Shown here: positions 1-64,000 of the stretch, in pieces
How the letters are laid out: each line of letters begins with the position of its first letter
Numbering within the stretch: the first letter of the stretch is position 1
Assembly: GCA_040755955.1 (NCBI GenBank)
Contig: JBFMAA010000009.1
Location: forward strand, 1 to 64,000
Length of the DNA stretch: 64,000 nt
Source: Thermodesulfobacteriota bacterium
Lineage (GTDB): Bacteria; Desulfobacterota; Desulfomonilia; Desulfomonilales; Desulfomonilaceae
Direction: 5' to 3'
The notes under the pieces: generated by a model
The model's input: the letters and a program-made list of their open reading frames with translations, nothing else
What the model was told of the DNA's origin: nothing
Databases searched by the model: none
Translations under genes and position numbers: made by a program

Positions 1-214
1 ATAACAAATTCCTACTGCGGGGGTAAGTAACTTCTTCAACTAATTACCTCCCCCCGGACCCCCATCCTCAAGAACTCTTGGAGCATGGCGGCTCCCGCTG
101 GTCGCCGCGGAGAAGGCCGGCTCGTCGCGACGCCGGCGGGGTAGCATTTTCATGCTTGGTTATGGCCGCGTGCGGTCATGGTGGTTTTTCAAAAGGGTTT
201 CCCCCGGGAGACTT

Positions 215-823
215 TCACATAAACGGGCTCACATCGCCCTTCCCCTCACGAATTACGGTCGGTGTGTCATCCAGGAGGCTGATCACCGACGAGGGCGCGG
301 GCATAAACACCCCGCCATCCACGACCAGGTCTATTTGGCCCTTGTAGATCGAGCTTATCTCCTTGGGATCGTCGAGAAGCTGGTCGTCAGGCAACCTCAC
401 CGAAGAGCTCAGGATCGGATTCCCCATTTCCGCAACAAGGGCCAGGCATATCTCGTTGTCGGGTATGCGAATCCCCACTTCTTTCTTCCTGGTGAGCACA
501 ATGCGAGGGACAAGTCTTGTGGCTTCGAGAACGAAGGTGTACGGTCCCGGAAGGTATCTCTTGAGAATCTTATAGGCGAAGTCGGTCACCTGAGCGTAGT
601 CCGCGATCAGTTTCAAGTCCGAGAACACGAAAGACAGGTGCCTCTTGTTGTCCATCTTCTTGATACGCCGAACCCTGTCGAGCGCCTTCTTGCTGTGAAT
701 ATCGCAGCCCAGGCCGTACACCGTGTCGGTGGGGTACGCAATCACCCCGTCGGACCGCAGCACATCGGCGATCCGTTTCACGCGCCGGGGTTCAGGGTGG
801 TCTCTATTTACCTGAAGAATCAT
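215..823 (-). CDS. tsaC: L-threonylcarbamoyladenylate synthase, YrdC/Sua5 family
   Basis: 202 aa; N-terminal AYPTDTVYGLGCD motif and overall YrdC fold signature; length typical of TsaC/YciO. Confidence 0.8.
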   Translation of the reverse strand: MILQVNRDHPEPRRVKRIADVLRSDGVIAYPTDTVYGLGCDIHSKKALDRVRRIKKMDNKRHLSFVFSDLKLIADYAQVTDFAYKILKRYLPGPYTFVLEATRLVPRIVLTRKKEVGIRIPDNEICLALVAEMGNPILSSSVRLPDDQLLDDPKEISSIYKGQIDLVVDGGVFMPAPSSVISLLDDTPTVIREGKGDVSPFM

Positions 824-1988
824 GACGGTCAGTCCACTCTCGTCTGCGTGCGCCGTTTGTGAGGTCGGGGCCAGTGTAGCACGTTCTGCCGGTAATCAAC
901 ACATCCGGCCCGACTCGGCCGATCTCCACGTCCTTGAGCCGGGGAGCCTCTTCCAACCTGTCGATGCCTTCACCCGATACCCCCGATCGCGCATGGGCTC
1001 CTCCGATGATCATAGGAGCATAGTAGAACATGCAGCGGTCCACAATACCCTCGTCGAGCGCGCCCCATGCCAGACCGGCTCCGCCTTCCAGCAGAATCGA
1101 ACACACTCCGCGCTGAAAAAGCTGGTCCAGCAACTCCCTCAACTCGACTTTGCCGGCCGCTGACGTCCGCAGGATGACGGCTCCGGCACGCGACAGCTCG
1201 TCGGCTCGTGCAGACGGAGCGTCCGCGCCGGCGGCAATGACCACCCCCGCTGAAGAGGAGGGATTGAACACCTTCGAGTCGGTCGGGATTCTCAACGACG
1301 AGTCAACCACGACCCGCAGCGGGTCATGGCCGCGGCCTTCGGGAAGGCGCGTCGTGAGCGACGGGTTGTCCGCCAGCACGGTGCCGATTCCCGTCATGAT
1401 TGCGGAGACCCTGTCTCGAAGCCTGTGCACCTGATTACGAGACTGCTCTGAAGTGATCCACTGCGAGTGTCCCGTGCGAGTGGCAATGCGTCCGTCAAGG
1501 CTCATGGCGAGCTTCAAATACACGAATGGCCGCCTGAGCGAGATGTTCAGGAGATAGACCTCATTGAGTCGCCGACACGGTTCATCCATCAGCGGTCCGT
1601 GGACCTCGATCCCTGCCCTCCTGAGGGCCTGCGCGCCCCCGCCGAGAACATCCGGGTTGGGATCGTCCATGCCATACCAGACTCGCCTGATGCCTGCCCT
1701 CAGTATGGCTTCGGTGCAGGGAGGAGTTCGCCCATAGTGGTTGCAAGGCTCAAGAGTGACGTACAGGTCCGCGTCCTTCGATTGAGGCCCCGCGTCGAGG
1801 AGGGCCTGGACTTCCGCGTGTGGCATTCCCGCTGCGCGATGGTAGCCCCGGCCCACGATGCGGCCGTCCTTGACCACGACAGCGCCTACCATGGGGTTGG
1901 GCTCGGTTCTTCCCTGGCCGGCGAGACTCAGTGCAACATTCAGGAATTCAACAGGGTCAGGGGGAGTCTTCGACTTGTTGGGGCTCAT
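804..1988 (-). CDS. ribD: bifunctional riboflavin biosynthesis deaminase/reductase RibD
   Basis: 394 aa; CMP/dCMP deaminase zinc motif HAEVQAL...PCxxC ([12 protein letters not shown]) followed by RibD reductase domain ([10 protein letters not shown]); 20-nt overlap with tsaC. Confidence 0.85.
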
Positions 1989-2481
1989 CGGAGAGTCTGT
2001 CCTGCAGGCGGCGAAGCTCGCGCTCGTCTTTGAGATCCAATAACTCCTGAATTTCCCTCATGAACTCCTCGATATCCCGAAACGAACGATACACCGATGC
2101 AAACCTCACGTACGCTACCTCGTCTATCTTCTTGAGCTCTTGCATGATCCGCTCACCGATAACCGAGACGTGTATCTCCTTGTCAGACCGTTCAAGGAGC
2201 TCCTGTTCGATCGAGTCGGCAATCGCTTCGATGCGTTCAGTGGGAACGGGTCTTTTTTGACAGGCGCGGCGAATCCCTTCTATGATCTTTCTGCGGTCGA
2301 ATGCAGCTCGACGGCCGTCCTTTTTTATCACGAGGGGGAGTATTTCTTCAATTCTTTCGTATGTGGTATAACGTTTCTTACAGGAGAGGCATTCACGACG
2401 CCTGCGAATGACGGTGCTGTCTTTTCCGAGGCGGGAGTCGATCACTTTGTCGTCAATGTATCCGCAGACTGGGCATTTCAT
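1957..2481 (-). CDS. nrdR: transcriptional repressor NrdR
   Basis: [17 protein letters not shown] zinc ribbon plus ATP-cone; start chosen at internal ATG (2481) that gives canonical NrdR N-terminus; ORF upstream extension to 2610 judged non-coding; conserved nrdR-ribD arrangement. Confidence 0.85.
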
Positions 2482-2723
2482 GTCGGGAAAACCTCGTGGG
2501 CCGACGCTTTTGACTGACGGTCTCATTTTACGATAAATCACCGCAAGATGCAACAGAAACTTAGAATAAGGTTGCGAGATCCGGACGAGGCCCCGTCGGC
2601 GCTGCAACACGAGGAAAGCCCGGATCGGCGCGGCGCGGCGACACGAAAGGCCGAGCGCTTGAAGTCAGTGACAAGCCGCGATATGCTGCCGCGAGCAGTC
2701 GAGATATTTGACTACCGAATGAC

Positions 2724-3245
2724 ATGAACCACCAGGCCACCCCGATTCAGCAACACGCAGGTTCCGACGGACATCTGACCGGCGCCGCATTGACCAATCA
2801 TGGTGAAAGAGGGATTGCCTCCGAGAAATCCTTCTTCAACGGTCACGTGAGGGCGATCGCCCGCAGGACCACTCGGTTGCTCACCGCTGCGGACAAGGCG
2901 CTGCTGGTCGCAGTGCTTGTCATAGGCGTAGGTCTGTTCTACGCGATGCCCAAATGGCTCGGTCGCGGCGGAGGTGGTGTAGAAGTCAGGTCAGGGAATA
3001 CTGTCGTGAGCAGGTACACTCTGGACGGGAACAGAACGGTCGCGGTTCCGGGACCTTTGGGCAAGACCGTGGTGCGCATAGAAGCGGGAAAGGTGAGCGT
3101 GATCGCGGCACCCTGCCCCAACAGAACCTGCATGAAGACCGGACCCGTCGATCGGCATGGCGGCATTATCGTGTGCGTGCCGAACCGCGTAGTGGTCAGA
3201 GTGGGTAGCGGAGTTCCGGACGATTTGGACGCGGTGACCCAATGA
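2724..3245 (+). CDS. NusG domain II-containing protein (membrane-anchored), companion of Gx transporter
   Basis: C-terminal motif APCPNRTCMKTGPV...GIIVCVPNRVVVRV typical of NusG_II family; TM helix ALLVAVLVIGVGLF; true start may be GTG at 2847; stop overlaps next gene (ATGA). Confidence 0.6.
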   Translation: MNHQATPIQQHAGSDGHLTGAALTNHGERGIASEKSFFNGHVRAIARRTTRLLTAADKALLVAVLVIGVGLFYAMPKWLGRGGGGVEVRSGNTVVSRYTLDGNRTVAVPGPLGKTVVRIEAGKVSVIAAPCPNRTCMKTGPVDRHGGIIVCVPNRVVVRVGSGVPDDLDAVTQ

Positions 3246-4246
3246 CAGACCCGGTGAGGCGTTTGGCGAGGCTTGCGGTGCTGCTCGCGATGGCCACGGT
3301 AATCCACACGGCCGAAGCCCTGCTTCCGGTCACGGTGCTCTGGTTCAGATTCGGTTTTGCCAACATTATCGGATTGGCGACCCTGTGTCTGTTCGGGTTC
3401 AAGGACGCGCTGGTGCTGACCGTAGGGAGGATAGTGTTGGGCTCGTTGGCAACCGGCCAATTCGGATCCCCCGCGTTCATGCTGGCCTTTGCAGGGGGCA
3501 TCAGTGGGATTGGCGCAATGGGACTGGCACGCAGCCTGTCGGAGCGCCTGGGAGCCCGAATCGGCAGTCGTTTCGGTACTTGTCGGTCGGTATCCGACTC
3601 CGTGGCCGGCACACCGGTTGGCCCCCGGACCGGAAACACTGAAAACCCGGGGACGAAAGCCGACGCTTGTCCCCGCAGCGGTGCCGATGGGTACCACAGC
3701 TCTTCGCAGGCCGAACAGAAGCCTAATCCCGTCAGAGCGGACGAGCGTGAAGGCATGTGCACTACTATCCTTCAATTTCTTCGCCCGCTGAGAAGATTTG
3801 TTGTGCAAATCTGCTTCGGTCGAGGGGTCTGCGGCGGTTCTTTCCTGGGGAAAGCGTGCGGTTTCCATGTGCGTAGAACCAACCAGCCCCGCCATGGGAC
3901 TGCACGCGGACCGACCAAGGTCGACGCGATTATTGATTGCGGCTCACACCCGCTCTGTGTCAGTAATGTGGGTGAGGCCGCATGCCGGAACGAAGCGCCG
4001 GCGAGCGCGGACAATGAATCAAGCAGTGGCAGTACCGGTCTGTTCTCCGAGGTCGGCATAAGTATCATTGGTGCGATCTTTCACAACCTGGGTCAGTTGG
4101 CCGCGGCCTATCTGGTGCTCGTACGAAGCGAAGGAATTCTGCTTCTCCTGCCGTTCATGTGGATGGCCGCAGTGGGGACCGGCTTTGTCAACGGTCTGGC
4201 AGCCCGGTTCGTGGTCGAGCGTCTGCGGGCCGCGTCGCAAGGTTGA
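3242..4246 (+). CDS. Gx transporter family protein carrying an in-frame ~490-bp insertion (repeat-containing); possibly inactivated
   Basis: N-terminal 107 aa and C-terminal 63 aa (GISIIGAIFHNLGQLAAAYLV...) together equal a normal ~170-aa Gx transporter; middle 164 aa is low-complexity and includes dispersed repeat family A copy. Confidence 0.5.
   Translation: MTDPVRRLARLAVLLAMATVIHTAEALLPVTVLWFRFGFANIIGLATLCLFGFKDALVLTVGRIVLGSLATGQFGSPAFMLAFAGGISGIGAMGLARSLSERLGARIGSRFGTCRSVSDSVAGTPVGPRTGNTENPGTKADACPRSGADGYHSSSQAEQKPNPVRADEREGMCTTILQFLRPLRRFVVQICFGRGVCGGSFLGKACGFHVRRTNQPRHGTARGPTKVDAIIDCGSHPLCVSNVGEAACRNEAPASADNESSSGSTGLFSEVGISIIGAIFHNLGQLAAAYLVLVRSEGILLLLPFMWMAAVGTGFVNGLAARFVVERLRAASQG
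3840..3960 (+). repeat. dispersed repeat family A copy (core GCGGACCGA-AAGGTCGACGCGA-TTGG-TGCGGCTCCCAGCC) inside Gx transporter ORF
   Basis: near-identical to copies at 6905-6990, 7075-7190, 18525-18640, 40790-40885 and reverse-complement copies at 5195-5290, 8745-8840, 24470-24570, 38235-38335. Confidence 0.8.
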
Positions 4247-4375
4247 GGTGGCCCTTCTTTCATCAATAAGGCCGGCGTGTGCTGTTCCCGTCCCTTGATG
4301 AGAGGGGAACGGGGTGGCTGAAACTGGCCGCACGTGTCACTGCGCGGCACTCTCCATACCGGGATTTCGCGTATC

Positions 4376-5179
4376 ATGCATACCGATCAACTGGAAAGCG
4401 TGCTCGAGGAACTCTACGGCAGACTCAACAGACGTGAGTTTGTGCATCCCGACCCACTCGAGTTCCTCTATCGATACCCCTACGTGGCGGATCGTGAGGT
4501 CGCTGCTCTGGTGGCATCCTCGCTTGCGTACGGGAACGTCCGGCAGATCCTGCGGAGTGTTTCTTCCGTGCTCGAGCGCATGCCCGTTCCGCATCGTTTC
4601 TTGTCACGGTCGACACGCGACTCGCTCCTGATGACGTTTGCGGGCTTCAAGCACCGGTTCACCACTGGTGCGGAGCTCGGCCTGATGCTCTACGGAGCAA
4701 AGCTGGCCATCGAACGTTTCGGGTCATTGGCCGCGTGTTTCAACGCCGGCCTGAGCCCCGACCATCAGACCATCGTGCCCGCGCTGGCAGCGTTCGTGCG
4801 CGAGCTGGCCCAGGTGTTCAACGGCAAGCCCAGAAGCCTTCTCCCTTCGCCCGACGCCGGAAGCGCATGCAAAAGACTGAATCTCTTCCTGAGATGGATG
4901 GTACGCAAAGACGACGTGGACCCGGGAGGTTGGGACAACGTGGATCCCGCCTTGCTGGTGGTTCCGCTTGACGTCCACATGCACCGCATATGCATGCGAC
5001 TGGGGCTCACCACACGCAAGCAGGCCAATCTCAAAGCCGCGCACGAGGTGACTCGCGCGTTTCGATCTATTGCCCCTCATGATCCGGTCCGCTACGACTT
5101 CGCACTCACTAGGCTCGGAATCAGGGATGATATGGACCCACGGGCCTTTCTGGACCGGTGCAGCCGGCGAAGAAAGTGA
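4376..5179 (+). CDS. TIGR02757/DUF2400 family protein
   Basis: 268 aa; conserved block LVASSLAYGNVRQI...LVVPLDVHMHRICMRLGL typical of this uncharacterised family; start at ATG 4376. Confidence 0.6.
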   Translation: MHTDQLESVLEELYGRLNRREFVHPDPLEFLYRYPYVADREVAALVASSLAYGNVRQILRSVSSVLERMPVPHRFLSRSTRDSLLMTFAGFKHRFTTGAELGLMLYGAKLAIERFGSLAACFNAGLSPDHQTIVPALAAFVRELAQVFNGKPRSLLPSPDAGSACKRLNLFLRWMVRKDDVDPGGWDNVDPALLVVPLDVHMHRICMRLGLTTRKQANLKAAHEVTRAFRSIAPHDPVRYDFALTRLGIRDDMDPRAFLDRCSRRRK

Positions 5180-5295
5180 ACCACCGCATTGCAACGCGGC
5201 TGGGAGCCCCGGCCAATGTTCGCGTCGGCCTTCCTCGGCTCGCCCGCGTTACGATGGCGGGGAAAGTTGGTTCCACGCACGTTGATACCGCAGAC
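5170..5295 (-). repeat. dispersed repeat family A copy (reverse orientation)
   Basis: ggctgggagcc...cgcatg/acgatggcggggaaagttggttccacgcacg matches reverse complement of the family A core. Confidence 0.7.
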
Positions 5296-5407
5296 TGCCG
5301 CGGGGGTAGAACAGACACATCCTACGTTGCTGAAGAGGATTCGCTCAACGAGTTCTCGCTGCCGGCCAAGAAGTTGAACCACAGCATTGCAGCGGAGGAC
5401 TGTCGGA

Positions 5408-6868
5408 TCATTCTCGGCGTCCGGGGAACACCTCGATGGTTCGCAGACAATACCGAGTGACCGCTCCAGCCTGGGCGAGGCTTCTACCCAGCAGTTCCGT
5501 GAACGCGCCGTACTGTCTCGGTCTATCCTGGGTCGCCCCGAGCATGGTCTCCTGGAGGAGAAACTCTGCGCCTTCGTCCAGGGTGAAGTCCTTTGCGTCG
5601 AGCCGCTTGTCGTCCACCATCTTCACCAGCGCCCGATCACAACGGGCGGCAAGGCTTGCAGAGATACGGCTCTCACGCTCCATGAGTGATCTCACTGTCG
5701 GTGAGCGACTCTCCCCACTCTGCCGGATCACGCTCAGCAGCATCGCGTCGGGATCTTTCTTCAGGGCTTCGTTGAGGAGATAGTGCGCCACCGACTCGAA
5801 TAGGATGTGGTGATTCTTCAGCAGATTGGCATTGCGCTGCGCAAACCCCGCGGGGTTTGGGTCCAGCATGAACCTCCGCAACAGCGAACCCAAGGAAGGC
5901 GGAAACGCTTTGGCATGATAGGGTTGAGTGAGATCCTGGATGTAGTGCATCGCCCAGGAAAGGAAACGCCACCCCCAGTAGTGTGCCTCGGCCTTGAACG
6001 CAAGTCTTGCCAGAGCCAGGCACACGCGGATGCGTTCCTCCATGAAGCTGCGCCTGAGACCGGGCCACACAGCGGTAATCAACGCAGGCTCATGAAGAAA
6101 AGCCATGTGGAACGCTGCCTGTGAGCTCTTTCCCGTGGCCGATCCGAAGGGCACCGGCCCATACGCGTAGTCCCGAACGACAAACAGGTCCTGATCCATG
6201 CCCCAGTCGGGTTCATCGGAAAACGTGCAGAGGATCTCACGCGGACTGATCTGTTCTTCGTAGGGAGTCGGGACATATGCCCTGCCCGGCGGGCCGGACC
6301 TGCCGGGGTTGTGGGCTGCGGCAGGCCCGATCTCCTCGGGTCGCATCACTCGAACGTAGGGTATGGACAGACTCGGATTGAGCTTCAACGCCTTGAGGAA
6401 CTGATCCACCGTGTCGACGTCCCTTGGAATGGCCCAGACATGAGGCTTGGTCCCGGTCTTTCGGCCGAGGGTATCCCAGTACCACCCCACGAGGAAGCGT
6501 ATGCCTTCTCTGACTGTGTGGAGGAAGTCTTCAAGCGGCAAGACAGGAACGCGTCCGTCAAGCTGCCCTGATTCCACGGATTCCAAGGCCGTTCTGGTCA
6601 GTATGGAGTGCGTGTTCCAAGAAATCCCGCGGTGTTCCTTGATCTGTGCGGCACTCCCCATTTCCGGGGCGACCTGTTCCTCGGTCGCGGTGCGCGGGTC
6701 CGCCCCCTCGGTGGATGAGGGTTCCGGTTTCTGTTTCGGCAGGTGGTCGACTGTGTTGGCCAATTCAGCTCCATGCAACTTGGCGGGCTCGGAGGCCTGG
6801 CCCACGAGATCAGGCTCCACCGGGGGGCTACTTTCCCGATAACAGCCTTTCCGAACACCCTCGCGCAT
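5408..6868 (-). CDS. zinc-dependent phospholipase C / S1-P1 nuclease superfamily protein
   Basis: HYIQDLTQPYHA matches the HYxxDxxQPxH zinc-ligand motif of Zn-PLC; WNTH near the N-terminus matches the W1/H14 ligands; no signal peptide seen; alternative start at ATG 6661. Confidence 0.55.
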   Translation of the reverse strand: MREGVRKGCYRESSPPVEPDLVGQASEPAKLHGAELANTVDHLPKQKPEPSSTEGADPRTATEEQVAPEMGSAAQIKEHRGISWNTHSILTRTALESVESGQLDGRVPVLPLEDFLHTVREGIRFLVGWYWDTLGRKTGTKPHVWAIPRDVDTVDQFLKALKLNPSLSIPYVRVMRPEEIGPAAAHNPGRSGPPGRAYVPTPYEEQISPREILCTFSDEPDWGMDQDLFVVRDYAYGPVPFGSATGKSSQAAFHMAFLHEPALITAVWPGLRRSFMEERIRVCLALARLAFKAEAHYWGWRFLSWAMHYIQDLTQPYHAKAFPPSLGSLLRRFMLDPNPAGFAQRNANLLKNHHILFESVAHYLLNEALKKDPDAMLLSVIRQSGESRSPTVRSLMERESRISASLAARCDRALVKMVDDKRLDAKDFTLDEGAEFLLQETMLGATQDRPRQYGAFTELLGRSLAQAGAVTRYCLRTIEVFPGRRE

Positions 6869-6894
6869 CGCCTACCCTGCAACCGAGGCCGCCC

Positions 6895-7000
6895 GCAGGC
6901 TGTTCCGATAACACGTGGGACTGCACGCGGACCGACCAAGGTCGACGCGATTATTGGTGGCGGCTCCCAGCCGCTCTGCACTACTATGCTGCGAAATCCT
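6895..7000 (+). repeat. dispersed repeat family A copy
   Basis: gggactgcacgcggaccgaccaaggtcgacgcgattattggtggcggctcccagccgctctg. Confidence 0.8.
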
Positions 7001-7074
7001 CGGCTGCCGCGAGGATTTCTTGTCGTAATCCGCTTCAGCAGCGTGGCAGATGGCCATGCTTCCCCCCCCGGCAG

Positions 7075-7190
7075 TGAGCGGTTTGCACGTGCGCAGAACC
7101 AACTCGCTCCGCCATCGGACCGCACGCGGGCCGAGAAAGGTCGCCGCGATCGTTGGCTGCGGCTCCCAGCCGCTCTGTGGTGGTGACCGC
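7075..7190 (+). repeat. dispersed repeat family A copy (tandem to previous copy)
   Basis: gtgcgcagaaccaactcgctccgccatcggaccgcacgcgggccgagaaaggtcgccgcgatcgttggctgcggctcccagccgctctg. Confidence 0.8.
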
Positions 7191-7408
7191 TACGCGGATG
7201 ATGAGTGTACACCCAACGATCTCCCGAAGAAGAGCGCATCACCACGCGAACGGACGAGGCCGATGAGCAGGGGTCTCAGCAGCGTCCATAAGTGGACTGT
7301 ACGTGCTGAAGGTCGTTTTGGCAAGGGCTGCTGATCACTAATCGCGGAGGTTCGGCGGTCTGGATTTTTTCGCAGTGCCGTTGTATAAGTATCTTTTCGG
7401 AGGGCCGC

Positions 7409-8413
7409 ATGAACTACCACACAGTCGAATATGGAACACTGATCGCTTCAGTCGAGGAACGCATACTCGCCGGCGGTGCACTGGAGCGCGAAGAAGGCGA
7501 ACTGCTCCTGGACTTGCCCGACGAGTTCCTCTTGCATCTTCTTGCCGCGGCGGACCGCATCAGGATACGATTCAAGGGGAGTTTCTTCGATTCCTGTGCC
7601 CTTGTGAACGCCCGGTCGGGCCGATGCAGCGAGGATTGTGCGTTCTGTGCTCAATCTGCCCGTTACGACACGGACGCGCAGGTCTACGGGCTCCTTTCCG
7701 CGGAAGAGATCCTTTCCGCGGCCCGGGAAGCCCAGGAGATTGGTGCATCCCGATTCTGCACGGTCACCAGCGGCGGCGCGCTGTCGGCTGCGGAGTTCGA
7801 CTCTCTCATGGAAGCTTTGGACCTGGTCAGATCCGAAGTGGATATCGCGCTCGACGCGTCATTGGGGTTCCTCGATGACCGGCGAGCTCAGCGGCTTCTC
7901 CGGGCCGGGGTGACCCGCTACAACCACAATATCGAGACCTGCCGGGACCATTACCCCTCCATATGCACCACCCACCGGTTTGATCAGCGCCTGGAAACGG
8001 TGCGCGTCTCGATGGAGAACGGGCTCTCCACCTGCTGCGGAGGCATCATGGGCCTGGGGGAAACGCCCGGACAGCGCCTTGACATGGCCTTCACGCTTCG
8101 AGATGTGGGAGTGGACTGTGTTCCCCTGAACATACTCAATCCCAGACCGGGAACTCCGCTCCAGAATTCGCTCCCGCCGCAACCTTTGGAAATCCTCAAG
8201 ACCGTCGCGATCTTCCGCCTGGTGCTTCCCCATGCGACCATCAAGATCGCGGGTGGCAGAGAGAAGAACCTCGGCGATTTCCAAGCAATGGCTCTCCGCT
8301 CCGGAGCGAACGGCATGATCGTCGGAGGGTATCTTACCACATCAGGACGTGCCGTCGAGGAAGACCTGCGCATGATAGCACAGGCCGGGTACACCATGGA
8401 AAGGCCGCGTTAG
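7409..8413 (+). CDS. bioB: biotin synthase
   Basis: 334 aa; radical SAM CxxxCxxC (CSEDCAFC), BioB-specific YNHNIET and auxiliary cluster residues; typical length. Confidence 0.9.
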   Translation: MNYHTVEYGTLIASVEERILAGGALEREEGELLLDLPDEFLLHLLAAADRIRIRFKGSFFDSCALVNARSGRCSEDCAFCAQSARYDTDAQVYGLLSAEEILSAAREAQEIGASRFCTVTSGGALSAAEFDSLMEALDLVRSEVDIALDASLGFLDDRRAQRLLRAGVTRYNHNIETCRDHYPSICTTHRFDQRLETVRVSMENGLSTCCGGIMGLGETPGQRLDMAFTLRDVGVDCVPLNILNPRPGTPLQNSLPPQPLEILKTVAIFRLVLPHATIKIAGGREKNLGDFQAMALRSGANGMIVGGYLTTSGRAVEEDLRMIAQAGYTMERPR

Positions 8414-8718
8414 GCTGCGTGCGGGCTCACTCGCTGCCTTAGTGCACCCCATACGTTCACACATTCCTCGGCAGTCCGGCCGGCGAATCCCGGCTGACGT
8501 GAGAAGATGTTCCCTCCCAGAGAACGCAAAGGACGCAGAGGAAGACGGCGTTCCTTGGAGTTTTTCGCTTGATTGCTGGAGTCCGTCCTTTTTGGGATCA
8601 AATGCGTCACCCCCGGCTTCGAAGGTTTCGGGAACCTTGTCTCAAGGGATCAGGCAGAACCGGAATTGGACAGACACCGCGGCGACCAGCGTGAGCCGCA
8701 TGCTCCAGAAGTTTGAGG

Positions 8719-8925
8719 GGATGGGGGTCTGGTGGAAGGGGCGTTTTTCAAAACGACGGCTGGGAGCCGCAACCAAATTCGCGTCCACCTTTCTCGGTCC
8801 GCATGAAAACCCAGGGCGGGGCGAGTTGGTTCCACGCAAGCGAAGAAAGGCACGTTGCCTTCTCCCAGAGCTGCCGGCCTGAAGATTTCTTCTCGGAAAA
8901 GGAAGAAATCGAACGTTATTAGTAA
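8719..8925 (-). repeat. full-length family A element with terminal palindromic hairpin (GGGGTCTGG-GGAAGGGGCGTTTTT)
   Basis: contains core in reverse orientation plus flanking modules also present at 16790-17012 and 24465-24640. Confidence 0.75.
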
Positions 8926-8967
8926 AACGCCCCCTCCCCAAGCGCATTTCCATGAGAGGAGATTGCA

Positions 8968-9939
8968 GTGCCGTTGATTCCCGAATCATCATATCGTGCG
9001 CCGCTATGTTTCCGGAACGGACACATACAGACCGTGTGTGCGAGCCTGTTCCGGAAGGTGCCTGGCGCGCGCTACCGACGACGACGAATCCAAACCCCGG
9101 ATGGTGATTTCCTCGATCTTGACGTGAGTTCTACAGGTGCGACCAAAGCTGCGGTCGTGCTTCACGGCCTGGAAGGGGACTCGGAACGGGCCTATGTGCG
9201 CGGCATGGTCCGAGCCCTCAATCGGGCCGGCTGGGACGCGGTGGCGATGAATTTCCGTGGCTGCAGCGGCGAAATCAACCGCCGGTTGCGTTTCTACCAC
9301 AGCGGCAGCACAGATGATCTGGACACGGTGGTGTCCCACCTCATCGCGGAGAGGAGCTACTCGGATCTGGCCCTTGTCGGGTTCAGTCTGGGCGGAAACG
9401 TGGTGCTCCGATACCTCGGTGAACGCGGACCCGACGTGCCTGAACGCATTCGCGGAGCCGTGGCCTTTTCCGTTCCTTGCGAGCTCGTCACTGGGGCCAA
9501 GGTGTTCGAGGCTCCGGCGAATACCCTCTATCTCAAGAGATTCCTGCGGATGCTGAGAGGAAAGATCCGGGAGAAAACCCGCCTGTTTCCTCAGCTCATA
9601 ACTGACGAGGGATTCGAGACGATCAAGAATTTCAAAGACTTCGACGACCGTTACACCGCGCCCATTCACGGATTTCTCGACGCGGAGGACTACTGGCGTC
9701 AAACCTCTTCCAAGCCGCTGCTGGACCGCATCAGCGTCCCCACTCTGCTGGTGAACGCGGCGGACGACCCATTCCTCTCCCCTGAATGCTATCCTGCCGC
9801 CGAAGCTGAGCAGAATCCGTCGTTCTTCCTCGAGATTCCCCGGAATGGGGGACATGTGGGGTTCGTCGCGTTCCAGCCGTCAGGCGAGTACTGGTCTGAA
9901 TCCCGCGCAGCGAGTATGCTCAACAATCTCCGCCGCTAA
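8968..9939 (+). CDS. YheT-family alpha/beta hydrolase
   Basis: 323 aa; HGLEGDSERAY...GFSLGGN nucleophile elbow (GxSxG) and overall abhydrolase 1/YheT layout. Confidence 0.75.
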   Translation: MPLIPESSYRAPLCFRNGHIQTVCASLFRKVPGARYRRRRIQTPDGDFLDLDVSSTGATKAAVVLHGLEGDSERAYVRGMVRALNRAGWDAVAMNFRGCSGEINRRLRFYHSGSTDDLDTVVSHLIAERSYSDLALVGFSLGGNVVLRYLGERGPDVPERIRGAVAFSVPCELVTGAKVFEAPANTLYLKRFLRMLRGKIREKTRLFPQLITDEGFETIKNFKDFDDRYTAPIHGFLDAEDYWRQTSSKPLLDRISVPTLLVNAADDPFLSPECYPAAEAEQNPSFFLEIPRNGGHVGFVAFQPSGEYWSESRAASMLNNLRR

Positions 9940-9944
9940 GGGCC

Positions 9945-10260
9945 CGCGGCAAAACAAGCTTTGCAACCACAGTGAATGAAAGAACGGTATTCACTCGCTT
10001 CACTACCGTAGGTTGAAACCTACGGCTAGTCACGGGCTGCCCTTTCAGGGCAGAAGAGGCCCGCGCCCTGCTGGGCGCACTGTGAGTAGCCATGGGTTTT
10101 AACCCATGGAAGGGGAGAGCGCGCGATGACAGGGTTATAGCGGTTCTCGTTAGTTTCCACCGATTGGCGGGCTGGAAAGCCCGCCCCACAAGCCCTGATC
10201 TGACACGAATCGGAAGTTACTTTCGAGAACCGGTATATTTCGCGGCAAGCCCTAAGTGCC
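9945..10260. other. structured intergenic region with at least five perfect tetraloop-type hairpins; candidate ncRNA or REP cluster
   Basis: hairpins ccgtaggttgaaacctacgg, ctgccctttcagggcag, gcgccctgctgggcgc, ccatgggttttaacccatgg, ggcgggctggaaagcccgcc within 200 bp; no ORF. Confidence 0.35.
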
Positions 10261-10295
10261 GGAGGAGATGAGGTCCTGGTGGCACCCCCACACAG

Positions 10296-10480
10296 AATCG
10301 ACCAATATTTCATATGCTTATCAGAACATCTTCCGGGGGAAACCCTTTGTCGGAAGATGCGAGTTCCGGTGATGTGGGGCGCCGACTTCCATGCCTGGTT
10401 GTGGCCGCGTGCGTTCACGGTGTTTTTCGGAAGGGGTTCCACCGGATATCCTCCCGTTCGGAAAGCGACTTGTTATCAGA
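10296..10480. repeat. dispersed repeat family C copy (tggccgcgtgcg...ggtgtttttc-gaa-ggg-tt module)
   Basis: shares modules with 62-260, 12340-12620, 17390-17650 and 40545-40620. Confidence 0.65.
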
Positions 10481-10522
10481 AGTCCTGCCCGGGCCTGCTC
10501 TTTGCTTTGGGCTGCATCGGGA

Positions 10523-11350
10523 TCAGGTCTTGTCGAGTCCCAGAAGCCTTGCTGCGTTGTCCCAGAGGATGGCTTCGATCACCCGGGCACTGTATGGCAG
10601 TTCCCGGACCATCCGCACCTGCCTGGCGATGGACGGCACTCCGGGCCAGTCGCTCCCGAAGACGAACCTGTCCTGGAACTTCTCCAGGTGGGGAAACGCC
10701 GTGGGAAGGTGCTTGGGGGGAATCCCCGAGATGTCCACATGGACTCTCTTGTGACGCCGAAGCATCCACTGGGCTTCCGCATACCAGAACGGTCTTCCTC
10801 CGTGGCTCATGACGATCACCAGGTCGGGGAATTCGTCCGCGACATCGTCGAGCAACAGCGGATTCCCGTACTTGATCCGGGCCCCTTTGAATATGGAGGT
10901 CCCCGTGTGGAACATCACCGGAATTCCCAGATCCCGGGCGAGTTCGTAGACCGGCATGAGTCTGGAGTCGTTCGGGAAGAAGTGCGCGTACGTGGGCAAG
11001 AACTTCAGCCCCAGGCAACCGAGCTCCTTGATGCACCGCTCGGCCTGAACCACGGGCTCCGGACCTTCGTACAGGCAGAGGCAGCCGAACGGGATCAGCC
11101 TATCGGCTTCATCGCAGAAGGTTCGGACGTACTCGTTGGTAACGATTCCGGTGGTCTTGGGTGCGTATTCCGCGAGCATCACCGCTCGGTCGACCGCCTG
11201 GTCTTCCAGGTAACGCTGCACAGCCGGAGGGTCGATCCTCTCCGCAAAATCCCGAGTGTACTCCTGGTTCATCTCCGCGAAGAAATCCATCACCCACGGG
11301 GTCCAATGGTCTCGCGTACCTACGTGCACATGAAAATCACAAATCGGCAT
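10523..11350 (-). CDS. amidohydrolase-2 family metal-dependent hydrolase (TIM barrel)
   Basis: 275 aa; N-terminal ICDFHVHVG metal-binding HxH and C-terminal FGSDWP motif typical of amidohydro_2. Confidence 0.75.
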   Translation of the reverse strand: MPICDFHVHVGTRDHWTPWVMDFFAEMNQEYTRDFAERIDPPAVQRYLEDQAVDRAVMLAEYAPKTTGIVTNEYVRTFCDEADRLIPFGCLCLYEGPEPVVQAERCIKELGCLGLKFLPTYAHFFPNDSRLMPVYELARDLGIPVMFHTGTSIFKGARIKYGNPLLLDDVADEFPDLVIVMSHGGRPFWYAEAQWMLRRHKRVHVDISGIPPKHLPTAFPHLEKFQDRFVFGSDWPGVPSIARQVRMVRELPYSARVIEAILWDNAARLLGLDKT

Positions 11351-11672
11351 TTTGGCTTATTCCATTTCAGGCCGAGTCCCCCGGTCTCTCAGGATGCCCG
11401 CCGGGGGAAAAGGGTGTTCTTGTCGTTTTGGTGGGACAGGCACCTTGCCTCTCACCAGGGCTGAACAAGATGCGCCCCACGCCAATTCAGGAGAACGCAT
11501 CAGTCGGGGTGCCACGGCGATTGGGGCTTGCTTCTTCTCCACACAGGCCTCGCCGCCGAGGGCCGGTCCTTCCAAGAGACCGATTGACCAAGGACGTCGC
11601 GTTCTCCAGATGGACCGAGAGCGCAGTGAGCGCAGACGCATCGGATTCCCACATCCGCTACATCCGAGGGTC

Positions 11673-12239
11673 TCAATCCCCGCCCACTGGATACCAAATC
11701 CGGGATACCCAGTTGAAATAGGCAGTACTGCCCCAGAAGCCTTCGCACGGCCACTCCGAGCAATAGCACAACATCGCATTTTCCTCGTACCCGGGCCCTG
11801 AATTGGTTCTCCAATAGCTGAAGTGCCTGCCGGACAGCGTGAGCGTTGCACAAGGAACTTCGTCAAGATACCGCGGGGTCAATTCCTCCAATGTCCGAGG
11901 GAATTGTCCGTGGTGCGCCTTGAGCTTGTCCACCGCGGCGATGATGCGCTCACCATTGCTCTGCGCCAAGCGATAGTTCCCATAGCCGGTGGTTGCAAGA
12001 GCACCCACGGTGGCAAAGTAGATGAATGGGATCAGCACCAGAGCCATGTCGTGCGGCTTTCTCAGCAATTCGCAGAGCGTGGCCGGAATGGACCAGACAA
12101 TCACCACAACGGCTGGAAGTAGGACCCCATGCCACACGACGGCACCCGCTATGAATAGACATATCGCCACAGCGAGGTGCCCGGACAAGGACCATAGGAT
12201 TGAAGTGTTTCCCGTCTCAGAAGCTGCTCCCTCACTCAT
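11673..12239 (-). CDS. hypothetical membrane protein
   Basis: 188 aa; two to three predicted TM helices at N-terminus, Cys/Trp-rich C-terminal domain; co-directional with amidohydrolase. Confidence 0.45.
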   Translation of the reverse strand: MSEGAASETGNTSILWSLSGHLAVAICLFIAGAVVWHGVLLPAVVVIVWSIPATLCELLRKPHDMALVLIPFIYFATVGALATTGYGNYRLAQSNGERIIAAVDKLKAHHGQFPRTLEELTPRYLDEVPCATLTLSGRHFSYWRTNSGPGYEENAMLCYCSEWPCEGFWGSTAYFNWVSRIWYPVGGD

Positions 12240-12339
12240 TAGCGAGTCACTCCTTTCCCCATCCGGAGGCTACGCCACATCACCCCGTGGTTACGAAACG
12301 ACTAAACGCAACCGTCCAAATGGTCCCTTCAGAGGTAGC

Positions 12340-12620
12340 GGGTCACCCTCCCCAGCGGCGACCACCGGGAGCCGCCATGCTCCAAGAGTTCCCGTGAAAG
12401 TCTCCCGGGGGAAACCCTTTTGAAAAAGGGTTGTCCCCCGGACCCCTTTCCGAAAACTTTTGAAACATCGGTGGTTCTGGCCATCCAACGAGTTCTCGGG
12501 ATGTCGGGAGGTGACTTTCATATTTTGTTGTGGCGTCATGCCATGACTGTTCTTGAGGATGGGGGTCCTGGGGAAGGAACTTCTTGCAAGAAGTTCCTTC
12601 CCCAGGAAGTCTTTCTGAGA
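12340..12620. repeat. dispersed repeat family C copy including perfect 30-bp palindrome GGAAGGAACTTCTTGCAAGAAGTTCCTTCC
   Basis: palindrome also at 17563-17592; other modules reverse-complementary to 70-230. Confidence 0.7.
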
Positions 12621-12625
12621 AACGG

Positions 12626-13918
12626 TTAGGGGTACAGCCTGTCCATGAGTCTGGGGAACGGTATGGTTTCCCGCACATGGTGGGTTCCGGTGATCCATGC
12701 GATGGTGCGCTCGATCCCGAGGCCGAAGCCTGCGTGCGGAACCGATCCGTACCGTCTCAGGTCGAGGTACCACTCGAGCGGGCCCTGGTCGAGGCCGTGA
12801 TCCCGGATTCTTCCTTCCAGCTCTTCGAGCGAATCTTCACGCTGACCGCCGCCAATGATCTCGCCGTAGCCTTCGGGAGCCAGCAGATCGACCGCGAGCG
12901 CAACCCGAGGATTGTCGGGGTCCCGCTTCATGTAGAACGCCTTGATCTCCGAGGGATAATGGGTCACGAAGACCGGCTTGTCGTAGGCCCTGGAGAGTTC
13001 CGCTTCTTCGTCCGCGCCGAAGTCGGCTCCCCACTCGACCGCCACGCCCTGCGCCTTGAGCGTTGCCACCGCGTCCGAGTACGTGATGCGGGGAAAGGGT
13101 GCGGTCACCTTCTTCAAGGGCTCGGTGTCCCGTTCCAGGACGTCGAGATCCCTCGCGCAGGTGTCGAGCACCTCCCGGACTACACAGCAGACGAGTCCTT
13201 CCGCGAGGTCGATGGTCTCAGGCAGTTCCCAGAAGGCCATTTCCGGCTCGATCATCCAGAACTCGGTGAGGTGCCGCCGAGTCTTGGACTTTTCCGAACG
13301 AAACGTGGGGCCGAACACGTAAATCCGTCCCAGAGCCATGGCAGCGGCCTCTCCATAGAGCTGTCCGGATTGGGTAAGGTATGCCTTGGAATCGAAATAG
13401 TCCACCTCGAACAGGGTGGTGGTTCCTTCGCAAGAAGTGGGAGTCAGCACGGGCGCGTCTACGCAGACAAAACCCTGCTCGTCGAAGAACGCCCTGGACG
13501 ACTGAATCACCTTCGACCTGATACGGAGGATCGCGCGCTGCCTGGAAGACCTGAGCCAAAGATGCCTGTGGTCCATGAGGAATCCCACGCCGTGGTCTTT
13601 CTTGCCGATGGGATACTCTTGTGCGCCGTGCACGAGGACCAGATCTTCGGCATGAATCTCAAAACCGAGTGGAGACCTGGGATCAGCCGCGACTTCGCCC
13701 CGGACGATCACCGAAGACTGCAGGGGTACCTTCCCCGCGAGCTCGAAGATCTCAGCCGACACGCGGGATTTCTCTACGACGCACTGGATGACTCCCGCCC
13801 CGTCTCTCACCAGCAGGAAGCGGATCTTCCCCGATGACCTTCTGTTATCGACCCACCCTCTGAGCTCGACCTTGCCCTGAGCGTGATCCGCGATGCGGTC
13901 CAGCGTGACCCATTCCAT
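12626..13918 (-). CDS. asnS: asparagine--tRNA ligase
   Basis: 430 aa from ATG 13918 (MEWVTLDR...); N-terminal OB anticodon-binding domain and class II motifs (FRSEKSKTRRHLTEF, GFGLGIERTIAW). Confidence 0.9.
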   Translation of the reverse strand: MEWVTLDRIADHAQGKVELRGWVDNRRSSGKIRFLLVRDGAGVIQCVVEKSRVSAEIFELAGKVPLQSSVIVRGEVAADPRSPLGFEIHAEDLVLVHGAQEYPIGKKDHGVGFLMDHRHLWLRSSRQRAILRIRSKVIQSSRAFFDEQGFVCVDAPVLTPTSCEGTTTLFEVDYFDSKAYLTQSGQLYGEAAAMALGRIYVFGPTFRSEKSKTRRHLTEFWMIEPEMAFWELPETIDLAEGLVCCVVREVLDTCARDLDVLERDTEPLKKVTAPFPRITYSDAVATLKAQGVAVEWGADFGADEEAELSRAYDKPVFVTHYPSEIKAFYMKRDPDNPRVALAVDLLAPEGYGEIIGGGQREDSLEELEGRIRDHGLDQGPLEWYLDLRRYGSVPHAGFGLGIERTIAWITGTHHVRETIPFPRLMDRLYP

Positions 13919-14209
13919 GAGCACCCCTCGAAAACAGGCTTGGGATGGAGGTAACCGTTCACCGGGACGAATGGGACTCACCGCAGAGGCGCAGAGAGCA
14001 CAGAGAAGAGGAAGAGAAGTAAGCAAATCTCTCGTGAAAGAATTTACTTAGCAGCAGCGCATCGGTAGAAAAGCATAATTTTGTCAAGTTATTCTCTCTT
14101 TCTTCTCTGCGTCCTCTGTGGCTCCGCGGTGAACTCTTACGGATGGAGTCATTTTGCACACGGCCGGCCGCGGCGTCAAGTCACTCCGGTGTCGGCCGTG
14201 CGAAATGGA

Positions 14210-15700
14210 TCACTTGGATTTGGAGGGCGGCTCCGGTTGTCTCGGCGTGGCCTTTCCGAGAAATTCCGGGAGTTCCAGCCCCGCGAGCCTGGCGAGGTCG
14301 TGCATGGGCGGAAGCACTCCCACAAGCCGGCTTCCCAGATCGGAAAGTCCTCCGTTGCCCCCGGAATCCCAGACGACCACCTTCTCGATGGGCAGATTCT
14401 TGATTGCCTCGGTCTGAATCTTGGTGAGATCACTGAGCTTCTCAATGAGAAGGAGGGCCGCGGTCAGTGACGGATCCGAATCGCAGGCACCCACCAGTGC
14501 TTTGTACCCTTCCGCTTTAGACTGGAGTATCGCCTGAAGCCCCTGAGCTTCCGCGTTCATCCTGGCGAGCGTGGCTTCGGCCTCACCCTTGGCAAGCAGC
14601 ACCCGTTTCTGGCGTTCGGCGTCTCCTTCGACGACGACCTTCTCTTTGGCTGCCTCCGCGGGGACGATCACTTCCGCGGCGAGTCGCGCCTTTTCTCGTC
14701 GGGCTCTTGCTTCTTCCGCGGCCTTCTGGGCGTCTTCCTGAGCTACCCGAATCGCACCGTCTGCCTGGACCGAGGCTGTCTGGCCCTTGGCCCTAGCTTC
14801 TTCCTCCGCGACCTTCTGGTTGGCCATATATGAGGCCTTGCCGGCATTGGCGCGGGTTTCGGTTTCCACGGCTTCCGCGTCCAGGAGGGAGACCTTCTGT
14901 CTTCTGTCCCGTTCGGCTTCGGCTTCCCCCACGGCGGCCTGTGCGTTGGCCACCGACACTGCCTTTCTCCTGTCCTTATCGGCTTCCGCTTCACCGATTG
15001 CGGCGAGCGAATCCGCGGAGGCGACCGCGGAGCGACGATCGCGGTCACGCTCCGCGACTCCTATCTTGCCCACTTTCTCTTGCTCGGCAACATCGATAAG
15101 GGCCCGGTTGACCGCCTCTGCTGCGGCCTTCTTCCCCAGTGCCTGGATGTACCCGCTCTCGTCCTCGATATCCTTGATGTTCACGTTGATGACGCTGAGA
15201 CCTATCTTTTCGAGCTCCAGCGAAACCGCCTCATTGACCTTGATCATGAAGGCCTGCCTGTCGCTGTTGATCTCCTCTATCTTCATGGTCGCGATGACCG
15301 CGCGCATCTGGCCGAGGATGATGTCCTGGGCCTGCTTCTGGACGTCGTCAAGCCCCTGACCGAGAAGGCGGATCGCGGCGTTCTGCATGATCCCTTCTTC
15401 GGTGCTGATTGCCGCGGTCACCGTCGTAGGAACCGACACCCGAATGTTCTCCTGAGAGAGCGCGCTTCGCAGCTCTATGGGGAGCACGAATGGTTCCAGG
15501 TTGAGCCATGCGTAGTCCTGGAACACGGGCCACACGAATGCGGCGCCTCCGTGGATGCATTTTGCGGCTCCCTCGCCGGTACGGCCGTAGATCACCAGTA
15601 TCCTGTTGGAAGGACAGCGCTTGTACCTGCTCACGAAGAACAGCGCAACTACGCAGAGAAGAACTACCAGGAGGACCGTCAAGGTTGCAGCGGTTGCCAT
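14210..15700 (-). CDS. flotillin family protein (SPFH/band 7)
   Basis: 496 aa; N-terminal TM anchor, SPFH domain, long Ala/Glu-rich coiled-coil repeats (EAEA-RDRR units) as in FloT. Confidence 0.85.
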   Translation of the reverse strand: MATAATLTVLLVVLLCVVALFFVSRYKRCPSNRILVIYGRTGEGAAKCIHGGAAFVWPVFQDYAWLNLEPFVLPIELRSALSQENIRVSVPTTVTAAISTEEGIMQNAAIRLLGQGLDDVQKQAQDIILGQMRAVIATMKIEEINSDRQAFMIKVNEAVSLELEKIGLSVINVNIKDIEDESGYIQALGKKAAAEAVNRALIDVAEQEKVGKIGVAERDRDRRSAVASADSLAAIGEAEADKDRRKAVSVANAQAAVGEAEAERDRRQKVSLLDAEAVETETRANAGKASYMANQKVAEEEARAKGQTASVQADGAIRVAQEDAQKAAEEARARREKARLAAEVIVPAEAAKEKVVVEGDAERQKRVLLAKGEAEATLARMNAEAQGLQAILQSKAEGYKALVGACDSDPSLTAALLLIEKLSDLTKIQTEAIKNLPIEKVVVWDSGGNGGLSDLGSRLVGVLPPMHDLARLAGLELPEFLGKATPRQPEPPSKSK

Positions 15701-15701
15701 G

Positions 15702-16337
15702 TCATTCTCCTGCCGGGCTATTGGTGCGTTCTATTTGGAGAGCGTTGTCCCCGGTGACGCCGACTACTCGCACAGGCGTTCCCGCGGGCAATGCCTCGTT
15801 GGTGGTGGTGCGGGCGTTGACGAAGCAGATCACTCCTTTGACCATCACGCGAATCTTTCCCATCCCGTTCTCGGGCACGTTCATGTACACTACGCCCTTT
15901 TCACCGACCGCGCTCCAGAGACTCGCAGTGCCTGTCTCCTGCATGCCGAGCAGGCAGTACACCAAGTAAGACACCCCTACCATCGCGGCCAGTCCCCACA
16001 TCGCACTGAACAAGACCGCCATCGGCGCGGACGTGCCCGTGGCCAGATACAGGGTTCCGGCCCAACTGAACAGCGTCCCGAACGCGAGTACGGATCGAAT
16101 CGAGACAAGGCTGAAAGTCACTCCCCCTCCGTCGCCGGAGTGCGGATGATCGGTCTGGGCGTCCCCGTGGTGGAAATCGGCCCCGGAGTGTGCGTCCATC
16201 TGGTCAAGGCAGTGCGAGTCCCCCCCCATCCCCAGGAACATGCTGATGACCTGCCAGAGGAACAGCGTGGAGAAGCCCATCGCCATCAGGAAAAAGGCCT
16301 TGTTGAGAAGAGATAGTCCTTGCCACCACGCTTCCAT
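15702..16337 (-). CDS. NfeD family membrane protein
   Basis: 211 aa from ATG 16337; multi-TM N-terminus plus C-terminal OB-fold beta domain (KIRVMVKGVICFVNARTT...VRVVGVTGDNALQIER); immediately upstream of flotillin with 1-nt gap, the conserved NfeD-flotillin operon. Confidence 0.8.
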   Translation of the reverse strand: MEAWWQGLSLLNKAFFLMAMGFSTLFLWQVISMFLGMGGDSHCLDQMDAHSGADFHHGDAQTDHPHSGDGGGVTFSLVSIRSVLAFGTLFSWAGTLYLATGTSAPMAVLFSAMWGLAAMVGVSYLVYCLLGMQETGTASLWSAVGEKGVVYMNVPENGMGKIRVMVKGVICFVNARTTTNEALPAGTPVRVVGVTGDNALQIERTNSPAGE

Positions 16338-16547
16338 GAGCTTCCTCCCCGAATTCTTGAGCGTTGCCGGAAACGGGAGTCCCCTCCTCCCGCTTCCCCT
16401 GGGCTCAGAGCCTTTCACGCAGCTCGCGAGCAACCAGTTCACATGTACCATCTCAACGGTAGTATACAGGCGTGACCGCCCGCACGTCAAACAGACCCTT
16501 CCCGAGAGACGGCCGCAGCCGTTCCGGAGCCATGGGGACCATATCCC

Positions 16548-16748
16548 TCACCGGTGCTCACCGGACCGACGTTGCTGAAAATGCCGCTTCTCAGCCCGCC
16601 GGACAAGCGCGCAGATTCCTCCGACCGCAACCAGGCCCAATACGACGAGACAGGCTACGATCACCCAATGGTCCACTCCGGTGAAGATTGCGCGAATCAG
16701 ATCAACAGCCCCGGTTTCGTCCCACAGACGTTCAAAGAAGCGTTCCAT
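16548..16748 (-). CDS. small hypothetical single-TM protein
   Basis: 66 aa; one hydrophobic helix; positioned directly upstream of nfeD; weak support. Confidence 0.25.
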   Translation of the reverse strand: MERFFERLWDETGAVDLIRAIFTGVDHWVIVACLVVLGLVAVGGICALVRRAEKRHFQQRRSGEHR

Positions 16749-16769
16749 TTGCGGGCCTCGATGCAGACC

Positions 16770-17012
16770 AACTTGTTATGGAAATGCGAATTCTGGGGGA
16801 AAAGGCGTTTTGCCAATAGCCTTCGATTTCTTCTTCCGAGAAGAAATCTTCAGTTCAGCAGCTCTGGGAGAAAGCAACGTGCCTTTCTTCGATTGCGAGG
16901 AACCTACTCGCCCCCCCATCGGTCTCCATGCGGACCGAGAAAGGTCGACGCGAATTTGGTTGCGGCCCCCAGCCGTCGTCTTGAAAGAGGCCCCTTCCCC
17001 CAGACCCCATAG
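16770..17012 (+). repeat. full-length family A element ending in CCCTTCCCCCAGACCCC terminus
   Basis: near reverse complement of 8719-8925. Confidence 0.75.
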
Positions 17013-17059
17013 TCACTAACTTGGGTGCCCTGCTTGTTCCTCCCGGCCTTGAAAGGCCC

Positions 17060-17150
17060 GCCCATTGTCTCTCGTCCCTCCGGGACGTCGGCGTTCCCAA
17101 GCCCCGCAGAGGCGACTGAAAATAACAGGACGCTTCAGCGCCGGGCAAGA
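17060..17150. repeat. repeat family D (GTCCCTCCGGGAC...CCCAAGCCCCG-AGAGGCGACTGA-AATA-C-GGA-GCTTCAGC-CCGGG)
   Basis: second copy at 47690-47770 with about 85% identity; possible small RNA. Confidence 0.6.
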
Positions 17151-17389
17151 AGATGGAGCCCGCATCGCAGGTGCAAGGCCGAAGTGAGCGCCCTTCCCCC
17201 AGACCCCCATAGCCGCTCACTCGACGACAGGGGAGTTCGACATGTCAGGCAGCTATCCCTCCTGCTGGGAGGCCCGCCGGCATGATCCACTACCGACCCT
17301 TATGGTACTATCGCGAGAAGGGTGGTCAGTGTCAATCGGAAGATACGGAAGGGAACGATTCTCAGGGAAATGTAGTTCCTGGGGGAAAC

Positions 17390-17650
17390 GTCTTTGCCGG
17401 AAGAGGGCTGCCTCGGAATCACGTGTCCTCAAGAGCAGCCGGTGCCGGACGGCATAACGAAGGACGGAAGTCTCGTCTCGACATCACAAGAGCTCGGTGA
17501 ATGGTCAGAAGGGCCCAATATTCTGAAAGTTTTCGGAAGGGGGTCCGGGGGAAGCAACTTCTTGCAAGAAGTTCCTTCCCCCGGAATCGCATTTTCTGAT
17601 AGAGGATTTCCCCCGGTTGACTTTCTGATAAACGTCTTCCTGCGTCGACC
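17390..17650. repeat. dispersed repeat family C copy with 30-bp palindrome
   Basis: ggaagcaacttcttgcaagaagttccttccc and kgfppgdf-encoding module. Confidence 0.7.
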
Positions 17651-17666
17651 GACGCGATTAGTAGCC

Positions 17667-18215
17667 TCAGCTTCGTCCGGGCAGGCAGATCCCGGTCTGA
17701 TACGGGTACCCGCCGTAGGAAGGCATCGAGCCATACGGGTTGGCCGGCAACCTGAGTCTCGGGACCTGGGTAGTTGCGGGAGCCTGCGTTGCCGAGTACG
17801 CGGGCTGCGCTCGGGAGTCCCGGCTCTTGGCAGCGCGTGCCTTCTTGCGCTTCTCCGCGGTCGAGCCTTTGGAAGCAGCCTGTGTATACTCCTGAGGGCC
17901 TGGGTACGGGTTGCCTTGCGGGTCTTCGTAGATGGCGGTCCCCCCCTGGCGAGTAGAGCGGCCGTTCCGGCCATATCCCGTTTGGGGGAAATAGCCGGTA
18001 TACGGCTGATACTGGGGCTGAGGAACCGATCCCGAATACCGGACCGAATAGGAACCCCGCGCGGGATCGTACATCGCTTCGTCGTAGCTATGGTATGTGT
18101 AGCTGGAGTGGGGTGCGCCGGTCGGATCGTACGAATATTGGCCCCATGCCGCGGGCGTCGAGCATGCAAGCCCGAGCAGCATGATCGCGACCAGCGTGCG
18201 GTAGTCTCGTGTCAT
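17667..18215 (-). CDS. secreted Tyr/Pro/Gln-rich low-complexity protein
   Basis: 182 aa; signal peptide MTRDYRTLVAIMLLGLACSTPAAWGQ; composition-biased mature region. Confidence 0.5.
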   Translation of the reverse strand: MTRDYRTLVAIMLLGLACSTPAAWGQYSYDPTGAPHSSYTYHSYDEAMYDPARGSYSVRYSGSVPQPQYQPYTGYFPQTGYGRNGRSTRQGGTAIYEDPQGNPYPGPQEYTQAASKGSTAEKRKKARAAKSRDSRAQPAYSATQAPATTQVPRLRLPANPYGSMPSYGGYPYQTGICLPGRS

Positions 18216-18499
18216 GTGCCATCCTCCTAAGGCTTCGGGAAAGCGAAGCAGTATCTATGCTTATCCATATATCTGCATTTTGAGCTCCTGTCAAGCCGAT
18301 TCTTCCCCAACGAGAACACACCGCAAAGCACAAATCAGAGAAGTGGGAGAATTCGCCCGTCCTGAGCGTTGCTTCTTCCGGTCTTCGGGCCTGCAGCGAA
18401 ACAACTCCACCATCTCTCGTGCCCCTCTTCCATGGGTCTTAATCTTCAGTTTCTTCACCCGCGGCAAGGATTTGTAGTCGAAATCTGCTTCAGCAGCAG

Positions 18500-18645
18500 G
18501 GTGGGTGGCGGTCCTCACCTGGGAAAGCCGGCGGTTTCCATGTCCGCAGTACCAACTCGCCCCGCCATCGGAACGCGTGCGAGCCGACGAAGGTAGACGC
18601 GATTGTTGGCCGTTGCTCCCAGCCGCTCCATGGTGTTCTCTGTCT
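18500..18645 (+). repeat. dispersed repeat family A copy
   Basis: gtccgcagtaccaactcgccccgccatcggaacgcgtgcgagccgacgaaggtagacgcgattgttggccgttgctcccagccgctc. Confidence 0.8.
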
Positions 18646-18831
18646 TGTTCGTGTCTTGGTGTCGCTTCGTGGTCAACACTTGCTGCCCGTCTTCGTGGTG
18701 CTGTTGACACCTTCGGTCTGAGCGGGTACAATCGTATTTCGAAAGCCTGTGTAACACGAGGACTCCTGACCCTCCGGCTGCCAGGTGCGAGTGAGCCCGG
18801 ACGGCAACCTCAACACCAAACAAGGTCGAAC

Positions 18832-19305
18832 ATGGACGTGGTCTGCGAAAAGTGCAAAACACTCTCTCGAATACTCGACAGCAAGATCCCCCTGGGACGT
18901 TCCTATTTCATATGCCCCTCTTGTGGATCAAGGATCAACATATACAAGGGCTGCAGCCCGGGAATGAGTTTGGAAAATCTCGCGGGAGTGCGCTTCTTTC
19001 GCGGTGAAGAAAGCTTCCTGGAAGAGTTTCGGGACCGCGGGCACGAGTGGCGTGTCGTCGAAGCGATAAGGCCGTGCCCGATCAAAGGGACGCAGAAGAA
19101 ATGCGAACTCGAAAACAAAGGACGATGCCCCAATGAAAGGCTCGTCCTTCGTTTGCGTCACGACAAGATGCTATACAAGAGCTGCCTCTACCGGGAAGGC
19201 CGACGCATATTCGACGTGTGGTGTCGCCCCGCGGTCGGCAAACAGCCTACCACCAGTGCCCTCTTCCCCGCATACGATGAGGATACGACGTACCGGATAG
19301 AGTAG
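18832..19305 (+). CDS. Cys-rich zinc-ribbon domain protein
   Basis: 158 aa from ATG 18832; CEKC...CPSCG and further CxxC-like pairs; upstream part of the annotated ORF is repeat A sequence and was excluded. Confidence 0.45.
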   Translation: MDVVCEKCKTLSRILDSKIPLGRSYFICPSCGSRINIYKGCSPGMSLENLAGVRFFRGEESFLEEFRDRGHEWRVVEAIRPCPIKGTQKKCELENKGRCPNERLVLRLRHDKMLYKSCLYREGRRIFDVWCRPAVGKQPTTSALFPAYDEDTTYRIE

Positions 19306-19385
19306 TCGTCACCGTTCCGACGCAAGAGGAAGACGCACCACGTGTCGTGGTGGTTCATTCTCTTGCCGGCAGCCCTGCGTCAGCT

Positions 19386-20864
19386 CTATTCGTCCTTTCC
19401 CAACACTCGTCTGAAGTGGTAGCCGAATATCGCCTGGGCTATTGCGGTGCCGAATGCCTTCCGATGGAACAGGGCAGCTTTGATCACGAAGTTCCAATAA
19501 TATAGCTTGTTCTTACCCTTGTCGAGCAACCCCAAATAGACCACGGATTTGAAAAATGCCATCACCTGGCTCGCGTCCAGGCGACGAAATTTGTTCGGGC
19601 GATATGTCTTGAGAAACTCCAACCCCCGCTGGTAATACTGCTTCGGGGAATAGAGCGACTTGAGCACCGACTGGTAGCCTTCTCTCAGGGTCTTCACGTC
19701 CATCTTGGGGATGAAATTCATCGAGCCGTCACAGTTGTCGCCGGTGATCCCCTCGATGAGCCGCCCTTCCTTCTTGAGTCGCTCGTACAGCCGAGTTCCC
19801 GGCAGTGCGTTGAGCAGGCCAATCATTGCCTTGCACACGCCGCTGTTCTGGATGAACTTGATCTGTCTCTCGAATATGTTCGGCGGATCGTTGTCGAACC
19901 CGATGATGAACCCACCCATCACTTCCATGCCGTGACGCTGGATCTTCTTCACCGCTTCGATCAGGTTCATCTTCATGTTCTGGTGTTTGCCGCACTCTTT
20001 GAGGGACTCCTCAAACGGGGTCTCCAGCCCGAGGAATACGCTGTCAAACCCCGCTGAAGCCATGAGCTCCAGCAGTTCATCATCCTCGGCCAGGTTCACC
20101 GAAGACTCGGTGTACAGGTCAAACGGGTGCTTCCGAGACGTCTGCCACGGAATGATCTCTCGAAGCAGGGATTTCACCTTCGCCTTGTTCCCGATGAAGT
20201 TGTCGTCCACCACAAAGACTGACCCGCGCCACCCGAGCTCATAGATCATCTCGAATTCGCCGATCATCTGATCGTTGCTCTTCACCCTGGGGACTCGGCC
20301 GTTGAGATGGACGATGTCGCAGAACTCACAGTTGAACGGACAGCCCCTCGAGTACTGAACGGACAAGGACGCATAATCTTTGAGTCTGATGAGATCCCAC
20401 CTGGGCAGCGGCGTCTGACGGATATCGGGCTTTTCTTCGGTAGTGTAGATGCGGCGTGGAGTCCCTTGCGCGAGGTCATTCAGGAATGGTTGGAGGGTGA
20501 GTTCAGCCTCGTTGAGCACGAGGTAATCCACGTCCTCGTAGTCTTCAGGCGTGCTCGAGAACAACGGTCCACCTGCCACCACCTTCCTTCCCAGCACATG
20601 GCACCGATCGATCACTTTCCGCACGGAGTCCTTCTGTACGACCATGGCCCCCGTGAAGACGAGATCGGCCCATTGGATGTGCTGATCCGTGAGATCCTCC
20701 ACGTTCATGTCGACCACTTTGAGGTCCCAGTCCCGGGGAAGCATTCCCGCGATGGTGAGCAAACCCAGCGGGGGGTGCGCGGCCTTGCGGCTGATGAACT
20801 TCATTACGTGCTTGAAACTCCAGAACGTGTCCGGAATTGCCGGATAGACGAGTAATGCTTTCAT
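19386..20864 (-). CDS. B12-binding domain radical SAM protein, HpnJ-like
   Basis: 492 aa from ATG 20864; N-terminal cobalamin-binding Rossmann segment, CxxxCxxC (CPFNCEFC) radical SAM core, C-terminal DUF4070-like tail; resembles hopanoid-associated HpnJ but no other hpn genes nearby. Confidence 0.7.
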   Translation of the reverse strand: MKALLVYPAIPDTFWSFKHVMKFISRKAAHPPLGLLTIAGMLPRDWDLKVVDMNVEDLTDQHIQWADLVFTGAMVVQKDSVRKVIDRCHVLGRKVVAGGPLFSSTPEDYEDVDYLVLNEAELTLQPFLNDLAQGTPRRIYTTEEKPDIRQTPLPRWDLIRLKDYASLSVQYSRGCPFNCEFCDIVHLNGRVPRVKSNDQMIGEFEMIYELGWRGSVFVVDDNFIGNKAKVKSLLREIIPWQTSRKHPFDLYTESSVNLAEDDELLELMASAGFDSVFLGLETPFEESLKECGKHQNMKMNLIEAVKKIQRHGMEVMGGFIIGFDNDPPNIFERQIKFIQNSGVCKAMIGLLNALPGTRLYERLKKEGRLIEGITGDNCDGSMNFIPKMDVKTLREGYQSVLKSLYSPKQYYQRGLEFLKTYRPNKFRRLDASQVMAFFKSVVYLGLLDKGKNKLYYWNFVIKAALFHRKAFGTAIAQAIFGYHFRRVLGKDE

Positions 20865-21023
20865 GGTACGGTCCCTGCTTTGGTACGGTATCGGTTTCAA
20901 GGGTCGGAAGCACCGCAGATCGCGCTGGCTTGGGGTGGACTATAGTCGTCCGCGGGGCATAGGTCAAGGAGGTTCTTCACTCTGGTGAAAAACCTCCCTG
21001 GAGCGGGATGCGGGTGGTGTCAG

Positions 21024-22067
21024 CTACCTGGCCGGTGCGAGGGCGTCAGCCGGCGGTTTCGTCGCGGCAGGCGCCGGCGTGGGAGCCTGACCGGGAGCTT
21101 GTTGGGGCTTGAATGCCGGGGTAGCGAGGAATCTCATCAGATCTGAATCGGGTCGGAGAAGCACCGTAGTCCCCGAGGGGAATACCCGTTCATACACCTC
21201 CATGTGGCGGAGGAACGAATAGAATTCGGGGTCCTTGCCGTACGCTTCGGCATACACAGTAGTGGCGCTGGCGTCACCTTGGCCTTTGAGTTCCTGGGCT
21301 TTCTCGTAGGCCTTGGCAAGAATGACCTCCCGGTTCTTGTCGGCCTTGGCCTTGATTTCCCTGGAGATCTCGTCGCCTTCCGCACGGTAAAGCTTTGCCT
21401 GCCGTTCGCGCTCGGCCTTCATTCGTGCGTACACGGATGCCTGGACTTCCTTGGGGAGATCCACTCGTTTGATCCTTACGTCGATGACCGAGATTCCGGC
21501 TTCCTTACTCTGCTCCGCGGCTTCCTTGGTGACCCTGGCCATGATTTTCTCGCGCTGACTAAGGACTTCAGGGCTGGGGGCCGGTTTTTCCGGTTTGGGA
21601 GCCGGAGTGCCCGCCACCGCCGGGGTCTCGGCAGACGCAGGAGGCGCAGGTTTGGAGGTCTCCTTCTGCTCTTTGATGAAGTCACCGAACAGGTGACCTG
21701 CAATGTGCTGACGCAGCCTGGTACTAATCGTGTCGTTCAATCGTATCACCGCGGACCGGTTGTCCCTCATGGCCTGAAAGAACAACAGAGGGTCACTTAT
21801 TCTCCATCGGGAGACCGTGTCCACGATAAGGCGTTTCTTGTCGAGGGTGAGGTACTCCTTGGGGTCGGAGTCCGCGTACAGAATCCGTTTCTCGAGCCGC
21901 ACCACGTCCTGAACGAACGGGACCTTGAAGTACAGGCCTGGGTCGATGACGGTCCTCTTGTGTTTACCGAATTCAAGGACCAGGCCTTGCTCGAGCTCAC
22001 TGATCGTGAAGGTCGCTTGGGAGATCACTATGACTACCGCGAGGAGAATTATCGCTATCCTGACCAT
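21024..22067 (-). CDS. hflC: protease modulator HflC
   Basis: 347 aa; N-terminal TM, SPFH domain, extended Ala/Pro-rich tail; immediately downstream of hflK. Confidence 0.85.
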   Translation of the reverse strand: MVRIAIILLAVVIVISQATFTISELEQGLVLEFGKHKRTVIDPGLYFKVPFVQDVVRLEKRILYADSDPKEYLTLDKKRLIVDTVSRWRISDPLLFFQAMRDNRSAVIRLNDTISTRLRQHIAGHLFGDFIKEQKETSKPAPPASAETPAVAGTPAPKPEKPAPSPEVLSQREKIMARVTKEAAEQSKEAGISVIDVRIKRVDLPKEVQASVYARMKAERERQAKLYRAEGDEISREIKAKADKNREVILAKAYEKAQELKGQGDASATTVYAEAYGKDPEFYSFLRHMEVYERVFPSGTTVLLRPDSDLMRFLATPAFKPQQAPGQAPTPAPAATKPPADALAPAR

Positions 22068-22091
22068 TGTGCCTCGTTGCCCTCCGATTTG

Positions 22092-23099
22092 TCAGCGCCC
22101 CTTGGGTGTGGTTCCCGGCAGGGGGATGGGATCAGCCTTCTGGTCTCCCAGGATGGGGAGCAACGGCAGAACTTTCGAGTCTCCGCTTTCCATGATGACT
22201 TTCTTCGTATTCTGCAGGAATTTCTCTGCGCTTTCCAGGTAAAGCCGTTCCCGGGTGACAGCCGGAAATCGGGCATACTCGGCCAGCACCCTTTCAAAAC
22301 GGCCCGCGTCACCTCTGGCCCGTATTTCTCTCTGAGCCTTGTACGCTTCTGCCTGCTGAATCTCCTGTTGCGCCTGGCCCCGCGCCCTGGGGAGTATGTC
22401 CGCCTCGTAGCCTTCAGCTTCCTTTATGAGTCTTTCACGGTCTTCCAGAGCCCGCACCACGTCGTGAAACGCCTCTTTGACTTCTTCGGGGGGATCGACC
22501 GCCTGAAGTCGGGCCTGGGTCACGTACAGCCCCGTGTTGTAGGCATCCAGGAGTTTCTGCAGGTATTCGCGCACATCTTCCTGAACTCGCTCACGGCCGT
22601 CCGTCATCGTGTAGTCGATACCCCGTTCGCCCACGACTCCTCGAAGGGCCACCTCACATGAAGCCCGGAGAGCCTGCTCCGGCTTGTCGCACCCAAAAAT
22701 GAACTTGATCGGATCGTGCACCTTGTATTGCACAAAAAACTGCACATCCACTATGTTGTGATCGCCGGTCAGCATAAGCGATTCCGCTTGTACCGGTCGC
22801 TGCCTGCTGCCGTCCGAACGAAAGCCTATCTCTGCGCGCCGCACTTCGGACACATTGACGATGAAGTGGGTCATGAAAGGCTTCGGCAGACGGTATCTGA
22901 GTCCCGGTTCACTCACGGCAGAGAGTTTGCCGAACAGCAGGACCACACCCTTATCTCCTGGGCCCACCTTGTAGATGCCCGTGGACAAGTAGAGCAACCC
23001 CACGACCAGCAACACCACCCAAAACACCCATCCCCCTGAGAATCCGTCCAGCAGCCGTTTGAGCTCTTCGACGCCCTGCTGGATATCGCGAGTGGGCAT
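22092..23099 (-). CDS. hflK: protease modulator HflK
   Basis: 335 aa from ATG 23099 preceded by GAGGGG Shine-Dalgarno; TM anchor plus SPFH domain and coiled coil. Confidence 0.85.
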   Translation of the reverse strand: MPTRDIQQGVEELKRLLDGFSGGWVFWVVLLVVGLLYLSTGIYKVGPGDKGVVLLFGKLSAVSEPGLRYRLPKPFMTHFIVNVSEVRRAEIGFRSDGSRQRPVQAESLMLTGDHNIVDVQFFVQYKVHDPIKFIFGCDKPEQALRASCEVALRGVVGERGIDYTMTDGRERVQEDVREYLQKLLDAYNTGLYVTQARLQAVDPPEEVKEAFHDVVRALEDRERLIKEAEGYEADILPRARGQAQQEIQQAEAYKAQREIRARGDAGRFERVLAEYARFPAVTRERLYLESAEKFLQNTKKVIMESGDSKVLPLLPILGDQKADPIPLPGTTPKGR

Positions 23100-23279
23100 C
23101 CTATCCCCTCTGGGCCTGAATTGATCCATGAATTCCTCTTATAATGAGCATATCGGGACTATATAACAACCCGGCGCAGAAATCAAACCCCGATTCCACC
23201 CCTGACCTGATTTCGCTTGACAATGACTCTCCGGGCGAGTACTCGCAATCACGGAATCGGATGACAAGGAGGTCGCCCG

Positions 23280-23546
23280 TTGAACGAGCATGTGTACCTG
23301 GAGTGGCTCGAAGACATTGCGACGAGGCTCGGCGTGGAACTCCGTTACGAGAACCTCGGGGTCCCTGGGATAAGGACCGAGGGAGGTTTGTGCCGACTGT
23401 CCGGCAAGGCGGTGATACTCATTGACCGGCGAGAGTCGCGGCGAAGGAAGATACGGATACTGGTGCGGGCGCTCAACCGTATGGACGTTGACGGGATCTT
23501 CATCCCGCCGGCAGTGAGGAGACTTCTCGAAACCCGGACGAACTGA
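23280..23546 (+). CDS. hypothetical small protein
   Basis: 88 aa; no recognisable motif; basic C-terminal half. Confidence 0.35.
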   Translation: MNEHVYLEWLEDIATRLGVELRYENLGVPGIRTEGGLCRLSGKAVILIDRRESRRRKIRILVRALNRMDVDGIFIPPAVRRLLETRTN

Positions 23547-23704
23547 TGGACGCCGGTTACTGACCGCTCCGCCGTTCAGCCCCCCGTTTCCGTACCGCTT
23601 TACTTGAGGACACGAGGTGAAGTATCCTTAAAGGGTCTTGCGTGGCCACTCAGAATATCTAGTAGGATTTGCGTGCAGCGAAACGGACTCTAACGGAGAA
23701 GAGC

Positions 23705-23929
23705 ATGACCCAAGTAGACATCGAGCAGGCCGGCAACCGTTTCCTGGAACTCATCGAGCTTGCGCTTAGCGGTGAAGAGGTCATTATTTCAAGAGACCGG
23801 CGGCCCTTGGTCAAGCTGGCTCCGATCCGCGCTCAGAGACAACCGCGGCGGTTCGGCAGCGCCAGGGGCTTGATCACGATGACGGAGGACTTCGATAAAC
23901 CTTTAGAAGACTTCCGGGAGTACATGTAG
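23705..23929 (+). CDS. type II antitoxin, Phd/YefM-VapB class
   Basis: 74 aa; antitoxin-type N-terminus (NRFLELIELALSGEEVIISR) and C-terminal TMTEDFDKPLEDFREYM typical of partners of PIN toxins; stop overlaps vapC start. Confidence 0.75.
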   Translation: MTQVDIEQAGNRFLELIELALSGEEVIISRDRRPLVKLAPIRAQRQPRRFGSARGLITMTEDFDKPLEDFREYM

Positions 23930-24318
23930 TGCGCCTTCTCTTGGACACCCACAGCTTCCTCTGGTTCATCGGTGGGGCCGAGCAGCTCCCGAAAACCGCA
24001 CGAGAGGCGATTGCCGATGCCGGCAACGAGGTGTTGCTGAGTGTAGCAAGCCTCTGGGAAATCGCCGTCAAGAGCAGCTTGGGGAAGCTGATACTGGGCA
24101 GGCCCTTTGGGGAACTCATCCCCGAGCAGCTTGCCCTCAATGAGATCGAAACACTTCCCATTGGACTCGATGACTTGAGCACGCTCACAAAGTTGCCGTT
24201 CCACCATCGTGACCCTTCTGACCGCCTCATCATTGCCCAAGCGCTGACGAAAGGGCTTCCCATTGTAGGCAGGGACGCAGAGTTCGCCGGCTATGAGGTT
24301 GAGTTGATCTGGTACTGA
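23929..24318 (+). CDS. vapC: PIN domain toxin VapC
   Basis: 129 aa; LLDTH...SLWEIAVK...DRLIIAQA PIN acidic residues; GTG start overlapping antitoxin stop. Confidence 0.85.
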   Translation: MRLLLDTHSFLWFIGGAEQLPKTAREAIADAGNEVLLSVASLWEIAVKSSLGKLILGRPFGELIPEQLALNEIETLPIGLDDLSTLTKLPFHHRDPSDRLIIAQALTKGLPIVGRDAEFAGYEVELIWY

Positions 24319-24464
24319 AGCAGTCCTGCCGGCTGGGTTGAAGCCGGTTGATCGCCTTTCGCTCCACGGCATGGAATTGCAGAATCGCGCTCCCACGTTG
24401 CGGGCCGTGTTCGGCTCGGACTTCGTCACGTATGCGTGTGCCGGTTTGGCCGTAGTCCCGAAAA

Positions 24465-24640
24465 GCGGCTGGGAGCCGCAACCAGAATCCGCGTCCACTC
24501 TCTCGGTCCGCATGAAGGTCCAGGGCGGGGCGAGTCAGTTCTGCGGAAGCGAAGAAAGGCGCGTTGCTTTCTCCCGGAGCTGCTCACTTGAACGTTTCTT
24601 CTCGAAAAAGAAAGAAATCAAACGTTATCAGTCAGAAGCA
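24465..24640 (-). repeat. full-length family A element (reverse)
   Basis: ggctgggagccgcaaccagaatccgcgtcc...gaagaaaggcgcgttgctttctccc plus flanking module shared with 8820-8925. Confidence 0.75.
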
Positions 24641-24737
24641 AGGTTGCCGAGGCGAGTCCTTTCATCAATGAACTTCGATTTCGTCTCTCCCTGAGAAGAA
24701 TTCGAGATGTCGGCAGCATAGACGCCTGTCGCCGGGG

Positions 24738-26459
24738 ATGGAGCAGTTGCCCGATCCCGTTGAAATCCATGAGTTTACGTTCGATCCAAGACTGATCGAC
24801 CATGCCGGCCTTGAGCGGAAACGCATCGAGGCTTTCAGGCTGATCCATGCACTGAGATGGAAGGAGAGTCGAGATCCTGACCATCCTTTGATCGTCAGCC
24901 TTATGGGCGGCACGGGAACAGGAAAAAGCACGGTCTTCAACTCACTGGCCGGGCGACCGGTGAGCCGGACCGGAAGCAGACGGCCTTGCACCCACAAAGC
25001 CATGATACTCCTTCCGAATCATCCCTCCCACCTCGAAGAGGACTGGAGCTTGCTCTTCTCTTGTCTGGGCCTCAAGACGGACGAGGTCGCAGACTTCGCA
25101 TATCAGGACCACTTGCAATCTCCAGGCCGCATCCTGGTGGACACCCCCGACTTCGACAGCGTCGAACTCGCCAATCGCCACGTAGCAGATCTGTTCTTCG
25201 TACTGAGTGACGTCCTCGTCCTTGTCACTTCCCAGGAGAAGTACGCGGACATGGTCGGCATGGACATGAGACGCAAGGCGCTCTCCTGGGGCAAGAGCAT
25301 GCTCCTGGTAATGAACAAGGTCACGTCTCAGGAAGCATTGGAGGACTTCCGTGAGGAGCGTACGGGAGACGGGCGCGTGGTGGGAATCGACAGGATCGGC
25401 TCCTCCCCCGAGCTTATTCCCGGGCTTCGTGATCGCGCCGAGTTCAGGTCAGTCCTTGGCCTCGCGCCGGTGGGCCCGGACAGCCAGCGTACCCGGCAAG
25501 AGGAAATCGGCCGTCTCAGGACCCAATGTGCCTCGGCCGTTTCAGACCTGGACAATGCACTCGCATCCCAGATCGCGCGCATCGAACGTGTGCGCGAGAG
25601 GATCGGACGAATCGTCTCGGAGGTGACCGAGGAAATGGAGCTCCGGCTGAAGAGCCCCGTCTCGGGTGACCTGGAGGCCCGGATGCGCGGTCGTCTGCAG
25701 GTGCTTCTGGACAAGTACGACCTGCTCTTCGGTTTTCGGGAACGTGTGAGGAACTTGTTGGCATCGATCCTGGACGGCATCCTTGGGACGTCTCGATCGG
25801 TGAGTGACCACGGGCTTGCATCCGACAGGGAATGGGATCTCCGGCAGCAGGATCTGAAGGCAGTCTGGTCTGAAACCGCGCTTCAGCCGCTGGAGCTTGC
25901 GGTGGCCAGGCTCAACTTCGACATCATGGATCTGGTTGCACGAGATCCCACCTGCGCGGACCTGCTGCCCGTCGTCCGGACCGAGGTAGCGAGGTGGAGC
26001 CCGGACGAGGTCAGGCAGCGCTTCGATGAGACGCTCCCTCGCGTAATGAACCTCCTGGACGCAGAGTTCGACCGCTTCCGACAAGGTCTTTCACCTGGAG
26101 AACAGCTCCGACTTTACGGGTCCCAAACGGTGTTGCTTACGGTATGGCCTCTGCTGGTGGTCACCGTGGATCTCGCTTTGACAGGCGGCCACCTGACCAT
26201 CGTCAACGCGTTGCTGGGAGCGGCACCCGGATTGCCGTTTGCCCCGTTCATCACGAAATGGTTTGTGAGTGTGCGGGTCGTTGAGCTTCTCAGAGAGATC
26301 GGCCGCAAGATTGAAGCCACACACAGGGACACGCTCCGGAGCATCCTCCGGGAGCAGGCCGCAAGCTACGAAGGCGCTTTCGAGAGGCTCCTGCCGCCGC
26401 CCCAGGTGCGCAACGACGTACGAGACCTTCGCGAACGCCTGTCAGGACTGCCCGCATGA
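24738..26459 (+). CDS. P-loop GTPase-like protein with C-terminal transmembrane hairpin (dynamin/YfjP-like)
   Basis: 573 aa; Walker A GGTGTGKST, DTPDFDS switch-like motif, NKV; long helical middle domain; two hydrophobic helices near residues 470-520. Confidence 0.55.
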   Translation: MEQLPDPVEIHEFTFDPRLIDHAGLERKRIEAFRLIHALRWKESRDPDHPLIVSLMGGTGTGKSTVFNSLAGRPVSRTGSRRPCTHKAMILLPNHPSHLEEDWSLLFSCLGLKTDEVADFAYQDHLQSPGRILVDTPDFDSVELANRHVADLFFVLSDVLVLVTSQEKYADMVGMDMRRKALSWGKSMLLVMNKVTSQEALEDFREERTGDGRVVGIDRIGSSPELIPGLRDRAEFRSVLGLAPVGPDSQRTRQEEIGRLRTQCASAVSDLDNALASQIARIERVRERIGRIVSEVTEEMELRLKSPVSGDLEARMRGRLQVLLDKYDLLFGFRERVRNLLASILDGILGTSRSVSDHGLASDREWDLRQQDLKAVWSETALQPLELAVARLNFDIMDLVARDPTCADLLPVVRTEVARWSPDEVRQRFDETLPRVMNLLDAEFDRFRQGLSPGEQLRLYGSQTVLLTVWPLLVVTVDLALTGGHLTIVNALLGAAPGLPFAPFITKWFVSVRVVELLREIGRKIEATHRDTLRSILREQAASYEGAFERLLPPPQVRNDVRDLRERLSGLPA

Positions 26460-26623
26460 ACCGCACCTCCGGCGGTCTCGAGTTGACTTGGGACATGCTG
26501 ACGTTATATTCATGCACAGCCGGTTGACTTTCGGGCACCCAGCGAGTATCCGAAGTCCGTCAGGGTGCCCGCATGCCGGTATGGAGGACAGATGCTACCA
26601 GGAAAGTCCGGAGGAACTTCAAT

Positions 26624-29281
26624 ATGGTTCACAACCAATTGGTCACATACCTATTCGGATTCATCGCGCTTGTGGCGATCGCATTGGTGAGACCTATGGA
26701 TGCGTATGCAATCGACGGCAATATCACGAACTTCACGCTCCCCAACGGGCTCGAGGTGCTCGTGAAAGAGGATCACGCGCGCAAGGTGACGGCTCTGCAA
26801 ATCTGGGTCAAGGTCGGCAGCGCGGACGAAGAACAGGACGAACGCGGTATCAGCCATCTCATCGAACACATGGCCTTCAAAGGCACCGAACGTCGAGGTG
26901 TCGGCACCATCGCGTCGGAAGTGGAATCGCTGGGGGGCGACATCAACGCCTATACAAGCTGGGATGAGACCGTCTTCCATATCGTGGTTCCCTCCAGCGC
27001 GACGGTCCAAGGACTGGACATCCTCACCGACGCAGTGCTCAGACCCGTCATTGACCCCGGTGAACTCGAAAAAGAGAAGCAGGTCGTGATCGAGGAGATC
27101 CTCGAAGGGGAGGAGAGACCCGAAAGAAAAGCAGGCAAATTCCTCCTGCTCAACGCGTACACCGCAAGCCCGTACAGGTATCCGATCATCGGATATAAGG
27201 AAACTGTGGAGCGATTCACCCGTGACAACATCGAGCGTTTCCGTCAGAAATGGTATGTACCGGAAAACATGCTGCTGGTGATCGTCGGTGATGTGGATCC
27301 CACGGCACTGAAACCGGAACTCGCACGAATGACCGCAGACTTCAAGCCGCAGGGCTTCTTTCGCCATCCCAGAGCGCAGGAGCCACCACAGGAAAAGACG
27401 CGCACCGCGGTCATGAGGGACAACAACTCAAGAGAAACCAGACTGCACATGGCGTTTCACATCCCTTCGATCCACGGCGTCGACGTCAACGCCCTTGACC
27501 TCACGTCGGACCTGCTCGGGGCGCGGGAGAGCTCCAGACTGGTCAGGGCTATTAAGAAGGAAAAGGGGCTGGTCAATACGATCTCCGCCTCGGCGATGAC
27601 TCCCAAGGAGACGGGGGTGTTCATTATTTCCGCCACGTTGGAATCAAAGAACATTGAAGCCGTCACCCGCGCGATCATGGACGAAGTGGCCAAACTCGCG
27701 AAGACCCCTCCGTCCGAGGAAGAGCTCGACCGGGCCAAGACCAACATTGAAGCCCAGCACATCCTAGCGAGAGAGACCGTGCAAGGTATGGCCAGAAACC
27801 TGGGGAGTTTCCGGACTGATCTGGGTGACGCTCACTATGAGAAGAAGTACCTGGAACTCAACCGCATCGTGAAGCCCAAACAGGCATCCGAAGTGACCGC
27901 GAGGTACCTTGTGCCTCCCAATGTGACGCTCACCCTGCTCATTCCCGAGAAGGACCGGCCCGACTTCAAGGTAGACTCGCTCCAAGACGTGCTCAAGACC
28001 TATGAGCCGCCGGAACCACCATCCCGCGTCGCGGCAAGAGCTCCGGAAGTCCTTACGGCTACTCTCGACAATGGCATGAGGGTGGTGCTCGTGCCGGATC
28101 GATCGAATTCGGTGGTGTCATTTCGGGTTGGGTGCCTCGGAGGAAAGCGCTACGAGAACGAGCAAGATCAAGGCATCATGAACTTCATCTCGCGCATGCT
28201 CGACAAAGGCACGCAAACACTCAACGAGGGCGAGATCTCCCGGAAGATAGAGGACATGGGAGGCCGTCTCAAGGGGTTCGCAGGGTATGACTCCTTCGGA
28301 TTGGCCGGTCATTTCTTCAGTCGGCACCTGGATGACGGACTCAAGCTCGTAATGGATCTGTACGCCCACCCGTCATTCCCGCAGGACCGTTTGGACAGAG
28401 AACGGAGCCTTATCCTCAACCAGATAAAGACGGAACCCGATCGTCCGGTCGAATTCGCGGTACAGGTATTCTCGGAAACACTCTTCCCCAAACATCCGTA
28501 CGGATACGACAAACATGGATCGGTTGAGACGGTCACGGGATTCACTCGGGAGGACCTCCTCGAAGCGTACAAGCGCTTTTCCGTCCCTGCAAACACGGTG
28601 ATGACCGTCGTAGGGGACCTGGACCCGCAAGTGACCCTTGCCAAGATCAAGGAGCTGTTCGGCGGTATCCCTGCGACTCGTTTCGAGGCCCCGGAGGTCA
28701 CCAAGGAGGCCCCGCTCACCGAGACCAGGCGAAAGACCCTGGAAATCCCAAGGGCCAAGGCCCATCTCCTCATCGGCTTTCGGGGAACCACGTTTACCGA
28801 CAAGGAACGGTACTCGCTCACCGCGCTCAACAACATCCTTGCCGGCCAGGGTGGGAGGTTGTTCCTGGAGCTTCGCGACAAGGAGTCGCTGGCCTATGTG
28901 GTTACCTCCATCTTCAGACCGGGGATCGATCCGGGGTTCTTTGCTATTTACATGGCGTGCGACGTGGCCAAGCTCGATCAGGCGGAAGCCGGCCTCTTGC
29001 GAGAAATCAACCGGGTCCGCACCGAACCCGTCAGCGCAGCGGAACTCCACAGGTCGATTACCAACCTGGTCGGAAACTACCAGATCCACTTACAGAGCAC
29101 CTCGGCCAGAGCGGAAAACACGTGTCTCAACACCCTCTACGGTCTCGGATACGATTTCGACAAGGAATACGTCGAGAAGATTAAGGCAGTCACGTCCGCT
29201 GATGTGTTGGACGCGGCAAAGCAGTTCCTCTCACCCGACAAGTGCGCTATAGTGAAGATACTACCCGGTAAGGAGGGGTAG
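26624..29281 (+). CDS. M16 (pitrilysin) family zinc metallopeptidase with two tandem M16 units
   Basis: 885 aa from ATG 26624 (signal peptide MVHNQLVTYLFGFIALVAIALVRPMDAYA); inverted zinc motif HLIEHMAFKGT and downstream E residues; second inactive-type half. Confidence 0.85.
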   Translation: MVHNQLVTYLFGFIALVAIALVRPMDAYAIDGNITNFTLPNGLEVLVKEDHARKVTALQIWVKVGSADEEQDERGISHLIEHMAFKGTERRGVGTIASEVESLGGDINAYTSWDETVFHIVVPSSATVQGLDILTDAVLRPVIDPGELEKEKQVVIEEILEGEERPERKAGKFLLLNAYTASPYRYPIIGYKETVERFTRDNIERFRQKWYVPENMLLVIVGDVDPTALKPELARMTADFKPQGFFRHPRAQEPPQEKTRTAVMRDNNSRETRLHMAFHIPSIHGVDVNALDLTSDLLGARESSRLVRAIKKEKGLVNTISASAMTPKETGVFIISATLESKNIEAVTRAIMDEVAKLAKTPPSEEELDRAKTNIEAQHILARETVQGMARNLGSFRTDLGDAHYEKKYLELNRIVKPKQASEVTARYLVPPNVTLTLLIPEKDRPDFKVDSLQDVLKTYEPPEPPSRVAARAPEVLTATLDNGMRVVLVPDRSNSVVSFRVGCLGGKRYENEQDQGIMNFISRMLDKGTQTLNEGEISRKIEDMGGRLKGFAGYDSFGLAGHFFSRHLDDGLKLVMDLYAHPSFPQDRLDRERSLILNQIKTEPDRPVEFAVQVFSETLFPKHPYGYDKHGSVETVTGFTREDLLEAYKRFSVPANTVMTVVGDLDPQVTLAKIKELFGGIPATRFEAPEVTKEAPLTETRRKTLEIPRAKAHLLIGFRGTTFTDKERYSLTALNNILAGQGGRLFLELRDKESLAYVVTSIFRPGIDPGFFAIYMACDVAKLDQAEAGLLREINRVRTEPVSAAELHRSITNLVGNYQIHLQSTSARAENTCLNTLYGLGYDFDKEYVEKIKAVTSADVLDAAKQFLSPDKCAIVKILPGKEG

Positions 29282-29429
29282 CCGGTTCTCGGCCCGCACT
29301 GCGGAAGGAGACCGGAAAGGTACCGAGTGCTCCCGTTCGCAATTACGGTCGCTCATGCTTCAGTAGTGCAACGGCGGAACCTGAGAAACAGAGCACTATG
29401 CCACTGTCATCAGAGAGGTTTCCAGTCCA

Positions 29430-31118
29430 TTGAGCGCGATTTTCGGTTCTACGCGCGGTCTCAAGTCCTCACCGCGGTCCGGGCTGGAGAAGCTGGCACT
29501 GCGCAGACTTCCGGCTGATTGCGTGATCACCCCCCAGGTCGCCCGGCGAATGACCGAGCTTTCCGCAGAAATCAGGAGGCAGATCGGGCTGCTGGTCGAC
29601 CGTGGGGGGAATGTCTGGCGCGTGCTGGTCGGAGATTCCCGCTCGATTCTGATCCCCAGACTCCACGGCTGGCGCGTCGGCGTCGGGCGTCTGCGAGGTT
29701 TGAGACTCGTCCACACCCACCTCAAGGACGAACCCCTCAGCGAGGAAGACCTGACCGACCTGGCGTTGTTGCGTCTGGATCTGATCGCGTCCGTGGGAAT
29801 GGACGCGGAAGGTCTCCCGACCGTGGTCCACATTGCCCACCTGCTGCCGGACAACCCGACCCACGAGGTGTGGCAGGTGCTCCCTCCGATCTCTGTGCAC
29901 GCCCTGGACCTGGACTTCACTGCCTTCGTCAAGGGCCTCGAAGACGAAATCGCACGGTCCGTTACAGGACGCTCGGTCAAAGGAGATACCGAGCGGGCCT
30001 TCCTCATCGGCAAGGTTGCCGGGCGCACCTGGGAAGTGGAGGAGTCCCTGGACGAGCTTGAGGAGTTGGCAAGGTCCTGTGGCGTCGAGGTGGTGGGGAA
30101 GACGGTTCAGCAGAGGAACTCAGAGGATCCAAGGTTTTTCGTGGGAAAGGGGAAACTCAGAACGCTGGTTATCGAGGCGTTGCAAAAGGCCTCCGGGATG
30201 CTCGTCTTCGACACGGAATTGAGCCCGGACCAGGTCAAGGCAATCGGCAGATTCACCGAGCTGAAGGTGATAGATCGTTCGCAGCTCATACTCGACATTT
30301 TTGCCCAGCGGGCCAAGACCCAGGAAGGGAAGATCCAGGTGGAGCTTGCCCAGTTGAGATACGCGCTGCCCCGCCTCGGCGAAAAGGATGACGCGCTTTC
30401 CCGGCTCACCGGAGGCATCGGCGGCCGAGGCCCTGGAGAGACGAAGCTCGAGATAGATCGACGTCGCATTCACAGCCGCATTGCGTTTCTCGAGAAACAG
30501 ACCGAGGAGCTTGGCCACCGCCGTGCGCTGCGCCGAGGCCTGAGAAACAGGAAAGGCATACCTGTGATCTCGATCGTCGGTTATACGAATGCGGGCAAGT
30601 CCACGTTGCTCAATGCGCTTACGAAGTCCTCGATTCTGGTGGAAGACAAGCTTTTTGCCACACTCGATCCGACGAGTCGCCGGCTGAGATTCCCCCGGGA
30701 AACCGAGGTCATCATCACCGACACGGTTGGTTTCCTGCGGGAACTCCCCGAGGACCTGGTAGCCGCGTTTTCCGCGACGCTGGACGAGCTCGCGGACGCG
30801 GACCTGCTCCTGCACGTGATAGACTGTGCCAACCCATCGTTCGAAGCCCAGATGACTGCGGTAGAGCAGGTCCTGGAGAAGCTCGAACTGGACGAAATTC
30901 CCGTGATCCGCGTCTTCAACAAGCAGGACAAGGCCGGCATGGAGCTGGTGCGCCGGACCTGCGCGGCCTATGATGGCATCGGGATTTCGGCCTTGGATTC
31001 CAAGACGTTCCCGCCGCTCATCAAGAGGATGGAGGACGAGATTATTCACCTCATGACCTCCGCGGATTCACTCGAAAAAAAACAGGAGCCTCCCAGCGAA
31101 TCATGGAGCGCCGGATGA
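29430..31118 (+). CDS. hflX: GTPase HflX with N-terminal extension
   Basis: 562 aa; HflX N-domain, G-domain GYTNAGKST...DTVGF...NKQD, C-terminal domain; first ~100 aa are an Arg-rich extension not seen in compact HflX. Confidence 0.85.
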   Translation: MSAIFGSTRGLKSSPRSGLEKLALRRLPADCVITPQVARRMTELSAEIRRQIGLLVDRGGNVWRVLVGDSRSILIPRLHGWRVGVGRLRGLRLVHTHLKDEPLSEEDLTDLALLRLDLIASVGMDAEGLPTVVHIAHLLPDNPTHEVWQVLPPISVHALDLDFTAFVKGLEDEIARSVTGRSVKGDTERAFLIGKVAGRTWEVEESLDELEELARSCGVEVVGKTVQQRNSEDPRFFVGKGKLRTLVIEALQKASGMLVFDTELSPDQVKAIGRFTELKVIDRSQLILDIFAQRAKTQEGKIQVELAQLRYALPRLGEKDDALSRLTGGIGGRGPGETKLEIDRRRIHSRIAFLEKQTEELGHRRALRRGLRNRKGIPVISIVGYTNAGKSTLLNALTKSSILVEDKLFATLDPTSRRLRFPRETEVIITDTVGFLRELPEDLVAAFSATLDELADADLLLHVIDCANPSFEAQMTAVEQVLEKLELDEIPVIRVFNKQDKAGMELVRRTCAAYDGIGISALDSKTFPPLIKRMEDEIIHLMTSADSLEKKQEPPSESWSAG

Positions 31119-31858
31119 AGAAGCAACTTACCCCGGAAGAACAGCGACGCGTGATCGTCTCTGTGGTTGCGCTGGCCTGTTTGGCCGCGGGAATTGGGAT
31201 CGCGGCCGCGCTTGGATACTTGCAGGTGTTTCTTGCGAAACTCTGCGAGATCTTTCAAGGCAGAGAGCAACTGCGAGCATACCTGGAAAGCTGGGGTGTA
31301 TGGGCTCCGGCCGCGTTCGTGGGCATACAGATCCTTCAGGTGGTGATTGCGCCGATCCCCGGCGAGCTATCCGGCGCGGTGGGCGGATTCATGTTCGATG
31401 CGTGGCCGAACGTGATCTACTCGACGATAGGGCTCACGGCCGGATCGGTGTTGGCCTTTCTTTCCGCCAGGATAGTGGGGCAGCCTCTGGTGAACCTTGT
31501 GGTGACGGACGCGGTGATGAAGAAACTGAAGTTTCTCACCGAACGACGGGGCACCATGTTGGCGTTGTTCTTGTTCACGGTTCCGGGCTTTCCGAAGGAT
31601 ATACTCTGCTACATCCTCGGTCTGAGCCCCATGGGTTTTCTCACGTTTGTGGTGGTGTGTGCCGTGGGGCGCATCCCCGGGACGATAGCCTTGAGTCTGA
31701 GCGGTTCCGCACTGTACCACGGAAATTGGCTCCTGCTGGGGATCGTGTCGGTAGTGACCGGAGCCTCGCTGCTCGTGGCGTACCTGTATCGCAACCGGAT
31801 CGAGCTGATGCTGCACCGCAAGAGGCACGCGGTCCATGAGGAAGGGGCTTCCCGGTAA
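31103..31858 (+). CDS. TVP38/TMEM64 (DedA-related) family membrane protein
   Basis: 251 aa; multi-TM; conserved GxxxxGxxxGxxL/PGFPK-like block (TVPGFPKDILCYILGL). Confidence 0.7.
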   Translation: MERRMKKQLTPEEQRRVIVSVVALACLAAGIGIAAALGYLQVFLAKLCEIFQGREQLRAYLESWGVWAPAAFVGIQILQVVIAPIPGELSGAVGGFMFDAWPNVIYSTIGLTAGSVLAFLSARIVGQPLVNLVVTDAVMKKLKFLTERRGTMLALFLFTVPGFPKDILCYILGLSPMGFLTFVVVCAVGRIPGTIALSLSGSALYHGNWLLLGIVSVVTGASLLVAYLYRNRIELMLHRKRHAVHEEGASR

Positions 31859-32079
31859 GGGGAGCGTGAGCATTGCCCGGCATTGCTTCTGCGGAGGGTG
31901 GAGGCCGTCACAAGATGCGTACACCATGTCGGACCCGACTCATCTCGCGGTGTGGACTCGCGTGATTCGTGAAAGATCGGGAATCCAGGCTGTTCGATGC
32001 ATGCTCGACCGGGCTTTGCCTGGGGTGACAACGCTGTCTGGTTGATGGAGCAGTCTTGTAACGGCCCCTGTGCGAAGCC

Positions 32080-33399
32080 ATGCGGATGAGGAGAGGAACA
32101 ACCGTGATTACCAAGTTCGCGATCAAGAACTTCCGCACCCATCGAGATACTGAGATCGAGTTGGGTCCTCTCACTCTGTTGATTGGTTCAAACAATTCAG
32201 GCAAGACAAACTTGCTCTCCGCACTGCGACACTTCTCTCTTGTTGTTGCACTGGGCAGACCCGACACGGGAGATTCACCCCCGGAGTCAGATGACAAAGA
32301 GCCTCTGAGGGCCACAAACGCCGGGCAGCAGTCCTTGCGCCACCACAATCTCTTTCCCCATAGGCACAGGCTCTCAGGCGATGACGAGCCTATGTCTTTC
32401 CGCTGTGAATGGAAGCGGAAATCGGGAAAGGGAAACTATCTTATCGAACTCTACAAAGATGAGAGCCTTCCTAACCAGGTTGGGTGCAGGGAGCGCATAA
32501 TCGTCGAGACCACGGGGGCGGGATCTCCGAGGACGTTTGAGTCCGGATGGGAGCGGCGCGTCGATTGGCCCAGTTTGCAGACTCAGATCAGAGCCGAAGG
32601 CCTTCCCAAGAATCAAATGGAACTCGTTTCCACTCTGTTCCGGGACCTGGCCCAATGTTATGCGTATCATCTTCAGCCCTCATTTCTCAAGGGGCGTTCC
32701 TCCGGAGACCTTGGGCATTCTCTCGAGGACCCGGTCAGAATCCCACGCGACCTGGGTTACGAAGGTTCAGGACTTCAACCGTTGCTCAAGACAATCAGTG
32801 AACGGGAGCGACGGACGTTCGACGGCTTCCTCACCTTCATGCGACGCTTTGAACCGTCTTTCCACGGAGTCAGGTTTGACGAACATCGCAAAGAGCTTCT
32901 GTGGGAATTCGATATCGGAAGAGAGCCTCCAGGGCTTGAACAATTCCGACCAGACGTGGTGTCCGACGGTCTTCTGCGCGCCGCCGCAATTGCACTGTTG
33001 TGCGCGATGCACAATCCCCCTTCTCTGATCCTGCTGGAAGAGATCGAGGACGGAATCAGTCAGATGAACATCGGACGCTTCCTTGGTTGGCTGAGAAAAG
33101 CGGCGGGAAAGCCGGATGCCCAGGACAAAGGATATCGGACGCAATTCCTCGTCACGTCCCACAGTCCCTCGGTATTGCGCGACTTCGCAGACCACCTGGA
33201 GGACGCGTATTCCGTCCGGTTGGATTCGAGAGGCTACCGCAGTGTCGTCACCAATCTTAATGAGTCCCTTGCGTACCTCGTCGACCTCGGTGGCGCAGAC
33301 GGCGAAACCACCGAGCGTGACGGCAAGAAGATCGTTCGGATTCCGCCCTATGAGCTCGTAGAACTTTGGTATCGCGGCACTATCGGAGGGGAACGATGA
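32080..33399 (+). CDS. ABC-type AAA family ATPase (AAA_21/AAA_15-like), predicted defence ATPase
   Basis: 439 aa; N-terminal FAIKNFRTHRDTEIELGPLTLLIGSNNSGKTNLLSAL (Walker A), C-terminal LILLEEIEDG (Walker B) and TSHS H-loop; stop overlaps next gene (ATGA). Confidence 0.7.
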   Translation: MRMRRGTTVITKFAIKNFRTHRDTEIELGPLTLLIGSNNSGKTNLLSALRHFSLVVALGRPDTGDSPPESDDKEPLRATNAGQQSLRHHNLFPHRHRLSGDDEPMSFRCEWKRKSGKGNYLIELYKDESLPNQVGCRERIIVETTGAGSPRTFESGWERRVDWPSLQTQIRAEGLPKNQMELVSTLFRDLAQCYAYHLQPSFLKGRSSGDLGHSLEDPVRIPRDLGYEGSGLQPLLKTISERERRTFDGFLTFMRRFEPSFHGVRFDEHRKELLWEFDIGREPPGLEQFRPDVVSDGLLRAAAIALLCAMHNPPSLILLEEIEDGISQMNIGRFLGWLRKAAGKPDAQDKGYRTQFLVTSHSPSVLRDFADHLEDAYSVRLDSRGYRSVVTNLNESLAYLVDLGGADGETTERDGKKIVRIPPYELVELWYRGTIGGER

Positions 33400-34151
33400 A
33401 CCTTCCGGACAATTGCCGGTGCGTGGGGATCGTGGGGGACGGGCCCACAGACAGGCAGGTGGTCGAGCGATTGGTCACCTGTTTGCTGAGCGATCTTGGC
33501 GGCGAGGTGCTGATATTCCATTATCTCGATGAGTTGACGCTTCACGACGACATGGACAGGTTCTTCAGGAAGGCTTCCAAACAATCCGATTACTCCTTGT
33601 CGGACGAACCGGCCCAGAGACTTCGCTCTGCGGCTTTCGATCTTCTTCTTACGGGAGTAGGCATGCTTCAGCAGAGGTTGGATAGGTCTCTGAGCAATCT
33701 CGATGTCCTTGTCCTGCATTGTGATGCCGAGTCGTTCCTGAAATCGCCGGATCAGCATTTTTCGGAACCCTGGGCCCTGGCGGCTGTGGTGTCGGTTCAC
33801 AACGGTATCGAATGGTTCTATCACACGCAGTCGGAACAATATGTGCCTAACGAATGCGTGCCTCTGATAGTTCCTCTCGTCATGTTTCCGAGTACCGAGA
33901 TCATCGTGGCTGCTGCCAAGACCCCAATGGGAGTTTCTTTCCGGTCCCGCGGCAAGAGCGCGGCAGATCTCAAACTCGATCTCTATAATGAAGCAGACCT
34001 TCGTAACCTCAGCAAGCAGGAATTCGAGCAACTGGTTCTCCAGCACATCACTGTTGATGCATGTGGCTCCATTTACAGGCATGTGCCGGAGACTCGCGCC
34101 TTCTTCCGAGTCCTGAGCTGGAACCGAGGCTGTATCCCGTCAACAGGGTGA
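33396..34151 (+). CDS. DUF4276/TOPRIM-like (OLD-family nuclease-like) protein, partner of upstream ATPase
   Basis: 251 aa; N-terminal VGIVGDGPTD resembles the EGxTE opening of DUF4276/RloB-like proteins; later VLVLHCDAE acidic cluster; translationally coupled to ATPase. Confidence 0.45.
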   Translation: MNLPDNCRCVGIVGDGPTDRQVVERLVTCLLSDLGGEVLIFHYLDELTLHDDMDRFFRKASKQSDYSLSDEPAQRLRSAAFDLLLTGVGMLQQRLDRSLSNLDVLVLHCDAESFLKSPDQHFSEPWALAAVVSVHNGIEWFYHTQSEQYVPNECVPLIVPLVMFPSTEIIVAAAKTPMGVSFRSRGKSAADLKLDLYNEADLRNLSKQEFEQLVLQHITVDACGSIYRHVPETRAFFRVLSWNRGCIPSTG

Positions 34152-34269
34152 GCGTGCGTACGGGTTTTTCGAGAGATTCCCTGATGCTTGCCGGTGGGAG
34201 GGCCTTGCTCGCCTTCAGCCCGACCAACCGTTCCGCATTTTGCGGCACGCTTCGGGCAGATATGATAAA

Positions 34270-34734
34270 ATGAACAACCGTCCCCTTCTACTCATCGTGT
34301 ACCACTCTCAGTCCGGCAACACCGACCGGCTCTCCGCGGCCGTCGAGGAGGGGGCCCGGAAGGTCCTGGATGTGCGCGTGGAACGCAAGAAGGCGGCTCA
34401 GGTTACCGCGGCGGACATCGAGCAATGTCGGATGCTTGTGGTGTGCAGCCCCGAGTATTTCGGGTACATGGCTGGAGCAGTTAAGGACCTGTTCGACCGT
34501 ACGTACGAGGCCGTCCGCCAACGTATTCGTGGCAAACCGTATGCGCTCGTGATCTGCGCGGGAAACGACGGGACCGGAGCCCTCAATTCGATCGAGCGTA
34601 TACTCAAGGGCTGCGGAGTCAGGCGAGTGCAGGAGCCGCTCATCTCCAGAGGGCCCGTATCCGAGGAGATTCTGCGGAAATGCCGGGAGCTTGGGGAAAC
34701 CCTCGCAGCAGGCATCGAATTGGGGATATACTGA
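34270..34734 (+). CDS. flavodoxin-like fold NAD(P)H-dependent oxidoreductase
   Basis: 154 aa; LLLIVYHSQSGNT flavin-binding loop typical of NADPH-dependent FMN reductase/flavodoxin family. Confidence 0.7.
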   Translation: MNNRPLLLIVYHSQSGNTDRLSAAVEEGARKVLDVRVERKKAAQVTAADIEQCRMLVVCSPEYFGYMAGAVKDLFDRTYEAVRQRIRGKPYALVICAGNDGTGALNSIERILKGCGVRRVQEPLISRGPVSEEILRKCRELGETLAAGIELGIY

Positions 34735-34882
34735 GGCGAAGGACTTACAAGGGTGCCGTGGATTCTCAGAAAACCGGCAGGCGTATTGCTGTGAATCCTG
34801 AGATCCGTGGTGGGAAACCCGTCATTGGTGGATTATCGTTTTCAGGGGTCTTCTCGATCCTTGTTTGCGGAAGGAAGCAACA

Positions 34883-35113
34883 ATGACCGCTCACGAACAT
34901 ACAATCGCTAAGGTTCAGCAACTGCCCGAGCCCTTGCTGCAAGAGGTCAATGACTTCATTGATTTTCTTATGGTGAGACACGATCGGACACTTTGGGACA
35001 TGTGGACCCATTTCAGTGAGGGACTCGACCTGGTGGAGCCAGACTTCCCCAGCTACTTGCCAAACCTTGAAACATATGAGGAGAGCTTGGCTCGTGGAGA
35101 CTTCCGATGGTGA
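34883..35113 (+). CDS. DUF2281-type antitoxin (MazE functional analogue)
   Basis: 76 aa; KVQQLPEPLLQEVNDFIDFL motif; GGAAGGA SD; stop overlaps mazF start. Confidence 0.7.
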   Translation: MTAHEHTIAKVQQLPEPLLQEVNDFIDFLMVRHDRTLWDMWTHFSEGLDLVEPDFPSYLPNLETYEESLARGDFRW

Positions 35114-35451
35114 CGGTTTCCCGCGGGGACGTGATCCTGTGTGATCTCAACCCGATGGTAGGGACGGAGCAGTCTGGAGTCCGGCCTGCGCTGGTCGTCC
35201 AGATCGACCGTGCAAATGCCGTGAGTCCGCACATCATCATTGTTCCGTTCACTACGCGCATTCACAGTGTGGTTCTCCCGTCTCATGCGCTCATTCCCGC
35301 AGGCACCGGTGGGCTGACACGCGATTCGGTGGTGCTCTGCGAGCAGATTAGAGTGATCGATAAGCGCCGTGTCATTCGTGTGCTTGGTCACTTGAGCGAC
35401 CCCTATATGGAACAGGTGGCCGGCGCACTGCGGACGATCCTTGGGCTGTGA
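35107..35451 (+). CDS. mazF: MazF/PemK family endoribonuclease toxin
   Basis: 114 aa; RGDVILCDLNP...GVRPALVVQ...VPFTT PemK signature. Confidence 0.85.
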   Translation: MVTVSRGDVILCDLNPMVGTEQSGVRPALVVQIDRANAVSPHIIIVPFTTRIHSVVLPSHALIPAGTGGLTRDSVVLCEQIRVIDKRRVIRVLGHLSDPYMEQVAGALRTILGL

Positions 35452-35602
35452 GGAAGACCAGGAGCCACCCAACCACACAGCAACAGAGAGGAGAACAGGG
35501 GACGGTAAGGTCCGTTCCCTTACTCCCCTTTGGCTGAAAGGGAGTACGAGGATTTTCAGTCAGCACCCGTCACGAGGCCGCTCAAATCATAAGCATCGGA
35601 CA

Positions 35603-36226
35603 ATGATCGAGCATGTGATATTCGACCTGGGCCAAGTGTTGGTCCCTTTTGACTGGCAGATCGCGATACGGCGGCTGGCCTCGCACGTGAGCCCGGAAGT
35701 CCGCGCGCTGATCAACGGGAATAAGGCCGCGTTCGTCAGCCTCGTGGAAGGACCGGCAACTGCGCTCGAAACCGGCCGTATCGACTTCGACACCTTCCAG
35801 AGCGAGGTTCAGCCCCAACTCGGCACGAATCTCGACCCTGCCGAGTTTCATGACATCTGGTGCGACATCTTCGACGTGAATCCCGAAATGATCGCACTGG
35901 GGAAGGCACTGTCGTCCCGGATGGGCACTTGGCTCGCGTCCAACACGAGTGAGGCGCACTTCCAGTGGATACTCCGACGCTTTCCGGAAGTGGGATTCTA
36001 CCGAAAGGCCGCGCTTTCGTACGAACTCGGAGTCATGAAGCCGAACCCGGCGTTTTTCCGGATGGCCTTGAAAACCTTTGCCATCGACCCGAGAAAGGCG
36101 GTATTCACGGATGATATCGAGGAGAACGTCCTGGCAGCGGTTGCCGAAGGCATGGCAGGGATTCATTTCAGGAGCCGGGACCAACTGGTGCGCGAGCTCA
36201 ACGCGCTCGGAGTGCACATAGGGTGA
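35603..36226 (+). CDS. HAD superfamily hydrolase, subfamily IA
   Basis: 207 aa from ATG 35603; motif I FDLGQVL (DxG), motif III/IV DDIEENV region. Confidence 0.75.
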   Translation: MIEHVIFDLGQVLVPFDWQIAIRRLASHVSPEVRALINGNKAAFVSLVEGPATALETGRIDFDTFQSEVQPQLGTNLDPAEFHDIWCDIFDVNPEMIALGKALSSRMGTWLASNTSEAHFQWILRRFPEVGFYRKAALSYELGVMKPNPAFFRMALKTFAIDPRKAVFTDDIEENVLAAVAEGMAGIHFRSRDQLVRELNALGVHIG

Positions 36227-36234
36227 GGTCTACA

Positions 36235-37446
36235 ATGGATGAGTCGGCAAATCAATCGTATGTGATCAATGGATTCCGGTTTTCCGCGGTTGCCGCGGAG
36301 GTGAAGAAGCCCGGCACCGATAGACTGGACCTGGCCCTTGTGGTGGCCGACCGACCCGCCGTGCTGGCGGGGGTGACCACGACCAATGTCGTGTACGCGG
36401 CGCCTGTGGCATTGACTCGGCAGCGTCTGGCTGACGGGCTGTGTCGTGCGGTACTGATCAACTCCGGCAACGCCAACGCGTGCACCGGCCAAGACGGCAT
36501 GAACGACGCACGGGAGCTCACCGAGAAGACGGCCCGGGAGCTCGAAGTCGATCCTGAGCTTGTGATTCCCATGTCCACGGGGGTCATCGGAGCTCGCCTG
36601 CCCATGGATCGCATGATGCCTCGCATCCCGGACCTGGTGCGGGGGCTTGCCGCCAATCGAGCCCCGGACGTGGCAAGAGCCATGATGACCACCGATACTA
36701 AACCGAAGATGAGCTTCAGAACCGCGAGCATCTCCAACGGCTCTTTTTCGGCATTGGGAATGGCAAAGGGTTCGGGTATGATCGCCCCCCGCATGGCGAC
36801 CCTGCTCGGCGTGATCGTGACGGACCTGAAGGTGCCGCTGCCGTTGCTCCGGGACGCCCTCGTGGACTCGTGCAGCAAGACATTGAACCGCATCACCGTT
36901 GATGGCGACACCAGCACCAATGACACGGTGATCGTGCTTTCCGGAGGCTTCGCAGAGGCCCCGGAACTCGGACCGTCCATGCGTGACAGAGAGGTCTTCA
37001 CCCAAGCCCTCGAAGAAATCTGCCTCGATCTTGCCAGGCAGTTGGTCGCGGACGGTGAGGGAGCCACGAAGCTCGTGGAGGTTCACGTGTGCGGAGTCCA
37101 CAACGAAGAAGCCGCAGACAGGCTGGCTCGAACTATCGCGGAATCCCCCCTGGTCAAGACCGCATTCCACGGCGAGGACCCCAACTGGGGGAGAATTCTG
37201 GCCGCGGCCGGCAGATCCGGCGTCTTCTTTGACAGCACCCGGGTGGACCTGTTCATCGGCGACGTGCCTGTCATGAGGAACGGCAGACCCGCGACCACAG
37301 ACTGGGAACCCCCGGCCAAACGCGAGATGTCAAAGAACAAGTTCCGTGTCACCCTCGACTTGAAGGCAGGCTCCGCGGAAGCAACCTTCCTGACTACCGA
37401 CCTCTCCGCGGAGTACGTGCGGATCAACGCGGACTACCGGTCGTAG
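36235..37446 (+). CDS. argJ: bifunctional glutamate N-acetyltransferase/amino-acid acetyltransferase ArgJ
   Basis: 403 aa; GGFSAVAA-like N-terminus, autocatalytic ATLL (T-L) cleavage site (MATLLGVIVTD), typical length; strong GGTGAGG SD. Confidence 0.9.
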   Translation: MDESANQSYVINGFRFSAVAAEVKKPGTDRLDLALVVADRPAVLAGVTTTNVVYAAPVALTRQRLADGLCRAVLINSGNANACTGQDGMNDARELTEKTARELEVDPELVIPMSTGVIGARLPMDRMMPRIPDLVRGLAANRAPDVARAMMTTDTKPKMSFRTASISNGSFSALGMAKGSGMIAPRMATLLGVIVTDLKVPLPLLRDALVDSCSKTLNRITVDGDTSTNDTVIVLSGGFAEAPELGPSMRDREVFTQALEEICLDLARQLVADGEGATKLVEVHVCGVHNEEAADRLARTIAESPLVKTAFHGEDPNWGRILAAAGRSGVFFDSTRVDLFIGDVPVMRNGRPATTDWEPPAKREMSKNKFRVTLDLKAGSAEATFLTTDLSAEYVRINADYRS

Positions 37447-37559
37447 GCCCGTTTCAGGCTCCCGGGCTTGACAGATGCGGTATTTTGTTGATACTGGATT
37501 GCCAATGTGAAATTATTCTGAGTTCGAGGCGGTCACACGTCTCGCTGAAGGGACCTGAG

Positions 37560-38243
37560 ATGCGAACCAACGCTCGATGGTGGGGAATTCTTGCTTCTTT
37601 CTGGACGGTGCTTGCCCTGGGAACGCTCGCGGCTGCCTTGGCTGCGGAAATGGCCCCGCCGGAACTGGGCCTCTCATTGCTGCATGTGGGGGAAGTGAAA
37701 GCAGGGGCAGTCGAGCTGCGCGTGTCCACGAACACTCCCGCGCAAGGCTTCTTTTCTGCGGGGGACCGCGTCATCATCACGCTGGAGGCCCCCCGTGAGC
37801 TGTACCTGACCGTCCTACACGTGTCCGACTCAGGCGATGTGACCATATTTTACCCGGACAAGGAAAAGGCTGAGACCGCGGTGGCTGCCGGTGAGAAACT
37901 GGTCCTTTTCGGACCCAAGTCGAACGCACAGCTCGTTGCCGGAAAGGAGCTCTCCAAGGGAGGGACGGTCGCGTTCGTGAGCCCAAGGCAGTTCAGCGTC
38001 GCACTCATGAGGTTCTTTCAGGGGAAGCAGTGGATGGAAATCTCCGGCACTGCCGAGCGCGACCTGAAACTGCTCAAGGAAAAACTCGAAATCATATGCA
38101 GGGACAAGGGATTCAACCGCATAGAGATTCCGATCAAGGCCAAGTCCGGCAAGAATCTCGCGCTCGGCATCACCAAACAGGGTCGAGCACTGGCCAAAGC
38201 AAAGAGCACCCATCGCAGAGTAGCTGGGAGCCGCTACCAATAA
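37560..38243 (+). CDS. exported hypothetical protein
   Basis: 227 aa from ATG 37560; signal peptide MRTNARWWGILASFWTVLALGTLAAALAA; no motif recognised. Confidence 0.5.
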   Translation: MRTNARWWGILASFWTVLALGTLAAALAAEMAPPELGLSLLHVGEVKAGAVELRVSTNTPAQGFFSAGDRVIITLEAPRELYLTVLHVSDSGDVTIFYPDKEKAETAVAAGEKLVLFGPKSNAQLVAGKELSKGGTVAFVSPRQFSVALMRFFQGKQWMEISGTAERDLKLLKEKLEIICRDKGFNRIEIPIKAKSGKNLALGITKQGRALAKAKSTHRRVAGSRYQ

Positions 38244-38340
38244 TCCCACCACCCTTGGTCGGTCCGCATGAAGACCGATGGCGGGGTGAGTTGGTTCTAC
38301 GCACATGCAAACCCCAGCGTGCTGCGGAGGAACAATAGCG
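38230..38340 (-). repeat. dispersed repeat family A copy (reverse)
   Basis: gctgggagccgctaccaataatcccaccacccttggtcggtccgcatgaagaccgatggcggggtgagttggttctacgcac. Confidence 0.75.
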
Positions 38341-38499
38341 ATGAACTCCTCTCTTGAAGCGGATCCCGACAACAGATCTTCGCTGCTGGAGAAGCATTCG
38401 AACGATAGTCGTGCAGAGCAGCAATGTATTGATTCCGCTCGATCACCGAATCCAGTGCAGGATCGCCGCACCTGAGTGATCCTGCTTGAGATGCAATAG

Positions 38500-40488
38500 A
38501 TGGCCAAGCAATCACGCACAGTCTTCAGGTCGAAGAAACCCAAGCTTGCAATCTACTTCGCCCTCGGGTGGACCTTGGCAGCACTTGCCCTGGTGTACTT
38601 TGTGCCCGGGCCTTTCGACATCATAGACTGGAAGCTGTTTGATCGCAAGATGGCCGGACAAGCTTCCCCCCAACTGGTTACCGGCATTGTGCACTTGGAC
38701 GTGGACGACAGGGCCATAGGAAGGTACGGTCAGTGGCCCTGGGACCGGGAAATGAGTGGCAAACTTGTGGAGAAGCTGCACCGGATGGGGGCTAGACTGG
38801 TCGTATTCGACATCTTCTATTCCTCTCCTGGCAAGAGCGACAAAGGAAACCAAATCTTCTTTTCGGCAATCAAAGACGCGGGAAACGTGATCTCCGCGAC
38901 TGGTTTACCCATCACGGACGACCCTCGCAGAGAGTTCGAGCCCAGGGGTGATCAACCGAGAATCGATGCGCTCCACGACCGTGCGTGGCCGCTTCAAATC
39001 CCTTCTGCTTTTCGGCTGTTCAGAGTCAAGCACCTCGAAGACACGATTATGCCGCTGATTGAGATCATACGCGACTCTCGGGCTGTCGGGCACATCAAGT
39101 CCACCCCTGACCGAGATGGCGTACATCGCCGGATACCGTTGCTGGTGAGGTTTGAGGACAAATGCATTCCCAGTCTAAGTCTGGCCGCACTAGCCGCGTA
39201 CTGGAACGTCCCTCCGGAAGACATGCACGTCCTGCCTGGTGCTATTCAGGTGAAGCATGCCCAGCAAGTGTTGAGAATACCGGTAGATGCGAAAGCCCAG
39301 ATGATCATTCGGTGGGAGGACCCGTGGTACGCGCTCAAGAGCTACTCTGTAATTGACGTTCTGGAGGACGAGAGGGACCCGTCCGAGTCCTTTTACAAGG
39401 GAAAGATAGTCGTCGTCGGGGTGACCGCGGTCGGTACGTACGACAGGGGCCCGACCCCTGTGGATCGAGACTATCCTCTGAGTCGGATACACTCACATGC
39501 CCTCAATACGATGCTCAGCGGACGTTTTGTCTCGCCAGTCGACTTCTTTCCCTTCCCCGCATTGATCATCGCTGTCGCGACCATCGTGTTCTCCTTCTTC
39601 GGTGCACGATTGCAGCTCAGAATAGGCATCCTTATCAGCTTAGCCATACTGGCTTTGCTGGTGGTCATGCCCTTTCTTGCCTTTTCGTATCTTTCGCGCG
39701 AGCTCCCTACGGCGGGCCTTCTCTTCGTATTCCTTCCTGCTGCAACCGCGATCCTCATCGAAAGGGGTACCGGCCTGGAGCGTGATGCCGCGAGGGCATC
39801 ACGAGCTCTGGAACGATACCTTTCCCCGGAACTTCTGGAATCCATCGTCGAGCGGGGCACGGGCATAGACCTCACCACCAAACGCATGGAACTGTCCGTG
39901 CTTGTCGTGGACATCGAGGGTTTCTCCACCATCTCCGAGATGGTCGAAGTGCACTACATCAATCAGTTCCTCGACGAGTTCTTCGAGCGTGTCACTAATG
40001 CGGTGTTCGAACAGCACGGGACAGTGGACAAGTTCCTGGGAGACGGGATGCTGGCCTTCTTCGGCGATCCCGTGCCGGTCGAGAATCATGCGCGGGCAGC
40101 CATCAGGGCAGCCCTTCAGATGCAACGGGAGATGGTTCCACTCAACCTCAAGTGGGTCGCGTCGGGCCTCGCCGCGTTCGAGCAGGGTGTGCGGATTCGG
40201 ATCGGTCTCAACACAGGAATGGTGGTGGTGGGGAACATCGGTTCCGCACAGCGCATGGAATACACCGTGCTCGGTTCCGCGGTGAACATCGCATCCAGGC
40301 TGCAAAGCCTCGCGCCGCCGGGAGGCGTCCTCATGACGGCTCGCACAAAGAGCCTCGCCAAAGAGCCGATCGAATACGAAGGCCCTCAGACCATCCGCGT
40401 CAAAGGGATCGACAAGGACATCGAGGTCTACAAGATCACCAAAATCCCCCCGAGACTCGACGAGGAAACTCCGCGGCCACCCGCGTGA
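38500..40488 (+). CDS. CHASE2 sensor domain adenylate/guanylate cyclase
   Basis: 662 aa; N-terminal TM + periplasmic CHASE2, three TM, C-terminal class III cyclase domain (VLVVDIEGFST...FLGDGMLAFFG). Confidence 0.85.
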   Translation: MAKQSRTVFRSKKPKLAIYFALGWTLAALALVYFVPGPFDIIDWKLFDRKMAGQASPQLVTGIVHLDVDDRAIGRYGQWPWDREMSGKLVEKLHRMGARLVVFDIFYSSPGKSDKGNQIFFSAIKDAGNVISATGLPITDDPRREFEPRGDQPRIDALHDRAWPLQIPSAFRLFRVKHLEDTIMPLIEIIRDSRAVGHIKSTPDRDGVHRRIPLLVRFEDKCIPSLSLAALAAYWNVPPEDMHVLPGAIQVKHAQQVLRIPVDAKAQMIIRWEDPWYALKSYSVIDVLEDERDPSESFYKGKIVVVGVTAVGTYDRGPTPVDRDYPLSRIHSHALNTMLSGRFVSPVDFFPFPALIIAVATIVFSFFGARLQLRIGILISLAILALLVVMPFLAFSYLSRELPTAGLLFVFLPAATAILIERGTGLERDAARASRALERYLSPELLESIVERGTGIDLTTKRMELSVLVVDIEGFSTISEMVEVHYINQFLDEFFERVTNAVFEQHGTVDKFLGDGMLAFFGDPVPVENHARAAIRAALQMQREMVPLNLKWVASGLAAFEQGVRIRIGLNTGMVVVGNIGSAQRMEYTVLGSAVNIASRLQSLAPPGGVLMTARTKSLAKEPIEYEGPQTIRVKGIDKDIEVYKITKIPPRLDEETPRPPA

Positions 40489-40514
40489 TTCCTATGGAAA
40501 TGCGAGCGCTGGGG

Positions 40515-40565
40515 GAAGAGGCGTTTTGAAGAACGCCCCTTCCCCCAGACCCCCTTCCCCTAAAA
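40515..40565. repeat. solo palindromic hairpin terminus (GGGGGAAGAGGCGTTTTGAAGAACGCCCCTTCCCCCAGACCCCC)
   Basis: near-perfect inverted repeat; same motif at 8741-8765, 16990-17012, 17195-17215, 47890-47945. Confidence 0.75.
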
Positions 40566-40779
40566 CTTTTGGAGCATAGCGTGTCCCGCTGGTCGCCGCC
40601 CGGTGTTGGATGGGTGAGCGGGATTGCGTCATTGTAGTTCGTTGTTCCCGCAGCGCGGACATGGGTGTTCTCATGCCAAGGGGAATTCCGCGGGAAGGGT
40701 CGTTCTGCTAAGAGGGTTGAGTTTCTTGTTGCCCCGGAAGAGACCGCCAATGGCCCGACAGCTCCAGGAATGTGCGAAG

Positions 40780-40890
40780 TGCCTTTCTTCGGTTGCGTAG
40801 AACGAACTCGCCCGCCATCGGTCTTCCTGCGGACCGACAAAGGTCGACGCGAAGTTGGGTTGCCGCTCCCAGCCGCTCTGTGTCCCCTGT
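40780..40890 (+). repeat. dispersed repeat family A copy
   Basis: gcgtagaacgaactcgcccgccatcggtcttcctgcggaccgacaaaggtcgacgcgaagttgggttgccgctcccagccgctctg. Confidence 0.8.
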
Positions 40891-40912
40891 GCCTCTGTGG
40901 TGAATTCTCCTA

Positions 40913-41284
40913 CTACTTCTTATCCTGGGAGGCTGCGTCGCGATACGCGTGGTCCTGCCGGTCAAATTCCCGCCGGACCGTCTCTTCGTACGCACTTGCC
41001 TGTTCGGACAAGAGTCGCTCTTTGTGCGTCTTGTATTTGTAATACGATACAATGAACACCACGATCACAATCGTGAGGCAGATAGTAGCCGTCACGTAGG
41101 GAAACCTGACCGGCTCCTGCACTACTACGGTGTGTGCGCCTTCTTTCGTGACTGCCTGTCCGGGATCTTGGGCGGTCTTGTGCAATCCACACGTCGGAAT
41201 GCCGAACACGAGCACACCTACCACCAACGCGATCCCCACGAGTATCACCACCGGATCGAACAACCAATCGAGAAGATCACCCAT
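40913..41284 (-). CDS. hypothetical two-TM membrane protein
   Basis: 123 aa; two hydrophobic helices, charged C-terminal tail. Confidence 0.45.
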   Translation of the reverse strand: MGDLLDWLFDPVVILVGIALVVGVLVFGIPTCGLHKTAQDPGQAVTKEGAHTVVVQEPVRFPYVTATICLTIVIVVFIVSYYKYKTHKERLLSEQASAYEETVRREFDRQDHAYRDAASQDKK

Positions 41285-41359
41285 CGCTTTGCACCCCCGA
41301 GGGTTGTCACACGCAAGCCCAGTATATCGGGTCGGCCCCTCGACCGCAAGAGAGGCGGC

Positions 41360-42601
41360 TCACTGAGGCTGGTCGTGAGCATCCGATTGCCCGACAGGAA
41401 GAGAAAAGCTGAACGTAGTACCCACCCCTTCTTCGGATTCGAGCGTGATCCTGCCTCCGTGGCCTTCCACGATGCTCTTCACGATCGAAAGTCCCAGACC
41501 GGTCCCCAGAGTGTGATCCGCACGCGGCACCCGAAAGAATCTGTCGAACACTTTGCCTCGGAACTCAACGGGAATCCCCACGCCGTTGTCGGACACGCTC
41601 GTCACCACGTGGGCTCCGTTCACCACCACACGCACCCGAATTGTTGGGTCTGACCGCCGGCCCATGTGGCGAATGGCATTGACCACCAGATTGTCCACAA
41701 CCTGCCTGATTCTGTGTGCGTCTCCGAGAATGTTCGGCAACACGTCTTCGATCTCCAGGACAAGCCGTATTCCCTTCTCCTCCGCGGTTCGGGCGTGCAG
41801 GGCAGCGACTTCCCGAATCGTGTCGCCCAGTTCCACCGGTTCAGGCCTCGGGGGTGTATTCTCGATGGCGAGTCCGTCCAGGAGCTCCCAGAGGAAGTGT
41901 TCCATTGCCTTGCTCGCGGTTTCCACCTGGGCAAGGATCTGTTCGGATGGTTCATCCGAGACGTTCCTGCTCAGCCGCTTCCTGAGCACTCCCACCAAAC
42001 CCGCGATGCTCATCACAGGGGACTTGAGATCATGAGCCACCGTTTGGACGAGGGATTCCAGCTCCTCAGACCGCCGGTGGGACTCTTCGGTGCGTTGCTG
42101 CAATGCCTGTTCCGCGTCTCTTCGCGTGGTGATGTCGCGAATGATCCCGGTGAAGAAGACCCCAGCCCGAGTCCGCCACGTTGCCAGGGAAAGCTCCAGC
42201 GGGAATTGAGTCCCGTCCCTGCGAAGGCCCTCCAACTGGACCGTATTGCCGATAAGCACCGGTTTCCCTGTTTCCAGGTAGCGCTTCATGCCTCTGGTGT
42301 GGAGATCACGGTATTGTGGGGGGATGAGAATCGCGGCGGGTTTGCCGAGGGCTTCCTCTTCCGAGTACCCGAAGATCCGCTGCGCTGCCTTGTTCCAGAA
42401 CACGATGCGGTCGTTGCTGTCTGTGGAGATGATCGCGTCCACCGCGGAACGGGCAACCGACCGAAACTTCGATTCCGATTCACGCACCGCTTCTTCGGCA
42501 AGCACGCAGGCTGATTGAGCGTCTTCCGCTGCCGACAGTCGCGTGCGTACCTCGCGGAGTTCATCCAGGAGCTGCGCCTTGGTCTTGAGTGCATCTTCCA
42601 T
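41360..42601 (-). CDS. PAS domain sensor histidine kinase
   Basis: 413 aa from ATG 42601 (GAGGAGG SD); PAS domain, H-box AHDLKSPV, N/G1/G2 boxes (NAIRH, DNGVGI, GTGLGLSIV); no cognate response regulator in window. Confidence 0.85.
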   Translation of the reverse strand: MEDALKTKAQLLDELREVRTRLSAAEDAQSACVLAEEAVRESESKFRSVARSAVDAIISTDSNDRIVFWNKAAQRIFGYSEEEALGKPAAILIPPQYRDLHTRGMKRYLETGKPVLIGNTVQLEGLRRDGTQFPLELSLATWRTRAGVFFTGIIRDITTRRDAEQALQQRTEESHRRSEELESLVQTVAHDLKSPVMSIAGLVGVLRKRLSRNVSDEPSEQILAQVETASKAMEHFLWELLDGLAIENTPPRPEPVELGDTIREVAALHARTAEEKGIRLVLEIEDVLPNILGDAHRIRQVVDNLVVNAIRHMGRRSDPTIRVRVVVNGAHVVTSVSDNGVGIPVEFRGKVFDRFFRVPRADHTLGTGLGLSIVKSIVEGHGGRITLESEEGVGTTFSFSLPVGQSDAHDQPQ

Positions 42602-42762
42602 GCTGGCCTCCTCAACAAGCCCTGAAAGAATGTACTCCCTCCCGCCCGCGCCCGCAACCATAAACAGGGACGACCATCCGTCCCTGTTGTCGTCACACCG
42701 GCTTTCGCCGGGGTGACGACATTGCCTGAATCGGCACGATTATTGTGTGACGGGCCCTTGTC

Positions 42763-45039
42763 TCAAAGTTGCACACCGAGCCGGTCCCAAACCGATTCTC
42801 CTTCCTTGATCTCGTCGGGCTTGAGATGCGGATAGGTCTTGAACAGGAAGTAGGCCATGGGCACGACACCAAGGAGTATGATGGTGAGATCCGGCACGAT
42901 GCGGAAAGTCCCCAGCACCACCACCGGTCCACGTTCGAAGAACTCTGCGCTGCGGGCAGCCCACAAGCCCTCCGAGAAGCTCGTCCATGCCTGCATGATT
43001 CCGACAGGGAAGAGCGTCGCCAGGGTCAACAGAGCCAACCCAATGTTGAACCCCCAGAAAGACAGCCTCAACGTCGAGTCGGACCAGTACTCCTTCTTCA
43101 CCATGCCTCGCCATGAGAACAACAGCAACGCAATCGAGATCATCCCGTACGTCCCGAACAGGGCTGCATGGCCATGGTTCATGGTCAGGTAGGTGCCGTG
43201 CTCGTAGTAGTTGACGATCGGCAGGTTGATCAGGAATCCGAACACGCCCGCGCCGAGGAAGTTCCAGAACGATGAGGCCACCAAGAAGAACAGCGGCCAC
43301 TTGTAGGGAAATTCCCTTCCTTCCTTGGCAATCGAGCGGTACTCCATCAGACCGCGAACCACCAGACCGAACAAGGGGACCGGTTCCATGGACGAAAAGA
43401 CCGATCCCAGAGCCAGCCAGTAGCTGGGACCGCCATACCAGAAGTAGTGATGCGCGGTCCCGATGATCCCAGACAGAAATACGATTGCCGCAGTGAAATA
43501 GGCAACGGTCAGAGCTGCTCTGGCTGAAGCCAACCCCATGACCACCAGGAGCAGGGAGATCACCGCGACTCCGAAGAATTCGAATATGCTTTCAACCCAG
43601 ATGTGCACCACAAACCAACGCCAGTAATCAGCGACGGTGAAATGTGACCCGCGGCCGTAGAGCAAGCCGAAACCGAAGAATACCACCACGAGAATCGCGC
43701 TGAGCACATAGAACATCATCAGGCCGTTGAAGTCGTCCTTGTGGCCAAGCTTCAGGTGGTTGTAGATGGGGCGGTAGACGATCAGCAACCACGCAATGAG
43801 CCCGACAAAGAGCAGGATCTGCCAGACCCTGCCGAGTTCGAGGAATTCCCAACCCTGGTGTCCGAACCAGAACCACCAGTCACCCAACAGCCCGTAGATA
43901 CCGGCGACCTCGCCGCCAAGGCTTCCTACGGCAACCAGCAGGATCGCCGCGAACAGCAACTGCACGAGCGCTCCCTGCCCCTTGGGTTCCACTCCCCCTA
44001 GAATGGGAGCCATGTAGATCGCGGAGGCAACCCATGTGGTCGCTATCCAGAATATGGCCAATTGCAGATGCCACGTCTTCGCCCAGCTATAAGGGATGAG
44101 ATCCGCCACGAACTGCACGTAGAAACTCGCCGGATGAATCGTGTAATGGGCCAGCAGACCTCCCATGTTGGTCTGCACCAGAAACAGCAGAATCACTACC
44201 AGGAAATACTTGGCCGCGCGGAACTGGCTCGGCGTAAGCGGCATCGCGATCAGCTTCTCCGCGAGCGCCACTCCCTTGGTCTCCCCGTAAAAGAGACCGA
44301 AATGGTGGACACAGAAGATGAACATACCCAGTACCACAAGCAAGGACAGGAGTCCCGCCAACGACCAGATGAACGTCTCAGCCGAAGGCACGTTCCCGAC
44401 AGTCCGGTCTGCCGGCCAGTTGTTGGTATAGGTGTAGGCAGAATCGGGGCGCTTCGTCGAGGCGACCCATGCGGTCCAGAAGAAGAAACGGGCAATGGAT
44501 TGCCGCTCCTCGGCCGTCTTGACCGTGTTGGGAAGGAATCCGTAACGTTTCTCGCCCTCTTTGAAGGTCTTCTCCCAGAATTTCTCCACCTCCTCCAAGG
44601 CCTTGGTCTGGGCCGGCGTCAGAGTGAGCGTGTCTTTTGCCGGGTCGTACCGATTGGTCTTCACCTCGTCGGTGACCTTGACCGTCAGGATCTTGCGGTC
44701 CAGATCCGCCAGATCCGCGGGCGGCTTCTTGAAGTCTTTCAGCGAGAGGTCTTCCGTCACCACGTTGCTGATGAGGTGCAATGTGCTTGCGGAAAACTCC
44801 ATGCCTCGCTGGGAACCGTGACCCCACACGCTCCCGTGGTCCATGAGCCCATACTTCTGGAAGACATCCTGGCCGGCAATGATGTCACTCTTCTTGAACA
44901 GGACCTTGCCCGTCGAGTCGACCACAGAGCCGGGATACGGCGGTACCTTGTCCAGGGCATAATATCCCCCCCCAAGCAGCACCGCCATGGCGACGATGAA
45001 TGAAACGATTGCCGCCCATTTCAACCCTTCAACCGACAT
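42763..45039 (-). CDS. norZ: quinol-dependent nitric oxide reductase large subunit (qNOR, NorZ)
   Basis: 758 aa; N-terminal periplasmic extension plus 12+ TM heme-copper oxidase fold; conserved AHHYFWYGGPSYW and HGHAALFG histidine ligand blocks. Confidence 0.85.
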   Translation of the reverse strand: MSVEGLKWAAIVSFIVAMAVLLGGGYYALDKVPPYPGSVVDSTGKVLFKKSDIIAGQDVFQKYGLMDHGSVWGHGSQRGMEFSASTLHLISNVVTEDLSLKDFKKPPADLADLDRKILTVKVTDEVKTNRYDPAKDTLTLTPAQTKALEEVEKFWEKTFKEGEKRYGFLPNTVKTAEERQSIARFFFWTAWVASTKRPDSAYTYTNNWPADRTVGNVPSAETFIWSLAGLLSLLVVLGMFIFCVHHFGLFYGETKGVALAEKLIAMPLTPSQFRAAKYFLVVILLFLVQTNMGGLLAHYTIHPASFYVQFVADLIPYSWAKTWHLQLAIFWIATTWVASAIYMAPILGGVEPKGQGALVQLLFAAILLVAVGSLGGEVAGIYGLLGDWWFWFGHQGWEFLELGRVWQILLFVGLIAWLLIVYRPIYNHLKLGHKDDFNGLMMFYVLSAILVVVFFGFGLLYGRGSHFTVADYWRWFVVHIWVESIFEFFGVAVISLLLVVMGLASARAALTVAYFTAAIVFLSGIIGTAHHYFWYGGPSYWLALGSVFSSMEPVPLFGLVVRGLMEYRSIAKEGREFPYKWPLFFLVASSFWNFLGAGVFGFLINLPIVNYYEHGTYLTMNHGHAALFGTYGMISIALLLFSWRGMVKKEYWSDSTLRLSFWGFNIGLALLTLATLFPVGIMQAWTSFSEGLWAARSAEFFERGPVVVLGTFRIVPDLTIILLGVVPMAYFLFKTYPHLKPDEIKEGESVWDRLGVQL

Positions 45040-45119
45040 AACGCACCTCCGACTTTGGTTGTGGGTGGTATAGGAGCTTGACCACCGGTTCCATTAGAAG
45101 CCGCACAGCTCAGGATACA

Positions 45120-45133
45120 TTGACGTAGGTCAA
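45120..45133. promoter_or_regulatory. FNR/DNR/NnrR-type binding site TTGACGTAGGTCAA upstream of norZ
   Basis: perfect TTGAC-N4-GTCAA palindrome about 85 bp upstream of norZ start codon on the correct side of the gene. Confidence 0.5.
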
Positions 45134-45294
45134 GAAGAAACAAAAAAGTAACATGGCGGGAAATACCAATGTGAGTGGCTCTCGTTACGACTCGGGTCTG
45201 AATTGTGGAGGTTTTTCGGTGAACGGATATACCGGTTTCGGTTCATCGCGACTGCCACCAGTCGCTCGAAAAGGTGCTGCCCTGGAAATCGCAT

Positions 45295-45885
45295 TCACCC
45301 CGGCAGAAGACTCGTCATTGAGGGAGGATGCACGCCGCTGACCGTCACGCGCCCCGATGGGTCGATCGTGAGTTCGGCAGGAGGGACTTGCTCCACGTCA
45401 GGCAGGGAATACCTCGACGTGAGCAGACGCACGGTCTGGTTCGAGGACCCACGAATACCTTCCCGACAGTGCTGGTGAGCCAGGTACCTCCCCGCGATGA
45501 GCACGTCCAGATGAGAAAGGATTTCCGTACCGGCCGGCATCGCAGACATCTCGTCCATCGTGTAGCCCGAAAAAAGCAGAACAGATAGTCCCGTCCGCCT
45601 CCTGACCAGCCGCAAGAGCTCGCACACGCCCGCTGCCTGATCGAGCGGTTCCCCTCCGGTGAGAGAGATACCCTCCGCGTGTCCCTTCATGGCGCAGATC
45701 CGATCGGCCAAAGCGTCCGCGGTCATGAGCGTCCTGGGAGCCACCGAATGAGTCTGCGGGTTGAAGCATCCCGTACATCGCAGCGAACAGCCCTGGAACC
45801 AAACCACGATACGTACCCCCGGACCGTTGGCTCTACTGTGCTCCAGAACCCGGTGAATATTGAGCACAGGGAAATCCCTTTCCAT
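45295..45885 (-). CDS. radical SAM 4Fe-4S single-cluster activase (NrdG/QueE-like)
   Basis: 196 aa; CxxxCxxC (CSLRCTGC) near N-terminus, small size typical of anaerobic RNR activating protein family. Confidence 0.65.
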   Translation of the reverse strand: MERDFPVLNIHRVLEHSRANGPGVRIVVWFQGCSLRCTGCFNPQTHSVAPRTLMTADALADRICAMKGHAEGISLTGGEPLDQAAGVCELLRLVRRRTGLSVLLFSGYTMDEMSAMPAGTEILSHLDVLIAGRYLAHQHCREGIRGSSNQTVRLLTSRYSLPDVEQVPPAELTIDPSGRVTVSGVHPPSMTSLLPG

Positions 45886-45903
45886 CTTGCCGCCTCAGGG
45901 ACG

Positions 45904-47448
45904 CTACCTCTCAAGAGCTTTGAGGTAGAGTTGGTACAACTTGGGCTCGAATAGCGTGTTCACGGGCACCTCAGTGGGACCCACATCCCGCCCGAATATG
46001 CTCGCGGCGACCATGGTTTCCCGAGTCAGGAACCTTGTGGGGACGGTTATCTTGAAGTCGTTCGGAGCGGGTCCATCCTTCGCTGCCAGAGTGAACCCCC
46101 AGATCCCGAAAGTCGGTATCGCCACGTGATAACTATGGGTCGAAAACCCGGCGGCCTGCAGCGTCTTGGCAATCGACCAGAATACCTCTCGGGTGTAGAA
46201 GGGCGATGAGCTTTGGGTAGTCAGCATGGCCCCCTGGTCCATGCACCCGGAGAGCATCTTGTAGAACTCCGCGGAGTAGAGCTTGCAGAGCCCTTCGTTG
46301 TGGGGATCGGGAAGGTCAATGATCACCCTTTGGAACTTGTCACGGGATTGCCGGACGAACACGAACGCGTCGTCGTGATGAATCCTCACCTTCGGGTCAC
46401 GAAGACTGTCCTGGTTGGCTCTGCGTATCACCGGGAAGTCCTTGCTCATGTCCGTAATGACCGGGTCTATGTCCACGAGGTCGATGGTCTTGACATCGGG
46501 GTATTTCAGGACCTCCCGGGCTGCCATGCCGTCACCGCCGCCGAGGATCAGGACTCGATCACGGTTCCCCGACGCGGACATCACCGGGTGGACCAGGGCT
46601 TCGTGGTAACGATGCTCGTCTCTGTCGCAGAACTGGAGATGACCGTCCAGGTAAAGGCGGAGCTCCCCGTTCACGGGGGACTTGGTGACCACTATTCGCT
46701 GGTACGGGGACTGGTGCCGGAAGACGATGTCGTCCGCAAAAAGACGCCCCTCTGCAAACGACCCGATCTTGGTGGCCGCGACGGTGCAAGCGATCAAGGC
46801 GAGCGCAACGGCCCCGCAGAGCACCGCGATCAAGCCGGGGCGTCTCAAGGTGCGCTGGAATACGTGCACATTGAACAACGCCACCAAGATATTGAGCAGC
46901 CCTATGGCAAACGATGACCTGAAAAGACCGAGATGCGGGAGCAGCACCAGCGGAAATGCAATCGAACCGATCAGTGCCCCTACATAATCGAGTGAAAGCA
47001 CGTGAGCAATCGAGAATCTCAGGCTCTGTTTGAGGGTGAGCACTCGAGTCAATATGGGAATCTCGAGACCCACAAGCGCTCCGATCACCACGATCAACGT
47101 GTACATGACCGGCCTGTAGAAAGAGAAATAGGGAAACACTAGGAACAGGACCAGGCTGCACAAACCGCCAACCAGCGAGACCGCTATCTCGATCAGGACA
47201 AACCCGGTCACCAGCTCGGTCACCAAGAGCTTCGACAGATACGCGCCCAAGCCCATCGCAAACATGAACAGCCCAATGGTGATCGAGAACTGGTACACGC
47301 TGTTGCCGAGAAGGTAGCTCGACACGGTTCCGATGATCAGCTCATACGCGATCCCGCACAGTGCCACCACAAGAATAGACGCCAGCAATACCACAAGCTG
47401 GGATGGGGTCAGATCTTCTTGGTCGGCACGTGGGGCGGTGTGGCTCAT
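45904..47448 (-). CDS. speE: polyamine aminopropyltransferase (spermidine synthase) with N-terminal multi-TM domain
   Basis: 514 aa; 7-8 TM N-domain followed by LILGGGDGMAAREVL...DLVDID SAM-binding and D-x-x-D catalytic motifs of SpeE. Confidence 0.8.
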   Translation of the reverse strand: MSHTAPRADQEDLTPSQLVVLLASILVVALCGIAYELIIGTVSSYLLGNSVYQFSITIGLFMFAMGLGAYLSKLLVTELVTGFVLIEIAVSLVGGLCSLVLFLVFPYFSFYRPVMYTLIVVIGALVGLEIPILTRVLTLKQSLRFSIAHVLSLDYVGALIGSIAFPLVLLPHLGLFRSSFAIGLLNILVALFNVHVFQRTLRRPGLIAVLCGAVALALIACTVAATKIGSFAEGRLFADDIVFRHQSPYQRIVVTKSPVNGELRLYLDGHLQFCDRDEHRYHEALVHPVMSASGNRDRVLILGGGDGMAAREVLKYPDVKTIDLVDIDPVITDMSKDFPVIRRANQDSLRDPKVRIHHDDAFVFVRQSRDKFQRVIIDLPDPHNEGLCKLYSAEFYKMLSGCMDQGAMLTTQSSSPFYTREVFWSIAKTLQAAGFSTHSYHVAIPTFGIWGFTLAAKDGPAPNDFKITVPTRFLTRETMVAASIFGRDVGPTEVPVNTLFEPKLYQLYLKALER

Positions 47449-47689
47449 TGCTCAATCAATTCTCAGTCAGGGGCACAGGCGGCCAAATAGCCCGACCGTG
47501 GCGTCAAGAATTCCCCTTCACCCTGCCCTCTCCGTCCGGAGGAGAGGCTTTCCGAATACCCTGCCATGAACGGAGAGGCTTGCGGATACCCCCCCACGGG
47601 AGGAAGGGGCTTCCGACCCCCCATAGGCGTCAAAATAAGGGCCACCGTCCCTCATTCCCCGGCCCTAGAAGACCCGGCTGTTGTCAGTT

Positions 47690-47770
47690 GTCCCTCCGGG
47701 ACTCCGCCTCTCCCAAGCCCCGTAGGGGCGACTGAGAATAGCCGGATGCTTCAGCACCGGGACCCAAGGG
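47690..47770. repeat. repeat family D second copy
   Basis: about 85% identical to 17060-17150. Confidence 0.6.
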
Positions 47771-47884
47771 CCGAAGACCCTGTGGCGTGGCAAGCGGGTA
47801 ATTTGACGCCCATGGCTTCCGATCCCCCTCCCCTCGTGGGAAGGGGCAGGGGGAGGGGGATGACTGCCTAGATGTCGAATTCGG

Positions 47885-47945
47885 CCGTCGCCAAGTTAGC
47901 GCTATGGGGGTCTGGGGGAAGGGGCGTTTTTCGAGACGCCCCTTC
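47885..47945. repeat. solo palindromic hairpin GGGGTCTGGGGGAAGGGGCGTTTTTCGAGACGCCCCTTCCCCCAGA
   Basis: perfect 20-bp stems; family A terminus motif. Confidence 0.8.
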
Positions 47946-48105
47946 CCCCAGAATCCGTATTCACATGAGAATCCCCATGCCCGCGGGGCGGGCACAACGA
48001 AGCATGAAAAAAGGGGCGCTGGGTATATTATATAAACTCAGTCGGATAAGCGGCTGATATCACACAGGCTGACCCCCTTTTTTCATGAGAACGTGAGAAG
48101 TTCCA

Positions 48106-48951
48106 CTACTTGCCGCCGCGGGAAAACCCTCCTGAGCCGCCGCGACTGCGCGCCGTTCCCGACTTCCCCGACGTTCCCCCGGTTCTCGGCGTCCGGGCTT
48201 GAGTAGTCGCGGCCTTGTGGTATCCGGGTTGGGACATCTTCGTGTTGTCGAACCGGTTCGGGTTGAGACCGGCTGCCTGGTGTCTGTTCATCATGCTCGC
48301 CAGCAGGTAGCCCATGAAAAACCCGCCCATGCCCATGCCGAAGCTATGATCACGATGGTACCCGTTCCTGTCGGACGCGACGAGCCGCTTCTGCTTGTCG
48401 TCAAACTGAACCTTGAAGAGCTCCTTTTCGTCAGACCCGTCCTTGGTGTTGTTCTTGTTCGGGTCTTCGAACCCTTGCACGGTGCCGTTCTGCAGCATGG
48501 CGACGCCAATGGGCTTGGAGTAGACAGCCGCTTGGTTCAGATTCTCCGCGAACTTCGTGACGAACTCCTTCTCCTTGATCTTGTTCTGGGCAGTGGGCGT
48601 CTTGGGTGTCTCCTGTTTTTCTGTCGCGGTGTCGGTCTTGGGCCCAGTCGAATCAGCGGCCTTCTTGGGTTCCAGTTCCTTGATCGTGTCCCGCGCGGTC
48701 GGAGCCTTGGGTGTCTCCTGTTTGTCGATCGCTGCGTCGGTCTTGGGCCCAGTCGAATCAGCGGCCTTCTTGGGCTCCAGTTCCTTGATCGTGTCGGCCA
48801 TGATCTTCAGCACCTTGTCCAGGTCGATGAGCTCCGCCCTGGCAGCCCCGGAACCGGAAATGGGCGAATCCGGAATCCTGTCGGCTCCGCACCCCACCAT
48901 CATGACTGCGACCGCACACATGATCGCTACAATCGTCACTGTATTGCGCAT
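48106..48951 (-). CDS. lipoprotein with two 35-aa tandem repeats and Gly-rich tail
   Basis: 281 aa; signal peptide plus lipobox MMVGCGA; 105-bp tandem duplication at 48604-48808 encoding TIKELEPKKAADSTGPKTD... twice. Confidence 0.65.
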   Translation of the reverse strand: MRNTVTIVAIMCAVAVMMVGCGADRIPDSPISGSGAARAELIDLDKVLKIMADTIKELEPKKAADSTGPKTDAAIDKQETPKAPTARDTIKELEPKKAADSTGPKTDTATEKQETPKTPTAQNKIKEKEFVTKFAENLNQAAVYSKPIGVAMLQNGTVQGFEDPNKNNTKDGSDEKELFKVQFDDKQKRLVASDRNGYHRDHSFGMGMGGFFMGYLLASMMNRHQAAGLNPNRFDNTKMSQPGYHKAATTQARTPRTGGTSGKSGTARSRGGSGGFSRGGK

Positions 48952-48999
48952 GTTGCTCCCTCTCGTGGGTGAATCGTGCGACCCGGCAGGCCGCAGAAG

Positions 49000-49800
49000 C
49001 TACAAGTCCAAACGATAATGGACTTCATCGAGGCCGTCCTCGAAGAAATCCACGAGGCGACCACATTCCACAAAGCGCGATTGCTTCATCGCTTCGGCCA
49101 CTCGGACGAGGCTCGAGGGAAAGCCGATGAATATGCAACGCGCATCGGCATCACGAGCCTCGCGGGTCATCCTTTCGAGGTCTTCGGCCGAGAACATCGA
49201 CTCATCCTCCGCATAATCCCAGTCGATGGCAAAAGCCCCTTCCGTCTCGTCTATCTCGAACACCTCCACCAGTTCGACTCCGCCGTCGTCCGGTTCGATC
49301 TTGGGGCGCAGGCCGTACAATGCTCCGAGTCTTCGCGCGTACGTCAGCCGGCTCTCTCCAGGAGCATAGTAATCCTTGTACGAAAGCTCAAGCCTGAACC
49401 CCAAGGCTTCATAGAGCTTATGCGCGTCCTCGTACAGGGGATCTTCGTCGGGCTCCGCGTAGTCACTCGTGTTCACGAAGAGTTTGCGCGCTCCTTGCTC
49501 AGTGAGGTCTGCCATGAGCTGATCCAGCATTGCGCGACCAAGGCCTCGTCCGCGGGCCTCCTGCGCAAGGTAGGTCCACGACAGCCAATAGCTGTTGTCG
49601 GACACCTCTATTGGTCGGCACCCGGTCACGCCTACGACTTTTCCGTGCTCGGTCAGGACGTACTGACCCTCGACTCCGGATTCTTCGTATGATTCCTCGG
49701 CTTCCTCGAAGTCGTCCTCGTCGTGTGCGCGGATAATGCCAAGCACCGCGTCCAGGTCCCGTCCCTTCATGGGTCTCAGTTCTATTCCGTCGGGCAGCAT
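49000..49800 (-). CDS. GNAT family N-acetyltransferase with acidic C-terminal extension
   Basis: 266 aa; acetyl-CoA binding QEARGRGLGRAM motif (R/QxxGxG/A). Confidence 0.75.
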   Translation of the reverse strand: MLPDGIELRPMKGRDLDAVLGIIRAHDEDDFEEAEESYEESGVEGQYVLTEHGKVVGVTGCRPIEVSDNSYWLSWTYLAQEARGRGLGRAMLDQLMADLTEQGARKLFVNTSDYAEPDEDPLYEDAHKLYEALGFRLELSYKDYYAPGESRLTYARRLGALYGLRPKIEPDDGGVELVEVFEIDETEGAFAIDWDYAEDESMFSAEDLERMTREARDADARCIFIGFPSSLVRVAEAMKQSRFVECGRLVDFFEDGLDEVHYRLDL

Positions 49801-49971
49801 GGGTGGACCTCCTTTCGTAGTCGGGTATCAATAGCAGGACACGCCGGCAAATGTAAAGAGGGACGCACTCGATAGCTGTCACGACGGGGGGAGGATGCTC
49901 CTCTCCATGATTACGGTCATGGCCGGGCGAGGCGATGGCGGCGCTCGGGTTCGACCTACCCCGTCCCCCTG

Positions 49972-50400
49972 TCACTCATGAGCGAGGTCGAGGTTGACGT
50001 ACTCCGCGGTCACCTGTATTGAGATACCGCCTCTGGGATTCATCCTTCCCACCACTCGCATCGATCTGGGTTGACATGCGGCCGTCAGATCCTCCAGAAT
50101 CCTGTTGGTGATCTCCTCATGGAACATGCCGGTATTCCTGAACGAGCCGAGGTAGAGCTTCAGGGATTTGGACTCGATGCAGAGCTTGTCCGGCACGTAG
50201 GTGATGGTAATTCGTGCGAAATCTGGCTGTCCGGTGATGGGGCACAGGCTGGTGAACTCAGGGCAGTCGAACTCGATGGTGTAGTCCCGGAACGCGTACC
50301 TGTTCGAAAACGCTTCGAGCTTCGCTTCTTCGGGACTGCGCGGGTACTTGACTGAAGCGGTTCCGAGCAGGGTGAGATCGGGAGTGCGTGTGTCGGTCAT
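49972..50400 (-). CDS. queF: NADPH-dependent 7-cyano-7-deazaguanine reductase QueF (unimodular type)
   Basis: 142 aa from ATG 50400; catalytic Cys in EFDCPEFTSLCP and QueF motif E(S/L)K(S/A)hK(L/Y)(Y/F/W) (ESKSLKLYL); the upstream 250-aa extension of the annotated ORF is discarded. Confidence 0.85.
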   Translation of the reverse strand: MTDTRTPDLTLLGTASVKYPRSPEEAKLEAFSNRYAFRDYTIEFDCPEFTSLCPITGQPDFARITITYVPDKLCIESKSLKLYLGSFRNTGMFHEEITNRILEDLTAACQPRSMRVVGRMNPRGGISIQVTAEYVNLDLAHE

Positions 50401-50631
50401 CTTTCTTCCTGAACGCGGCTGATGGAGCATGATACCAATGTGCGTCACGTCGAGCAAGCCCTCAGCCCGGCAGACAAGCAAACGGACCACCAGGCGACAA
50501 ACAGAGCCAGAAGCCTGTGCCCAGGAATGGGCCGCCTGAGCATTGTCTCTTGATTTGTTCGTGCCTTGGTGGCTTTGTGGTGTGTTCTCACGTCGGAAGA
50601 CGGATGCGCCCTGAACGGTTACGGTGCGGCT

Positions 50632-51438
50632 ATGGGAAAATCCCTTGCGGGAATAGCGCTCGGCGAATACATGCCGGTTGACTCGTTGGTGCACAGACTT
50701 GACCCGCGGACCAAGCTCGTGGGTCTTGCCGCGGCATTGATCGGAATATTTGTGTCTGGTGCGCCCTTGCAGGTGTTGTTGAACGCTGCGGGGGTGCTCA
50801 CGCTGGCGCTCTTGTGCCGGGTCGGCCGCCGAGTTTGGGCCTCGGGAGCGCGGCGGGTGATCTGGCTGGTGCTCATCGGTGCGGCAACAAACGCCTTCTT
50901 CCACACTGACGGGGCACCGGTCACCACATTCGGCAGGGAGTTGCCCTTCACTGTGGAAGGACTTCAGCGCGGGGGTTTGCTCTCCGCGCAAATTCTCCTT
51001 GCCATGATGGTCTGCATGGTGTTTGCGTTCACCACTACCCCGGTGCAACTGAGTGCGGCCATTCAGAAATGCGGCCGAGCCCTCCGGATTTCGCGGGGCC
51101 CACTGGAGGACTTCGCGCTGCTTCTCGTCTTGGCAATGCGCTTCGTGCCGATCCTGCAACACGAGTTGGAAACCCTTGTGGAAGCGCAGAAGGCTCGAGG
51201 TGTGGATTTCCGCGCTGGCGGCATCTTGTCGCGGGCCGGAAGCACGGCAGCCATACTTGGACCGGCACTAACAGGCGCGTTCAGACGGGGAGACATCCTT
51301 GCGACCGCTATGGTGGCCAAGGGTTATCGGCGGGGAGCTGTTCGCTCCGAGTATAATCCGCTTCGCTTCTCCCGTGAAGATGTGGCTGGGTTCGGGTGCC
51401 TCGCCGGTTTCGTTCTTGCGTTGATGCTCCTGGGCTAG
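50632..51438 (+). CDS. ecfT: energy-coupling factor transporter transmembrane component EcfT (CbiQ family)
   Basis: 269 aa from ATG 50632; EcfT N-terminus YMPVDSLVHRLDPRTKL and coupling-helix ARG motifs (AQKARG); no ecfA/S genes adjacent. Confidence 0.7.
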   Translation: MGKSLAGIALGEYMPVDSLVHRLDPRTKLVGLAAALIGIFVSGAPLQVLLNAAGVLTLALLCRVGRRVWASGARRVIWLVLIGAATNAFFHTDGAPVTTFGRELPFTVEGLQRGGLLSAQILLAMMVCMVFAFTTTPVQLSAAIQKCGRALRISRGPLEDFALLLVLAMRFVPILQHELETLVEAQKARGVDFRAGGILSRAGSTAAILGPALTGAFRRGDILATAMVAKGYRRGAVRSEYNPLRFSREDVAGFGCLAGFVLALMLLG

Positions 51439-51599
51439 GTGCCAAGGAACCCTTCAGCCCGCCGGCGAGAGCATGAACCATCACGGCACAGATACAACGA
51501 GAAACCCTGCTCCCAAGAATGGAAGCCGGAAGATTGCTCTTTGATTCATTTTGTGTCTCAGTGCCTTCCTGGTTCGTGGCTGTTCTTCCCCGCCGGCAG

Positions 51600-51765
51600 C
51601 CTGTGGTGTGTAATGCGCCGCACTAACCGTCCCCGCCATCGGAGCACGTGCGAGCCGAGGAAGGTACACCGCGATCATTGGCTGCGGCTCTCAGCCGCCA
51701 GGTTGGGGCTCTCAGCCGCCTGGTTGCGGCTCCCAGTCGCTCCGAGAGCGGACAGGGCAGGTCGG
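51600..51765 (+). repeat. dispersed repeat family A copy with internal duplication of the GGCTGCGGCTC-CAGCCGCC module
   Basis: cgccatcggagcacgtgcgagccgaggaaggtacaccgcgatcattggctgcggctctcagccgcc x3. Confidence 0.75.
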
Positions 51766-52242
51766 CTATTCTGCTCCGCGTGGTTCCTTGGTCTTGGCAG
51801 GGGCTTTCACGACCATCTTCTGCGCGTCTCTAATGAGCACGGTGTTCCCTTTCACGCTCACCGCGACCCCGTCTCGCACTATGGTATTGTCCCTCGACAG
51901 GTTGATATTGTACTGGGTATTGATCCTGCTTATAATGCGTGATTCCTTCACGACCTCGCGCATGAACAGGACGATCTCTCGCAGGACGCCGGACTCATCA
52001 AAGAGGAAATCCGCGTGCCTGAACAACTTGTCGTTCTTGATCATGGCAGACACGCCGTTTTGTCCTTTGAGACGGATGATGTCCGCTTTGTTCGTCTCGA
52101 GCAGCTTGACGACCGTGGCAGAATCCATGCCCAGTTCGATGCCCTGGTAACCTTTGATTATTTTGGCCGACGCCGGCGCTGACGCACACATGACCGCGGC
52201 AGCGACAAACACCACACACGCCAGAAGTCTTCGCGTTCTCAA
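51766..52242 (-). CDS. exported hypothetical protein
   Basis: 158 aa; signal peptide MRTRRLLACVVFVAAAVMCASAPASA. Confidence 0.5.
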   Translation of the reverse strand: MRTRRLLACVVFVAAAVMCASAPASAKIIKGYQGIELGMDSATVVKLLETNKADIIRLKGQNGVSAMIKNDKLFRHADFLFDESGVLREIVLFMREVVKESRIISRINTQYNINLSRDNTIVRDGVAVSVKGNTVLIRDAQKMVVKAPAKTKEPRGAE

Positions 52243-52275
52243 TTGGGGCTCCCTTGTCCGTTGGATAGTGGTATT

Positions 52276-52845
52276 TTAATCAGAAATCACCGACTTGTCA
52301 ACACGCGCCCCGGACGGAAAAGGAATGGGCGCTTGTTGCGGACGGGTCTTCCCACGAGAGAGGAGCCGACGCAATAATCTCACCCGGCAAGACCATGGGA
52401 TGACACGCGGTTTCAGGCCAAGGGATGCCTCTGCGAGGGCAAGAGAATCTTCCAGGAGCGCGTCGTGCAGCGGCCTGATCGCCAAAAGCCACGAGAGCAC
52501 CGCGATCCCGTGCGCGGTCATCTCGATGGTGTGGCGCAGTACGGCCCTTTCGGACGACACAGCGATGACACGAAACTCGTGGAAGCCGTCATACCCTTTC
52601 GGCGCGCGGAACCGGAATCGCACGGAAATCCCCGGCACATAGTCTTCGACCTCGTACCCGACAGGCCCATGCCCTCCCACCGCGCCCACAGAGAGCGGGC
52701 GATCGAACCGCATGGGCGGCCACAGCTCCTTGGGCCAAAGCGCGTCCTCGGGAGACGAGAGCGTGTCGATCAGCTTTCCGACCTGATCGGCAGGGAACGG
52801 CAATTCTCTTTCGTGAATGTTCAGCACGTGCATGAGGAACTCCAT
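52276..52845 (-). CDS. SRPBCC (START/Bet v1-like) family protein
   Basis: 189 aa from ATG 52845; size and beta-rich pattern consistent with polyketide cyclase/AHSA1-like fold; low-confidence family call. Confidence 0.4.
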   Translation of the reverse strand: MEFLMHVLNIHERELPFPADQVGKLIDTLSSPEDALWPKELWPPMRFDRPLSVGAVGGHGPVGYEVEDYVPGISVRFRFRAPKGYDGFHEFRVIAVSSERAVLRHTIEMTAHGIAVLSWLLAIRPLHDALLEDSLALAEASLGLKPRVIPWSCRVRLLRRLLSRGKTRPQQAPIPFPSGARVDKSVISD

Positions 52846-52937
52846 ACGCCGGCCTGTCCAGCTCCCTGGTCTCAACCCAGGCCCTCCCCCCGTCACCGTC
52901 TCGGCGAAGACCTCAAAGAGGAAGTGAGTTGAACGGC

Positions 52938-53237
52938 CTATTCGATATCAGGCGTGCCTCGGGCCGAGTGCCATATTCGTACTATCTCGATCATCCGGTT
53001 TTCTCGATCAACTCTGTAGACGATCCTGCAGGGTTTCCGAATGATCTCTCGGATAGAGGGATCGCCGAACTCCGGGACTACTCGACCGGACTCCGGATAG
53101 TCCACCAATCGTTCGATGACCTGAAACACGCTCTTCACGAAGCGTCTTGCAGCCAAGCGGTTGTCTTCAGCCACAAAACCTGCAAAGTCCTTGAGATCGA
53201 GCCGAGCCAACCGCGACCAGGTCAGCTCGAAAGCCAT
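52938..53237 (-). CDS. type II toxin, RelE/ParE family
   Basis: 99 aa; LTWSRLARLDLKDF...RIVYRVDRENRMIEIVRIWH matches ParE/RelE fold pattern. Confidence 0.75.
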   Translation of the reverse strand: MAFELTWSRLARLDLKDFAGFVAEDNRLAARRFVKSVFQVIERLVDYPESGRVVPEFGDPSIREIIRKPCRIVYRVDRENRMIEIVRIWHSARGTPDIE

Positions 53238-53407
53238 GTGCTGAACTCCTCACGCACCCTTTCGTGAGCGAGCCCCTTTCCTTCATCGAGGTCCCGGAGG
53301 CCTCTGCGGACACCGGCCACGAAGTGAATACGTTCCAGGATGTCTTCCCACGAAGCGTCTTCCGGGAGGTCCTGGATGGTCCTAAGAGCTGCTTCCTTGC
53401 TTGTCAT
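53222..53407 (-). CDS. antitoxin partner of ParE/RelE toxin
   Basis: 61 aa from ATG 53407; overlaps toxin start by 16 nt; ribbon-helix-helix-like N-terminus. Confidence 0.55.
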   Translation of the reverse strand: MTSKEAALRTIQDLPEDASWEDILERIHFVAGVRRGLRDLDEGKGLAHERVREEFSTWLSS

Positions 53408-53463
53408 GTCTGAACCTCTCTTGTGCCGGCACGCCCATGCCCAGGCAGAAGTGCGGTAGGAGC

Positions 53464-53796
53464 TCACTCCGGCGACTCCGCGGTGTCGACGATGTCGAGA
53501 AGCCCTCTCTTCAGTGCAAGGGCGTCTGCCCCGAGTTGGTCGTCATCCTCCGTGGCGATGCAGTCCCAGCAATCTCCGAAGTCGGACTCGAACGTCTCCA
53601 GCGCCTCTTGGTAGTCTTCTGCGTACCCGGATATGCCGAGAGCGTCGCAGCGGACCTTCCAGAGCCCGTCATCAAACCAAACTTCGACGTCGACAGGTTT
53701 GCGGAGGAGGAACACGCGATGCTCGTGACGGATTCTTTCCCATCGCTGAAATCTCTTCGCATCCCCGGACCGAAAAGTCTCTGTAGCAGTGCTCAC
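53464..53796 (-). CDS. hypothetical acidic protein, HicB-like fold possible
   Basis: 110 aa; ends 3 nt before antitoxin ORF; VEVWFDDGLWKVRCDALGISGYAEDYQEALE resembles HicB/UPF0150 N-domain. Confidence 0.35.
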   Translation of the reverse strand: MSTATETFRSGDAKRFQRWERIRHEHRVFLLRKPVDVEVWFDDGLWKVRCDALGISGYAEDYQEALETFESDFGDCWDCIATEDDDQLGADALALKRGLLDIVDTAESPE

Positions 53797-54213
53797 GACT
53801 GCCTCCTTCGCGGGACGGCCATCTTCTTCGAGAGTATCTCAGTCAGCGCTTGTGTCCACCTGGAGTCAAGGTGCGTATGCACCCAGAGTCTCGGAGTCCT
53901 GGTCAATCAACTCAATCACTGAAACGCCTTCTCGGTGAAAGCCGGTTATCTTCGATGAGCCGTTTTACCTGAGGCCACACCTCTTCATCATACCCGGAGT
54001 CGTCGGCAAACCATTCCTGAAGAAGGCGTCGGGTCGTCGGGCAGCTTCGTTCTTGCTGAGCCGGACATCGTCCGGAGTGTTGGTGGGAGCTGCTCGTGTC
54101 CGCGAAGGAACAGCGGAACCGCCGGCTCCCGAGGGTGCTCGAGAACCAAATTGTGTTTCCACTTCGATGCTCATGGCATTTCCCGTGACAGGTACGGAAA
54201 CCCGGCTTTCGGA

Positions 54214-54969
54214 TCATTCTGGTGATGGGCCCACCTCTTGGGCCTTGTTCCGAGCTGGATTTTCCCTTGCTGACGAAGGACCCGGCAATATCAAGAAATC
54301 ACCTGCTGATGCCTTTCTTGAACCCTCCTCCCAGACATCGGCCCATTTCCCTCCTCTCACATCTTTAGGACACACTTTCCCCTCTCTGATCAACTCCCGG
54401 AGTCGCAAGCCATCCCTGATCAACGAGACCAGGGTCTCACCATCGCCCACCGTTAGTACATCGGATGCGAACGCCGGGGCTTGCGTAAAATGACTCCTAA
54501 TGGTGCTCAGGTATTCCTGGAGTGCGGTTATTGCACCTTCCAACTCTTTGGCCATGATGGGACCTGGGCCTGGGCGCTCGTTCAGGGCAATCTCCCGGTT
54601 GAGGTGCGCGAGCCGGTTGTTGCGGTGCTCCTCAATCTGCTGCCGCTTCTTGAGGATACATTTCCACGTGCCTCGAAGCTTCCGTCCAAGTTCTTCCTGC
54701 CCATTCTTCCCTATTTGGCCGTGGAGTTTCTTGAGTGAGAGTACGTCTTTGTCGTCGTCCGTGAGTCTACACAATGACATGAGAATCTCGGTCTCGAGCG
54801 CGTTCCGGATGCATGAAAAGGCGGCATCACAGCATTCATGCAGCATCTGGAATCGTGACTTGGAGTGGTTGAAAAGCTGATGGTAGGTCTTCCAGTGGAT
54901 CTGCAACCACCAAACCTCCTTCTCCAGTCTTCTGAATATGTCGTCCACGTCTTGGGGAATGTTACCCAT
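54214..54969 (-). CDS. HEPN domain protein (Rx4-6H motif)
   Basis: 251 aa from ATG 54969; HRNNRLAH conforms to HEPN RNase Rx4-6H; all-helical; immediately downstream of methyltransferase on same strand. Confidence 0.5.
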   Translation of the reverse strand: MGNIPQDVDDIFRRLEKEVWWLQIHWKTYHQLFNHSKSRFQMLHECCDAAFSCIRNALETEILMSLCRLTDDDKDVLSLKKLHGQIGKNGQEELGRKLRGTWKCILKKRQQIEEHRNNRLAHLNREIALNERPGPGPIMAKELEGAITALQEYLSTIRSHFTQAPAFASDVLTVGDGETLVSLIRDGLRLRELIREGKVCPKDVRGGKWADVWEEGSRKASAGDFLILPGPSSARENPARNKAQEVGPSPE

Positions 54970-55013
54970 AATTGACTCCTTGTTCCGGGCTACAGCCCTA
55001 ATATCGAGCCACA

Positions 55014-56255
55014 TTAGATCACAATATCTACTAATTTTTCGGCAGTACGTGCACTCTCCAAGTTCTTCCGCCTCGAGATAATCTCTTTCATGATAAGAGA
55101 CGGAGCGTCAACCAGCGTAATTTCCGGAAACATCTGAGACTCGGCAAAGAGCAGACCTTCTTTGTTCGTAATTACTAAGAACAGAATGGCCGCGGACTTG
55201 CCCTTGGCAGCCTTGAACAACAGATTCGCTGCATCGAGTAAACTTTCATGCGGCCGCTGTATTCTCACAAGGATCGGGTGTCCGTTCACGTCATCCCGCA
55301 GGATCGCGTCGATTCCACGGTTTCTCTGGACAGGAACAAATGATATGCCGTCCAGCAGTCTCAAGATTTCCTGATCAGCATTAATATAGGACTCCCTGCC
55401 TTTTTCCAACAGATTGGATTCGGATTTCTCTGGGTTATGCAGTCTGTCCTTCGTGATTTCAACAGCTTCATGAGAAATGTCTATACCTACAGCGCACCGT
55501 CTCAACATATTCGCAGTCACCACAGTTGTGCCACTACCGCAAAACGGGTCAAGCACCAAGTCCCCTTCTCTACTTGCGAGCCTTATGATACGCTCCAGCA
55601 GCAGAATGGGCTTCTGGGTCGGGTACCCGACGCGCTCTTTCGCTTTGGGATTAAGATAGGGAATATCCCATACATCGCAAAGAGGAACCCCCTTCTTTCC
55701 CCCGTTTGGGACTATCTCTCCGGAATCACTCCTTTCATATGCCGACTTTCCGTACTCGTCTCGCTTTCTACGTTGAAGGATTTGATCCACGTTGGTCGAT
55801 GGAGAGTAATCCTCGTAAATTGAGTTGAAGGTATAGCTGTCCGATTTTGTGTAATAGTATACCGTTTGGTGCGCGGGGAGAAGTGACGCCGCAGCATTTG
55901 ACCATCGCCGATAGTGCCAAATGATCTCGCTCCGGAACATGGCCTCCCCGAATATCTCGTCCAGTAGAAGTCTTGCTATGTGTGAGGAGTTTCGATCACA
56001 ATGAAAGAATATTGAGCCGGCTCCCGACAAGACCCTGTACATCTCCAGCAAGCGTACCCTCAGAAAGGCTATGTATTCCTCGTGGGACGCCCAGATATCC
56101 TTGAACGAGAACTCCTTTAGCCTGTCTCTCGTCCTAAGGGAATGCACCTTTTGTGTGAAGAAAGGGGGATCAAGATAGATCAAGTTCGCACTGTCGTTTG
56201 GGAGTGTCTTCAGAATCTCCAGGCAATCACCCTCATATACTTCTGCCCTCATCAT
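55014..56255 (-). CDS. site-specific DNA methyltransferase, beta-class (N6-adenine or N4-cytosine)
   Basis: 413 aa; motif IV DPPF precedes motif I FCGSGTT (beta permutation); C-terminal about 130-aa extension; low-GC gene. Confidence 0.85.
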   Translation of the reverse strand: MMRAEVYEGDCLEILKTLPNDSANLIYLDPPFFTQKVHSLRTRDRLKEFSFKDIWASHEEYIAFLRVRLLEMYRVLSGAGSIFFHCDRNSSHIARLLLDEIFGEAMFRSEIIWHYRRWSNAAASLLPAHQTVYYYTKSDSYTFNSIYEDYSPSTNVDQILQRRKRDEYGKSAYERSDSGEIVPNGGKKGVPLCDVWDIPYLNPKAKERVGYPTQKPILLLERIIRLASREGDLVLDPFCGSGTTVVTANMLRRCAVGIDISHEAVEITKDRLHNPEKSESNLLEKGRESYINADQEILRLLDGISFVPVQRNRGIDAILRDDVNGHPILVRIQRPHESLLDAANLLFKAAKGKSAAILFLVITNKEGLLFAESQMFPEITLVDAPSLIMKEIISRRKNLESARTAEKLVDIVI

Positions 56256-56941
56256 TGCCTTGCCTTCTCCGCTGCGAGTCGTTCCAGGATCGCTCTCAGG
56301 TCTATATCAGTGGTTGTCTGAAGGTATGTCCAAGCTGCGTCTCCAAAATAATAATGACCACCAATCCCCGTGTAGAGCGTCTCAAGGGTCTGCTGGATAC
56401 GGATTGCCTGAGCGAGATTCGGGTAATAGAACATAGCCCTTATTGGGGTAAAGCCAGCCCCCGCTATCACCTTGATCCTGGTGTGTTCCTTCGTAATGTG
56501 GTCGCCATCCGTTGTGGCGTCTCTCCATTTGATCTCAATGGCATCAGTCCCTACCAGACAATCAATTTCAAAGGTTTTCGGCCTCTTGCCTTCAGTATTT
56601 GGTATTCTGACGGCAACTGCTTCAGGAAACCTTTCCTGCAGACACCACTTGCAAACCGTTTCGAGAAACGACCCAGCGTACTTGTACAGAAACCGGCCCT
56701 TGTTCTGGTAGATATCAATGAGACTCCCCTCTTCGTCTGAAACACCCAATACTCGATAGATCAGGTAATGGGAAAGATTGTCGTTGTCCATTTCTGCCAC
56801 GCGGTCGTCAATTTGGCTCCGAAGTCTTCTTGCCAGATCTGCCGCAAACGACCTTATCCTGTCTTCTATGGGACGTTGCGGCATCAATTTCTCGTTCTTC
56901 CTGGTCACGATTCCCCTCGTCCAGTGTGCCACGACTTCCAA
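56252..56941 (-). CDS. type II restriction endonuclease, PD-(D/E)xK fold
   Basis: 229 aa; FEIDCLVGTDAIEIKWR provides D...E-x-K catalytic triad; stop overlaps MTase start (ATGA). Confidence 0.65.
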   Translation of the reverse strand: MEVVAHWTRGIVTRKNEKLMPQRPIEDRIRSFAADLARRLRSQIDDRVAEMDNDNLSHYLIYRVLGVSDEEGSLIDIYQNKGRFLYKYAGSFLETVCKWCLQERFPEAVAVRIPNTEGKRPKTFEIDCLVGTDAIEIKWRDATTDGDHITKEHTRIKVIAGAGFTPIRAMFYYPNLAQAIRIQQTLETLYTGIGGHYYFGDAAWTYLQTTTDIDLRAILERLAAEKARQ

Positions 56942-57134
56942 AGGCTTGGGGGCTGCCTATTAGTCAACGTCTTACCATCAATCCCCTGACAGCGCAAAAT
57001 GATCTCTCAGCACGCCGCCCACTTCGCAAAACACCTGGAATTGTTTTCGCCAGAACCTCTGTCCACACAGAAAACCCTTTGCTGCCCCCGACAGCCTGCT
57101 ACACGATCATGCCTCCAACAAGACCGCACCGTCC

Positions 57135-60100
57135 CTACATATTCCTGCGGTATTGCCCTCCCGCTTGGAACAGGGTCCTGCTGATTTCGCCGAGGGACGC
57201 GTACTTCACGGTTTCCATGAGCTCTTCGAAGATGTTGCCGTTGCTGACCGCCACCTGGTGGAGCCTCCTCAGAGCTGCTTCGGAGTTGCCCTCGTTGCGC
57301 TCCTTGAACTCCGCGAGCCGGTCAAGCTGGGACTGCTTCTCCTCTTCCGTGCCTCGAGCCAGTTCCACGCACAAGAGGCCCGTGTCCGCGCCGTGCGGGT
57401 TGAGGAACGTGTTCACCCCGATGATCGGATACTCCCCGCTGGATTTGAGCGACTCATAGTACAGCGATTCGTCCTGGATCTTGGTTCTCTGGTAGCCGGT
57501 CTCCATGGCTCCCAGGACCCCGCCCCGCTGGGAGATTCGGTCGAACTCCTCGAGCACGGCCTCTTCCACCAGATCCGTCAACTCCTCGAGTATGAAGCTT
57601 CCCTGGTTGGTATTCTCGACCTTGCTGATGCCCCATTCCTTGTTTATGATCAACTGGATCGCCAGGGCACGGCGTACCGACTCTTCGCTCGGCGTGGTGA
57701 TCGCTTCGTCGTACGAGTTGGTGTGCAGCGAGTTGCAGTTGTCGTATATCGCGATCAAGGCCTGAAGCGTGGTCCTTATGTCGTTAAACTGGATCTCCTG
57801 CGCATGAAGCGATCTGCCGCTGGTCTGAATATGGTACTTGAGCTTCTGGGAACGCTCGTTTGCGCCGTATTTTTCTCTCATGGCAACGGCCCAGATGCGT
57901 CTGGCCACCCTCCCGATGACGCTGTACTCGGGTTCGAGGCCGTTGGAGAAGAAAAACGACAGATTCGGAGCGAAATCGTCTACATGCATTCCCCTGGACA
58001 GATAGTACTCCACATATGTGAATCCATTGGCCAGCGTGAACGCAAGCTGGGTGATCGGGTTGGCTCCCGCCTCCGCGATATGATACCCCGAGATCGACAC
58101 CGAGTAGAAATTCCGCACGTCAGTCCTGATGAAGTATTCCTGGATGTCGCCCATGATCTTGAGGGAAAAATCGGTGGAAAAGATACACGTGTTCTGGCCC
58201 TGATCCTCTTTGAGTATGTCCGCCTGGACCGTGCCCCGCACCTGGCTCAACGTCTGCGCCTTGATCGTTGCGGCCTCTTCCTTGGACGGTTCACGGCCCT
58301 TCTCCTGGCGGAACCGCTCCATCTGCTGTTCCACGGCAGTGTTGAAAAACATGGCCAGAATCATCGGCGCGGGCCCGTTGATGGTCATGGATACCGACGT
58401 GTTCGGCGAACAGAGATCAAACCCCGAATAGAGCTCTTTCATGTCGTCCAGGGTGCAGATCGATACCCCCGAAGTGCCGATCTTGCCGTATATGTCCGGC
58501 CTTACTTCAGGATCACGACCGTACAGGGTCACGGAATCGAACGCGGTGGAGAGGCGTTTTGCTTCGTAATTCGCGGACAGGTACTTGAACCGACGATTGG
58601 TTCTGAACGCGTCCCCTTCGCCCGCGAACATTCTGGTGGGATCTTCGTCCGCTCGCTTGAGCGGGAACACTCCCGCTGTGTAGGGAAACATGCCGGGAAG
58701 GTTCTCTTTGAGCCGCCACCTGAGGATCTCACCACGGTCCGTGAACCTCGGAAGCACCACCCGGGGAAGCGAGGTCCCGCTCAGCGTCCGATTGCGCATC
58801 CTGGACCTGAGCTCTCTCCCTCGGACCTTGAACACCAGCTCGTCCCCGGAGTATGTCTGCTTGATATCCTCCCATTCTCCTACCAGCCGCAGCGCCCTCG
58901 GGTCGAGTCGGCGCTCGATGGTCTCCTGAAGATCCTTGATCGACCTCAGCGCCTCCGACTCATGAGTGCCGTCTTCCCTCAGCGCCCTCGATGCTTCGTC
59001 GAGGTGCCAGATCTTGCGGACCAGCTCTTCCTGTTCCTTCCCCCAGGTGTGGTATCTGCGGATCGTGTCCGCGATGTCGGACAGGTACGAGCCGCGCTCC
59101 GCGGGGATGATAATCGTCCGTGACGAGGGCTTCTTATCCGGCCGGGTTTCGAGTCGGGTCGTCCAATTCGCGCCGGTCTTGGCGTTGATCGCCTCGATGA
59201 TGCCCACATAGAGGCTCGTTACCCCGTCATCGTTGAACCTCGATGCGATGGTCCCGTACACCTCGAAGTCCTCGAGCGGCCGGCTGAACTCGAGCCTGTT
59301 TCGCTGGATCTGTTTGCGCACGTCGTGCAGCGCGTCCTCCGAGCCCTTCCGGTCGAACTTGTTCACTGCCACGATGTCCGCGAAGTCGAGCATATCGATC
59401 TTCTCGAGCTGGCTCTGCGCACCAAATTCCGAGGTCATCACGTAAAGCGAGACATCCACCAACGGCACGATGGCCGCATCGCCTTGCCCGATGCCCGCGG
59501 TCTCAGCGATAATCAGGTCGAACCCCGCAGCCCTGAGTACGTCTATGGCTTCTTCCATGTGGCCCGGGATCTCCAGCCCCGCGGCTCGGGTCGCGAGCGA
59601 TCTGTAGTAGACTCGGTCGGTGTTGATCGAATTCATCCTGATACGGTCTCCAAGCAGCGCTCCTCCGGACTTGCGTCTGGTCGGGTCCACTGAGACGACC
59701 CCGACTGTCTTGTCCTTCTGATCGTTGAGGAACCTGAGCACTATCTCATCGGTCAGGGACGACTTGCCTGCGCCGCCTGTTCCCGTGATGCCGAGCACCG
59801 GCACTCTCCTGTCTTGGATCCTGCCTTTCAGGGCTGCCTTGATACGCGGCAGATTGCCGTTTGCAGATTCCTTGGCCACCTCCGCAGCGGTGATCATGTG
59901 TGCGATCAGTTTCCAGTTACGCGGATTGAGCTTCGCCAGGTCCCCGTCGAGGGAACCATCTGCCGTGGGGAAATCCGCGAGTTGCAGGAAATGGTTGATC
60001 ATCCCCTGAAGGCCCATGACGCGGCCGTCGTCCGGGCTGTAGATCTTGGCCACGCCGTGCTCTTCCAGCTCCCTGATCTCGTCAGCTACGATGACGCCTC

Positions 60101-60407
60101 CCCCGCCGCCGAAGACCTTGATATGCGAACACTCGTGCTCTCTGAGCATGTCGACCGCGTACTTGAAGAACTCCATGTGACCGCCCTGATAGCAGCTTAT
60201 CCCTATGGCCTGGGCATCTTCCTGGATGGCTGCGTGGACGATCTCCGCGACGGATCGGTCGTGTCCGAGGTGGATCACTTCCGCACCGGATCCCTGGAGC
60301 ACTCTCCGCATTATGTTGATGGCCGCGTCATGCCCGTCAAAGAGCGACGCGGCGGTGACGACGCGGATGTGATGTGCCGGCTTGTACGGCTCTGTCGGCT
60401 GATTCAT
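57135..60407 (-). CDS. icmF: fused isobutyryl-CoA mutase IcmF (B12-binding domain + MeaB-like G-protein + mutase catalytic domain)
   Basis: 1090 aa from ATG 60407; N-terminal [10 protein letters not shown]12 motif, P-loop [12 protein letters not shown] of MeaB/ArgK, C-terminal MCM TIM-barrel substrate domain. Confidence 0.85.
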
Positions 60408-60661
60408 GGCGGCCCCCTTGGGTATCGGATCCAACGTCGCGCCCCCATCGGGACGGCAACTGTTCACAGCGATCAGTTCTTCCAACCAATAATCAGACCA
60501 CGAAGGCACAAACACACCAAGAAATCATAAGGCAATCTTCTTTGTGTCTTCGTGTCCTTGTGGTGAATCCTTTCTCTATCGGTTTTCCACGAACCTCGCG
60601 GTGAACGATTTCTCGGGAAGGGGAATTCCCGACTTCTCACTTGGCGGCGCGGTCATTGGTG

Positions 60662-61138
60662 TTAGGTAGTCGGTTCGTTCAGGTATCGGCGTATGAATGC
60701 TGCGGGCGCGTCGAGGTCCGATCCTCCGGGAAACACCTCCGCGACGCCCATCTCCTTGAGCACCGGGATGTCCCGACTTGGAATCACCCCGCCCACGAGT
60801 ACCGCGATGTCGTTGACCCCCTTCTCCCCGAGCAGTCGAAAGAGTTTCCTGCATATAGGAACATGGGCTCCGGACATGATGGACAAACCCACAAAGTCCA
60901 CGTCTTCCTGAATCGCGGTTTGGACGATGGCCTCAACCGTTTGGTGAAGGCCTGTGTAGATTACTTCTATCCCTGCGTCCTTGAGGGCATGGGCGATGAC
61001 CTTGGCACCGCGATCGTGTCCGTCAAGACCGGGCTTTGCGAGAAGGAGTCTCGGTTTCTTTCCAGAAGCCAATGCGACCTCCGTCCCTGGGCAGATTTTG
61101 AAGAACAGAGCGGGAAGGGATGTTGATTCCCGAATCAA
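60662..61138 (-). CDS. stand-alone cobalamin-binding domain protein (MCM C-terminal domain-like)
   Basis: 158 aa; LLAKPGLDGHDRGAKVIA (DxHxxG B12-binding motif); start codon uncertain. Confidence 0.7.
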   Translation of the reverse strand: MIRESTSLPALFFKICPGTEVALASGKKPRLLLAKPGLDGHDRGAKVIAHALKDAGIEVIYTGLHQTVEAIVQTAIQEDVDFVGLSIMSGAHVPICRKLFRLLGEKGVNDIAVLVGGVIPSRDIPVLKEMGVAEVFPGGSDLDAPAAFIRRYLNEPTT

Positions 61139-61301
61139 GCATACTCGATCTCCGTGCCGGATTCAAGACCTTGGTGCACGTTCAGGCTTCAACGGAGCTT
61201 CATGGCCGGAGGAAATCCTTGACAGGGAGTTTCCAAATGGGCTATTGTCGTGACGTAAGGTAGACGATTGTTCTCCCGTCTGATCAAGCAAGAGGTGACG
61301 A

Positions 61302-62174
61302 TTGAACGAGCGCAAGAGCACGAACGTCAGATTTTGGTCGGGGCTGCTATGTGCGCTGATGGTTCTTGCCTGCCAGGGGAACGTGGCATGGGGGCAGTCA
61401 TCGTGGTTCGACTGGTCTGACTTCCGGGCAACCACGCACGCGAGGGTCTTTCTGGCCAAGCTCGACGCAGCAAGCCTGCGCAGCAACGCAGGGGAAGTGG
61501 ACCTGAAGAAGGCTCTTGGGATAAGCGATGGCATTGCGCCTTTCCGTGAGTTCTTCGGGGAACTCTACATAGACAGACTTGGCTTCAGGTGGTACCTGGA
61601 GGATGACCGTGCCTTCAGTGGAACGCTCGACACGAATTTGGATTCCGTGTCGACACTTGACTTGAGCGCCAAGCGAGTGGGCCTGGATATCGACGTGATC
61701 CGTTTCCCGTACTTTCGGCTAGGAGTCAGCGCAGACTATACCGCGGACCGACCGAAATTGTGGGATCGTCGCTCCCTTGACGGTCAGTATTTCGCGCAGT
61801 ACACGGGGCCGCATTCGGTGACTGCCGGACTCCACGCGAGGGCTTTGCCGCTGCGGATCAAGGAAGTGCCGGTCACGCTTGAGAGCCGGGTACGTTTTCC
61901 GGTTCCTCTGGGAAGGGCTCTCGGCGATAAAGACGAAACCAGGATTACCGAGTTCGAACTTGCAGGTGGTTTGAGGCCCGCGGTGTGGGAAACGAGTCTT
62001 TTCGGGCATGCTACGTTTTCCGCCTCTCTGGAACTCGGGTACCGATGGAGCGACATGAAGCTCACCATCAACGATGCCATGGCCTACAACGGCACAAATG
62101 CCCTCGTCCCCTCCGATGTGACCCTCAAAGCCCGCTGGAGCGGCGCGTTCTTCCAGGTCGCGCTCTTCTACTAG
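61302..62174 (+). CDS. outer membrane beta-barrel protein
   Basis: 290 aa; signal peptide ...ACQGNVAWGQ, alternating amphipathic beta strands, C-terminal aromatic FQVALFY. Confidence 0.55.
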   Translation: MNERKSTNVRFWSGLLCALMVLACQGNVAWGQSSWFDWSDFRATTHARVFLAKLDAASLRSNAGEVDLKKALGISDGIAPFREFFGELYIDRLGFRWYLEDDRAFSGTLDTNLDSVSTLDLSAKRVGLDIDVIRFPYFRLGVSADYTADRPKLWDRRSLDGQYFAQYTGPHSVTAGLHARALPLRIKEVPVTLESRVRFPVPLGRALGDKDETRITEFELAGGLRPAVWETSLFGHATFSASLELGYRWSDMKLTINDAMAYNGTNALVPSDVTLKARWSGAFFQVALFY

Positions 62175-62411
62175 GGGCCCGCAAGACACGACACAAACCT
62201 TGCTTTGCGACTGCGATCAAGTGGTGGACCGTATCCACTCGTCCTGTCTCCCGTGGGTCGAAACCCGCTGCTATGACGTGTTCGCCCTTCCAGGCCGACA
62301 GAGTCCCGCTCCCTTGGATCCACCCTGAATAGCCATGGGTTCCAGCCAATGGAACTCGAACGCGACAGATGACAGAGTTGTTTCGCGGCAGGCCCTACCC
62401 TCCCGCCCCTC

Positions 62412-63686
62412 TCACGCCGTTCCGTGCATGCGCAGTCCGGACAGATGCCTCCTCAGCAGGTCCAGAGCTTGCATCGCGGCCAGAGTCTTCACCCACTCAC
62501 GTTGACCGGGAAGCAGGAACCCCCTGGAGAGAGTCGCCTCAGGCGTAACCAATCCAATGAAGAACGTGCCCACGGGCTTCTCCGGACTTCCTCCGTCAGG
62601 GCCCGCAATTCCTGTGGCTGAAATTCCGACGTCCGCCTCCCCTACCCTCGCGGCACCAAGGGCCATCTCTACCGCGCACTCATGGGATACCGCGCCGTGG
62701 GTCCGTAGGGTTTCCTCGGACACTCCCAGCACGCGCGCTTTCATCTCGTTCGAATAGCTCACCACCGACCCCATGAAGGTCCGGGAACTCCCCGGAACTC
62801 GGGTGAGCATTTCACCGATCATCCCACCGGTAATGGATTCTGCCAGAGCGAGAGTCAGCCCCCTGGCCTCCAGCAGATTCAGCACCACCTGTTCCATGGA
62901 ACGACCGTCCGTGGAGATCACGTTCTCGCTGATCCGGTCGAGTATGGCCTGTTCTCGTTCGTCCAGCCTGGCCTCAACGGATTCCCGGCTGGGTCCGCGC
63001 ACATCCACCCGCAATCTGATGATGGGGAATCTCGGCAGAAACGCGAGATGGTAGTCCTCTTCATCCGAGGACACGTCGGCCAGGATCTCTTGCAGCTTCG
63101 ACTCGGAGATTCCGTACACGTGGAGCATCCGTTTCCCGAAGACTGCGCCGGAAGTGCCGAAGCGCTCAAATATGGCGGGCATGCCACGCTCCCTGAGCAT
63201 GCGGGTCAACTCCCTGGGGACTCCAGGGAAGAACAGGGCCATGTGGCCGTCGCTCTCGATGGAAAACCCCGGAGCCGTGCCGTAATCATTGGGGATAGGC
63301 CTTGCCCCCACGGGAAAAAGCGCCTGCTTCGCGTTGCTCGGGGCCATGGGACGACCCCATTGACGGAAGCGCTCCTCGATGCGAGTAAGCTGTTCCTGAT
63401 CGGTCTCCATGGGGACGCCGAGAAACCGGGCTGCTCCCGCGGTGGTCTTGTCGTCTTCCGTCGGGCCGAGACCTCCCGAAACCACGGTCACCTGAGCCCT
63501 TTCCATGGCCGTGCGCAGTGCGTCGACGATCCTGTCCGGGTCGTCTCCCACGGAGAGCATCCCCTTGACCTCGATGCCGACTGCCCTGAGCTCGCGGGAG
63601 ATCGTCTCCCGGTTCGTGTCGCTAATGACCGCGTTGATGATTTCGTTGCCTATGGTCACTATCCAGGCTTCCAGTGGGGTTTTCAT
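62412..63686 (-). CDS. cinA: competence/damage-inducible protein CinA (MoCF-binding + PncC nicotinamide-nucleotide amidase)
   Basis: 424 aa; N-terminal MoaB/MogA-like GGLGPTEDD motif and C-terminal CinA deamidase domain. Confidence 0.85.
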   Translation of the reverse strand: MKTPLEAWIVTIGNEIINAVISDTNRETISRELRAVGIEVKGMLSVGDDPDRIVDALRTAMERAQVTVVSGGLGPTEDDKTTAGAARFLGVPMETDQEQLTRIEERFRQWGRPMAPSNAKQALFPVGARPIPNDYGTAPGFSIESDGHMALFFPGVPRELTRMLRERGMPAIFERFGTSGAVFGKRMLHVYGISESKLQEILADVSSDEEDYHLAFLPRFPIIRLRVDVRGPSRESVEARLDEREQAILDRISENVISTDGRSMEQVVLNLLEARGLTLALAESITGGMIGEMLTRVPGSSRTFMGSVVSYSNEMKARVLGVSEETLRTHGAVSHECAVEMALGAARVGEADVGISATGIAGPDGGSPEKPVGTFFIGLVTPEATLSRGFLLPGQREWVKTLAAMQALDLLRRHLSGLRMHGTA

Positions 63687-64000
63687 CTAGTGCGCCTCGT
63701 CCCAGTTCGTTCCTGTGGCGGTGTCGACCACCAGGGGCACGCTCAAGGGATATGCCCCTTCCATCTCTCTCTTGAGGAGTTTCGCTGCCTCGTCTGCGCA
63801 GTCTTCCCGAACTTCCAGAATCAGCTCGTCATGCACTTGAAGGATCATCCGTGCGGCAAGGCCGGAATCGCCGAGCACTTTGTGCACGTGAATCATCGCC
63901 AGCTTGATGATGTCAGCAGCGCTCCCTTGAATCGTGGTGTTGACGGCCATCCGACGAGCAGCTTGTTGCGCAATCTTGTTGGGATTCTTCAGGTCGGGAA
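63687..64000 (-). CDS. polA: DNA polymerase I, C-terminal end (gene continues beyond window)
   Basis: motif C region LQVHDELILEV and QGSAADIIK... terminal H; ORF open to the window edge. Confidence 0.85.
   Translation of the reverse strand, partial: PDLKNPNKIAQQAARRMAVNTTIQGSAADIIKLAMIHVHKVLGDSGLAARMILQVHDELILEVREDCADEAAKLLKREMEGAYPLSVPLVVDTATGTNWDEAH

Follow-up and report, generated by a model that had tools for sequence, protein, structure and literature searches.

An in-frame insertion built from a dispersed repeat in a Gx transporter family gene of a Thermodesulfobacteriota genome

Results

The transporter gene and its insertion

The window analysed here is a 64-kb stretch (64,000 nt; contig JBFMAA010000009.1, assembly GCA_040755955.1) of a Thermodesulfobacteriota MAG, in which a NusG domain II gene is followed by a transporter gene (Table 1). 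The stop codon of the first overlaps the start codon of the second by 4 nt (ATGA). The transporter ORF matches the PF07456 profile (Hpre_diP_synt_I in Pfam, "Gx transporter family" at NCBI) with 106.7 bits against a cutoff of 30, and the Pfam match is split into two stretches. An earlier description made from the letters of the DNA, referred to here as the sequence-only reading, had proposed a stop-free ORF of 334 aa, which our analysis confirms, and within it two Gx halves of 107 and 63 aa. The halves are indeed conserved and the GAIFHNLGQ motif is present, although their lengths are 102 and 68 aa. Both align residue for residue with homologues, and in an alignment with eight of these all 20 invariant family columns are kept, including E25, P29, N41, R63, A278, H281 and Q285. 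The closest orthologue (P0002, 73% identity) lies in the same pair of NusG_II and transporter genes at loci L001-L004, with the 4-nt overlap kept. The window protein is like other members of the Gx/PF07456 family in the match of its two halves, its conserved residues and its pairing with NusG_II, but unlike them its domain is broken by 164 residues at the TM4-TM5 loop, in place of a contiguous PF07456 domain of ~170 aa with a short TM4-TM5 loop. No second Gx paralogue was found within the 64-kb window. An identical protein at NCBI, MEW6348101.1 from a Thermodesulfobacteriota MAG, is the sole member of its own cluster, and the long allele is known from one genome and from this single database sequence.

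The additional residues are placed between the codons for R102 and L267 and are absent from all eight close homologues (185-200 aa, up to 73% identity). A phmmer search of 1.84 billion cluster representatives returned 1227 relatives, and the best 150 of these were taken together with earlier hits for a comparison of the loop. Among the 151 proteins of this set that contain both halves, 147 (97%) have a short TM4-TM5 loop, which departs from the short form by at most 6 aa in either direction and exceeds the minimal form by 0-6 residues. Because the close homologues (8/8) and nearly all of these representatives have the short loop, we conclude that the region is an insertion. The proposal of an in-frame insertion carrying a dispersed repeat accordingly stands, as orthologues with the same long middle region were sought and not found. 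The homologue alignment also bears out the proposed size of 164 codons or about 490 bp, and shifts the proposed position, 3560-4050, by about 10 nt to the left. Homology to the repeat extends to 3540-3542, which leaves an uncertainty of about 9 nt in the left border.

A target-site duplication was sought at the gene junctions, and no clean one emerged. The 24 nt after each junction have 14/24 bases in common, and FFSEIG of the orthologue can be aligned with either side; a better explanation than a target-site duplication is that the left side is homologous to the terminal motif of the repeat, GGCTCCCAG. Separately, the gene stretch just 5' of the insertion (3514-3537, CGCAATGGGACTGGCACGCAGCC) resembles the core of the repeat (3890-3912, CGCCATGGGACTGCACGCGGACC), with 13 nt of exact identity (3514-3526 and 3890-3902) and looser similarity beyond. 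This resemblance could be microhomology that bears on the origin of the insert, or it could be chance.

Table 1. Positions of the transporter gene, its insert, the copies of the repeat and other features (window coordinates unless a contig is named)
Feature	Position (nt)	Strand	Particulars
NusG domain II gene	2724-3245	+	PF07009, 81 bits; upstream of transporter; conserved operon partner
Transporter ORF	3242-4246	+	334 aa; Gx transporter / PF07456 family; no internal stop
N-terminal half	3242-3547	+	aa 1-102; predicted TM1-TM4; 73% identity to P0002; pLDDT about 90
In-frame insertion	3548-4039	+	492 nt = 164 codons (aa 103-266); stop-free; borders ±9 nt
Left arm, degenerate repeat copy	3542-3715	-	inverted; nhmmer E = 0.0012 (whole window)
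Right arm, full-length repeat copy	3755-3964	+	210 nt; nhmmer E = 2.6e-63, model positions 4-213
Right tail	3965-4039	+	75 nt; no other match in window
C-terminal half	4040-4246	+	aa 267-334; predicted TM5-TM6; GAIFHNLGQ motif; pLDDT 83-95
Repeat copy	5186-5396	-	intergenic, between convergent genes
Repeat copies, head to tail	6916-7185	+	partial 6916-6979, full 6974-7185; intergenic
Repeat copy	8757-8923	-	second subfamily; intergenic
Repeat copy	16817-16975	+	second subfamily; intergenic
Repeat copy	18437-18637	+	intergenic
Repeat copy	24459-24631	-	second subfamily; intergenic
Repeat copy	38209-38420	-	full-length; intergenic except for overlap with last 35 nt of DUF4384 gene
DUF4384 gene	37485-38243	+	
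Repeat copy, partial	40794-40883	+	intergenic
Repeat copy, partial	51570-51698	+	intergenic
Repeat copy, contig CAKYPM010000048.1	1840-2067	-	second MAG (L037); intergenic
Repeat copy, contig CAKYPM010000048.1	9999-10166	+	second MAG (L037); intergenic
Repeat copy, contig CAKYPM010000048.1	13720-13905	-	second MAG (L037); intergenic
Second repeat family, G/C-rich hairpin	17-108, 8700-8755, 12534-12621, 16977-17024, 17530-17592, 40487-40599, 47891-47973		GGGGGTCTGGGGGAAGG...CCTTCCCCCAGACCCCC
Acido-Lenti-1 RNA match (Rfam)	47716-47761	-	score 37.3, gathering threshold 37
104-nt segment	47658-47761, 17042-17145		79% between the two
Tandem duplication	48572-48781		105-nt unit (35 codons, 87% identical) inside ORF 48106-48951
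AAA_21/AAA_15 ATPase ORF	32080-33399	+	AbiEii-like/SMC-N-type domains; GC3 0.63, below neighbours

The insert is an inverted pair of repeat copies with a tail

We built a family HMM from five full-length copies of the repeat and searched the window with nhmmer, which found 11 copies, or 12 when a degenerate left arm in the insert is added, about one copy per 5 kb. The dispersed repeat that the sequence-only reading had reported is thus real, and a full-length copy does lie inside the transporter gene, although it extends well to the left of the 3840-3960 first assigned to it. This copy shares 72-76% identity with the other full-length copies and 94% with the partial copy at 6916-6978.

The insert had been described as a single inserted element, and that description missed a second copy on its left side. 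The reverse complement of the left arm is collinear with 3780-3955, with 68.7% identity over 166 columns; the arm-to-arm alignment has z = 12.1, none of 300 shuffles reaches its score, and the same-strand control gives z = -1.3. The left arm also matches positions 37-206 of the family HMM with a score that 0 of 1000 dinucleotide shuffles equalled, and it shares hallmark motifs of the family such as GGCTCCCAG. For the left 200 nt of the insert no BLAST match was obtained, and the opposite-strand neighbour was found only with nhmmer. As judged from these alignments, the insert consists of an inverted pair of family copies with their 5' ends facing each other, followed by the 75-nt tail. The left arm is closer to its partner (score 32) than to any other copy (scores 13-22), a pattern that two unrelated insertions would explain less well than a local inverted duplication or a pair of insertions from the same source. 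In addition, a 19-nt direct repeat links the tail (3991-4009) with the left junction (3540-3558) at 79% identity.

An arrangement of this kind raises the question of an assembly or binning artefact, in which the assembler threaded the repeat into the gene. The contig comes from a MAG rich in the repeat, and the 13-nt exact identity between the gene and the repeat core would suit such an error. We nevertheless consider an artefact very improbable, as the order, orientation and frame of the gene halves are correct, no long exact repeat common to other copies is found at the junctions, and neither the tail nor most of the left arm occurs elsewhere in the window. In chimeric inverted duplications the arms are identical; the arms here are only 69% identical, which makes an artefact of that sort unlikely.

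The repeat is dispersed, mostly intergenic and undescribed

The other ten copies in the window are all intergenic, one of them with a 35-nt overlap with a gene, as called from a crude gene map with ORF and Pfam checks. That overlap involves the DUF4384 gene, for which the repeat on the opposite strand may supply the last ~11 codons and the stop. A profile of repeat translations led, via the protein P0164, to a second MAG (GCA_936415355.1), where three copies lie in a 20-kb locus, all of them intergenic. One of these copies is annotated as P0164, a hypothetical protein of 72 aa, and is probably a spurious gene call. Taken over the 15 copies inspected (12 in the window and three in the second MAG), 13 are intergenic and only the pair in the transporter gene is intragenic.

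With a unit of ~200 nt, many dispersed copies and no coding signature, the repeat has the size (below ~500 bp) and copy number of a MITE. No terminal inverted repeats were found, as the ends of the five full-length copies pair no better than shuffles (p 0.07-0.9), and inverted arms occur only in the composite inside the transporter gene. In some copies the two ends carry matching direct repeats (18/20 nt at the 5186 copy), although this is not consistent across copies. In the head-to-tail arrangement at 6916-7185, the partial and the full copy share the junction motif CTCTGCACTACTAT. These observations hint that direct repeats, and not inverted ones, bound the unit. The unit contains only short internal hairpins with little covariation; a REP/BIME, which has a palindromic unit of 20-40 nt, was ruled out by the ~200-nt unit and its short hairpins. 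Because terminal inverted repeats and a consistent target duplication are both lacking, a MITE label is not justified, and the "MITE-like" character assigned to the element from its sequence is not established, the target-site duplication at the gene being likewise unclear. The element is an undescribed dispersed repeat.

Searches beyond the window added little to this picture. A 27-nt degenerate pattern of the repeat proved too unspecific, its matches in genome contigs being single chance matches in unrelated GC-rich genomes that nhmmer showed not to be family copies, and a stricter 32-nt pattern had no match in JGI metagenome contigs. Searches of proteins, made with the insert peptide and with a translated-repeat profile, returned almost nothing. 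They also failed to return the window protein itself (P0001), which contains the query, and the negatives of these word-indexed searches therefore carry little weight.

The window holds several further features (Table 1). Members of a second repeat family, a G/C-rich hairpin, often adjoin copies of the first. The Acido-Lenti-1 match is contained in a 104-nt segment of which the window has two copies, and for that reason the match may be a repeat and not a true sRNA gene. A tandem duplication within an ORF adds a 35-codon unit. The AAA_21/AAA_15 ATPase ORF falls in a region (31859-34239) in which the codon model called no gene, and the ATPase may be foreign or defence-related.

The insert is non-coding in composition, though open in frame

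A codon log-odds model was trained on 16 long genes of the window. The N-terminal and C-terminal halves score 0.385 and 0.382 per codon (GC3 0.76 and 0.71). Real genes, taken in windows of 162 codons, score 0.357 ± 0.095 with a minimum of 0.108. For the insert the score is -0.09 per codon, with a flat base composition over the three codon positions (GC1/2/3 = 0.60/0.61/0.60). The insert DNA is thus non-coding in composition, though it is in frame and free of stops. Its peptide includes 22 Gly, 16 Arg, 16 Ser and 9 Cys, and its RNA has a mild excess of folding energy (z = -2.2). No terminator-like or promoter-like site was found on the + strand within the insert, so that read-through transcription is plausible.

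Within the insert we found no Pfam domain, an intein domain included, and no Rfam match even at E ≤ 5, group I and group II introns included. These results bear on whether the segment is native to the orthologue group, as a long loop or domain, or is removed as an intein or intron. The open, stop-free frame speaks for such explanations, but the absence of the segment from all close homologues and its construction from an otherwise intergenic repeat leave such explanations with a probability close to nil.

How readily the frame could stay open by chance was estimated in two ways. Of dinucleotide shuffles of the insert, 1.2% are stop-free in frame over the 492 nt; of 492-nt windows from the non-coding DNA of the window, 9% are, a value that is too high since the non-coding set still includes a few real genes. 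As only one length in three keeps the frame (a factor of 1/3), the two conditions together have a chance of about 0.4-3%. Should the repeat be as common throughout the genome as in the window, this would not be a negligible figure. The frame of the repeat that is used in the gene is open in 7/10 copies, and the six frames of the insert contain 0, 1, 8 / 2, 1, 6 stops. The open frame accordingly lends modest support, short of proof, to the view that an allele could persist only by preserving the frame.

The insert maps to a predicted cytoplasmic loop

AlphaFold2, run on a shallow alignment of nine sequences, predicts helices at residues 3-27, 40-51, 53-71, 77-111, 270-294 and 297-333, with the insert between the fourth and the fifth. 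The pLDDT is about 90 for residues 1-111 and 268-334 and falls below 50 over the insert, which the model thus predicts to be disordered between two confident helices. No TM-like segment was detected in the insert (maximum KD19 = 1.03). Lys and Arg residues are found in the N-tail, at the end of TM4 and in the TM4-TM5 loop, and in the C-tail. The top Foldseek matches in the PDB are all ECF S-components (RibU, ThiT, FolT), although none is strong: the best has E = 0.57 and a TM-score of 0.46 on the target. In ECF S-components, which have six helices, the two termini and the TM4-TM5 loop lie in the cytoplasm. Together, the predicted helices, the positive-inside rule and the weak fold matches point to a protein of six helices with an N-in/C-in topology and a cytoplasmic TM4-TM5 loop. 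The location in a cytoplasmic loop that the sequence-only reading had contemplated fits these results, as the insert maps to the TM4-TM5 loop and the predicted helices, Lys/Arg placement and weak fold matches would put that loop on the cytoplasmic side.

The same loop carries inserts elsewhere. Four of the 151 representatives, from four other lineages, have independent inserts of 73, 63, 60 and 22 aa at exactly the TM4-TM5 loop (proteins P0135, P0155/P0163, P0110 and P0037; loci L032-L036), and these are unrelated in sequence. The allele with the 63-aa insert occurs on four contigs from different samples, and no second copy of this insert (P0155/P0163) was found in 20 kb that would mark it as a dispersed repeat. 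The TM4-TM5 loop is most likely permissive and tolerates the insert.

Recurrent inserts at one loop in four other lineages might also be read as a sign that the insert has gained a function, as a new cytoplasmic domain or linker, or as an RNA foldback regulating the mRNA, and the inverted arms and the mild excess of RNA folding energy would speak for it as well. Such a gain is, in our view, highly unlikely. The pLDDT of the insert is below 50, it has no Pfam or Rfam match and no coding composition, the inserts of the other lineages are unrelated and the one tested is not a repeat.

Discussion

We favour a tolerated in-frame insertion that probably leaves the gene functional. Repeat DNA would have entered the region that codes for the loop by transposition or illegitimate recombination, and an inverted duplication would have followed; alternatively, two insertions may have occurred. 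The result would be a disordered, non-hydrophobic segment of 164 residues in a cytoplasmic loop, which would not cross the membrane and would leave the topology unchanged. As no translocation would be needed, the protein should still be able to fold and probably works. The allele would have survived by happening to keep the frame, which is made easy by a repeat that lacks stops in the used frame in most copies. The insert itself is most likely a passenger without a function of its own. Among the evidence for this account, both halves are intact with normal coding scores, and the invariant residues and the 4-nt overlap are kept. Against it, the insertion doubles the length of a protein of ~170 aa and adds 9 Cys, which could well be harmful.

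The same doubling in length and added cysteines would speak for a gene that has recently been inactivated, making it a cryptic pseudogene whose frame stays open by good fortune in a repeat rich in GC and poor in stops. Several frames of the insert and of the repeat family contain few stops, and no other sequence found carries the insert. Furthermore, the composition of the insert is neither coding nor drifting towards coding, so it could be very recent, its non-functional product not yet purged. The left arm has diverged strongly from its partner (69% identity), which speaks against an event of very recent date, and a dead gene would not be expected from intact halves with normal codon usage and all invariant residues. 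In addition, a length divisible by three and the lack of a stop have the low joint chance given above, and inserts persist at the same loop in other lineages. Inactivation thus appears unlikely, though with an appreciable share of the probability, and between a functional gene and a cryptic pseudogene we lean towards the tolerated insertion.

Repeats inserted in frame within genes are on record for Rickettsia RPEs, ERIC and other MITEs (PMC10969869). With these precedents, and with the frame of the repeat open in most copies, the suggestion that either outcome would be unusual for a repeat element insertion was overstated. According to the account in PMC10969869, RPEs (Ogata et al. 2000, 2002) are about 100-150 bp long and nearly half of the R. 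conorii copies lie inside genes. By that description, the present case is like RPEs in that a short non-autonomous repeat lies in frame in a conserved gene, is open in the reading frame used and adds a peptide where the fold is predicted to accommodate it. It is unlike them, as far as that account goes, in its ~200-nt unit, in an insert made of an inverted pair with a tail, and in its host, a free-living Thermodesulfobacteriota MAG. The recurrence in many unrelated genes that marks RPE-like coding repeats is also not seen among the 15 copies inspected, of which 2 are intragenic, both in one gene. Intragenic copies of ERIC and other bacterial MITEs occasionally give in-frame ORF fusions (Delihas 2007, as cited in PMC10969869). 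On the strength of this citation, the present repeat is like ERIC and MITEs in being mostly intergenic and dispersed, with an occasional intragenic copy that extends the host ORF, and unlike them in that the single element here has neither terminal inverted repeats nor a clear target-site duplication. A likeness of the transporter to the fold of ECF S-components (RibU, ThiT) is weak (E ≥ 0.57).

A far broader proposal would be that the repeat family is RPE-like and seeds in-frame peptides genome-wide, and that the TM4-TM5 loop of Gx/S-component-like proteins is a recurrent landing site at which non-coding DNA is turned into new cytoplasmic segments; independent inserts occur at this loop in five lineages. 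We regard the proposal as improbable.

The insertion represents no new class of mechanism, and as an event of a kind already known it is a neat but ordinary example. It is a case in which selfish or repeat DNA has been absorbed into a protein without, in our favoured account, breaking it, and in which a membrane protein has doubled in length. The gene is annotated as an ordinary member of its family, a warning to annotators that an intact ORF may hide a repeat insertion. Provided that the long protein is produced and functional, it would offer a snapshot of the raw material from which new protein segments arise.

Follow-up and report, generated by a model that had tools for sequence, protein, structure and literature searches.

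Prokaryotic MITEs such as Correia/NEMIS, ERIC, RUP and Chunjie are non-coding, multi-copy repeats of <500 bp that are mostly intergenic, possess target duplications that fade with age, come as size variants and partial copies, and are occasionally fused in frame with host ORFs (PMC10969869). The dispersed repeat described here, family A, resembles them in each of these respects. It differs from MITEs in being GC-rich (~60%) rather than AT-rich, in its two unlike ends without terminal inverted repeats (TIRs) or a long hairpin fold, and in its orientation-specific insertion; moreover, no related insertion sequence was found. Rickettsia palindromic elements (RPEs) are selfish repeats that survive in protein genes as in-frame translated insertions (PMC10969869). 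Two family A copies likewise reside within one loop of a Gx transporter whose ORF is still open. The description of RPEs nevertheless sets family A apart, since RPEs are palindromic and mostly intragenic, whereas family A is non-palindromic, with 2 of its ~14 copies intragenic, and its host presumably belongs to a lineage of the free-living type and not to obligate intracellular bacteria.

REP/BIME/REPIN mosaics, which are mobilised by RAYT transposases (PMC2817692), resemble the family A loci as intergenic multi-module mosaics with alternating orientations, and a REP likeness is also evident in a companion palindrome, H. However, a REP is a palindrome of 20-40 nt while family A measures 165-193 nt, and family A interrupts H (with duplication of CGTTTT) instead of forming a spacer as in REP mosaics. 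The window, by which we mean the whole 64-kb stretch of DNA that was analyzed, revealed no RAYT gene. IS200/IS605-derived PATEs and ISC/IS605 non-autonomous elements resemble family A in lacking inverted repeats, in having unlike ends with hairpins and in inserting in a specific orientation at a short, specific motif; they differ in that they make no target duplication, while family A flanks co-vary within each copy, and in that IS605-type subterminal hairpins resemble each other, while the two of family A are unrelated (PMC4810608). Like family A, IS110/IS1111 elements that carry bridge or seek RNAs lack inverted repeats, have a short "core" repeated at either junction, insert into hairpin sequences that recur between genes, and possess a conserved non-coding arm of 100-200 nt. 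In family A, by contrast, no single extended target is common to the copies, the arm shows no structural covariation and no match in Rfam or elsewhere, and no recombinase gene was found. The best reading of our data is that family A is a new non-autonomous mobile element, TIR-less and orientation-specific.

Family A Copies in the Window and Beyond

The window stems from an NCBI metagenome-assembled genome labelled Thermodesulfobacteriota, and copies were located in it by a repeat search and an iterated nhmmer profile. A family A copy is present at all 11 positions listed in an initial annotation, in both orientations as given there, with nhmmer E-values of 2e-16 to 1.6e-52, well outside what chance would give. 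Another three, degenerate or partial, were located at 3545-3732, 24664-24768 and 5160-5189, which brings the total to ~14 on both strands over 48 kb. The unit measures ~192 nt (long type, up to 193 nt) or 165-168 nt (short type). A full length of ~210 nt had been claimed, but such forms are short-type copies nested in the separate H palindrome.

In the Gx-transporter gene, a long-type copy at 3761-3952 (+, 192 nt; flanks ATGTGC/CTCTGT; E 1.6e-52) lies head-to-head with an old, degenerate long-type copy at 3545-3732 (-), which gave a weak nhmmer match (3726-3660) and was delimited by full-length alignment; on the element strand its flanks are CTCTG (3733-3737) and CTCCG (3540-3544). The long-type copy at 5197-5388 (-; flanks CGCTGC/CGTTGC; E 2.5e-45) fills the spacer of the convergent genes 4334-5179 (+) and 5408-6868 (-). 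Its 3' flank, CGTTGC-AATGCGGTGGTTCACTTTCTTCGC, matches the 5' start of the element and reveals the first ~30 nt of another copy behind it, head-to-tail, at 5160-5189 (-; weak nhmmer match). Between the divergent genes 5408-6868 (-) and 7409-8413 (+), a 3' terminal fragment of ~60 nt (6915-6973, +; model positions 134-193; E 2e-16) is joined head-to-tail, with a single CTCTGC at the junction, to a long-type copy at 6980-7172 (+, 193 nt; flanks CTCTGC/CTCTGT; E 2.3e-48). Two short-type copies, 8756-8923 (-, 168 nt; E 7e-46) and 16812-16976 (+; flanks CGTTTT/CGTCTT; E 1.2e-42), are nested in H palindromes. Long-type copies also occupy 18436-18626 (+; TCCATGG at either side; E 3.4e-48) and 38221-38412 (-; perfect CTCTGC/CTCTGC duplication; E 2.2e-46). 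A short-type copy at 24466-24632 (-; flanks CTTCTG/CTTTTC; E 2.1e-38) lies between divergent genes, head-to-head with a degenerate 5' half identified by alignment at 24664-24768 (+; model positions 2-96; E 1.2e-8), which extends into the start of gene 24738-26459. The short-type copy at 40708-40875 (+; flanks TTCTG/CTCTG; E 6.4e-35) directly follows a module resembling the left arm of H (40672-40707). Finally, a copy at approximately 51535-51698 (+; profile match 51571-51698; E 8.4e-26) has an internal deletion in its 5' arm and is followed by two extra tandem 3' terminal hairpin units, 51701-51719 and 51721-51739, seen as weak terminal nhmmer matches and in the sequence itself. Adjacent head-to-head pairs thus occur in addition to head-to-tail ones.

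The initial annotation described almost all copies as intergenic. This is correct for most of them, but gene 3242-4246 contains two. In another two genes the 3' end lies within a copy: the 38221-38412 copy overlaps the final 23 nt of ORF 37485-38243, and the 5160-5189 fragment covers the stop and the codons just before it in the DUF2400 gene 4334-5179.

Pairwise identity among the copies is merely 54-88%; family A is therefore old, and no recent movement is demonstrated. Since the window derives from a metagenome-assembled genome, a local duplication or an assembly artefact confined to the contig has to be considered. This is scarcely credible in view of such divergence, the occurrence on both strands, the 48-kb spread and the unrelated flanks, and it is already contradicted by two diverged copies on independent, unrelated JGI metagenome contigs (L022, E 2.5e-28; L064, E 4.8e-15), both of which have a flanking repeat of their own. 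Family A is thus not restricted to the window. A scan of genome contigs returned a chance match only.

Family A Has Two Unlike Ends and Is Non-coding

The ends of family A are unlike each other, and both are conserved between diverged copies. A 5' arm of ~45 nt begins with ACTAnTA and contains a T-rich/A-rich hairpin; a variable middle segment has a long and a short form; and a 3' arm of ~90 nt, conserved in sequence, carries a terminal GC hairpin (GCGGCT-CCC-AGCCG). The label MITE-like, under which the repeats were first noted, fits in so far as they are small, dispersed, non-coding and multi-copy on both strands. It fails with respect to inverted repeats: in 9 of 9 tested copies the first 45 nt align with the final 45 nt, taken as reverse complement, no better than shuffles do, and family A possesses neither a subterminal inverted repeat nor a long hairpin fold. 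A classical MITE, that is, a DDE insertion sequence reduced by internal deletion, with TIRs too short or too eroded to be recognised or with just one end left in these copies, would be in keeping with the small, mostly intergenic copies and their 5-7 bp flanking duplications, and bar the inverted repeats the definition in PMC10969869 is matched throughout. We consider such an origin quite unlikely, because the conserved ends differ from one another and orientation-specific insertion at an asymmetric target is unexpected from a symmetric two-end transposase complex.

The 3' core is 75% conserved, compared to 55-59% for the rest, even between lineages, and local hairpins are found in every copy. 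Taken with the mostly intergenic positions, this might point to a host-functional repeat that is not mobile (a small-RNA family, a cis-regulatory leader or terminator, or a BIME- or RIME-like mosaic), spread by duplication or recombination with its core under selection. Several observations render this highly improbable. Whole copies show no unusual folding on either strand (z -2.1 to +1.4), covariation was detected neither in the 3' core nor in the 5' hairpin, and the consensus fold of the core is weak. The Rfam comparison suggested by the initial annotation yielded no family A match at E <= 1, no promoter-like or terminator-like site recurs among the copies, and orientation bears no consistent relation to the direction of neighbouring genes in the window. 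Two copies are read through within a coding sequence, and the flanking duplications and nesting are what insertion, rather than segmental duplication, leaves behind.

Family A is non-coding. The recurring peptide VRRTN.PRH...GP.K.D corresponds to one reading frame of the conserved core; since 1-nt indels shift the frame within the core in 3 of 11 copies, it is not a conserved coding sequence, in agreement with the earlier view that these ORFs are spurious. The translated copy that was compared with Pfam matched nothing there.

Copy-Specific Direct Repeats Flank Family A

Each copy is flanked by its own direct repeat of 5-7 bp. Flanks agree at 4.6 of 6 positions within a copy, but at 3.3 of 6 if those of different copies are compared (permutation p = 1e-4). 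Perfect pairs are CTCTGC (38.2 kb), CGTTTT (8.7 kb), TCCATGG (18.4 kb) and CTTTTT (L022). The flanking repeats are all pyrimidine-rich on the element strand (CTCTGY, CGTTTT, CTTTTT, CCTGT), so that insertion is orientation-specific. Since they mostly resemble a single consensus, CTCTGY, the signal could in part stem from a terminal direct repeat that belongs to the element itself, and support for a true target duplication comes chiefly from the non-consensus pairs and the reconstruction of H. One non-consensus pair is ambiguous: the 5' flank of the 18436-18626 copy is a copy of another repeat, the K module, which ends in the hairpin CCATGGGTTTTAACCCATGG (K-module alignment), and TCCATGG, which contains the palindrome CCATGG, could equally represent the two arms of an interrupted K hairpin.

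Alternatively, the flanks might be a recombination core or target motif and not a fill-in duplication, as in a mini-element from an asymmetric-ended transposon class whose chemistry is site-specific or acts on single strands; IS200/IS605-type PATEs and IS110/IS1111-type elements are candidates. The unlike ends, the GC hairpin at the 3' tip, the orientation-specific insertion at a short motif (CTCTG then TGG) and the entry into hairpin loops of REP-like repeats are in line with this idea. Elements of the IS605 superfamily also lack inverted repeats and possess subterminal hairpins (PMC4810608), and a recent preprint reports that IS110 elements target conserved intergenic repeats (bioRxiv 10.64898/2026.03.19.712850). 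However, Y1 transposons insert without target duplication (PMC4810608), unlike family A with its co-varying flanks, and the two end hairpins of family A are dissimilar. Beyond ~8 nt the flanks are not conserved between copies. A bridge-RNA mechanism, in which one RNA specifies a target of 11-14 nt, would presumably need conserved flanks. The core without covariation, its weak fold and the negative Rfam result count against this alternative as well, and we judge it unlikely.

Family A Interrupts a Separate Palindrome and a Gx-Transporter Gene

H (GGGGGAA...TTCCCCC) looks REP-like and is found just 3' of gene ends. At 8724-8950 its arms (~8724-8749 and ~8930-8950) are interrupted by the 8756-8923 copy, and the 6-bp sequence AAAACG (CGTTTT when read on the element strand) is perfectly duplicated, at 8750-8755 and at 8924-8929. 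Solo H at 40493-40560 (+) and 47904-47953 (+) served as "empty sites" (spans 40487-40600 and 47880-47985 in the filled-versus-empty alignment). When the copy at the 8.7-kb or 16.8-kb locus is removed together with one of its direct repeats, an intact H is restored, collinear with solo H. Both loci are the same composite (181 nt, 89% identical with flanks, as an inverted repeat) and represent one event that was later copied, not two.

The palindromic hairpin had been taken for the end of the element; the same alignment leads us to reject this and to assign it to a separate repeat family that serves as insertion target. At 8719-8925 and 16770-17012 the supposed terminus consists of H arms on both sides, and at 24465-24640 the hairpin is absent. 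Its reported solitary occurrence is borne out at 40515 and 47885, which correspond to solo H at 40508-40555 and 47904-47953, but at ~17195 the right arm stands alone.

The Gx transporter family gene (PF07456; 3242-4246, +) is annotated by NCBI as a whole ORF of 334 aa (P0007). It contains a 492-nt in-frame insertion, 3548-4039, with the 3545-3732 and 3761-3952 copies. The insertion splits the Pfam profile (positions 1-94 at aa 14-105, 92-146 at aa 268-323), and the corresponding residues 103-266 are absent from 6 of 6 aligned homologues (185-200 aa). No stop (0) interrupts the gene frame, against 1-8 in the remaining ones (P(open) = 0.004), GC content is flat across codon positions with a non-coding composition, and the inserted residues have a predicted-structure pLDDT < 50. 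Past mobility, as originally proposed, is thus backed by the copy-specific flanks, the nesting in H and the uninterrupted homologues of the Gx gene.

A Probable Mobile Element Moved in Trans

Among the 50 ORFs of the window that were searched, Pfam profiles identified no transposase, integrase, reverse transcriptase or autonomous parent. We think it likely that family A is a mobile DNA element, non-autonomous and for the most part fossil, and that an enzyme from another part of the genome moves it in trans. Insertion duplicates 5-7 bp of the target, presumably through staggered cuts followed by fill-in, and the cutter would most likely be a transposase that recognises two unlike ends. Missing TIRs are unusual for enzymes that make target duplications. 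A DDE-type enzyme has, in our estimation, slightly less than an even chance; a site-specific recombinase or a single-strand enzyme (HUH or IS110-like) is doubtful, and spread by reverse transcription very unlikely.

Favoured landing sites are the loops of pre-existing palindromic repeats and sites that flank an earlier copy, and insertion at such places gives rise to head-to-tail arrays and nested mosaics. Within genes, copies survive only if they left the frame open, as they did in the loop of the Gx transporter, or if just the last codons were replaced.

Copies and anatomy of family A

All eleven positions at which the initial annotation had placed a dispersed repeat, designated here family A, hold a copy, as judged by a repeat search and by an nhmmer profile built up iteratively from a single copy (E-values in the window of 2e-16 to 1.6e-52). 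Three additional copies came from a relaxed search and alignment: a degenerate inverted copy (3545-3732), a degenerate 5' half (24664-24768), and a 30-nt 5' fragment (5160-5189). In total, the 64 kb contain 11 clear and three degenerate copies, located on both strands. Boundaries were taken from the multiple alignment and then checked base by base; they place the limits of the element at ACTAnTA on the 5' side and CCCAGCCG on the 3' side. Long-type copies measure 188-193 nt (about 192 nt when intact, 188 nt in the degenerate one), and short-type copies of 165-168 nt miss about 25 nt and have a different middle segment.

Three parts make up the element. The 5' arm, some 45 nt long, carries a T-rich/A-rich hairpin (e.g., GATTTCTTC...GAAGAAATC); the middle segment is variable and occurs in a long or a short form; the 3' arm, some 90 nt long, follows the consensus TGCGTAGAACCAACTCGCCCCGCCATCGG...GCGGACCGAGAAAGGTCGACGCGA..TTGG..GCGGCTCCCAGCCG and has a 6-bp GC hairpin at its end. 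Pairwise comparison of the window copies gives mean identities of 75% for the 3' arm, 59% for the 5' arm, and 55% for the middle segment. The 3' end is precise and highly conserved; the 5' end is more variable and sometimes altered or truncated, as in the fragment at 6915 and at the 5' termini of the copies starting at 18436, 16812, and 40708. Conservation of the 3' arm is one of sequence rather than structure. The simplest explanation for its greater strength there is that source copies were selected for whatever feature the mobilising machinery recognises.

Flanking repeats and target choice

A short direct repeat of 5-7 bp, specific to the individual copy, flanks each family A element. Both sides read CTCTGC at 38221-38412, CGTTTT at 8756-8923, and TCCATGG at 18436-18626. 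The 5' and 3' flanks are CGTTTT and CGTCTT at 16812-16976, CGCTGC and CGTTGC at 5197-5388, CTCTGC and CTCTGT at 6980-7172, CTCTG and CTCCG at 3545-3732, TTCTG and CTCTG at 40708-40875, and CTTCTG and CTTTTC at 24466-24632; the pair at 3761-3952 (ATGTGC and CTCTGT) is weak. Since flanks agree better within a copy (4.6 of 6 positions) than between copies (3.3 of 6; permutation p = 1e-4), the repeats are copy-specific and not merely a constant terminal motif. Target-site duplications, which the initial annotation proposed to define, are present, and an empty site could be reconstructed.

Every flanking repeat is pyrimidine-rich on the element's own strand, which makes insertion orientation-specific. 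The 5' flank is mostly YTCTG-like, and the 3' flank often runs on as TGG (consensus CTCTG/TGG); the flanks share just these approximately 8 nt, and a subset of them lies in the loops of a separate palindromic repeat, H. Flanks that depart from the consensus are doubled on both sides as well (CGTTTT, CTTTTT, TCCATGG, CCTGT). Two landing sites recur. One is the H loop, entered by the ancestor of the short-type copies and independently by a metagenomic copy; the other is the junction of an existing family A copy, and two head-to-tail junctions with a single direct repeat were found (6915-6973/6980-7172, and 5197-5388 with the 5160-5189 fragment). The copy at 18.4 kb interrupts yet another repeat, K, at its hairpin CCATGGGTTTTAACCCATGG; since CCATGG is itself palindromic, a duplication and the two hairpin arms are inseparable in this case. 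Termini of the TG...CA (Mu/Tn7) type were rejected because the invariant GCCG would then fall into the target duplication.

Nested insertion into palindrome H

The family A copies at 8.7 kb and 16.8 kb sit within palindrome H (GGGGTCTGGGGGAAGGGGCG-loop-CGCCCCTTCCCCCAGACCCC). When the copy and one CGTTTT are removed, the remaining sequence is collinear from end to end with the solo H palindromes at 40487-40600 and 47880-47985, a comparison of a filled with an empty site within one genome. The palindromic hairpin that had been regarded as the end of the long family A copies belongs to this different repeat, which the copies interrupt. As the two loci share 89% identity across 181 nt, flanks included, they trace back to a single insertion whose composite was copied later. 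H is the preferred landing site of family A.

H palindromes are GC-rich and occur at 20-67, 8724-8749 with 8930-8950, 12408-12445, 12559-12608, 16790-16811 with 16983-17010, 17535-17586, 40508-40555, and 47904-47953; a right arm alone is present at 17189-17215. Their outer stem is conserved (CTGGGGGAA / TTCCCCCAG), and the inner stems vary yet remain complementary (GGGGCGTTTT/AACGCCCC, GGAACTTCTT/AAGAAGTTCC, AACCCTTTT/AAAAGGGTT). Most of them directly follow the 3' end of a gene, which gives them a REP-like or terminator-like appearance.

Other modules accompany H. One of about 35-45 nt, GGAGCATGGCGGCTCCCGCTGGTCGCCGC, is found at 72-116, 8674-8715 (-), 12347-12391 (-), and 40570-40606, usually some 15 nt from H, and the two together make a composite of roughly 100 nt (17-108 is similar to 40508-40599). 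The K module, about 150 nt long and carrying the hairpin CCATGGGTTTTAACCCATGG, is present at 9984-10136, 62228-62395, and 18387-18436; a similar hairpin occurs beside the family A copy of the metagenome contig L022 (about 1076-1100). Two-copy intergenic repeats of about 60-210 nt lie outside family A (12394-12608 and 17426-17631; 148-218 and 10387-10445). Intergenic DNA of the window is built largely from a handful of such recurring modules. An Rfam match to the Acido-Lenti-1 RNA at 47716-47761 (-) and 47664-47703 (+) scored 37.3 bits against a gathering score of 37; it falls within a stretch of 104 nt that recurs at 17042-17145 with 79% identity, and both stretches are near an H arm. The paralogous stretch at 17042-17145 has no Rfam match.

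Two copies within a Gx transporter gene

The gene at 3242-4246, annotated at NCBI as a 334-amino-acid Gx transporter family protein (P0007), contains two family A copies. Its PF07456 domain is split, with profile positions 1-94 at residues 14-105 and 92-146 at residues 268-323, and residues 103-266 are missing from all six aligned homologues (185-200 amino acids). The corresponding insertion of 492 nt (3548-4039) comprises a degenerate inverted and an intact direct copy, arranged head to head. Its length is a multiple of three, and it has no stop codon in the frame of the gene as against 1-8 in the other five frames (P(open) = 0.004 by shuffling). GC content by codon position is flat in the insertion (0.61/0.61/0.60); in the flanking gene segments, third positions reach 0.71-0.76. 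An AlphaFold model of low confidence gives pLDDT values of 70-80 for the conserved helices and below 50 for the inserted residues, which would fit a tolerated loop.

The two copies look like separate events in the same loop, as suggested by their unequal decay. A head-to-head dimer as the mobile unit was rejected on the same ground (E-values of 0.076 and 1.6e-52), and also because the outer flanks of the pair show no duplication. In-frame intragenic copies are restricted to these two of about 14. For users of the public record (MEW63481xx), we note that about 164 of its 334 residues are translated repeat DNA. Family A breeds spurious open reading frames, and here it has inflated a public protein from about 190 to 334 amino acids.

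Genomic context of the copies

The window has a GC content of about 59%. Of ten window proteins, five agree residue for residue with proteins of a single 'Thermodesulfobacteriota bacterium' MAG at NCBI (MEW6348110 to MEW6348154, contig of 79,332 bp); since four of these are singletons in a set of about 15 billion proteins clustered at 90% identity, the lineage is rarely sampled. Ordinary chromosomal genes are present (RibD, NrdR, a class II aminoacyl-tRNA synthetase, ArgJ, a cbb3-type oxidase subunit, and methylmalonyl-CoA mutase), and Pfam scans of 50 window ORFs revealed no domain of a transposase, integrase, or reverse transcriptase.

Several other features of the window were recorded. Defence genes are among them: a stretch at 54-58 kb with a GC content of 52-54% encodes an ApaLI-like restriction endonuclease (56252-56941), a DNA methyltransferase (55014-56255), and an AbiU2 HEPN protein (54214-55014). 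Toxin genes are found elsewhere (ParE, 52938-53249; MazF/PemK, 35107-35451), as is an AAA_21/AbiEii-like ATPase (32080-33399). The ORF at 48106-48951 (-), which has no Pfam match, contains two tandem 105-nt units (48572-48781; 87% identical, 35 codons each). At 21 kb, a plus-strand ORF (21204-22661; 485 amino acids, no Pfam match), preferred by a crude GC3 gene picker, overlaps a minus-strand ORF (21024-22067) that has a clear SPFH/Band 7 domain and is probably the real gene.

Orientation of family A relative to the neighbouring genes is not consistent. Six copies have same-strand genes on either side, and five of these are antisense; convergent genes surround two copies and divergent genes another two. 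Two ORFs terminate within a copy (37485-38243, and 4334-5179 in the 5160-5189 fragment). Position and orientation relative to genes hence argue against a role as leader, riboswitch, or terminator. No promoter-like or terminator-like site recurs across the copies, and a reading of family A as promoter or terminator was rejected for this reason.

Distribution beyond the window

Family A is not restricted to the window, since full-length copies are present on two metagenome contigs. These were recovered from a metagenome scan with TTGGNNGCGGCTCCCAGCCG, in which two of 93 loci are full-length copies by profile. The copy on L022 (Ga0182022_1358562; 57.6% GC) has CTTTTT on both sides and resides in an H-like hairpin, with a GGAAATGCG module before it and a K-like hairpin nearby; that on L064 (Ga0181505_10013434; 54.7% GC) has CCTGT on both sides. 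Identities among the window copies range from 54 to 88%, and those to the two metagenomic copies from 54 to 68%. As the window copies are as unlike each other as they are unlike these distant ones, family A is old and common to related lineages, and the identities reveal no recent burst.

A contig of a relative (L002; JGI 3300035696; 52.5% GC), whose Gx gene is 71% identical to that of the window at the nucleotide level, is free of family A within 20 kb. No match was found in a plasmid collection searched in distant mode, and two patterns run against viral contigs yielded no real copy. A Nitrospira MAG locus, among the matches listed for a degenerate pattern on genome contigs, was dismissed as a chance match within coding sequence. 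Searching 5.8 billion proteins with a 2011-amino-acid six-frame chimera gave no match, the query probably having been swamped by chance word matches; a 198-column six-frame profile of the core, run against 5.8 billion clustered proteins, matched solely the Gx protein of the window.

Coding capacity and fold

A protein-coding role of family A was rejected. Three of 11 copies carry 1-nt indels in the core, which excludes a conserved coding frame, a translated copy has no Pfam domain, and the several open frames are explained by GC-richness alone. No copy matched an Rfam family, whether at the gathering score or with the threshold relaxed to E <= 1. Whole copies do not form a stable long hairpin (MFE z-scores of -2.1 to +1.4 on both strands, mononucleotide shuffles), and the RNAalifold consensus folds of whole copies and of the core (12 sequences) are weak and without covariation. 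For the core, the consensus fold amounts to -11.9 kcal/mol; its covariation term is +0.31, and one of 14 pairs shows compensatory changes, in an alignment of just 12 sequences. Every copy has the 5' hairpin, yet its column-wise covariation does not exceed slide and shuffle controls. Weak folding and missing covariation do not support a structured-RNA reading.

This result bears on the idea that family A moves through RNA, the 3' arm of about 90 nt serving either as a recognition and priming module for SINE-like target-primed reverse transcription or as an IS110/IS605-like guide RNA minus the protein gene. Such a route would suit an element devoid of inverted repeats, with slightly variable target duplications (5-7 bp), a strict orientation to the pyrimidine-rich target strand, and a precise, highly conserved 3' end opposed to a variable or truncated 5' end. 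It would also suit the end of the 51.6-kb copy, where the 3' terminal hairpin unit of about 20 nt (TTGG..GCGGCTC.CAGCCGCC) is repeated three times in tandem (51679-51739). The lack of covariation in the core speaks against a structured RNA, however, and we consider RNA-mediated mobility very improbable.

Relationship to known element classes

The term MITE-like, used in the initial annotation, is apt in part. Family A is short (<500 bp), non-coding, present in multiple dispersed copies, and flanked by target-site duplications. Unlike a strict MITE, for which inverted repeats are the defining test (PMC10969869), it has neither a stable long hairpin fold nor a terminal inverted repeat: local alignment found none of about 4-30 bp in any of the nine copies tested, and the 5' 45 nt aligned to the reverse complement of the 3' 45 nt with a score of 5-6 (shuffle mean 4.8-6.5). 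With IS200/IS605-type PATEs, defined by insertion on the 3' side of a constant motif of 4-5 nt and no target duplication (PMC4810608), and by imperfect subterminal hairpins that are alike at the two ends, it shares the absence of inverted repeats; it differs in that it duplicates its target, non-consensus flanks included, and in that its 5' hairpin (GATTTCTTC/GAAGAAATC) is unrelated to the 3' hairpin (GCGGCT/AGCCGC).

Unlike an IS110/IS1111-type mini-element, family A has no single extended (>10 nt) target common to its copies. Bridge-RNA (IS110-type) systems reportedly need one such extended target, which the RNA of the element specifies, and the family A flanks show none. REP/REPIN sequences are imperfect palindromes of 20-40 nt, often in inverted pairs; family A is non-palindromic, and H fits this class better. 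Together, the H, G, and K modules around the copies make up a BIME-like mosaic (PMC2817692) that family A has invaded. The likeness to RPEs is confined to one respect, in-frame survival inside a gene; the read-through of two copies in a membrane-protein gene recalls RPEs, for which Rickettsia is the best-known case.

Probable mobility and implications

Family A is probably a non-autonomous mobile element that was moved in trans and is mostly fossil today, the reading best supported by our data. Insertion would have involved staggered cleavage of the target followed by fill-in, carried out by a transposase presumably encoded elsewhere. The duplications point to a DDE-type enzyme. Asymmetric ends and a strict orientation would rather suggest a site-specific or a single-strand system. 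Of such systems, however, some reportedly require one extended target, which is absent from the flanks. The others operate without target duplication (PMC4810608).

Small dispersed repeats are common in bacteria, and another family is in itself unsurprising. Nested insertion into REP-like hairpin loops provides a clean comparison of filled and empty sites within one genome and shows how intergenic mosaics are built. The combination of target duplications, ends without inverted repeats, and orientation-specific insertion places family A outside the well-defined classes (MITE, PATE, REP/REPIN), and an enzyme of unusual type may therefore have mobilised it.

Follow-up and report, generated by a model that had tools for sequence, protein, structure and literature searches.

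Modules that pair an ABC ATPase with a TOPRIM protein form a major, fast-diversifying branch of bacterial immunity, a class that includes OLD, Gabija, PARIS, AbiL, MADS3-4 and HEC-01. PARIS consists of the ABC ATPase AriA and the DUF4435 TOPRIM tRNase AriB, and HEC-01 (Hma-embedded candidate 01) joins the ABC ATPase HEC-01A to the DUF4276 TOPRIM protein HEC-01B. The TOPRIM fold is a three-layer alpha/beta structure with a four-strand parallel sheet of order 2-1-3-4; its hallmarks are a Glu after strand 1 and a DxD after strand 3, to which the OLD/AriB type adds metal-B ligands. The metal-site residues of AriB are E26, D30, D88, E90 and E122 (PMC11464382), and the corresponding set described for BpOLD comprises E400, E404, D455, D457, T506 and E508, with K562 in the helical domain (PMC6755086). 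An HEC-01 system (ABC ATPase plus DUF4276 TOPRIM) shielded E. coli from one phage or more (PMC12881386). No protection of E. coli was seen with the HEC-01 that was tested first (Payne et al., bioRxiv 10.1101/2024.01.29.577857).

A pair of overlapping genes in the window (the whole stretch of 64,000 nucleotides that was analysed) was compared with these systems. By analogy, the pair is probably a variant of the ATPase-TOPRIM defence modules with a new partner family, most likely a relative of the PARIS/HEC-01/OLD class of anti-phage systems and not a new kind of system. Its genes and their junction are as follows.

32104..33399, + strand: ORF1, predicted ABC-type (SMC/Rad50/PtuA-like) ATPase, 431 aa from GTG 32104
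32089..32097, + strand: Shine-Dalgarno-like AGGAGAGGA before the ORF1 GTG, read directly from the sequence
33396..34151, + strand: ORF2, 251 aa from ATG 33396, member of an unannotated family
33385..33399, + strand: coupling junction of ORF1 and ORF2, read directly from the sequence

Both ORFs of the original prediction lie on the + strand at the coordinates it gave, and every motif it quoted was present. It had described ORF1 as a 439-aa ATPase starting at the in-frame ATG 32080 (32080..33399), of which the ATPase assignment stood and the length probably did not: GTG 32104 is probably the true start because the NCBI record is 431 aa long, because the homologue alignment starts at that residue and because AGGAGAGGA (32089-32097) sits shortly 5' of the GTG. 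The proposed overlap of stop and start was located at ATGA 33396-33399, where the ORF2 ATG (33396-33398) overlaps the ORF1 stop TGA (33397-33399), and GGAGG (33385-33389) lies 6 nt 5' of this ATG. The spacing between the two genes in related loci ranged from -20 to +37 nt. No promoter-like sites were found, terminator-like sites were at shuffle expectation, and the GC content of the pair was about 3 points lower than that of the whole window (0.553 vs 0.583).

ORF1 matched Pfam AAA_21 (70.8 bits, cut-off 27) and AAA_15 (54.7 bits, cut-off 32.1) above their gathering thresholds, in agreement with the architecture first assigned to it. The Pfam description of AAA_21 mentions an AbiEii-type toxin of a type IV toxin-antitoxin (TA) system. 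The top PADLOC models for ORF1 were HEC-01A (3.6e-26) and mad3 (1.9e-24), followed by AriA, AbiLi, NsnB, GajA and Old, so that the suggested likeness to ATPase-plus-TOPRIM systems was borne out at the level of the ATPase, whose nearest defence models include HEC-01A, Mad3, AriA and AbiLi. The score against the NCBIfam equivalog MAD3 (NF047739) was 49 bits, under the curated cut-off of 420; judged by sequence, ORF1 is related to Mad3 yet is no Mad3 equivalog. The residues conserved in an alignment of 43 homologues fall in the following motifs, numbered in the 431-aa form.

32185..32208, + strand: Walker A/P-loop GSNNSGKT, residues 28-35 (G28, N30, G33 and K34 invariant in the 43 homologues)
32665..32682, + strand: candidate Q-loop region YHLQPS (Q191 invariant in the homologue alignment)
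32956..32976, + strand: ABC signature-like VVSDGLL with S287, D288 and G289 (S287 and G289 invariant, D288 conserved in at least 90%)
33025..33054, + strand: Walker B and catalytic glutamate LILLEEIEDG with E312, E313 and E315 (E313 and E315 invariant), inside the AAA_21 match
33154..33165, + strand: H-loop TSHS (H353 invariant)

YHLQPS is a candidate Q-loop by its place in the ABC fold. With this motif included, ORF1 is an SMC/Rad50/PtuA-like ABC ATPase whose catalytic motifs (Walker A, Q-loop, signature, Walker B and H-loop) are intact.

The pair is a real conserved two-gene cassette, well beyond chance, because both proteins are conserved across phyla and because their order is kept wherever it could be followed: an ATPase homologue lay directly upstream of the ORF2 homologue, on the same strand, in 27/27 loci with upstream sequence, which answers the question of co-occurrence in other genomes raised with the original prediction. 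These 27 testable loci correspond to about 16 non-redundant contexts and include Cyanobacteria, Poribacteria, Coatesbacteria and a Chitinophagaceae (Bacteroidota) lineage. Identity to homologues across phyla was 37-66% for ORF1 and 23-42% for ORF2, and the identities of the two proteins to the window pair were correlated (r = 0.56). A word-indexed homologue search with ORF2 returned ORF2 alone, and an exhaustive HMMER search recovered 91 clusters of its family among 1.84 billion proteins, carried by cyanobacteria, Planctomycetota, Poribacteria, Bacteroidota and Thermodesulfobacteriota; pattern scans yielded 2 loci in genomes and 7 in metagenomes. The ORF2 family was not found in phage records, IMG/VR viral contigs or PHROGs, and a family member occurred in 1 plasmid record among 72,556. 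Thus, the cassette is not evidently phage- or plasmid-borne.

Most cassette contexts are housekeeping ones, and the neighbourhoods vary, with no conserved arrangement; one copy is inserted within a glycine-cleavage (gcv) operon. In the window, the cassette lies between a VTT-domain gene and a flavodoxin-like gene; the latter separates it from a MazF/PemK toxin-antitoxin pair about 0.7 kb downstream, which confirms the MazEF neighbour noted at the outset. The suggestion of defence cargo has one clear parallel in another genome: plasmid p1 of Planktothrix carries the two genes inside an Hma defence system, between HmaA (4.4e-157) and HmaB (5.3e-127), which is followed by HmaC (1.2e-125). At a few further loci, copies adjoin an HKD+Snf2 helicase, or PDC-S15, HigBA and IS elements. 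TA pairs also lie near the cassette in loci L028-L030, and in L029 the partner gene is disrupted. No tRNA was present in the window, and the direct repeats flanking the window cassette were short and at chance level.

For ORF2, no family was matched in Pfam, NCBIfam, PHROG or PDB sequences, and in PADLOC nothing consistent beyond weak N-terminal matches to PDC-M31B. The scans of Pfam, NCBIfam, PADLOC, PHROG and PDB sequences were extended to 65 family members, and the resemblance to DUF4276/RloB-type TOPRIM proteins on which the original prediction had relied could not be sustained. DUF4276 (PF14103) and HEC-01B gave no match at E <= 0.1 for ORF2 or any of the 65 relatives, whereas genuine DUF4276 proteins matched the DUF4276, HEC-01B and mad4 models at 1e-30 to 1e-90. 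One relative in 65 matched mad4 (E 0.011) and one OLD-like_TOPRIM (E 0.068), both isolated and at noise level; PF14491 (DUF4435), PF13707, PF20469, the generic Toprim Pfam and PADLOC AriB, Old and GajA produced nothing consistent among ORF2 and the 65 relatives. Across the 65 members searched, the sequence of ORF2 could not be tied with statistical significance to any family of TOPRIM proteins. The ORF2-family profile had no match in PDB sequences at E <= 10, and hhalign gave the family alignment a probability of 0.3% against HEC-01B and 0.2% against a thin 5-sequence DUF4276 alignment. A pairing of 'AIExFY' in ORF2 with 'ELEaFY' in DUF4276 proposed by hhalign was dismissed, being insignificant and joining motifs in different secondary-structure elements.

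The predicted structure of ORF2 was confident (pLDDT 95.3) and consists of a four-strand alpha/beta core, in which a helical insert separates strand 2 from strand 3, followed by a C-terminal helical region; Foldseek found no PDB match for it below E 0.03. Residue conservation was counted over 65 sequences, with the following motifs.

33426..33452, + strand: motif 1, GIVGDGPTD, where strand 1 ends and helix 1 begins (D15 64/65, G16 65/65, T/S18 61/65, D19 65/65)
33699..33731, + strand: motif 2, LDVLVLHCDAE, with D110-x-E112 closing strand 3 (D110 65/65; E112 63/65 plus 2 D; D103 62/65)
33882..33899, + strand: motif 3, MFPSTE, with F164, P165, S166 and E168, right behind strand 4 (P165 65/65, S166 64/65)
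33966..33986, + strand: helix DLKLDLY (189-197 in the model) with invariant K193 (K193 65/65, Y197 58/65)
34083..34097, + strand: C-terminal P231-E232-x-R234 (P 62/65, E 63/65, R 59/65)

In the model, motif 1 joins a strand (7-13) to a helix (17-34), strand 3 spans residues 104-110 with D103 just ahead of it, and motif 3 lies between a strand (157-163) and a helix (168-174). At position 168, 36 of the 65 sequences have E and the other 29 have D, so that the residue is acidic throughout, and D15, G16, D19, D110, E112, S166, [E/D]168 and K193 are 97-100% conserved. A TOPRIM-type acidic pattern is therefore present, with acids after strand 1, DxE after strand 3 and S-x-[E/D] after strand 4. When residues were matched to AriB and OLD by their order and secondary-structure position, not by superposition, motif 1 appeared as the positional analogue of AriB E26/D30 and BpOLD E400/E404, D110-x-E112 as that of the TOPRIM DxD (BpOLD D455/D457, AriB D88/E90) and motif 3 as that of BpOLD T506/E508 and AriB E122; K193 may be the counterpart of BpOLD K562. 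Relative to the TOPRIM site, the replacements are chemically equivalent (E to D and D to E). The acids at the C-terminal ends of strands 1, 3 and 4, together with the lysine, are predicted to reproduce the two-metal phosphodiester-cleavage arrangement of the AriB/OLD TOPRIM, and we propose that ORF2 looks like a very divergent TOPRIM-like metal-dependent nuclease.

Among the described systems, HEC-01 and Mad3-Mad4 share with the cassette two co-oriented genes, of which the first encodes an AAA_15/21 ABC ATPase and the second a small partner. Like HEC-01, a member of the ORF2 family is embedded in an Hma system, and ORF2, like HEC-01B, carries acidic motifs after strands 1 and 3. However, the ORF2 family is about 245 aa long as against about 190 aa for HEC-01B, carries the helical insert that separates strands 2 and 3, differs in its C-terminal region, and reads DGxTD in motif 1 where HEC-01B/DUF4276 has EE or EG, and ORF1 is just 21% identical to the tested HEC-01A. 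PARIS differs in that ORF2 has no DUF4435 or AriB HMM match, in that ORF1 is structurally nearer to PtuA than to AriA, and in that PARIS is often phage- or satellite-borne, whereas the ORF2 family was not found on phages or satellites. Septu and retron type I-A differ in the partner, PtuB being an HNH nuclease and ORF2 an alpha/beta protein without HNH features. The OLD family (P2 Old, class 2 BpOLD and Gabija GajA) offers the parallel of an ABC ATPase combined with a two-metal TOPRIM and a helical-domain lysine, and the positional pattern of ORF2 follows that of BpOLD E400/E404, D455/D457, T506/E508 and K562 (PMC6755086).

[quoted passage not shown] By analogy with PARIS, ORF1 and ORF2 would be co-translated and would assemble, with the ATPase keeping the nuclease inactive; variable inserts of the ATPase would then sense a cue from the phage, and this cue, along with the binding or hydrolysis of ATP, would release or license ORF2. 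ORF2 would cut nucleic acid of the host or the phage (tRNA or DNA), and growth arrest or abortive infection would bring the infection to a halt. We infer the complex, the nuclease activity of ORF2, its substrate, the trigger and the defence phenotype alike by analogy. A tenable alternative, to which we give somewhat less than an even chance, is that the ORF2 family constitutes a class of effectors not described before. It would be either a TOPRIM lineage that has diverged to an extreme degree, with a helical insertion and a C-terminal domain of its own, or a separate four-strand fold that binds metal. With its dedicated ABC ATPase it would make up a distinct unnamed anti-phage system, present in cyanobacteria and in a number of phyla that are for the most part uncultured, whose trigger and nucleic-acid target would be unlike those of PARIS, OLD and HEC-01.

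The conserved gene order would also fit a module in which ORF2 is no nuclease and is instead a regulatory domain of receiver, flavodoxin or MID type, with a metal, phosphate or nucleotide as its ligand, that acts on the ABC ATPase or is itself modulated by it. We regard this as unlikely, since the ORF2 model has four strands and receiver and flavodoxin folds have five, since receiver matches align 80-98 residues as against 156 for the DUF4435-type PH0156, since two-metal sites of the AriB/OLD kind typically have both the DxE of strand 3 and an acid at the position behind strand 4 that is acidic in every sequence here (PMC11464382, PMC6755086), and since the nearest ATPase relatives of ORF1 all partner nuclease effectors. 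It is similarly improbable that the cassette is mainly a selfish, toxin-antitoxin-like addiction module without an anti-phage role, in which ORF2 would be a toxic nuclease, the ATPase its neutraliser, and the pair kept because its loss is harmful. Tight translational coupling, the patchy distribution in variable and often housekeeping contexts (the gcv insertion among them), the TA pairs nearby in the window and in L028-L030, the AbiEii reference in the AAA_21 text and the disrupted partner gene of L029 all speak for such a module; the position of the cassette inside an Hma defence system and beside other defence candidates and its near absence from plasmids speak against it. It also overlaps with the sensor-effector module favoured above, because ATPase-restrained toxicity is itself the defence mechanism of PARIS (PMC11464382). 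A housekeeping DNA-repair or chromosome-maintenance module, comparable to RecF (ABC ATPase) with RecR (TOPRIM) or to SMC/Rad50-type complexes, is very improbable given a family so rare and patchy, a neighbourhood that is not conserved, an ORF1 in which a coiled-coil arm was looked for and was absent, NCBIfam scores far under the RecF and Rad50 cut-offs (32 vs 172 bits for RecF) and best ORF1 matches that are defence ATPases.

The partner family ORF2 is unrecognised by the protein-family, defence-model and solved-structure libraries searched, and for this reason PADLOC-type HMM annotation misses the cassette in the genomes that carry it. If the sensor-effector reading were confirmed, the family would provide defence annotation with an additional HMM, would allow a test of how much drift (E to D, DxD to DxE) the two-metal site of TOPRIM proteins tolerates with its function kept, and would offer a further sensor-effector pair for asking what ABC ATPases sense; the overall view of the construction of these systems would be unchanged. 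The one library family that ORF2 relatives matched repeatedly was PDC-M31B, from the PADLOC candidate PDC-M31 (FAM_00005 + FAM_00304): 26 of the 65 members weakly matched its N-terminus (best E 5e-4), and the window ORF2 itself did so at E 0.029, under any reasonable reporting threshold. In length (233-241 positions) the PDC-M31B profiles are close to ORF2, and the similarity, compared by profile only, is confined to about 25 N-terminal residues that correspond to the strand-1/helix-1 motif. The partner ATPase of PDC-M31B belongs to FAM_00005, a family that also supplies the first (ATPase) gene of HEC-01-model cassettes.

Two overlapping genes make up the pair, that of an ABC ATPase and that of its partner:

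32080..33399, + strand, ORF1, 439 aa counted from the first ATG
33396..34151, + strand, ORF2, 251 aa

Every motif that the original prediction quoted for the two proteins was found in the window sequence, as was the claimed overlap of the ORF1 stop with the ORF2 start (ATGA, 33396-33399); a GGAGG sequence precedes the ORF2 ATG by 6 nt. Both ORFs were judged real, but the 439-aa length proposed for ORF1 is doubtful, and a GTG start at 32104, giving 431 aa, is most likely. The database entry for the protein (P0002, from a Thermodesulfobacteriota MAG) is 431 aa long, an alignment of 43 ORF1 homologues begins at the position of this GTG, and AGGAGAGGA stands just ahead of the codon.

The prediction of an AAA_21/AAA_15 ATPase was confirmed by Pfam matches above threshold (2.7e-19 and 1.6e-14, respectively). 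The best PADLOC models for ORF1 were HEC-01A (3.6e-26), mad3 (1.9e-24), and AriA (3.9e-22), followed by PDC-M07A/M25A, AbiLi, NsnB, GajA, Old, and PtuA. ORF1 looks catalytically competent because the ATPase motif residues (Walker A G28/K34, Q191, signature S287-D-G289, Walker B including E313, and H353) do not vary among the 43 homologues, and its AlphaFold model reached a pLDDT of 90.8. On the basis of the Pfam and PADLOC matches, intact motifs, and model, ORF1 is therefore an SMC/Rad50-like ABC ATPase of the defence type that lacks a long coiled coil. It was rejected as an equivalog of any named protein (MAD3 NCBIfam score of 49 bits versus a cut-off of 420), and its identity to the HEC-01A protein that has been tested is 21%. 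The sole low-confidence segment of the model (pLDDT < 50; residues 59-73 of the 431-aa form, window 32278-32322) is a disordered, charged, and poorly conserved insert following the Walker A helix, which by analogy could be a variable sensing surface, as in other defence ABC ATPases.

Loci were gathered through ATPase homologues, ORF2 homologues, and genome, metagenome, and plasmid searches. By tblastn, the gene immediately preceding the ORF2 homologue, in the same orientation, encoded an ORF1 homologue at 27/27 loci with upstream sequence (about 16 non-redundant contexts; L027, which begins 91 nt ahead of its ORF2-homologue gene, was left out), so that the pair is kept as neighbours in other genomes. 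Intergenic distances ranged from -20 to +37 nt, and across loci ORF1 identity to the window protein correlated with ORF2 identity (r = 0.56), which is consistent with co-inheritance. Hosts, as given by record titles and source names, include Cyanobacteria (among them Gloeothece PCC 7424 and a Planktothrix plasmid locus), Poribacteria, Coatesbacteria, and a Chitinophagaceae (Bacteroidota) lineage; a Planctomycetes record contributes an ATPase homologue. In one Bacteroidota metagenome contig (L029, 9258-9972) the partner gene was called as two pieces of 180 and 69 aa, whereas in an otherwise near-identical contig (L028, 9258-9974) it is intact at 238 aa; the split may stem from a frameshift that inactivated this copy or from faulty assembly.

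ORF2 had no significant match in Pfam, NCBIfam, PADLOC, or PHROGs, a word-indexed homologue search returned only the protein itself, and a 65-sequence profile run against the PDB sequences had no match up to E <= 10. An exhaustive HMMER search recovered 91 cluster representatives of the family among 1.84 billion proteins, nearly all of 226-258 aa and 23-42% identity. The resemblance to DUF4276/RloB that had been proposed was not borne out. ORF2 falls outside these families by every sequence test run, because 65 members scanned singly gave no DUF4276, DUF4435, RloB, HEC-01B, or AriB match and hhalign against the HEC-01B sequence (a DUF4276 protein; Payne et al. supplement) and its four plasmid homologues gave 0.2-0.3% probability. 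Genuine DUF4276 proteins score 1e-30 to 1e-90 against the HEC-01 partner models. Single matches to OLD-like_TOPRIM (0.068) and mad4 (0.011) in the 65-member scan were at noise level. The sole recurrent signal was a weak similarity to PDC-M31B, confined to the N-terminal ~25 residues (26/65 members, best E 5e-4); the ATPase of PDC-M31, a PADLOC candidate cassette, belongs to FAM_00005, as does that of the first gene in the HEC-01 model cassettes.

The AlphaFold model of ORF2, built from the 65-sequence alignment, was confident (pLDDT 95.3, pTM 0.92), with the following elements and conserved residues:

Strand 7-13, helix 17-34, strand 38-43: N-terminal elements
Helices 50-63 and 71-94: insertion
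Strand 104-110, helix 120-147, strand 157-163: core continued
Up to residue 246: helical C-terminal region
D15 (64/65), G16 (65/65), T/S18 (61/65), D19 (65/65): directly past strand 1
D103 (62/65), D110 (65/65), E112 (63 E + 2 D): strand 3 end
F164, P165 (65/65), S166 (64/65), position 168 (36 E + 29 D, always acidic): directly past strand 4
K193 (65/65): later helix
P231, E232, R234: further near-invariant residues

The near-invariant residues agree in order and placement with the two-metal TOPRIM sites of the class 2 OLD nuclease BpOLD (E400, E404, D455-x-D457, and T506-x-E508, with K562 contributed by the helical domain; PMC6755086) and of AriB (E26, D30, D88, E90, and E122, likewise with D-x-E; PMC11464382), a correspondence that we infer by position in the model. 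The replacement of E by D in the first motif, noted in the original prediction, held as a conservative change (D15). Foldseek returned nothing below E 0.03, and OLD, DnaG, topoisomerase, and AriB chains were all absent from the best 60 matches. The structural evidence is compatible with a DUF4435-like TOPRIM plus helical domain and is non-discriminating by itself. A rival reading, in which ORF2 is a receiver- or MID-like regulator and no nuclease, was given lower weight.

ABC ATPase plus TOPRIM architectures are well known, and such systems diversify widely. The new element is the ORF2 partner family, which is unrecognised by all protein-family, defence-model, and solved-structure libraries used, is always the companion of its own ATPase clade, and carries an unusual sequence signature (DGxTD / DxE / SxE / K); it is of use mainly for annotating genomes and for testing how far TOPRIM proteins can diverge. 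The best-supported reading of the pair is a two-gene module of an ABC ATPase and a divergent TOPRIM-like putative nuclease, of the OLD/PARIS/HEC-01 class. In PARIS, AriB is sequestered by an AriA hexamer until trigger binding and ATP bring about its release, dimerisation, and tRNA cleavage (PMC11464382, PMC12409363); by the same logic, ORF1 would hold ORF2 in check until it senses a cue from a phage, and the freed ORF2 would cleave nucleic acid. The first HEC-01 put to test gave no protection (bioRxiv 10.1101/2024.01.29.577857), and one HEC-01 system protected E. coli B from at least one phage (PMC12881386). PADLOC HEC-01 output needs careful reading, as the labels of two models appear swapped: PDLC04143 'HEC-01A' (190 positions) matches DUF4276 proteins (up to 3.9e-90) and the ATPase is matched by PDLC04144 'HEC-01B' (395 positions).

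Plasmid p1 of Planktothrix pseudagardhii carries, in this order, HmaA (4.4e-157), the ATPase, the ORF2 homologue, HmaB (5.3e-127), a hypothetical gene, and HmaC (1.2e-125), so that the pair has, within the Hma defence system, the 'embedded' arrangement on which Payne et al. nominated their HEC and PDC candidates (bioRxiv 10.1101/2024.01.29.577857). The hypothetical gene (L016, 11795-12379, 194 aa, without a PADLOC match) is a second embedded gene in that system. Other copies adjoin an HKD+Snf2 helicase (C3a139, 1.5e-35), a further one has IS elements, Nmad2, HigB/HigA, and PDC-S15 (1.9e-105) around it, and two (L008 and L022) lie between MoxR and AddB. At L010 (4722-6738), the cassette (an ATPase of 425 aa and a partner of 245 aa) sits within a glycine-cleavage gene cluster, with gcvT before it and an alpha/beta hydrolase (opposite strand), gcvH, and gcvP after it, and looks like an insertion into an operon. 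Such varied neighbours are typical of a mobile cassette; phage records, IMG/VR contigs, and PHROGs contained no member of the ORF2 family. A purely selfish addiction module and a RecF/RecR-like housekeeping pair both carry less weight than the ATPase-nuclease module.

In the window, HflX and a VTT/DedA-type membrane protein lie upstream of the pair and a flavodoxin-like gene lies downstream, followed by a toxin-antitoxin pair, an HAD hydrolase, and ArgJ. The MazEF pair reported beside the cassette is present, with the flavodoxin-like gene between them:

34865-35451, + strand, type II toxin-antitoxin pair (Pfam matches)
34865-35113, + strand, DUF2281-type antitoxin, 82 aa (Pfam 6.1e-06)
35107-35451, + strand, PemK/MazF toxin, 114 aa (8.1e-30; 7-nt overlap with the antitoxin gene)

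The GC content of the ATPase pair was 0.553 versus 0.583 for the whole window, and that of the toxin-antitoxin pair was slightly low too (0.56). No tRNA genes and no convincing repeats flanking the cassette were found in the window. A 9-nt direct repeat, AACAACCGT, brackets the cassette at the starts of ORF1 (32097-32105) and the flavodoxin-like gene (34273-34281), within a 20-nt 80% repeat, and is probably fortuitous because by our estimate chance alone would yield about 30 such 9-mer repeats in 4.2 kb. The HflX-type GTPase ORF (29430-31118, + strand, 562 aa from TTG 29430) has its first Pfam domain (GTP-bdg_N) only from residue 204, and either carries an unusual ~200-aa N-terminal extension or truly starts further downstream.

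Follow-up and report, generated by a model that had tools for sequence, protein, structure and literature searches.

The ApaLI-family restriction-modification (R-M) pair described here is likely to be an ordinary horizontally mobile module, which is self-contained and lies beside a cluster of conflict genes and a housekeeping gene. The window is the whole 64-kb stretch of Thermodesulfobacteriota DNA that was analysed. The genes of the locus follow one another on its minus strand in descending order as the restriction endonuclease (REase), the methyltransferase (MTase), an AbiU2-family HEPN protein, a 110-aa protein, a 61-aa antitoxin and a ParE toxin. All of the ORFs named in an earlier note on this DNA are present on the minus strand where it had placed them. 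The other flank of the R-M pair is occupied by a gene for a fused IcmF-like mutase, a housekeeping gene. The R-M module therefore appears to be lodged between the mutase gene and a small conflict cluster, which would consist of the HEPN gene of the AbiU2 family, the gene for the 110-aa protein with its uncharacterised domain and the ParE toxin-antitoxin pair. Neither flanking repeats nor a tRNA gene or integrase was found at the locus as marks of insertion. All the components fall into known families; what is peculiar to this locus is the pairing with the HEPN gene. The identities that the earlier note had given to the REase, MTase, HEPN and ParE proteins were retained together with its low-GC tract, while the linkage of the HEPN gene with R-M, the foreignness of the whole islet and a HicB label were not.

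Restriction endonuclease and partner methyltransferase

The REase gene (56252..56884, minus strand) encodes an ApaLI-family Type II enzyme of 210 aa. The ATG at 56884 is its likely start and agrees with the N-termini of the homologues; the longest ORF covers 56252-56941, and the NCBI version has 218 aa. The match to Pfam PF09499 RE_ApaLI (1.5e-90, 302.5 bits against a cut-off of 25) covers residues 25-212 of the long ORF and model positions 2-189 of 189. A second match was obtained with PADLOC REase_II PDLC03586 (3.3e-92), and the identical protein is named 'ApaLI family restriction endonuclease' by NCBI. There are 5585 homologues in the database, many at 65-72% identity, and no relative in the PDB. 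Three residues of the motif EIDCLVGxDAIEIKW, D108, E117 and K119, are invariant across 26 homologous sequences and are predicted from the motif pattern to be the PD-(D/E)xK catalytic triad. Both the family match and the invariant residues bear out the PD-ExK restriction enzyme proposed earlier. As a member of this family, the endonuclease would cut unmodified copies of its own palindromic site. Going by the family name only, that site may be GTGCAC. There are 19 GTGCAC sites in the 64-kb window against 15.8 +/- 4.2 expected. The sequence is not depleted, and therefore the site count is silent on specificity.

The MTase gene (55014-56255, minus strand, 413 aa) starts inside the end of the REase gene. 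The reported ATGA overlap is real because the stretch shared by the two ORFs, 56252-56255, reads caATGAtg. Residues 1-280 (55416..56255, minus strand) form the catalytic core of a beta-class N6/N4 amino-methyltransferase, which was matched by PF01555 (7e-52, 177 bits against a cut-off of 26.7) and by PADLOC MTase_II PDLC03339 (4e-159, positions 3-394 of 399). The DPPF sequence (motif IV, residues 29-32) precedes FCGSGTT (motif I, at about 238-244). The top solved relatives in the PDB are M.RsrI (4e-20), with which the MTase aligns across residues 9-259, CcrM and M.MboIIA, all PF01555 enzymes with the same core motif order. The beta-class assignment in the earlier note agrees with the Pfam match, the motif order and these structures. 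Adenine is the probable target base (m6A), judging from the DPPF form of motif IV and from the nearest solved relatives, which are adenine methylases. The enzyme would modify the site of the REase on the host DNA. As in the ApaLI system (Type IIP, GTGCAC; PF09499), the REase has a full-length family match and an adjoining gene for a cognate methylase. The methylase here is a beta-class amino-methyltransferase with a putative nuclease-fold domain at its C-terminus.

The C-terminal extension of about 130 aa, which had been called unexplained, exists as residues 281-413 (55014..55415, minus strand). It is not peculiar to this gene, since it is kept in 74 of the 74 loci with enough sequence to check. 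This domain is probably a family-wide Mrr-like PD-(D/E)xK fold, an assignment from weak fold evidence. Both AF2 models obtained for this locus have low to moderate confidence. The C-terminal 130 residues gave no sequence match in the PDB. CcrM also carries an additional C-terminal domain past its catalytic core; the 130 residues here, in contrast, appear to resemble PD-(D/E)xK nucleases and nothing in the structures of M.RsrI, M.MboIIA or CcrM. The canonical (D/E/Q)xK lysine is missing from the extension, whose most likely function would be in DNA binding or in assembly, not in cleavage. The MTase family with this putative PD-(D/E)xK-fold domain is very widespread, and relatives were confirmed in 564 genome stretches.

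Base composition and the R-M module in other genomes

The mean GC content of the window is 0.583 (sd 0.024, 1-kb windows), and not the 60-65% that had been taken as the background. Only 54501-57000 falls more than 2 sd under this mean in the 64-kb window, with GC of 0.487-0.502. The drop described in the earlier note thus exists, and the window has no second one like it; its onset is near 54.6 kb rather than 54.2 kb. The low-GC tract (54500..56950, no strand assigned) has a GC of 0.49-0.50 against 0.583 and spans both R-M genes as well as the 5' part of AbiU2. The lowest values, 0.44-0.45, lie at 54900-55150, in agreement with an AT-rich stretch seen earlier at about 54960-55120.

The codon composition distinguishes the R-M pair from the rest of the islet. 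The REase and MTase genes have the two lowest GC3 values among 53 long ORFs (0.559 and 0.567; mean 0.683, sd 0.060). The values of the AbiU2 gene (0.63), the ParE gene (0.63), the antitoxin gene (0.66) and the 110-aa ORF (0.69) are inside the host spread. The contrast thus runs from about 0.54-0.57 for the R-M pair through 0.63 for AbiU2 and ParE to 0.78 for the neighbouring mutase gene. Horizontal acquisition had been proposed from composition for the islet as a whole; by this measure only the R-M pair is clearly foreign, the remaining genes having GC3 within the host spread. The 150-nt windows starting at 54700-54900, which correspond to the 5' half of the AbiU2 gene, have a GC of 0.45-0.51. 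This low GC reaches into the AbiU2 gene, and therefore a co-transfer of all three genes is possible.

The same two genes were compared in 80 other ApaLI-family loci. The MTase directly follows the REase in 79 of the 80, and R-M is a self-contained two-gene module whose flanking genes are unrelated between loci. Tightly linked genes downstream of it are mostly housekeeping ones (ABC permease, HypF, MoeA and aminotransferase), and homologous antitoxin and ParE pairs are found downstream in two loci (L019 and L033). None of the 80 carries an AbiU2 gene. The module is AT-richer than its own flanks in 61 of 65 other genomes, with a mean difference of 0.09.

The AbiU2-family HEPN gene

The gene directly downstream of the MTase (54214..54969, minus strand) encodes a 251-aa AbiU2-family HEPN protein (PF18734), a predicted RNase. 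The PF18734 HEPN_AbiU2 match scored 67.4 bits (cut-off 26.8) over residues 21-181 of the 266-codon ORF, and the precomputed Pfam label PF18734 is attached to the identical NCBI protein and to both database relatives. The motif HRNNRLAH contains an intact Rx5H (R116-NNRLA-H122). In a three-sequence alignment with the two relatives, H115, R116, N117, R119 and H122 are invariant. The HEPN identity and the Rx4-6H motif claimed earlier are supported by these results. The protein has no PADLOC hit. No other domain was found in the 251 aa, including any regulatory NTPase fusion, and about 20 extra residues at its C-terminus are missing from the relatives. The intact Rx5H site suggests that AbiU2 is a HEPN RNase.

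The start codon lies 45 nt past the MTase stop, and AAGGAG, a strong Shine-Dalgarno sequence, is placed 6 nt ahead of the ATG. No terminator was predicted between the two genes. Transcription of the R-M pair probably continues into the AbiU2 gene, because it is on the same strand, the gap is 45 nt and there is no terminator. AbiU2 could serve as a growth-arresting back-up.

The three genes might be one acquired operon with a layered defence. R-M would hit the phage DNA, and the HEPN RNase would be held inactive by the R-M proteins and freed once a phage has disabled restriction, in the manner of PrrC and EcoprrI. Besides the common strand, the short gap, the ribosome-binding site and the missing terminator, the extension of low GC into the 5' half of AbiU2 is consistent with it. 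An AbiU2 gene beside restriction operons was recorded already in 2013 by Anantharaman et al., who put AbiU2 in R-M operons and proposed a guarding logic for R-M-linked HEPN genes (PMC3710099), and the founding lactococcal AbiUii adjoins the nuclease-like AbiUi (PMC13064643). However, AbiU2 is absent from all 80 ApaLI-family modules, and its closest relatives have no recognisable R-M system beside them. Its GC3 of 0.63 fits the toxin-antitoxin genes and not the R-M pair (about 0.54-0.57). It also does not have the ABC-ATPase regulatory domain of PrrC, and in Lactococcus AbiUii decreased the resistance (PMC13064643). With this balance the single acquired operon is unlikely.

The surroundings of the AbiU2 relatives point in the same direction. 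The relatives P0002, P0003 and L082 stand alone, and their neighbours are transporter, DUF445, pentapeptide or SNase-like genes. A recognisable R-M gene was found near none of the three relatives with readable surroundings, where several neighbours have no family label. The HEPN toxin had been thought to ride on the R-M operon, and this linkage is not conserved from either side (0/80 R-M loci with AbiU2, 0/3 AbiU2 relatives with R-M). AbiU2 is not a conserved partner of the ApaLI R-M family. The best reading of its place beside the R-M pair is that defence genes have clustered in an islet, to which the R-M pair came later. A functional coupling between AbiU2 and the R-M system is possible.

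Two known systems help to place the gene. It shares with AbiU2 (AbiUii) of Lactococcus lactis and the HEPN_AbiU2 family the family match, the intact Rx4-6H motif and the nuclease or R-M neighbours; the protein here is very distant from lactococcal AbiUii and is without an AbiUi partner. In Lactococcus, AbiUii reduced rather than conferred resistance and had no defence activity on its own (PMC13064643). Therefore, a defence role for AbiU2 at this locus is a conjecture. As in PrrC-EcoprrI, a HEPN nuclease gene adjoins R-M genes. The arrangement here differs in lacking an ABC-ATPase domain, in having a Type II and not a Type Ic R-M system, in that no hsd genes enclose the HEPN gene, and in its unconserved linkage. 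A stronger form of coupling was also considered. AbiU2 may be co-transcribed with the ApaLI-type R-M pair and guarded by it, in a minimal form of the PrrC logic built on a Type II system, and/or the PD-(D/E)xK-fold domain of the MTase may be more than a passive DNA binder, such as a second nuclease or a domain that senses a partner and controls restriction. This is quite improbable.

An unannotated spacer (53912..54217, minus strand) follows the AbiU2 gene and contains a 101-codon ORF, with an ATGA overlap between its start codon and the stop of AbiU2. This small ORF might be the partner of AbiU2 in a two-gene toxin-antitoxin pair. The ATGA overlap suggests translational coupling, the final 40 or so residues of the ORF look protein-like, and adjacent antitoxins are common for HEPN toxins (PMC3710099). 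On the other hand, the ORF gave no Pfam, NCBIfam, PADLOC or PHROGs hit and no homologues. Its codon-position GC is atypical (GC2 0.56), and Cys, His, Arg and Ser abound in its N-terminal half, as they do in an out-of-frame reading. Nothing is annotated there by NCBI, with the locus tags 03740 and 03745 being consecutive, and no same-strand small gene lies downstream of AbiU2 in the three relatives. The ORF is probably a non-gene or a gene remnant, and the two-gene pair is very unlikely indeed. The spacer gave no Rfam match above chance.

The extra C-terminal residues of AbiU2 and the unannotated 417-bp stretch with broken reading frames after it could also be taken as signs of decay. AbiU2 and its small neighbours would then be passengers without a current function, the R-M pair alone being active. 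However, the AbiU2 frame is intact for 251 codons with every motif residue conserved, and its ribosome-binding site is strong. Decay of these genes is hardly credible against this evidence.

Small neighbouring genes and meaning of the locus

The ParE/RelE-family toxin (52938..53237, minus strand, 99 aa) matched PF05016 ParE_toxin (3.7e-20, 72.7 bits against a cut-off of 23) and is named 'type II toxin-antitoxin system RelE/ParE family toxin' by NCBI. It is preceded by a gene for a putative antitoxin of 61 aa (53222..53407, minus strand), whose 3' end shares 16 nt with the start of the ParE gene. The toxin match and the small overlapping upstream gene agree with the ParE-like pair seen in the earlier note, and the same order is found in ParDE-type modules. 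The 61-aa partner differs from these in matching no antitoxin family model. It gave no match in Pfam, NCBIfam, PADLOC or PHROGs and no meaningful one in the PDB, and it is 'hypothetical' in the NCBI annotation.

The acidic 110-aa protein (53464..53796, minus strand) has an uncharacterised conserved domain at residues about 20-108. In a representative library 412 relatives were found at E<=1e-3, in which the domain occurs alone or at the C-terminus of longer proteins. In 46 members the domain is not covered by any Pfam family; one long relative among them has an HNH endonuclease domain and two have an OB-fold domain. Neither sequence nor profile searches with the protein found anything in the PDB, and only a marginal match to a PHROGs family of unknown function was obtained. 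It had been labelled HicB-like. No HicB hit was obtained at E up to 10, nor in any of the 46 members at E<=0.01, and the label is unsupported by Pfam, NCBIfam, PADLOC and PDB profile searches with the protein and 45 relatives. No HicA gene was present among the scanned neighbouring ORFs, the neighbours being the ParE antitoxin and the unannotated spacer.

The locus has little importance past its annotation, as a clean case in which a small defence islet of a Thermodesulfobacteriota MAG has received a two-gene R-M module. The C-terminal domain of the ApaLI-family partner methylases, with its probable nuclease fold, has no Pfam model, and NCBI does not name it in annotating the MTase gene here. 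For the question of whether HEPN genes that follow Type II R-M operons are functionally coupled to them, this AbiU2 gene is a simple test case.

Gene layout and small genes of the islet

In our ORF reading, the minus strand carries every gene of the region from 52.9 to 56.9 kb. The longest ORF of the restriction endonuclease extends to 56941, and the ATG at 56884 fits the N-termini of its homologues (gene at 56252-56884, minus strand). The start of the 413-aa methyltransferase (55014-56255, minus strand) overlaps the endonuclease stop; the junction reads caATGAtg, which bears out the ATGA overlap described in the earlier note. The AbiU2 gene, encoding a HEPN_AbiU2-family protein of 251 aa (54214-54969, minus strand), starts 45 nt past the methyltransferase stop and is preceded by AAGGAG. 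An unannotated stretch of 417 bp (53797-54213) separates it from the gene of an acidic 110-aa protein (53464-53796, minus strand). The genes of a 61-aa protein (53222-53407, minus strand) and a 99-aa ParE toxin (52938-53237, minus strand) overlap by 16 nt. Directly upstream of the restriction-modification (R-M) pair is a fused mutase of 1126 aa (57135-60515, minus strand). Its translation, read by eye, looks like an IcmF-like fusion of a B12-binding domain, a G-protein chaperone and a mutase. NCBI proteins identical to those of the islet carry the locus tags AB1646_03735 to about 03755 (Thermodesulfobacteriota MAG); their contig measures 79,332 bp. The Rfam search of 52.5-57.4 kb returned chance-level matches only. 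Neither convincing flanking direct or inverted repeats nor a tRNA gene was found around the islet. The islet as such was confirmed, and the gene identities named by the earlier note were correct, HicB excepted.

The ParE toxin is secure (PF05016, 3.7e-20). The 61-aa protein has the position of its partner in a toxin-antitoxin (TA) pair but matched no antitoxin family. In the 110-aa protein there is a conserved domain, for which a representative library yielded 412 relatives (E<=1e-3). Some relatives consist of the domain alone, and in others it forms the C-terminal end of a protein of 200-380 aa; among these longer relatives, one has an HNH endonuclease domain and two have an OB-fold domain. 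The domain they share is covered by none of the Pfam models, no link to HicB was found and a HicA gene is absent. The HicB-like label is therefore unsupported.

A 101-codon ORF within the 417-bp stretch has a start that overlaps the AbiU2 stop (ATGA). Only its last 40 or so residues (LLQEWFADDSGYDEEVWPQVKRLIEDNRLS...) are protein-like. It was rejected as a gene: homologues are lacking, its composition by codon position is atypical and NCBI annotates nothing there. Without a homologue or coding signal, two further readings, an antitoxin and a gene broken by a frameshift, were also set aside. The ORF may be a small-gene remnant; decay of the AbiU2 gene and its small neighbours is given a small probability.

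The ApaLI-family restriction-modification pair

The endonuclease matched the whole Pfam RE_ApaLI model (1.5e-90) and PADLOC REase_II (3.3e-92). It has 5585 database homologues from very different phyla, many with 65-72% identity, and none with a solved structure. In the alignment D108, E117 and K119 are invariant within EIDCLVGxDAIEIKW, and the assignment to PD-ExK stands by motif, as the earlier note had proposed. The methylase matched PF01555 (7e-52) and PADLOC MTase_II PDLC03339 (4e-159, about positions 3-393 of 399). M.RsrI, CcrM and M.MboIIA align with its core. With DPPF ahead of FCGSGTT, the motifs stand in beta-class order, and the beta-class label was thus upheld.

The ApaLI site is GTGCAC (PMC7653180). 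By the family name, the recognition site here would also be GTGCAC, and the modified base is probably adenine. The window holds 19 GTGCAC sites against 15.8 +/- 4.2 expected, so there is no signal of avoidance in the window and avoidance was dropped as an uninformative test of specificity. One of the presumed targets (55049-55054) falls within the methyltransferase's own gene.

With one genome scanned per species, 564 stretches with endonuclease relatives were found, and 80 of these were fetched. Of these 80 loci, 79 have the same methylase directly after the endonuclease and in the same orientation. Leaving aside L008, a truncated copy with 335 aa, the partners range from 393 to 435 aa; therefore, the 413 aa found here are typical. 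The genes flanking the module differ from genome to genome and are mutually unrelated. Ten downstream genes are tightly linked: they encode an ABC permease, HypF, MoeA, an aminotransferase, a flavoprotein, one HigB toxin and one HATPase_c_3 protein, while two have no Pfam match and one has a weak zinc-ribbon match only. With this near-constant pairing and these unrelated flanks, the R-M pair acts as a mobile module of two genes that is complete in itself.

In two of the 80 genomes an antitoxin and ParE pair follows the module on the same strand (L019:2306-2640 and L033:2942-3384). Compared with the pair in the window, identity is 35% and 27% for the antitoxins and 31% and 30% for the ParE toxins, respectively. 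Such pairs are common, and their position may be due to chance. In a Verrucomicrobiia MAG, the gene that starts 20 nt past the methylase (L077:7845-9791) encodes a protein of 648 aa, which has a GHKL ATPase domain (HATPase_c_3) and resembles MORC-like ATPases. MORC-like ATPases have been reported beside R-M systems.

The earlier note called the C-terminal extension of the methylase unexplained. It is shared, being present in 74 of 74 partner loci that reach far enough. Residues 281-413 gave no match in Pfam, PDB sequences or PDB profiles. Sub-threshold matches to Mrr_cat appeared in 8 of 50 extension-family members (best 1.4e-4) and to an inactive-REase family in 2 of 50. An AF2 model of the extension, built on three sequences, has the topology alpha-beta-beta-beta-alpha-beta with a pLDDT of 65 (core 70-88); a protein search with the extension alone yielded two short fragments only, which limited the alignment depth for the model. 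In domain numbering, D36, Q53 and E57 are invariant, and R51 and K73 almost are; the extension lacks the canonical (D/E/Q)xK lysine. Because these separate weak lines of evidence converge, the extension is, with moderate confidence, probably a nuclease-fold domain for DNA binding or assembly.

Base composition

The earlier note had read the base composition as foreign DNA spanning the islet against a GC background of 60-65%. A dip does exist, and it is the only one in the window: of the 1-kb windows, only 54501-57000 (0.487-0.502) falls more than 2 sd below the mean of 0.583 (sd 0.024), and the minimum is 0.44-0.45 at 54900-55150. The computed background is 58%. The endonuclease (0.559) and the methylase (0.567) have the two lowest GC3 values among 53 long ORFs (mean 0.683, sd 0.060). 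With refined coordinates, GC3 is 0.536 for the endonuclease, 0.565 for the methylase, 0.627 for AbiU2, 0.630 for ParE, 0.659 for the antitoxin, 0.694 for the 110-aa gene and 0.781 for the fused mutase, which was taken as the host reference and is the highest among the neighbourhood genes measured. Therefore, composition singles out the R-M pair, and an origin elsewhere for the whole islet was overstated. The AbiU2 gene lies in between: overall GC is low in its 5' half, yet its GC3 is close to the values of the TA genes.

Among the related loci, 65 had enough flanking sequence for comparison. In 61 of these genomes the module has a higher AT content than its flanks, with a mean difference of 0.09. 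The GC of the module (0.27-0.57) nevertheless follows that of the host (r = 0.84). The offset in this window is the same as that mean. Low GC therefore belongs to the module family as such and gives no sign of an exceptionally recent event.

AbiU2 and its place beside the R-M pair

AbiU2 matched PF18734 HEPN_AbiU2 with 67.4 bits (cut-off 26.8) and had no match in PADLOC, NCBIfam, PHROGs or PDB. H115, R116, N117, R119 and H122 are invariant in AbiU2 and two relatives, forming Rx5H, and by family match and motif the predicted HEPN protein was thus upheld. Its C-terminus is about 20 residues longer than those of its relatives (PGPSSARENPARNKAQEVGPSPE; 54214-54280, minus strand), and the extra residues fall where GC returns to the host level.

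AbiU2 has already been listed in R-M operons, and a PrrC-like back-up defence was proposed for R-M-linked HEPN genes (Anantharaman et al. 2013, PMC3710099). A co-acquired, functionally coupled operon of R-M pair and AbiU2 would agree with that listing. The comparative evidence points elsewhere, and such coupling seems rather unlikely here: an AbiU2 gene is found in none of the 80 ApaLI-family loci, and no recognisable R-M genes lie beside the three AbiU2 relatives, several of whose neighbours carry no family label. The subfamily is rare, with two relatives in the database (46% and 37% identity), one metagenome locus and none in the viral and plasmid scans, and the context statistics therefore rest on three relatives. 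Recognised among their neighbours were an ABC transporter with DUF445, a pentapeptide-repeat protein and a gene whose ORF translation reads as SNase-like. A small partner gene conserved across the three was not seen, and AbiU2 as a TA system is considered improbable. In the founding lactococcal system, resistance came from the nuclease-like AbiUi on its own, and the HEPN protein AbiUii lowered it (PMC13064643); therefore, a defence role of the AbiU2 family is at most putative.

The HEPN-R-M link suggested by the earlier note was thus overstated. The comparative evidence speaks, with fair assurance, for AbiU2 and the R-M pair lying side by side in a defence islet rather than for a three-gene system that is conserved. 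By family membership, the R-M pair would restrict unmodified DNA and protect the host sites. The promoter and terminator scan, whose counts are at chance level, predicted no terminator between the methyltransferase and AbiU2. Given this, the shared strand and the 45-nt gap, transcription of the R-M pair probably reads through into the AbiU2 gene, whose product may cleave RNA.
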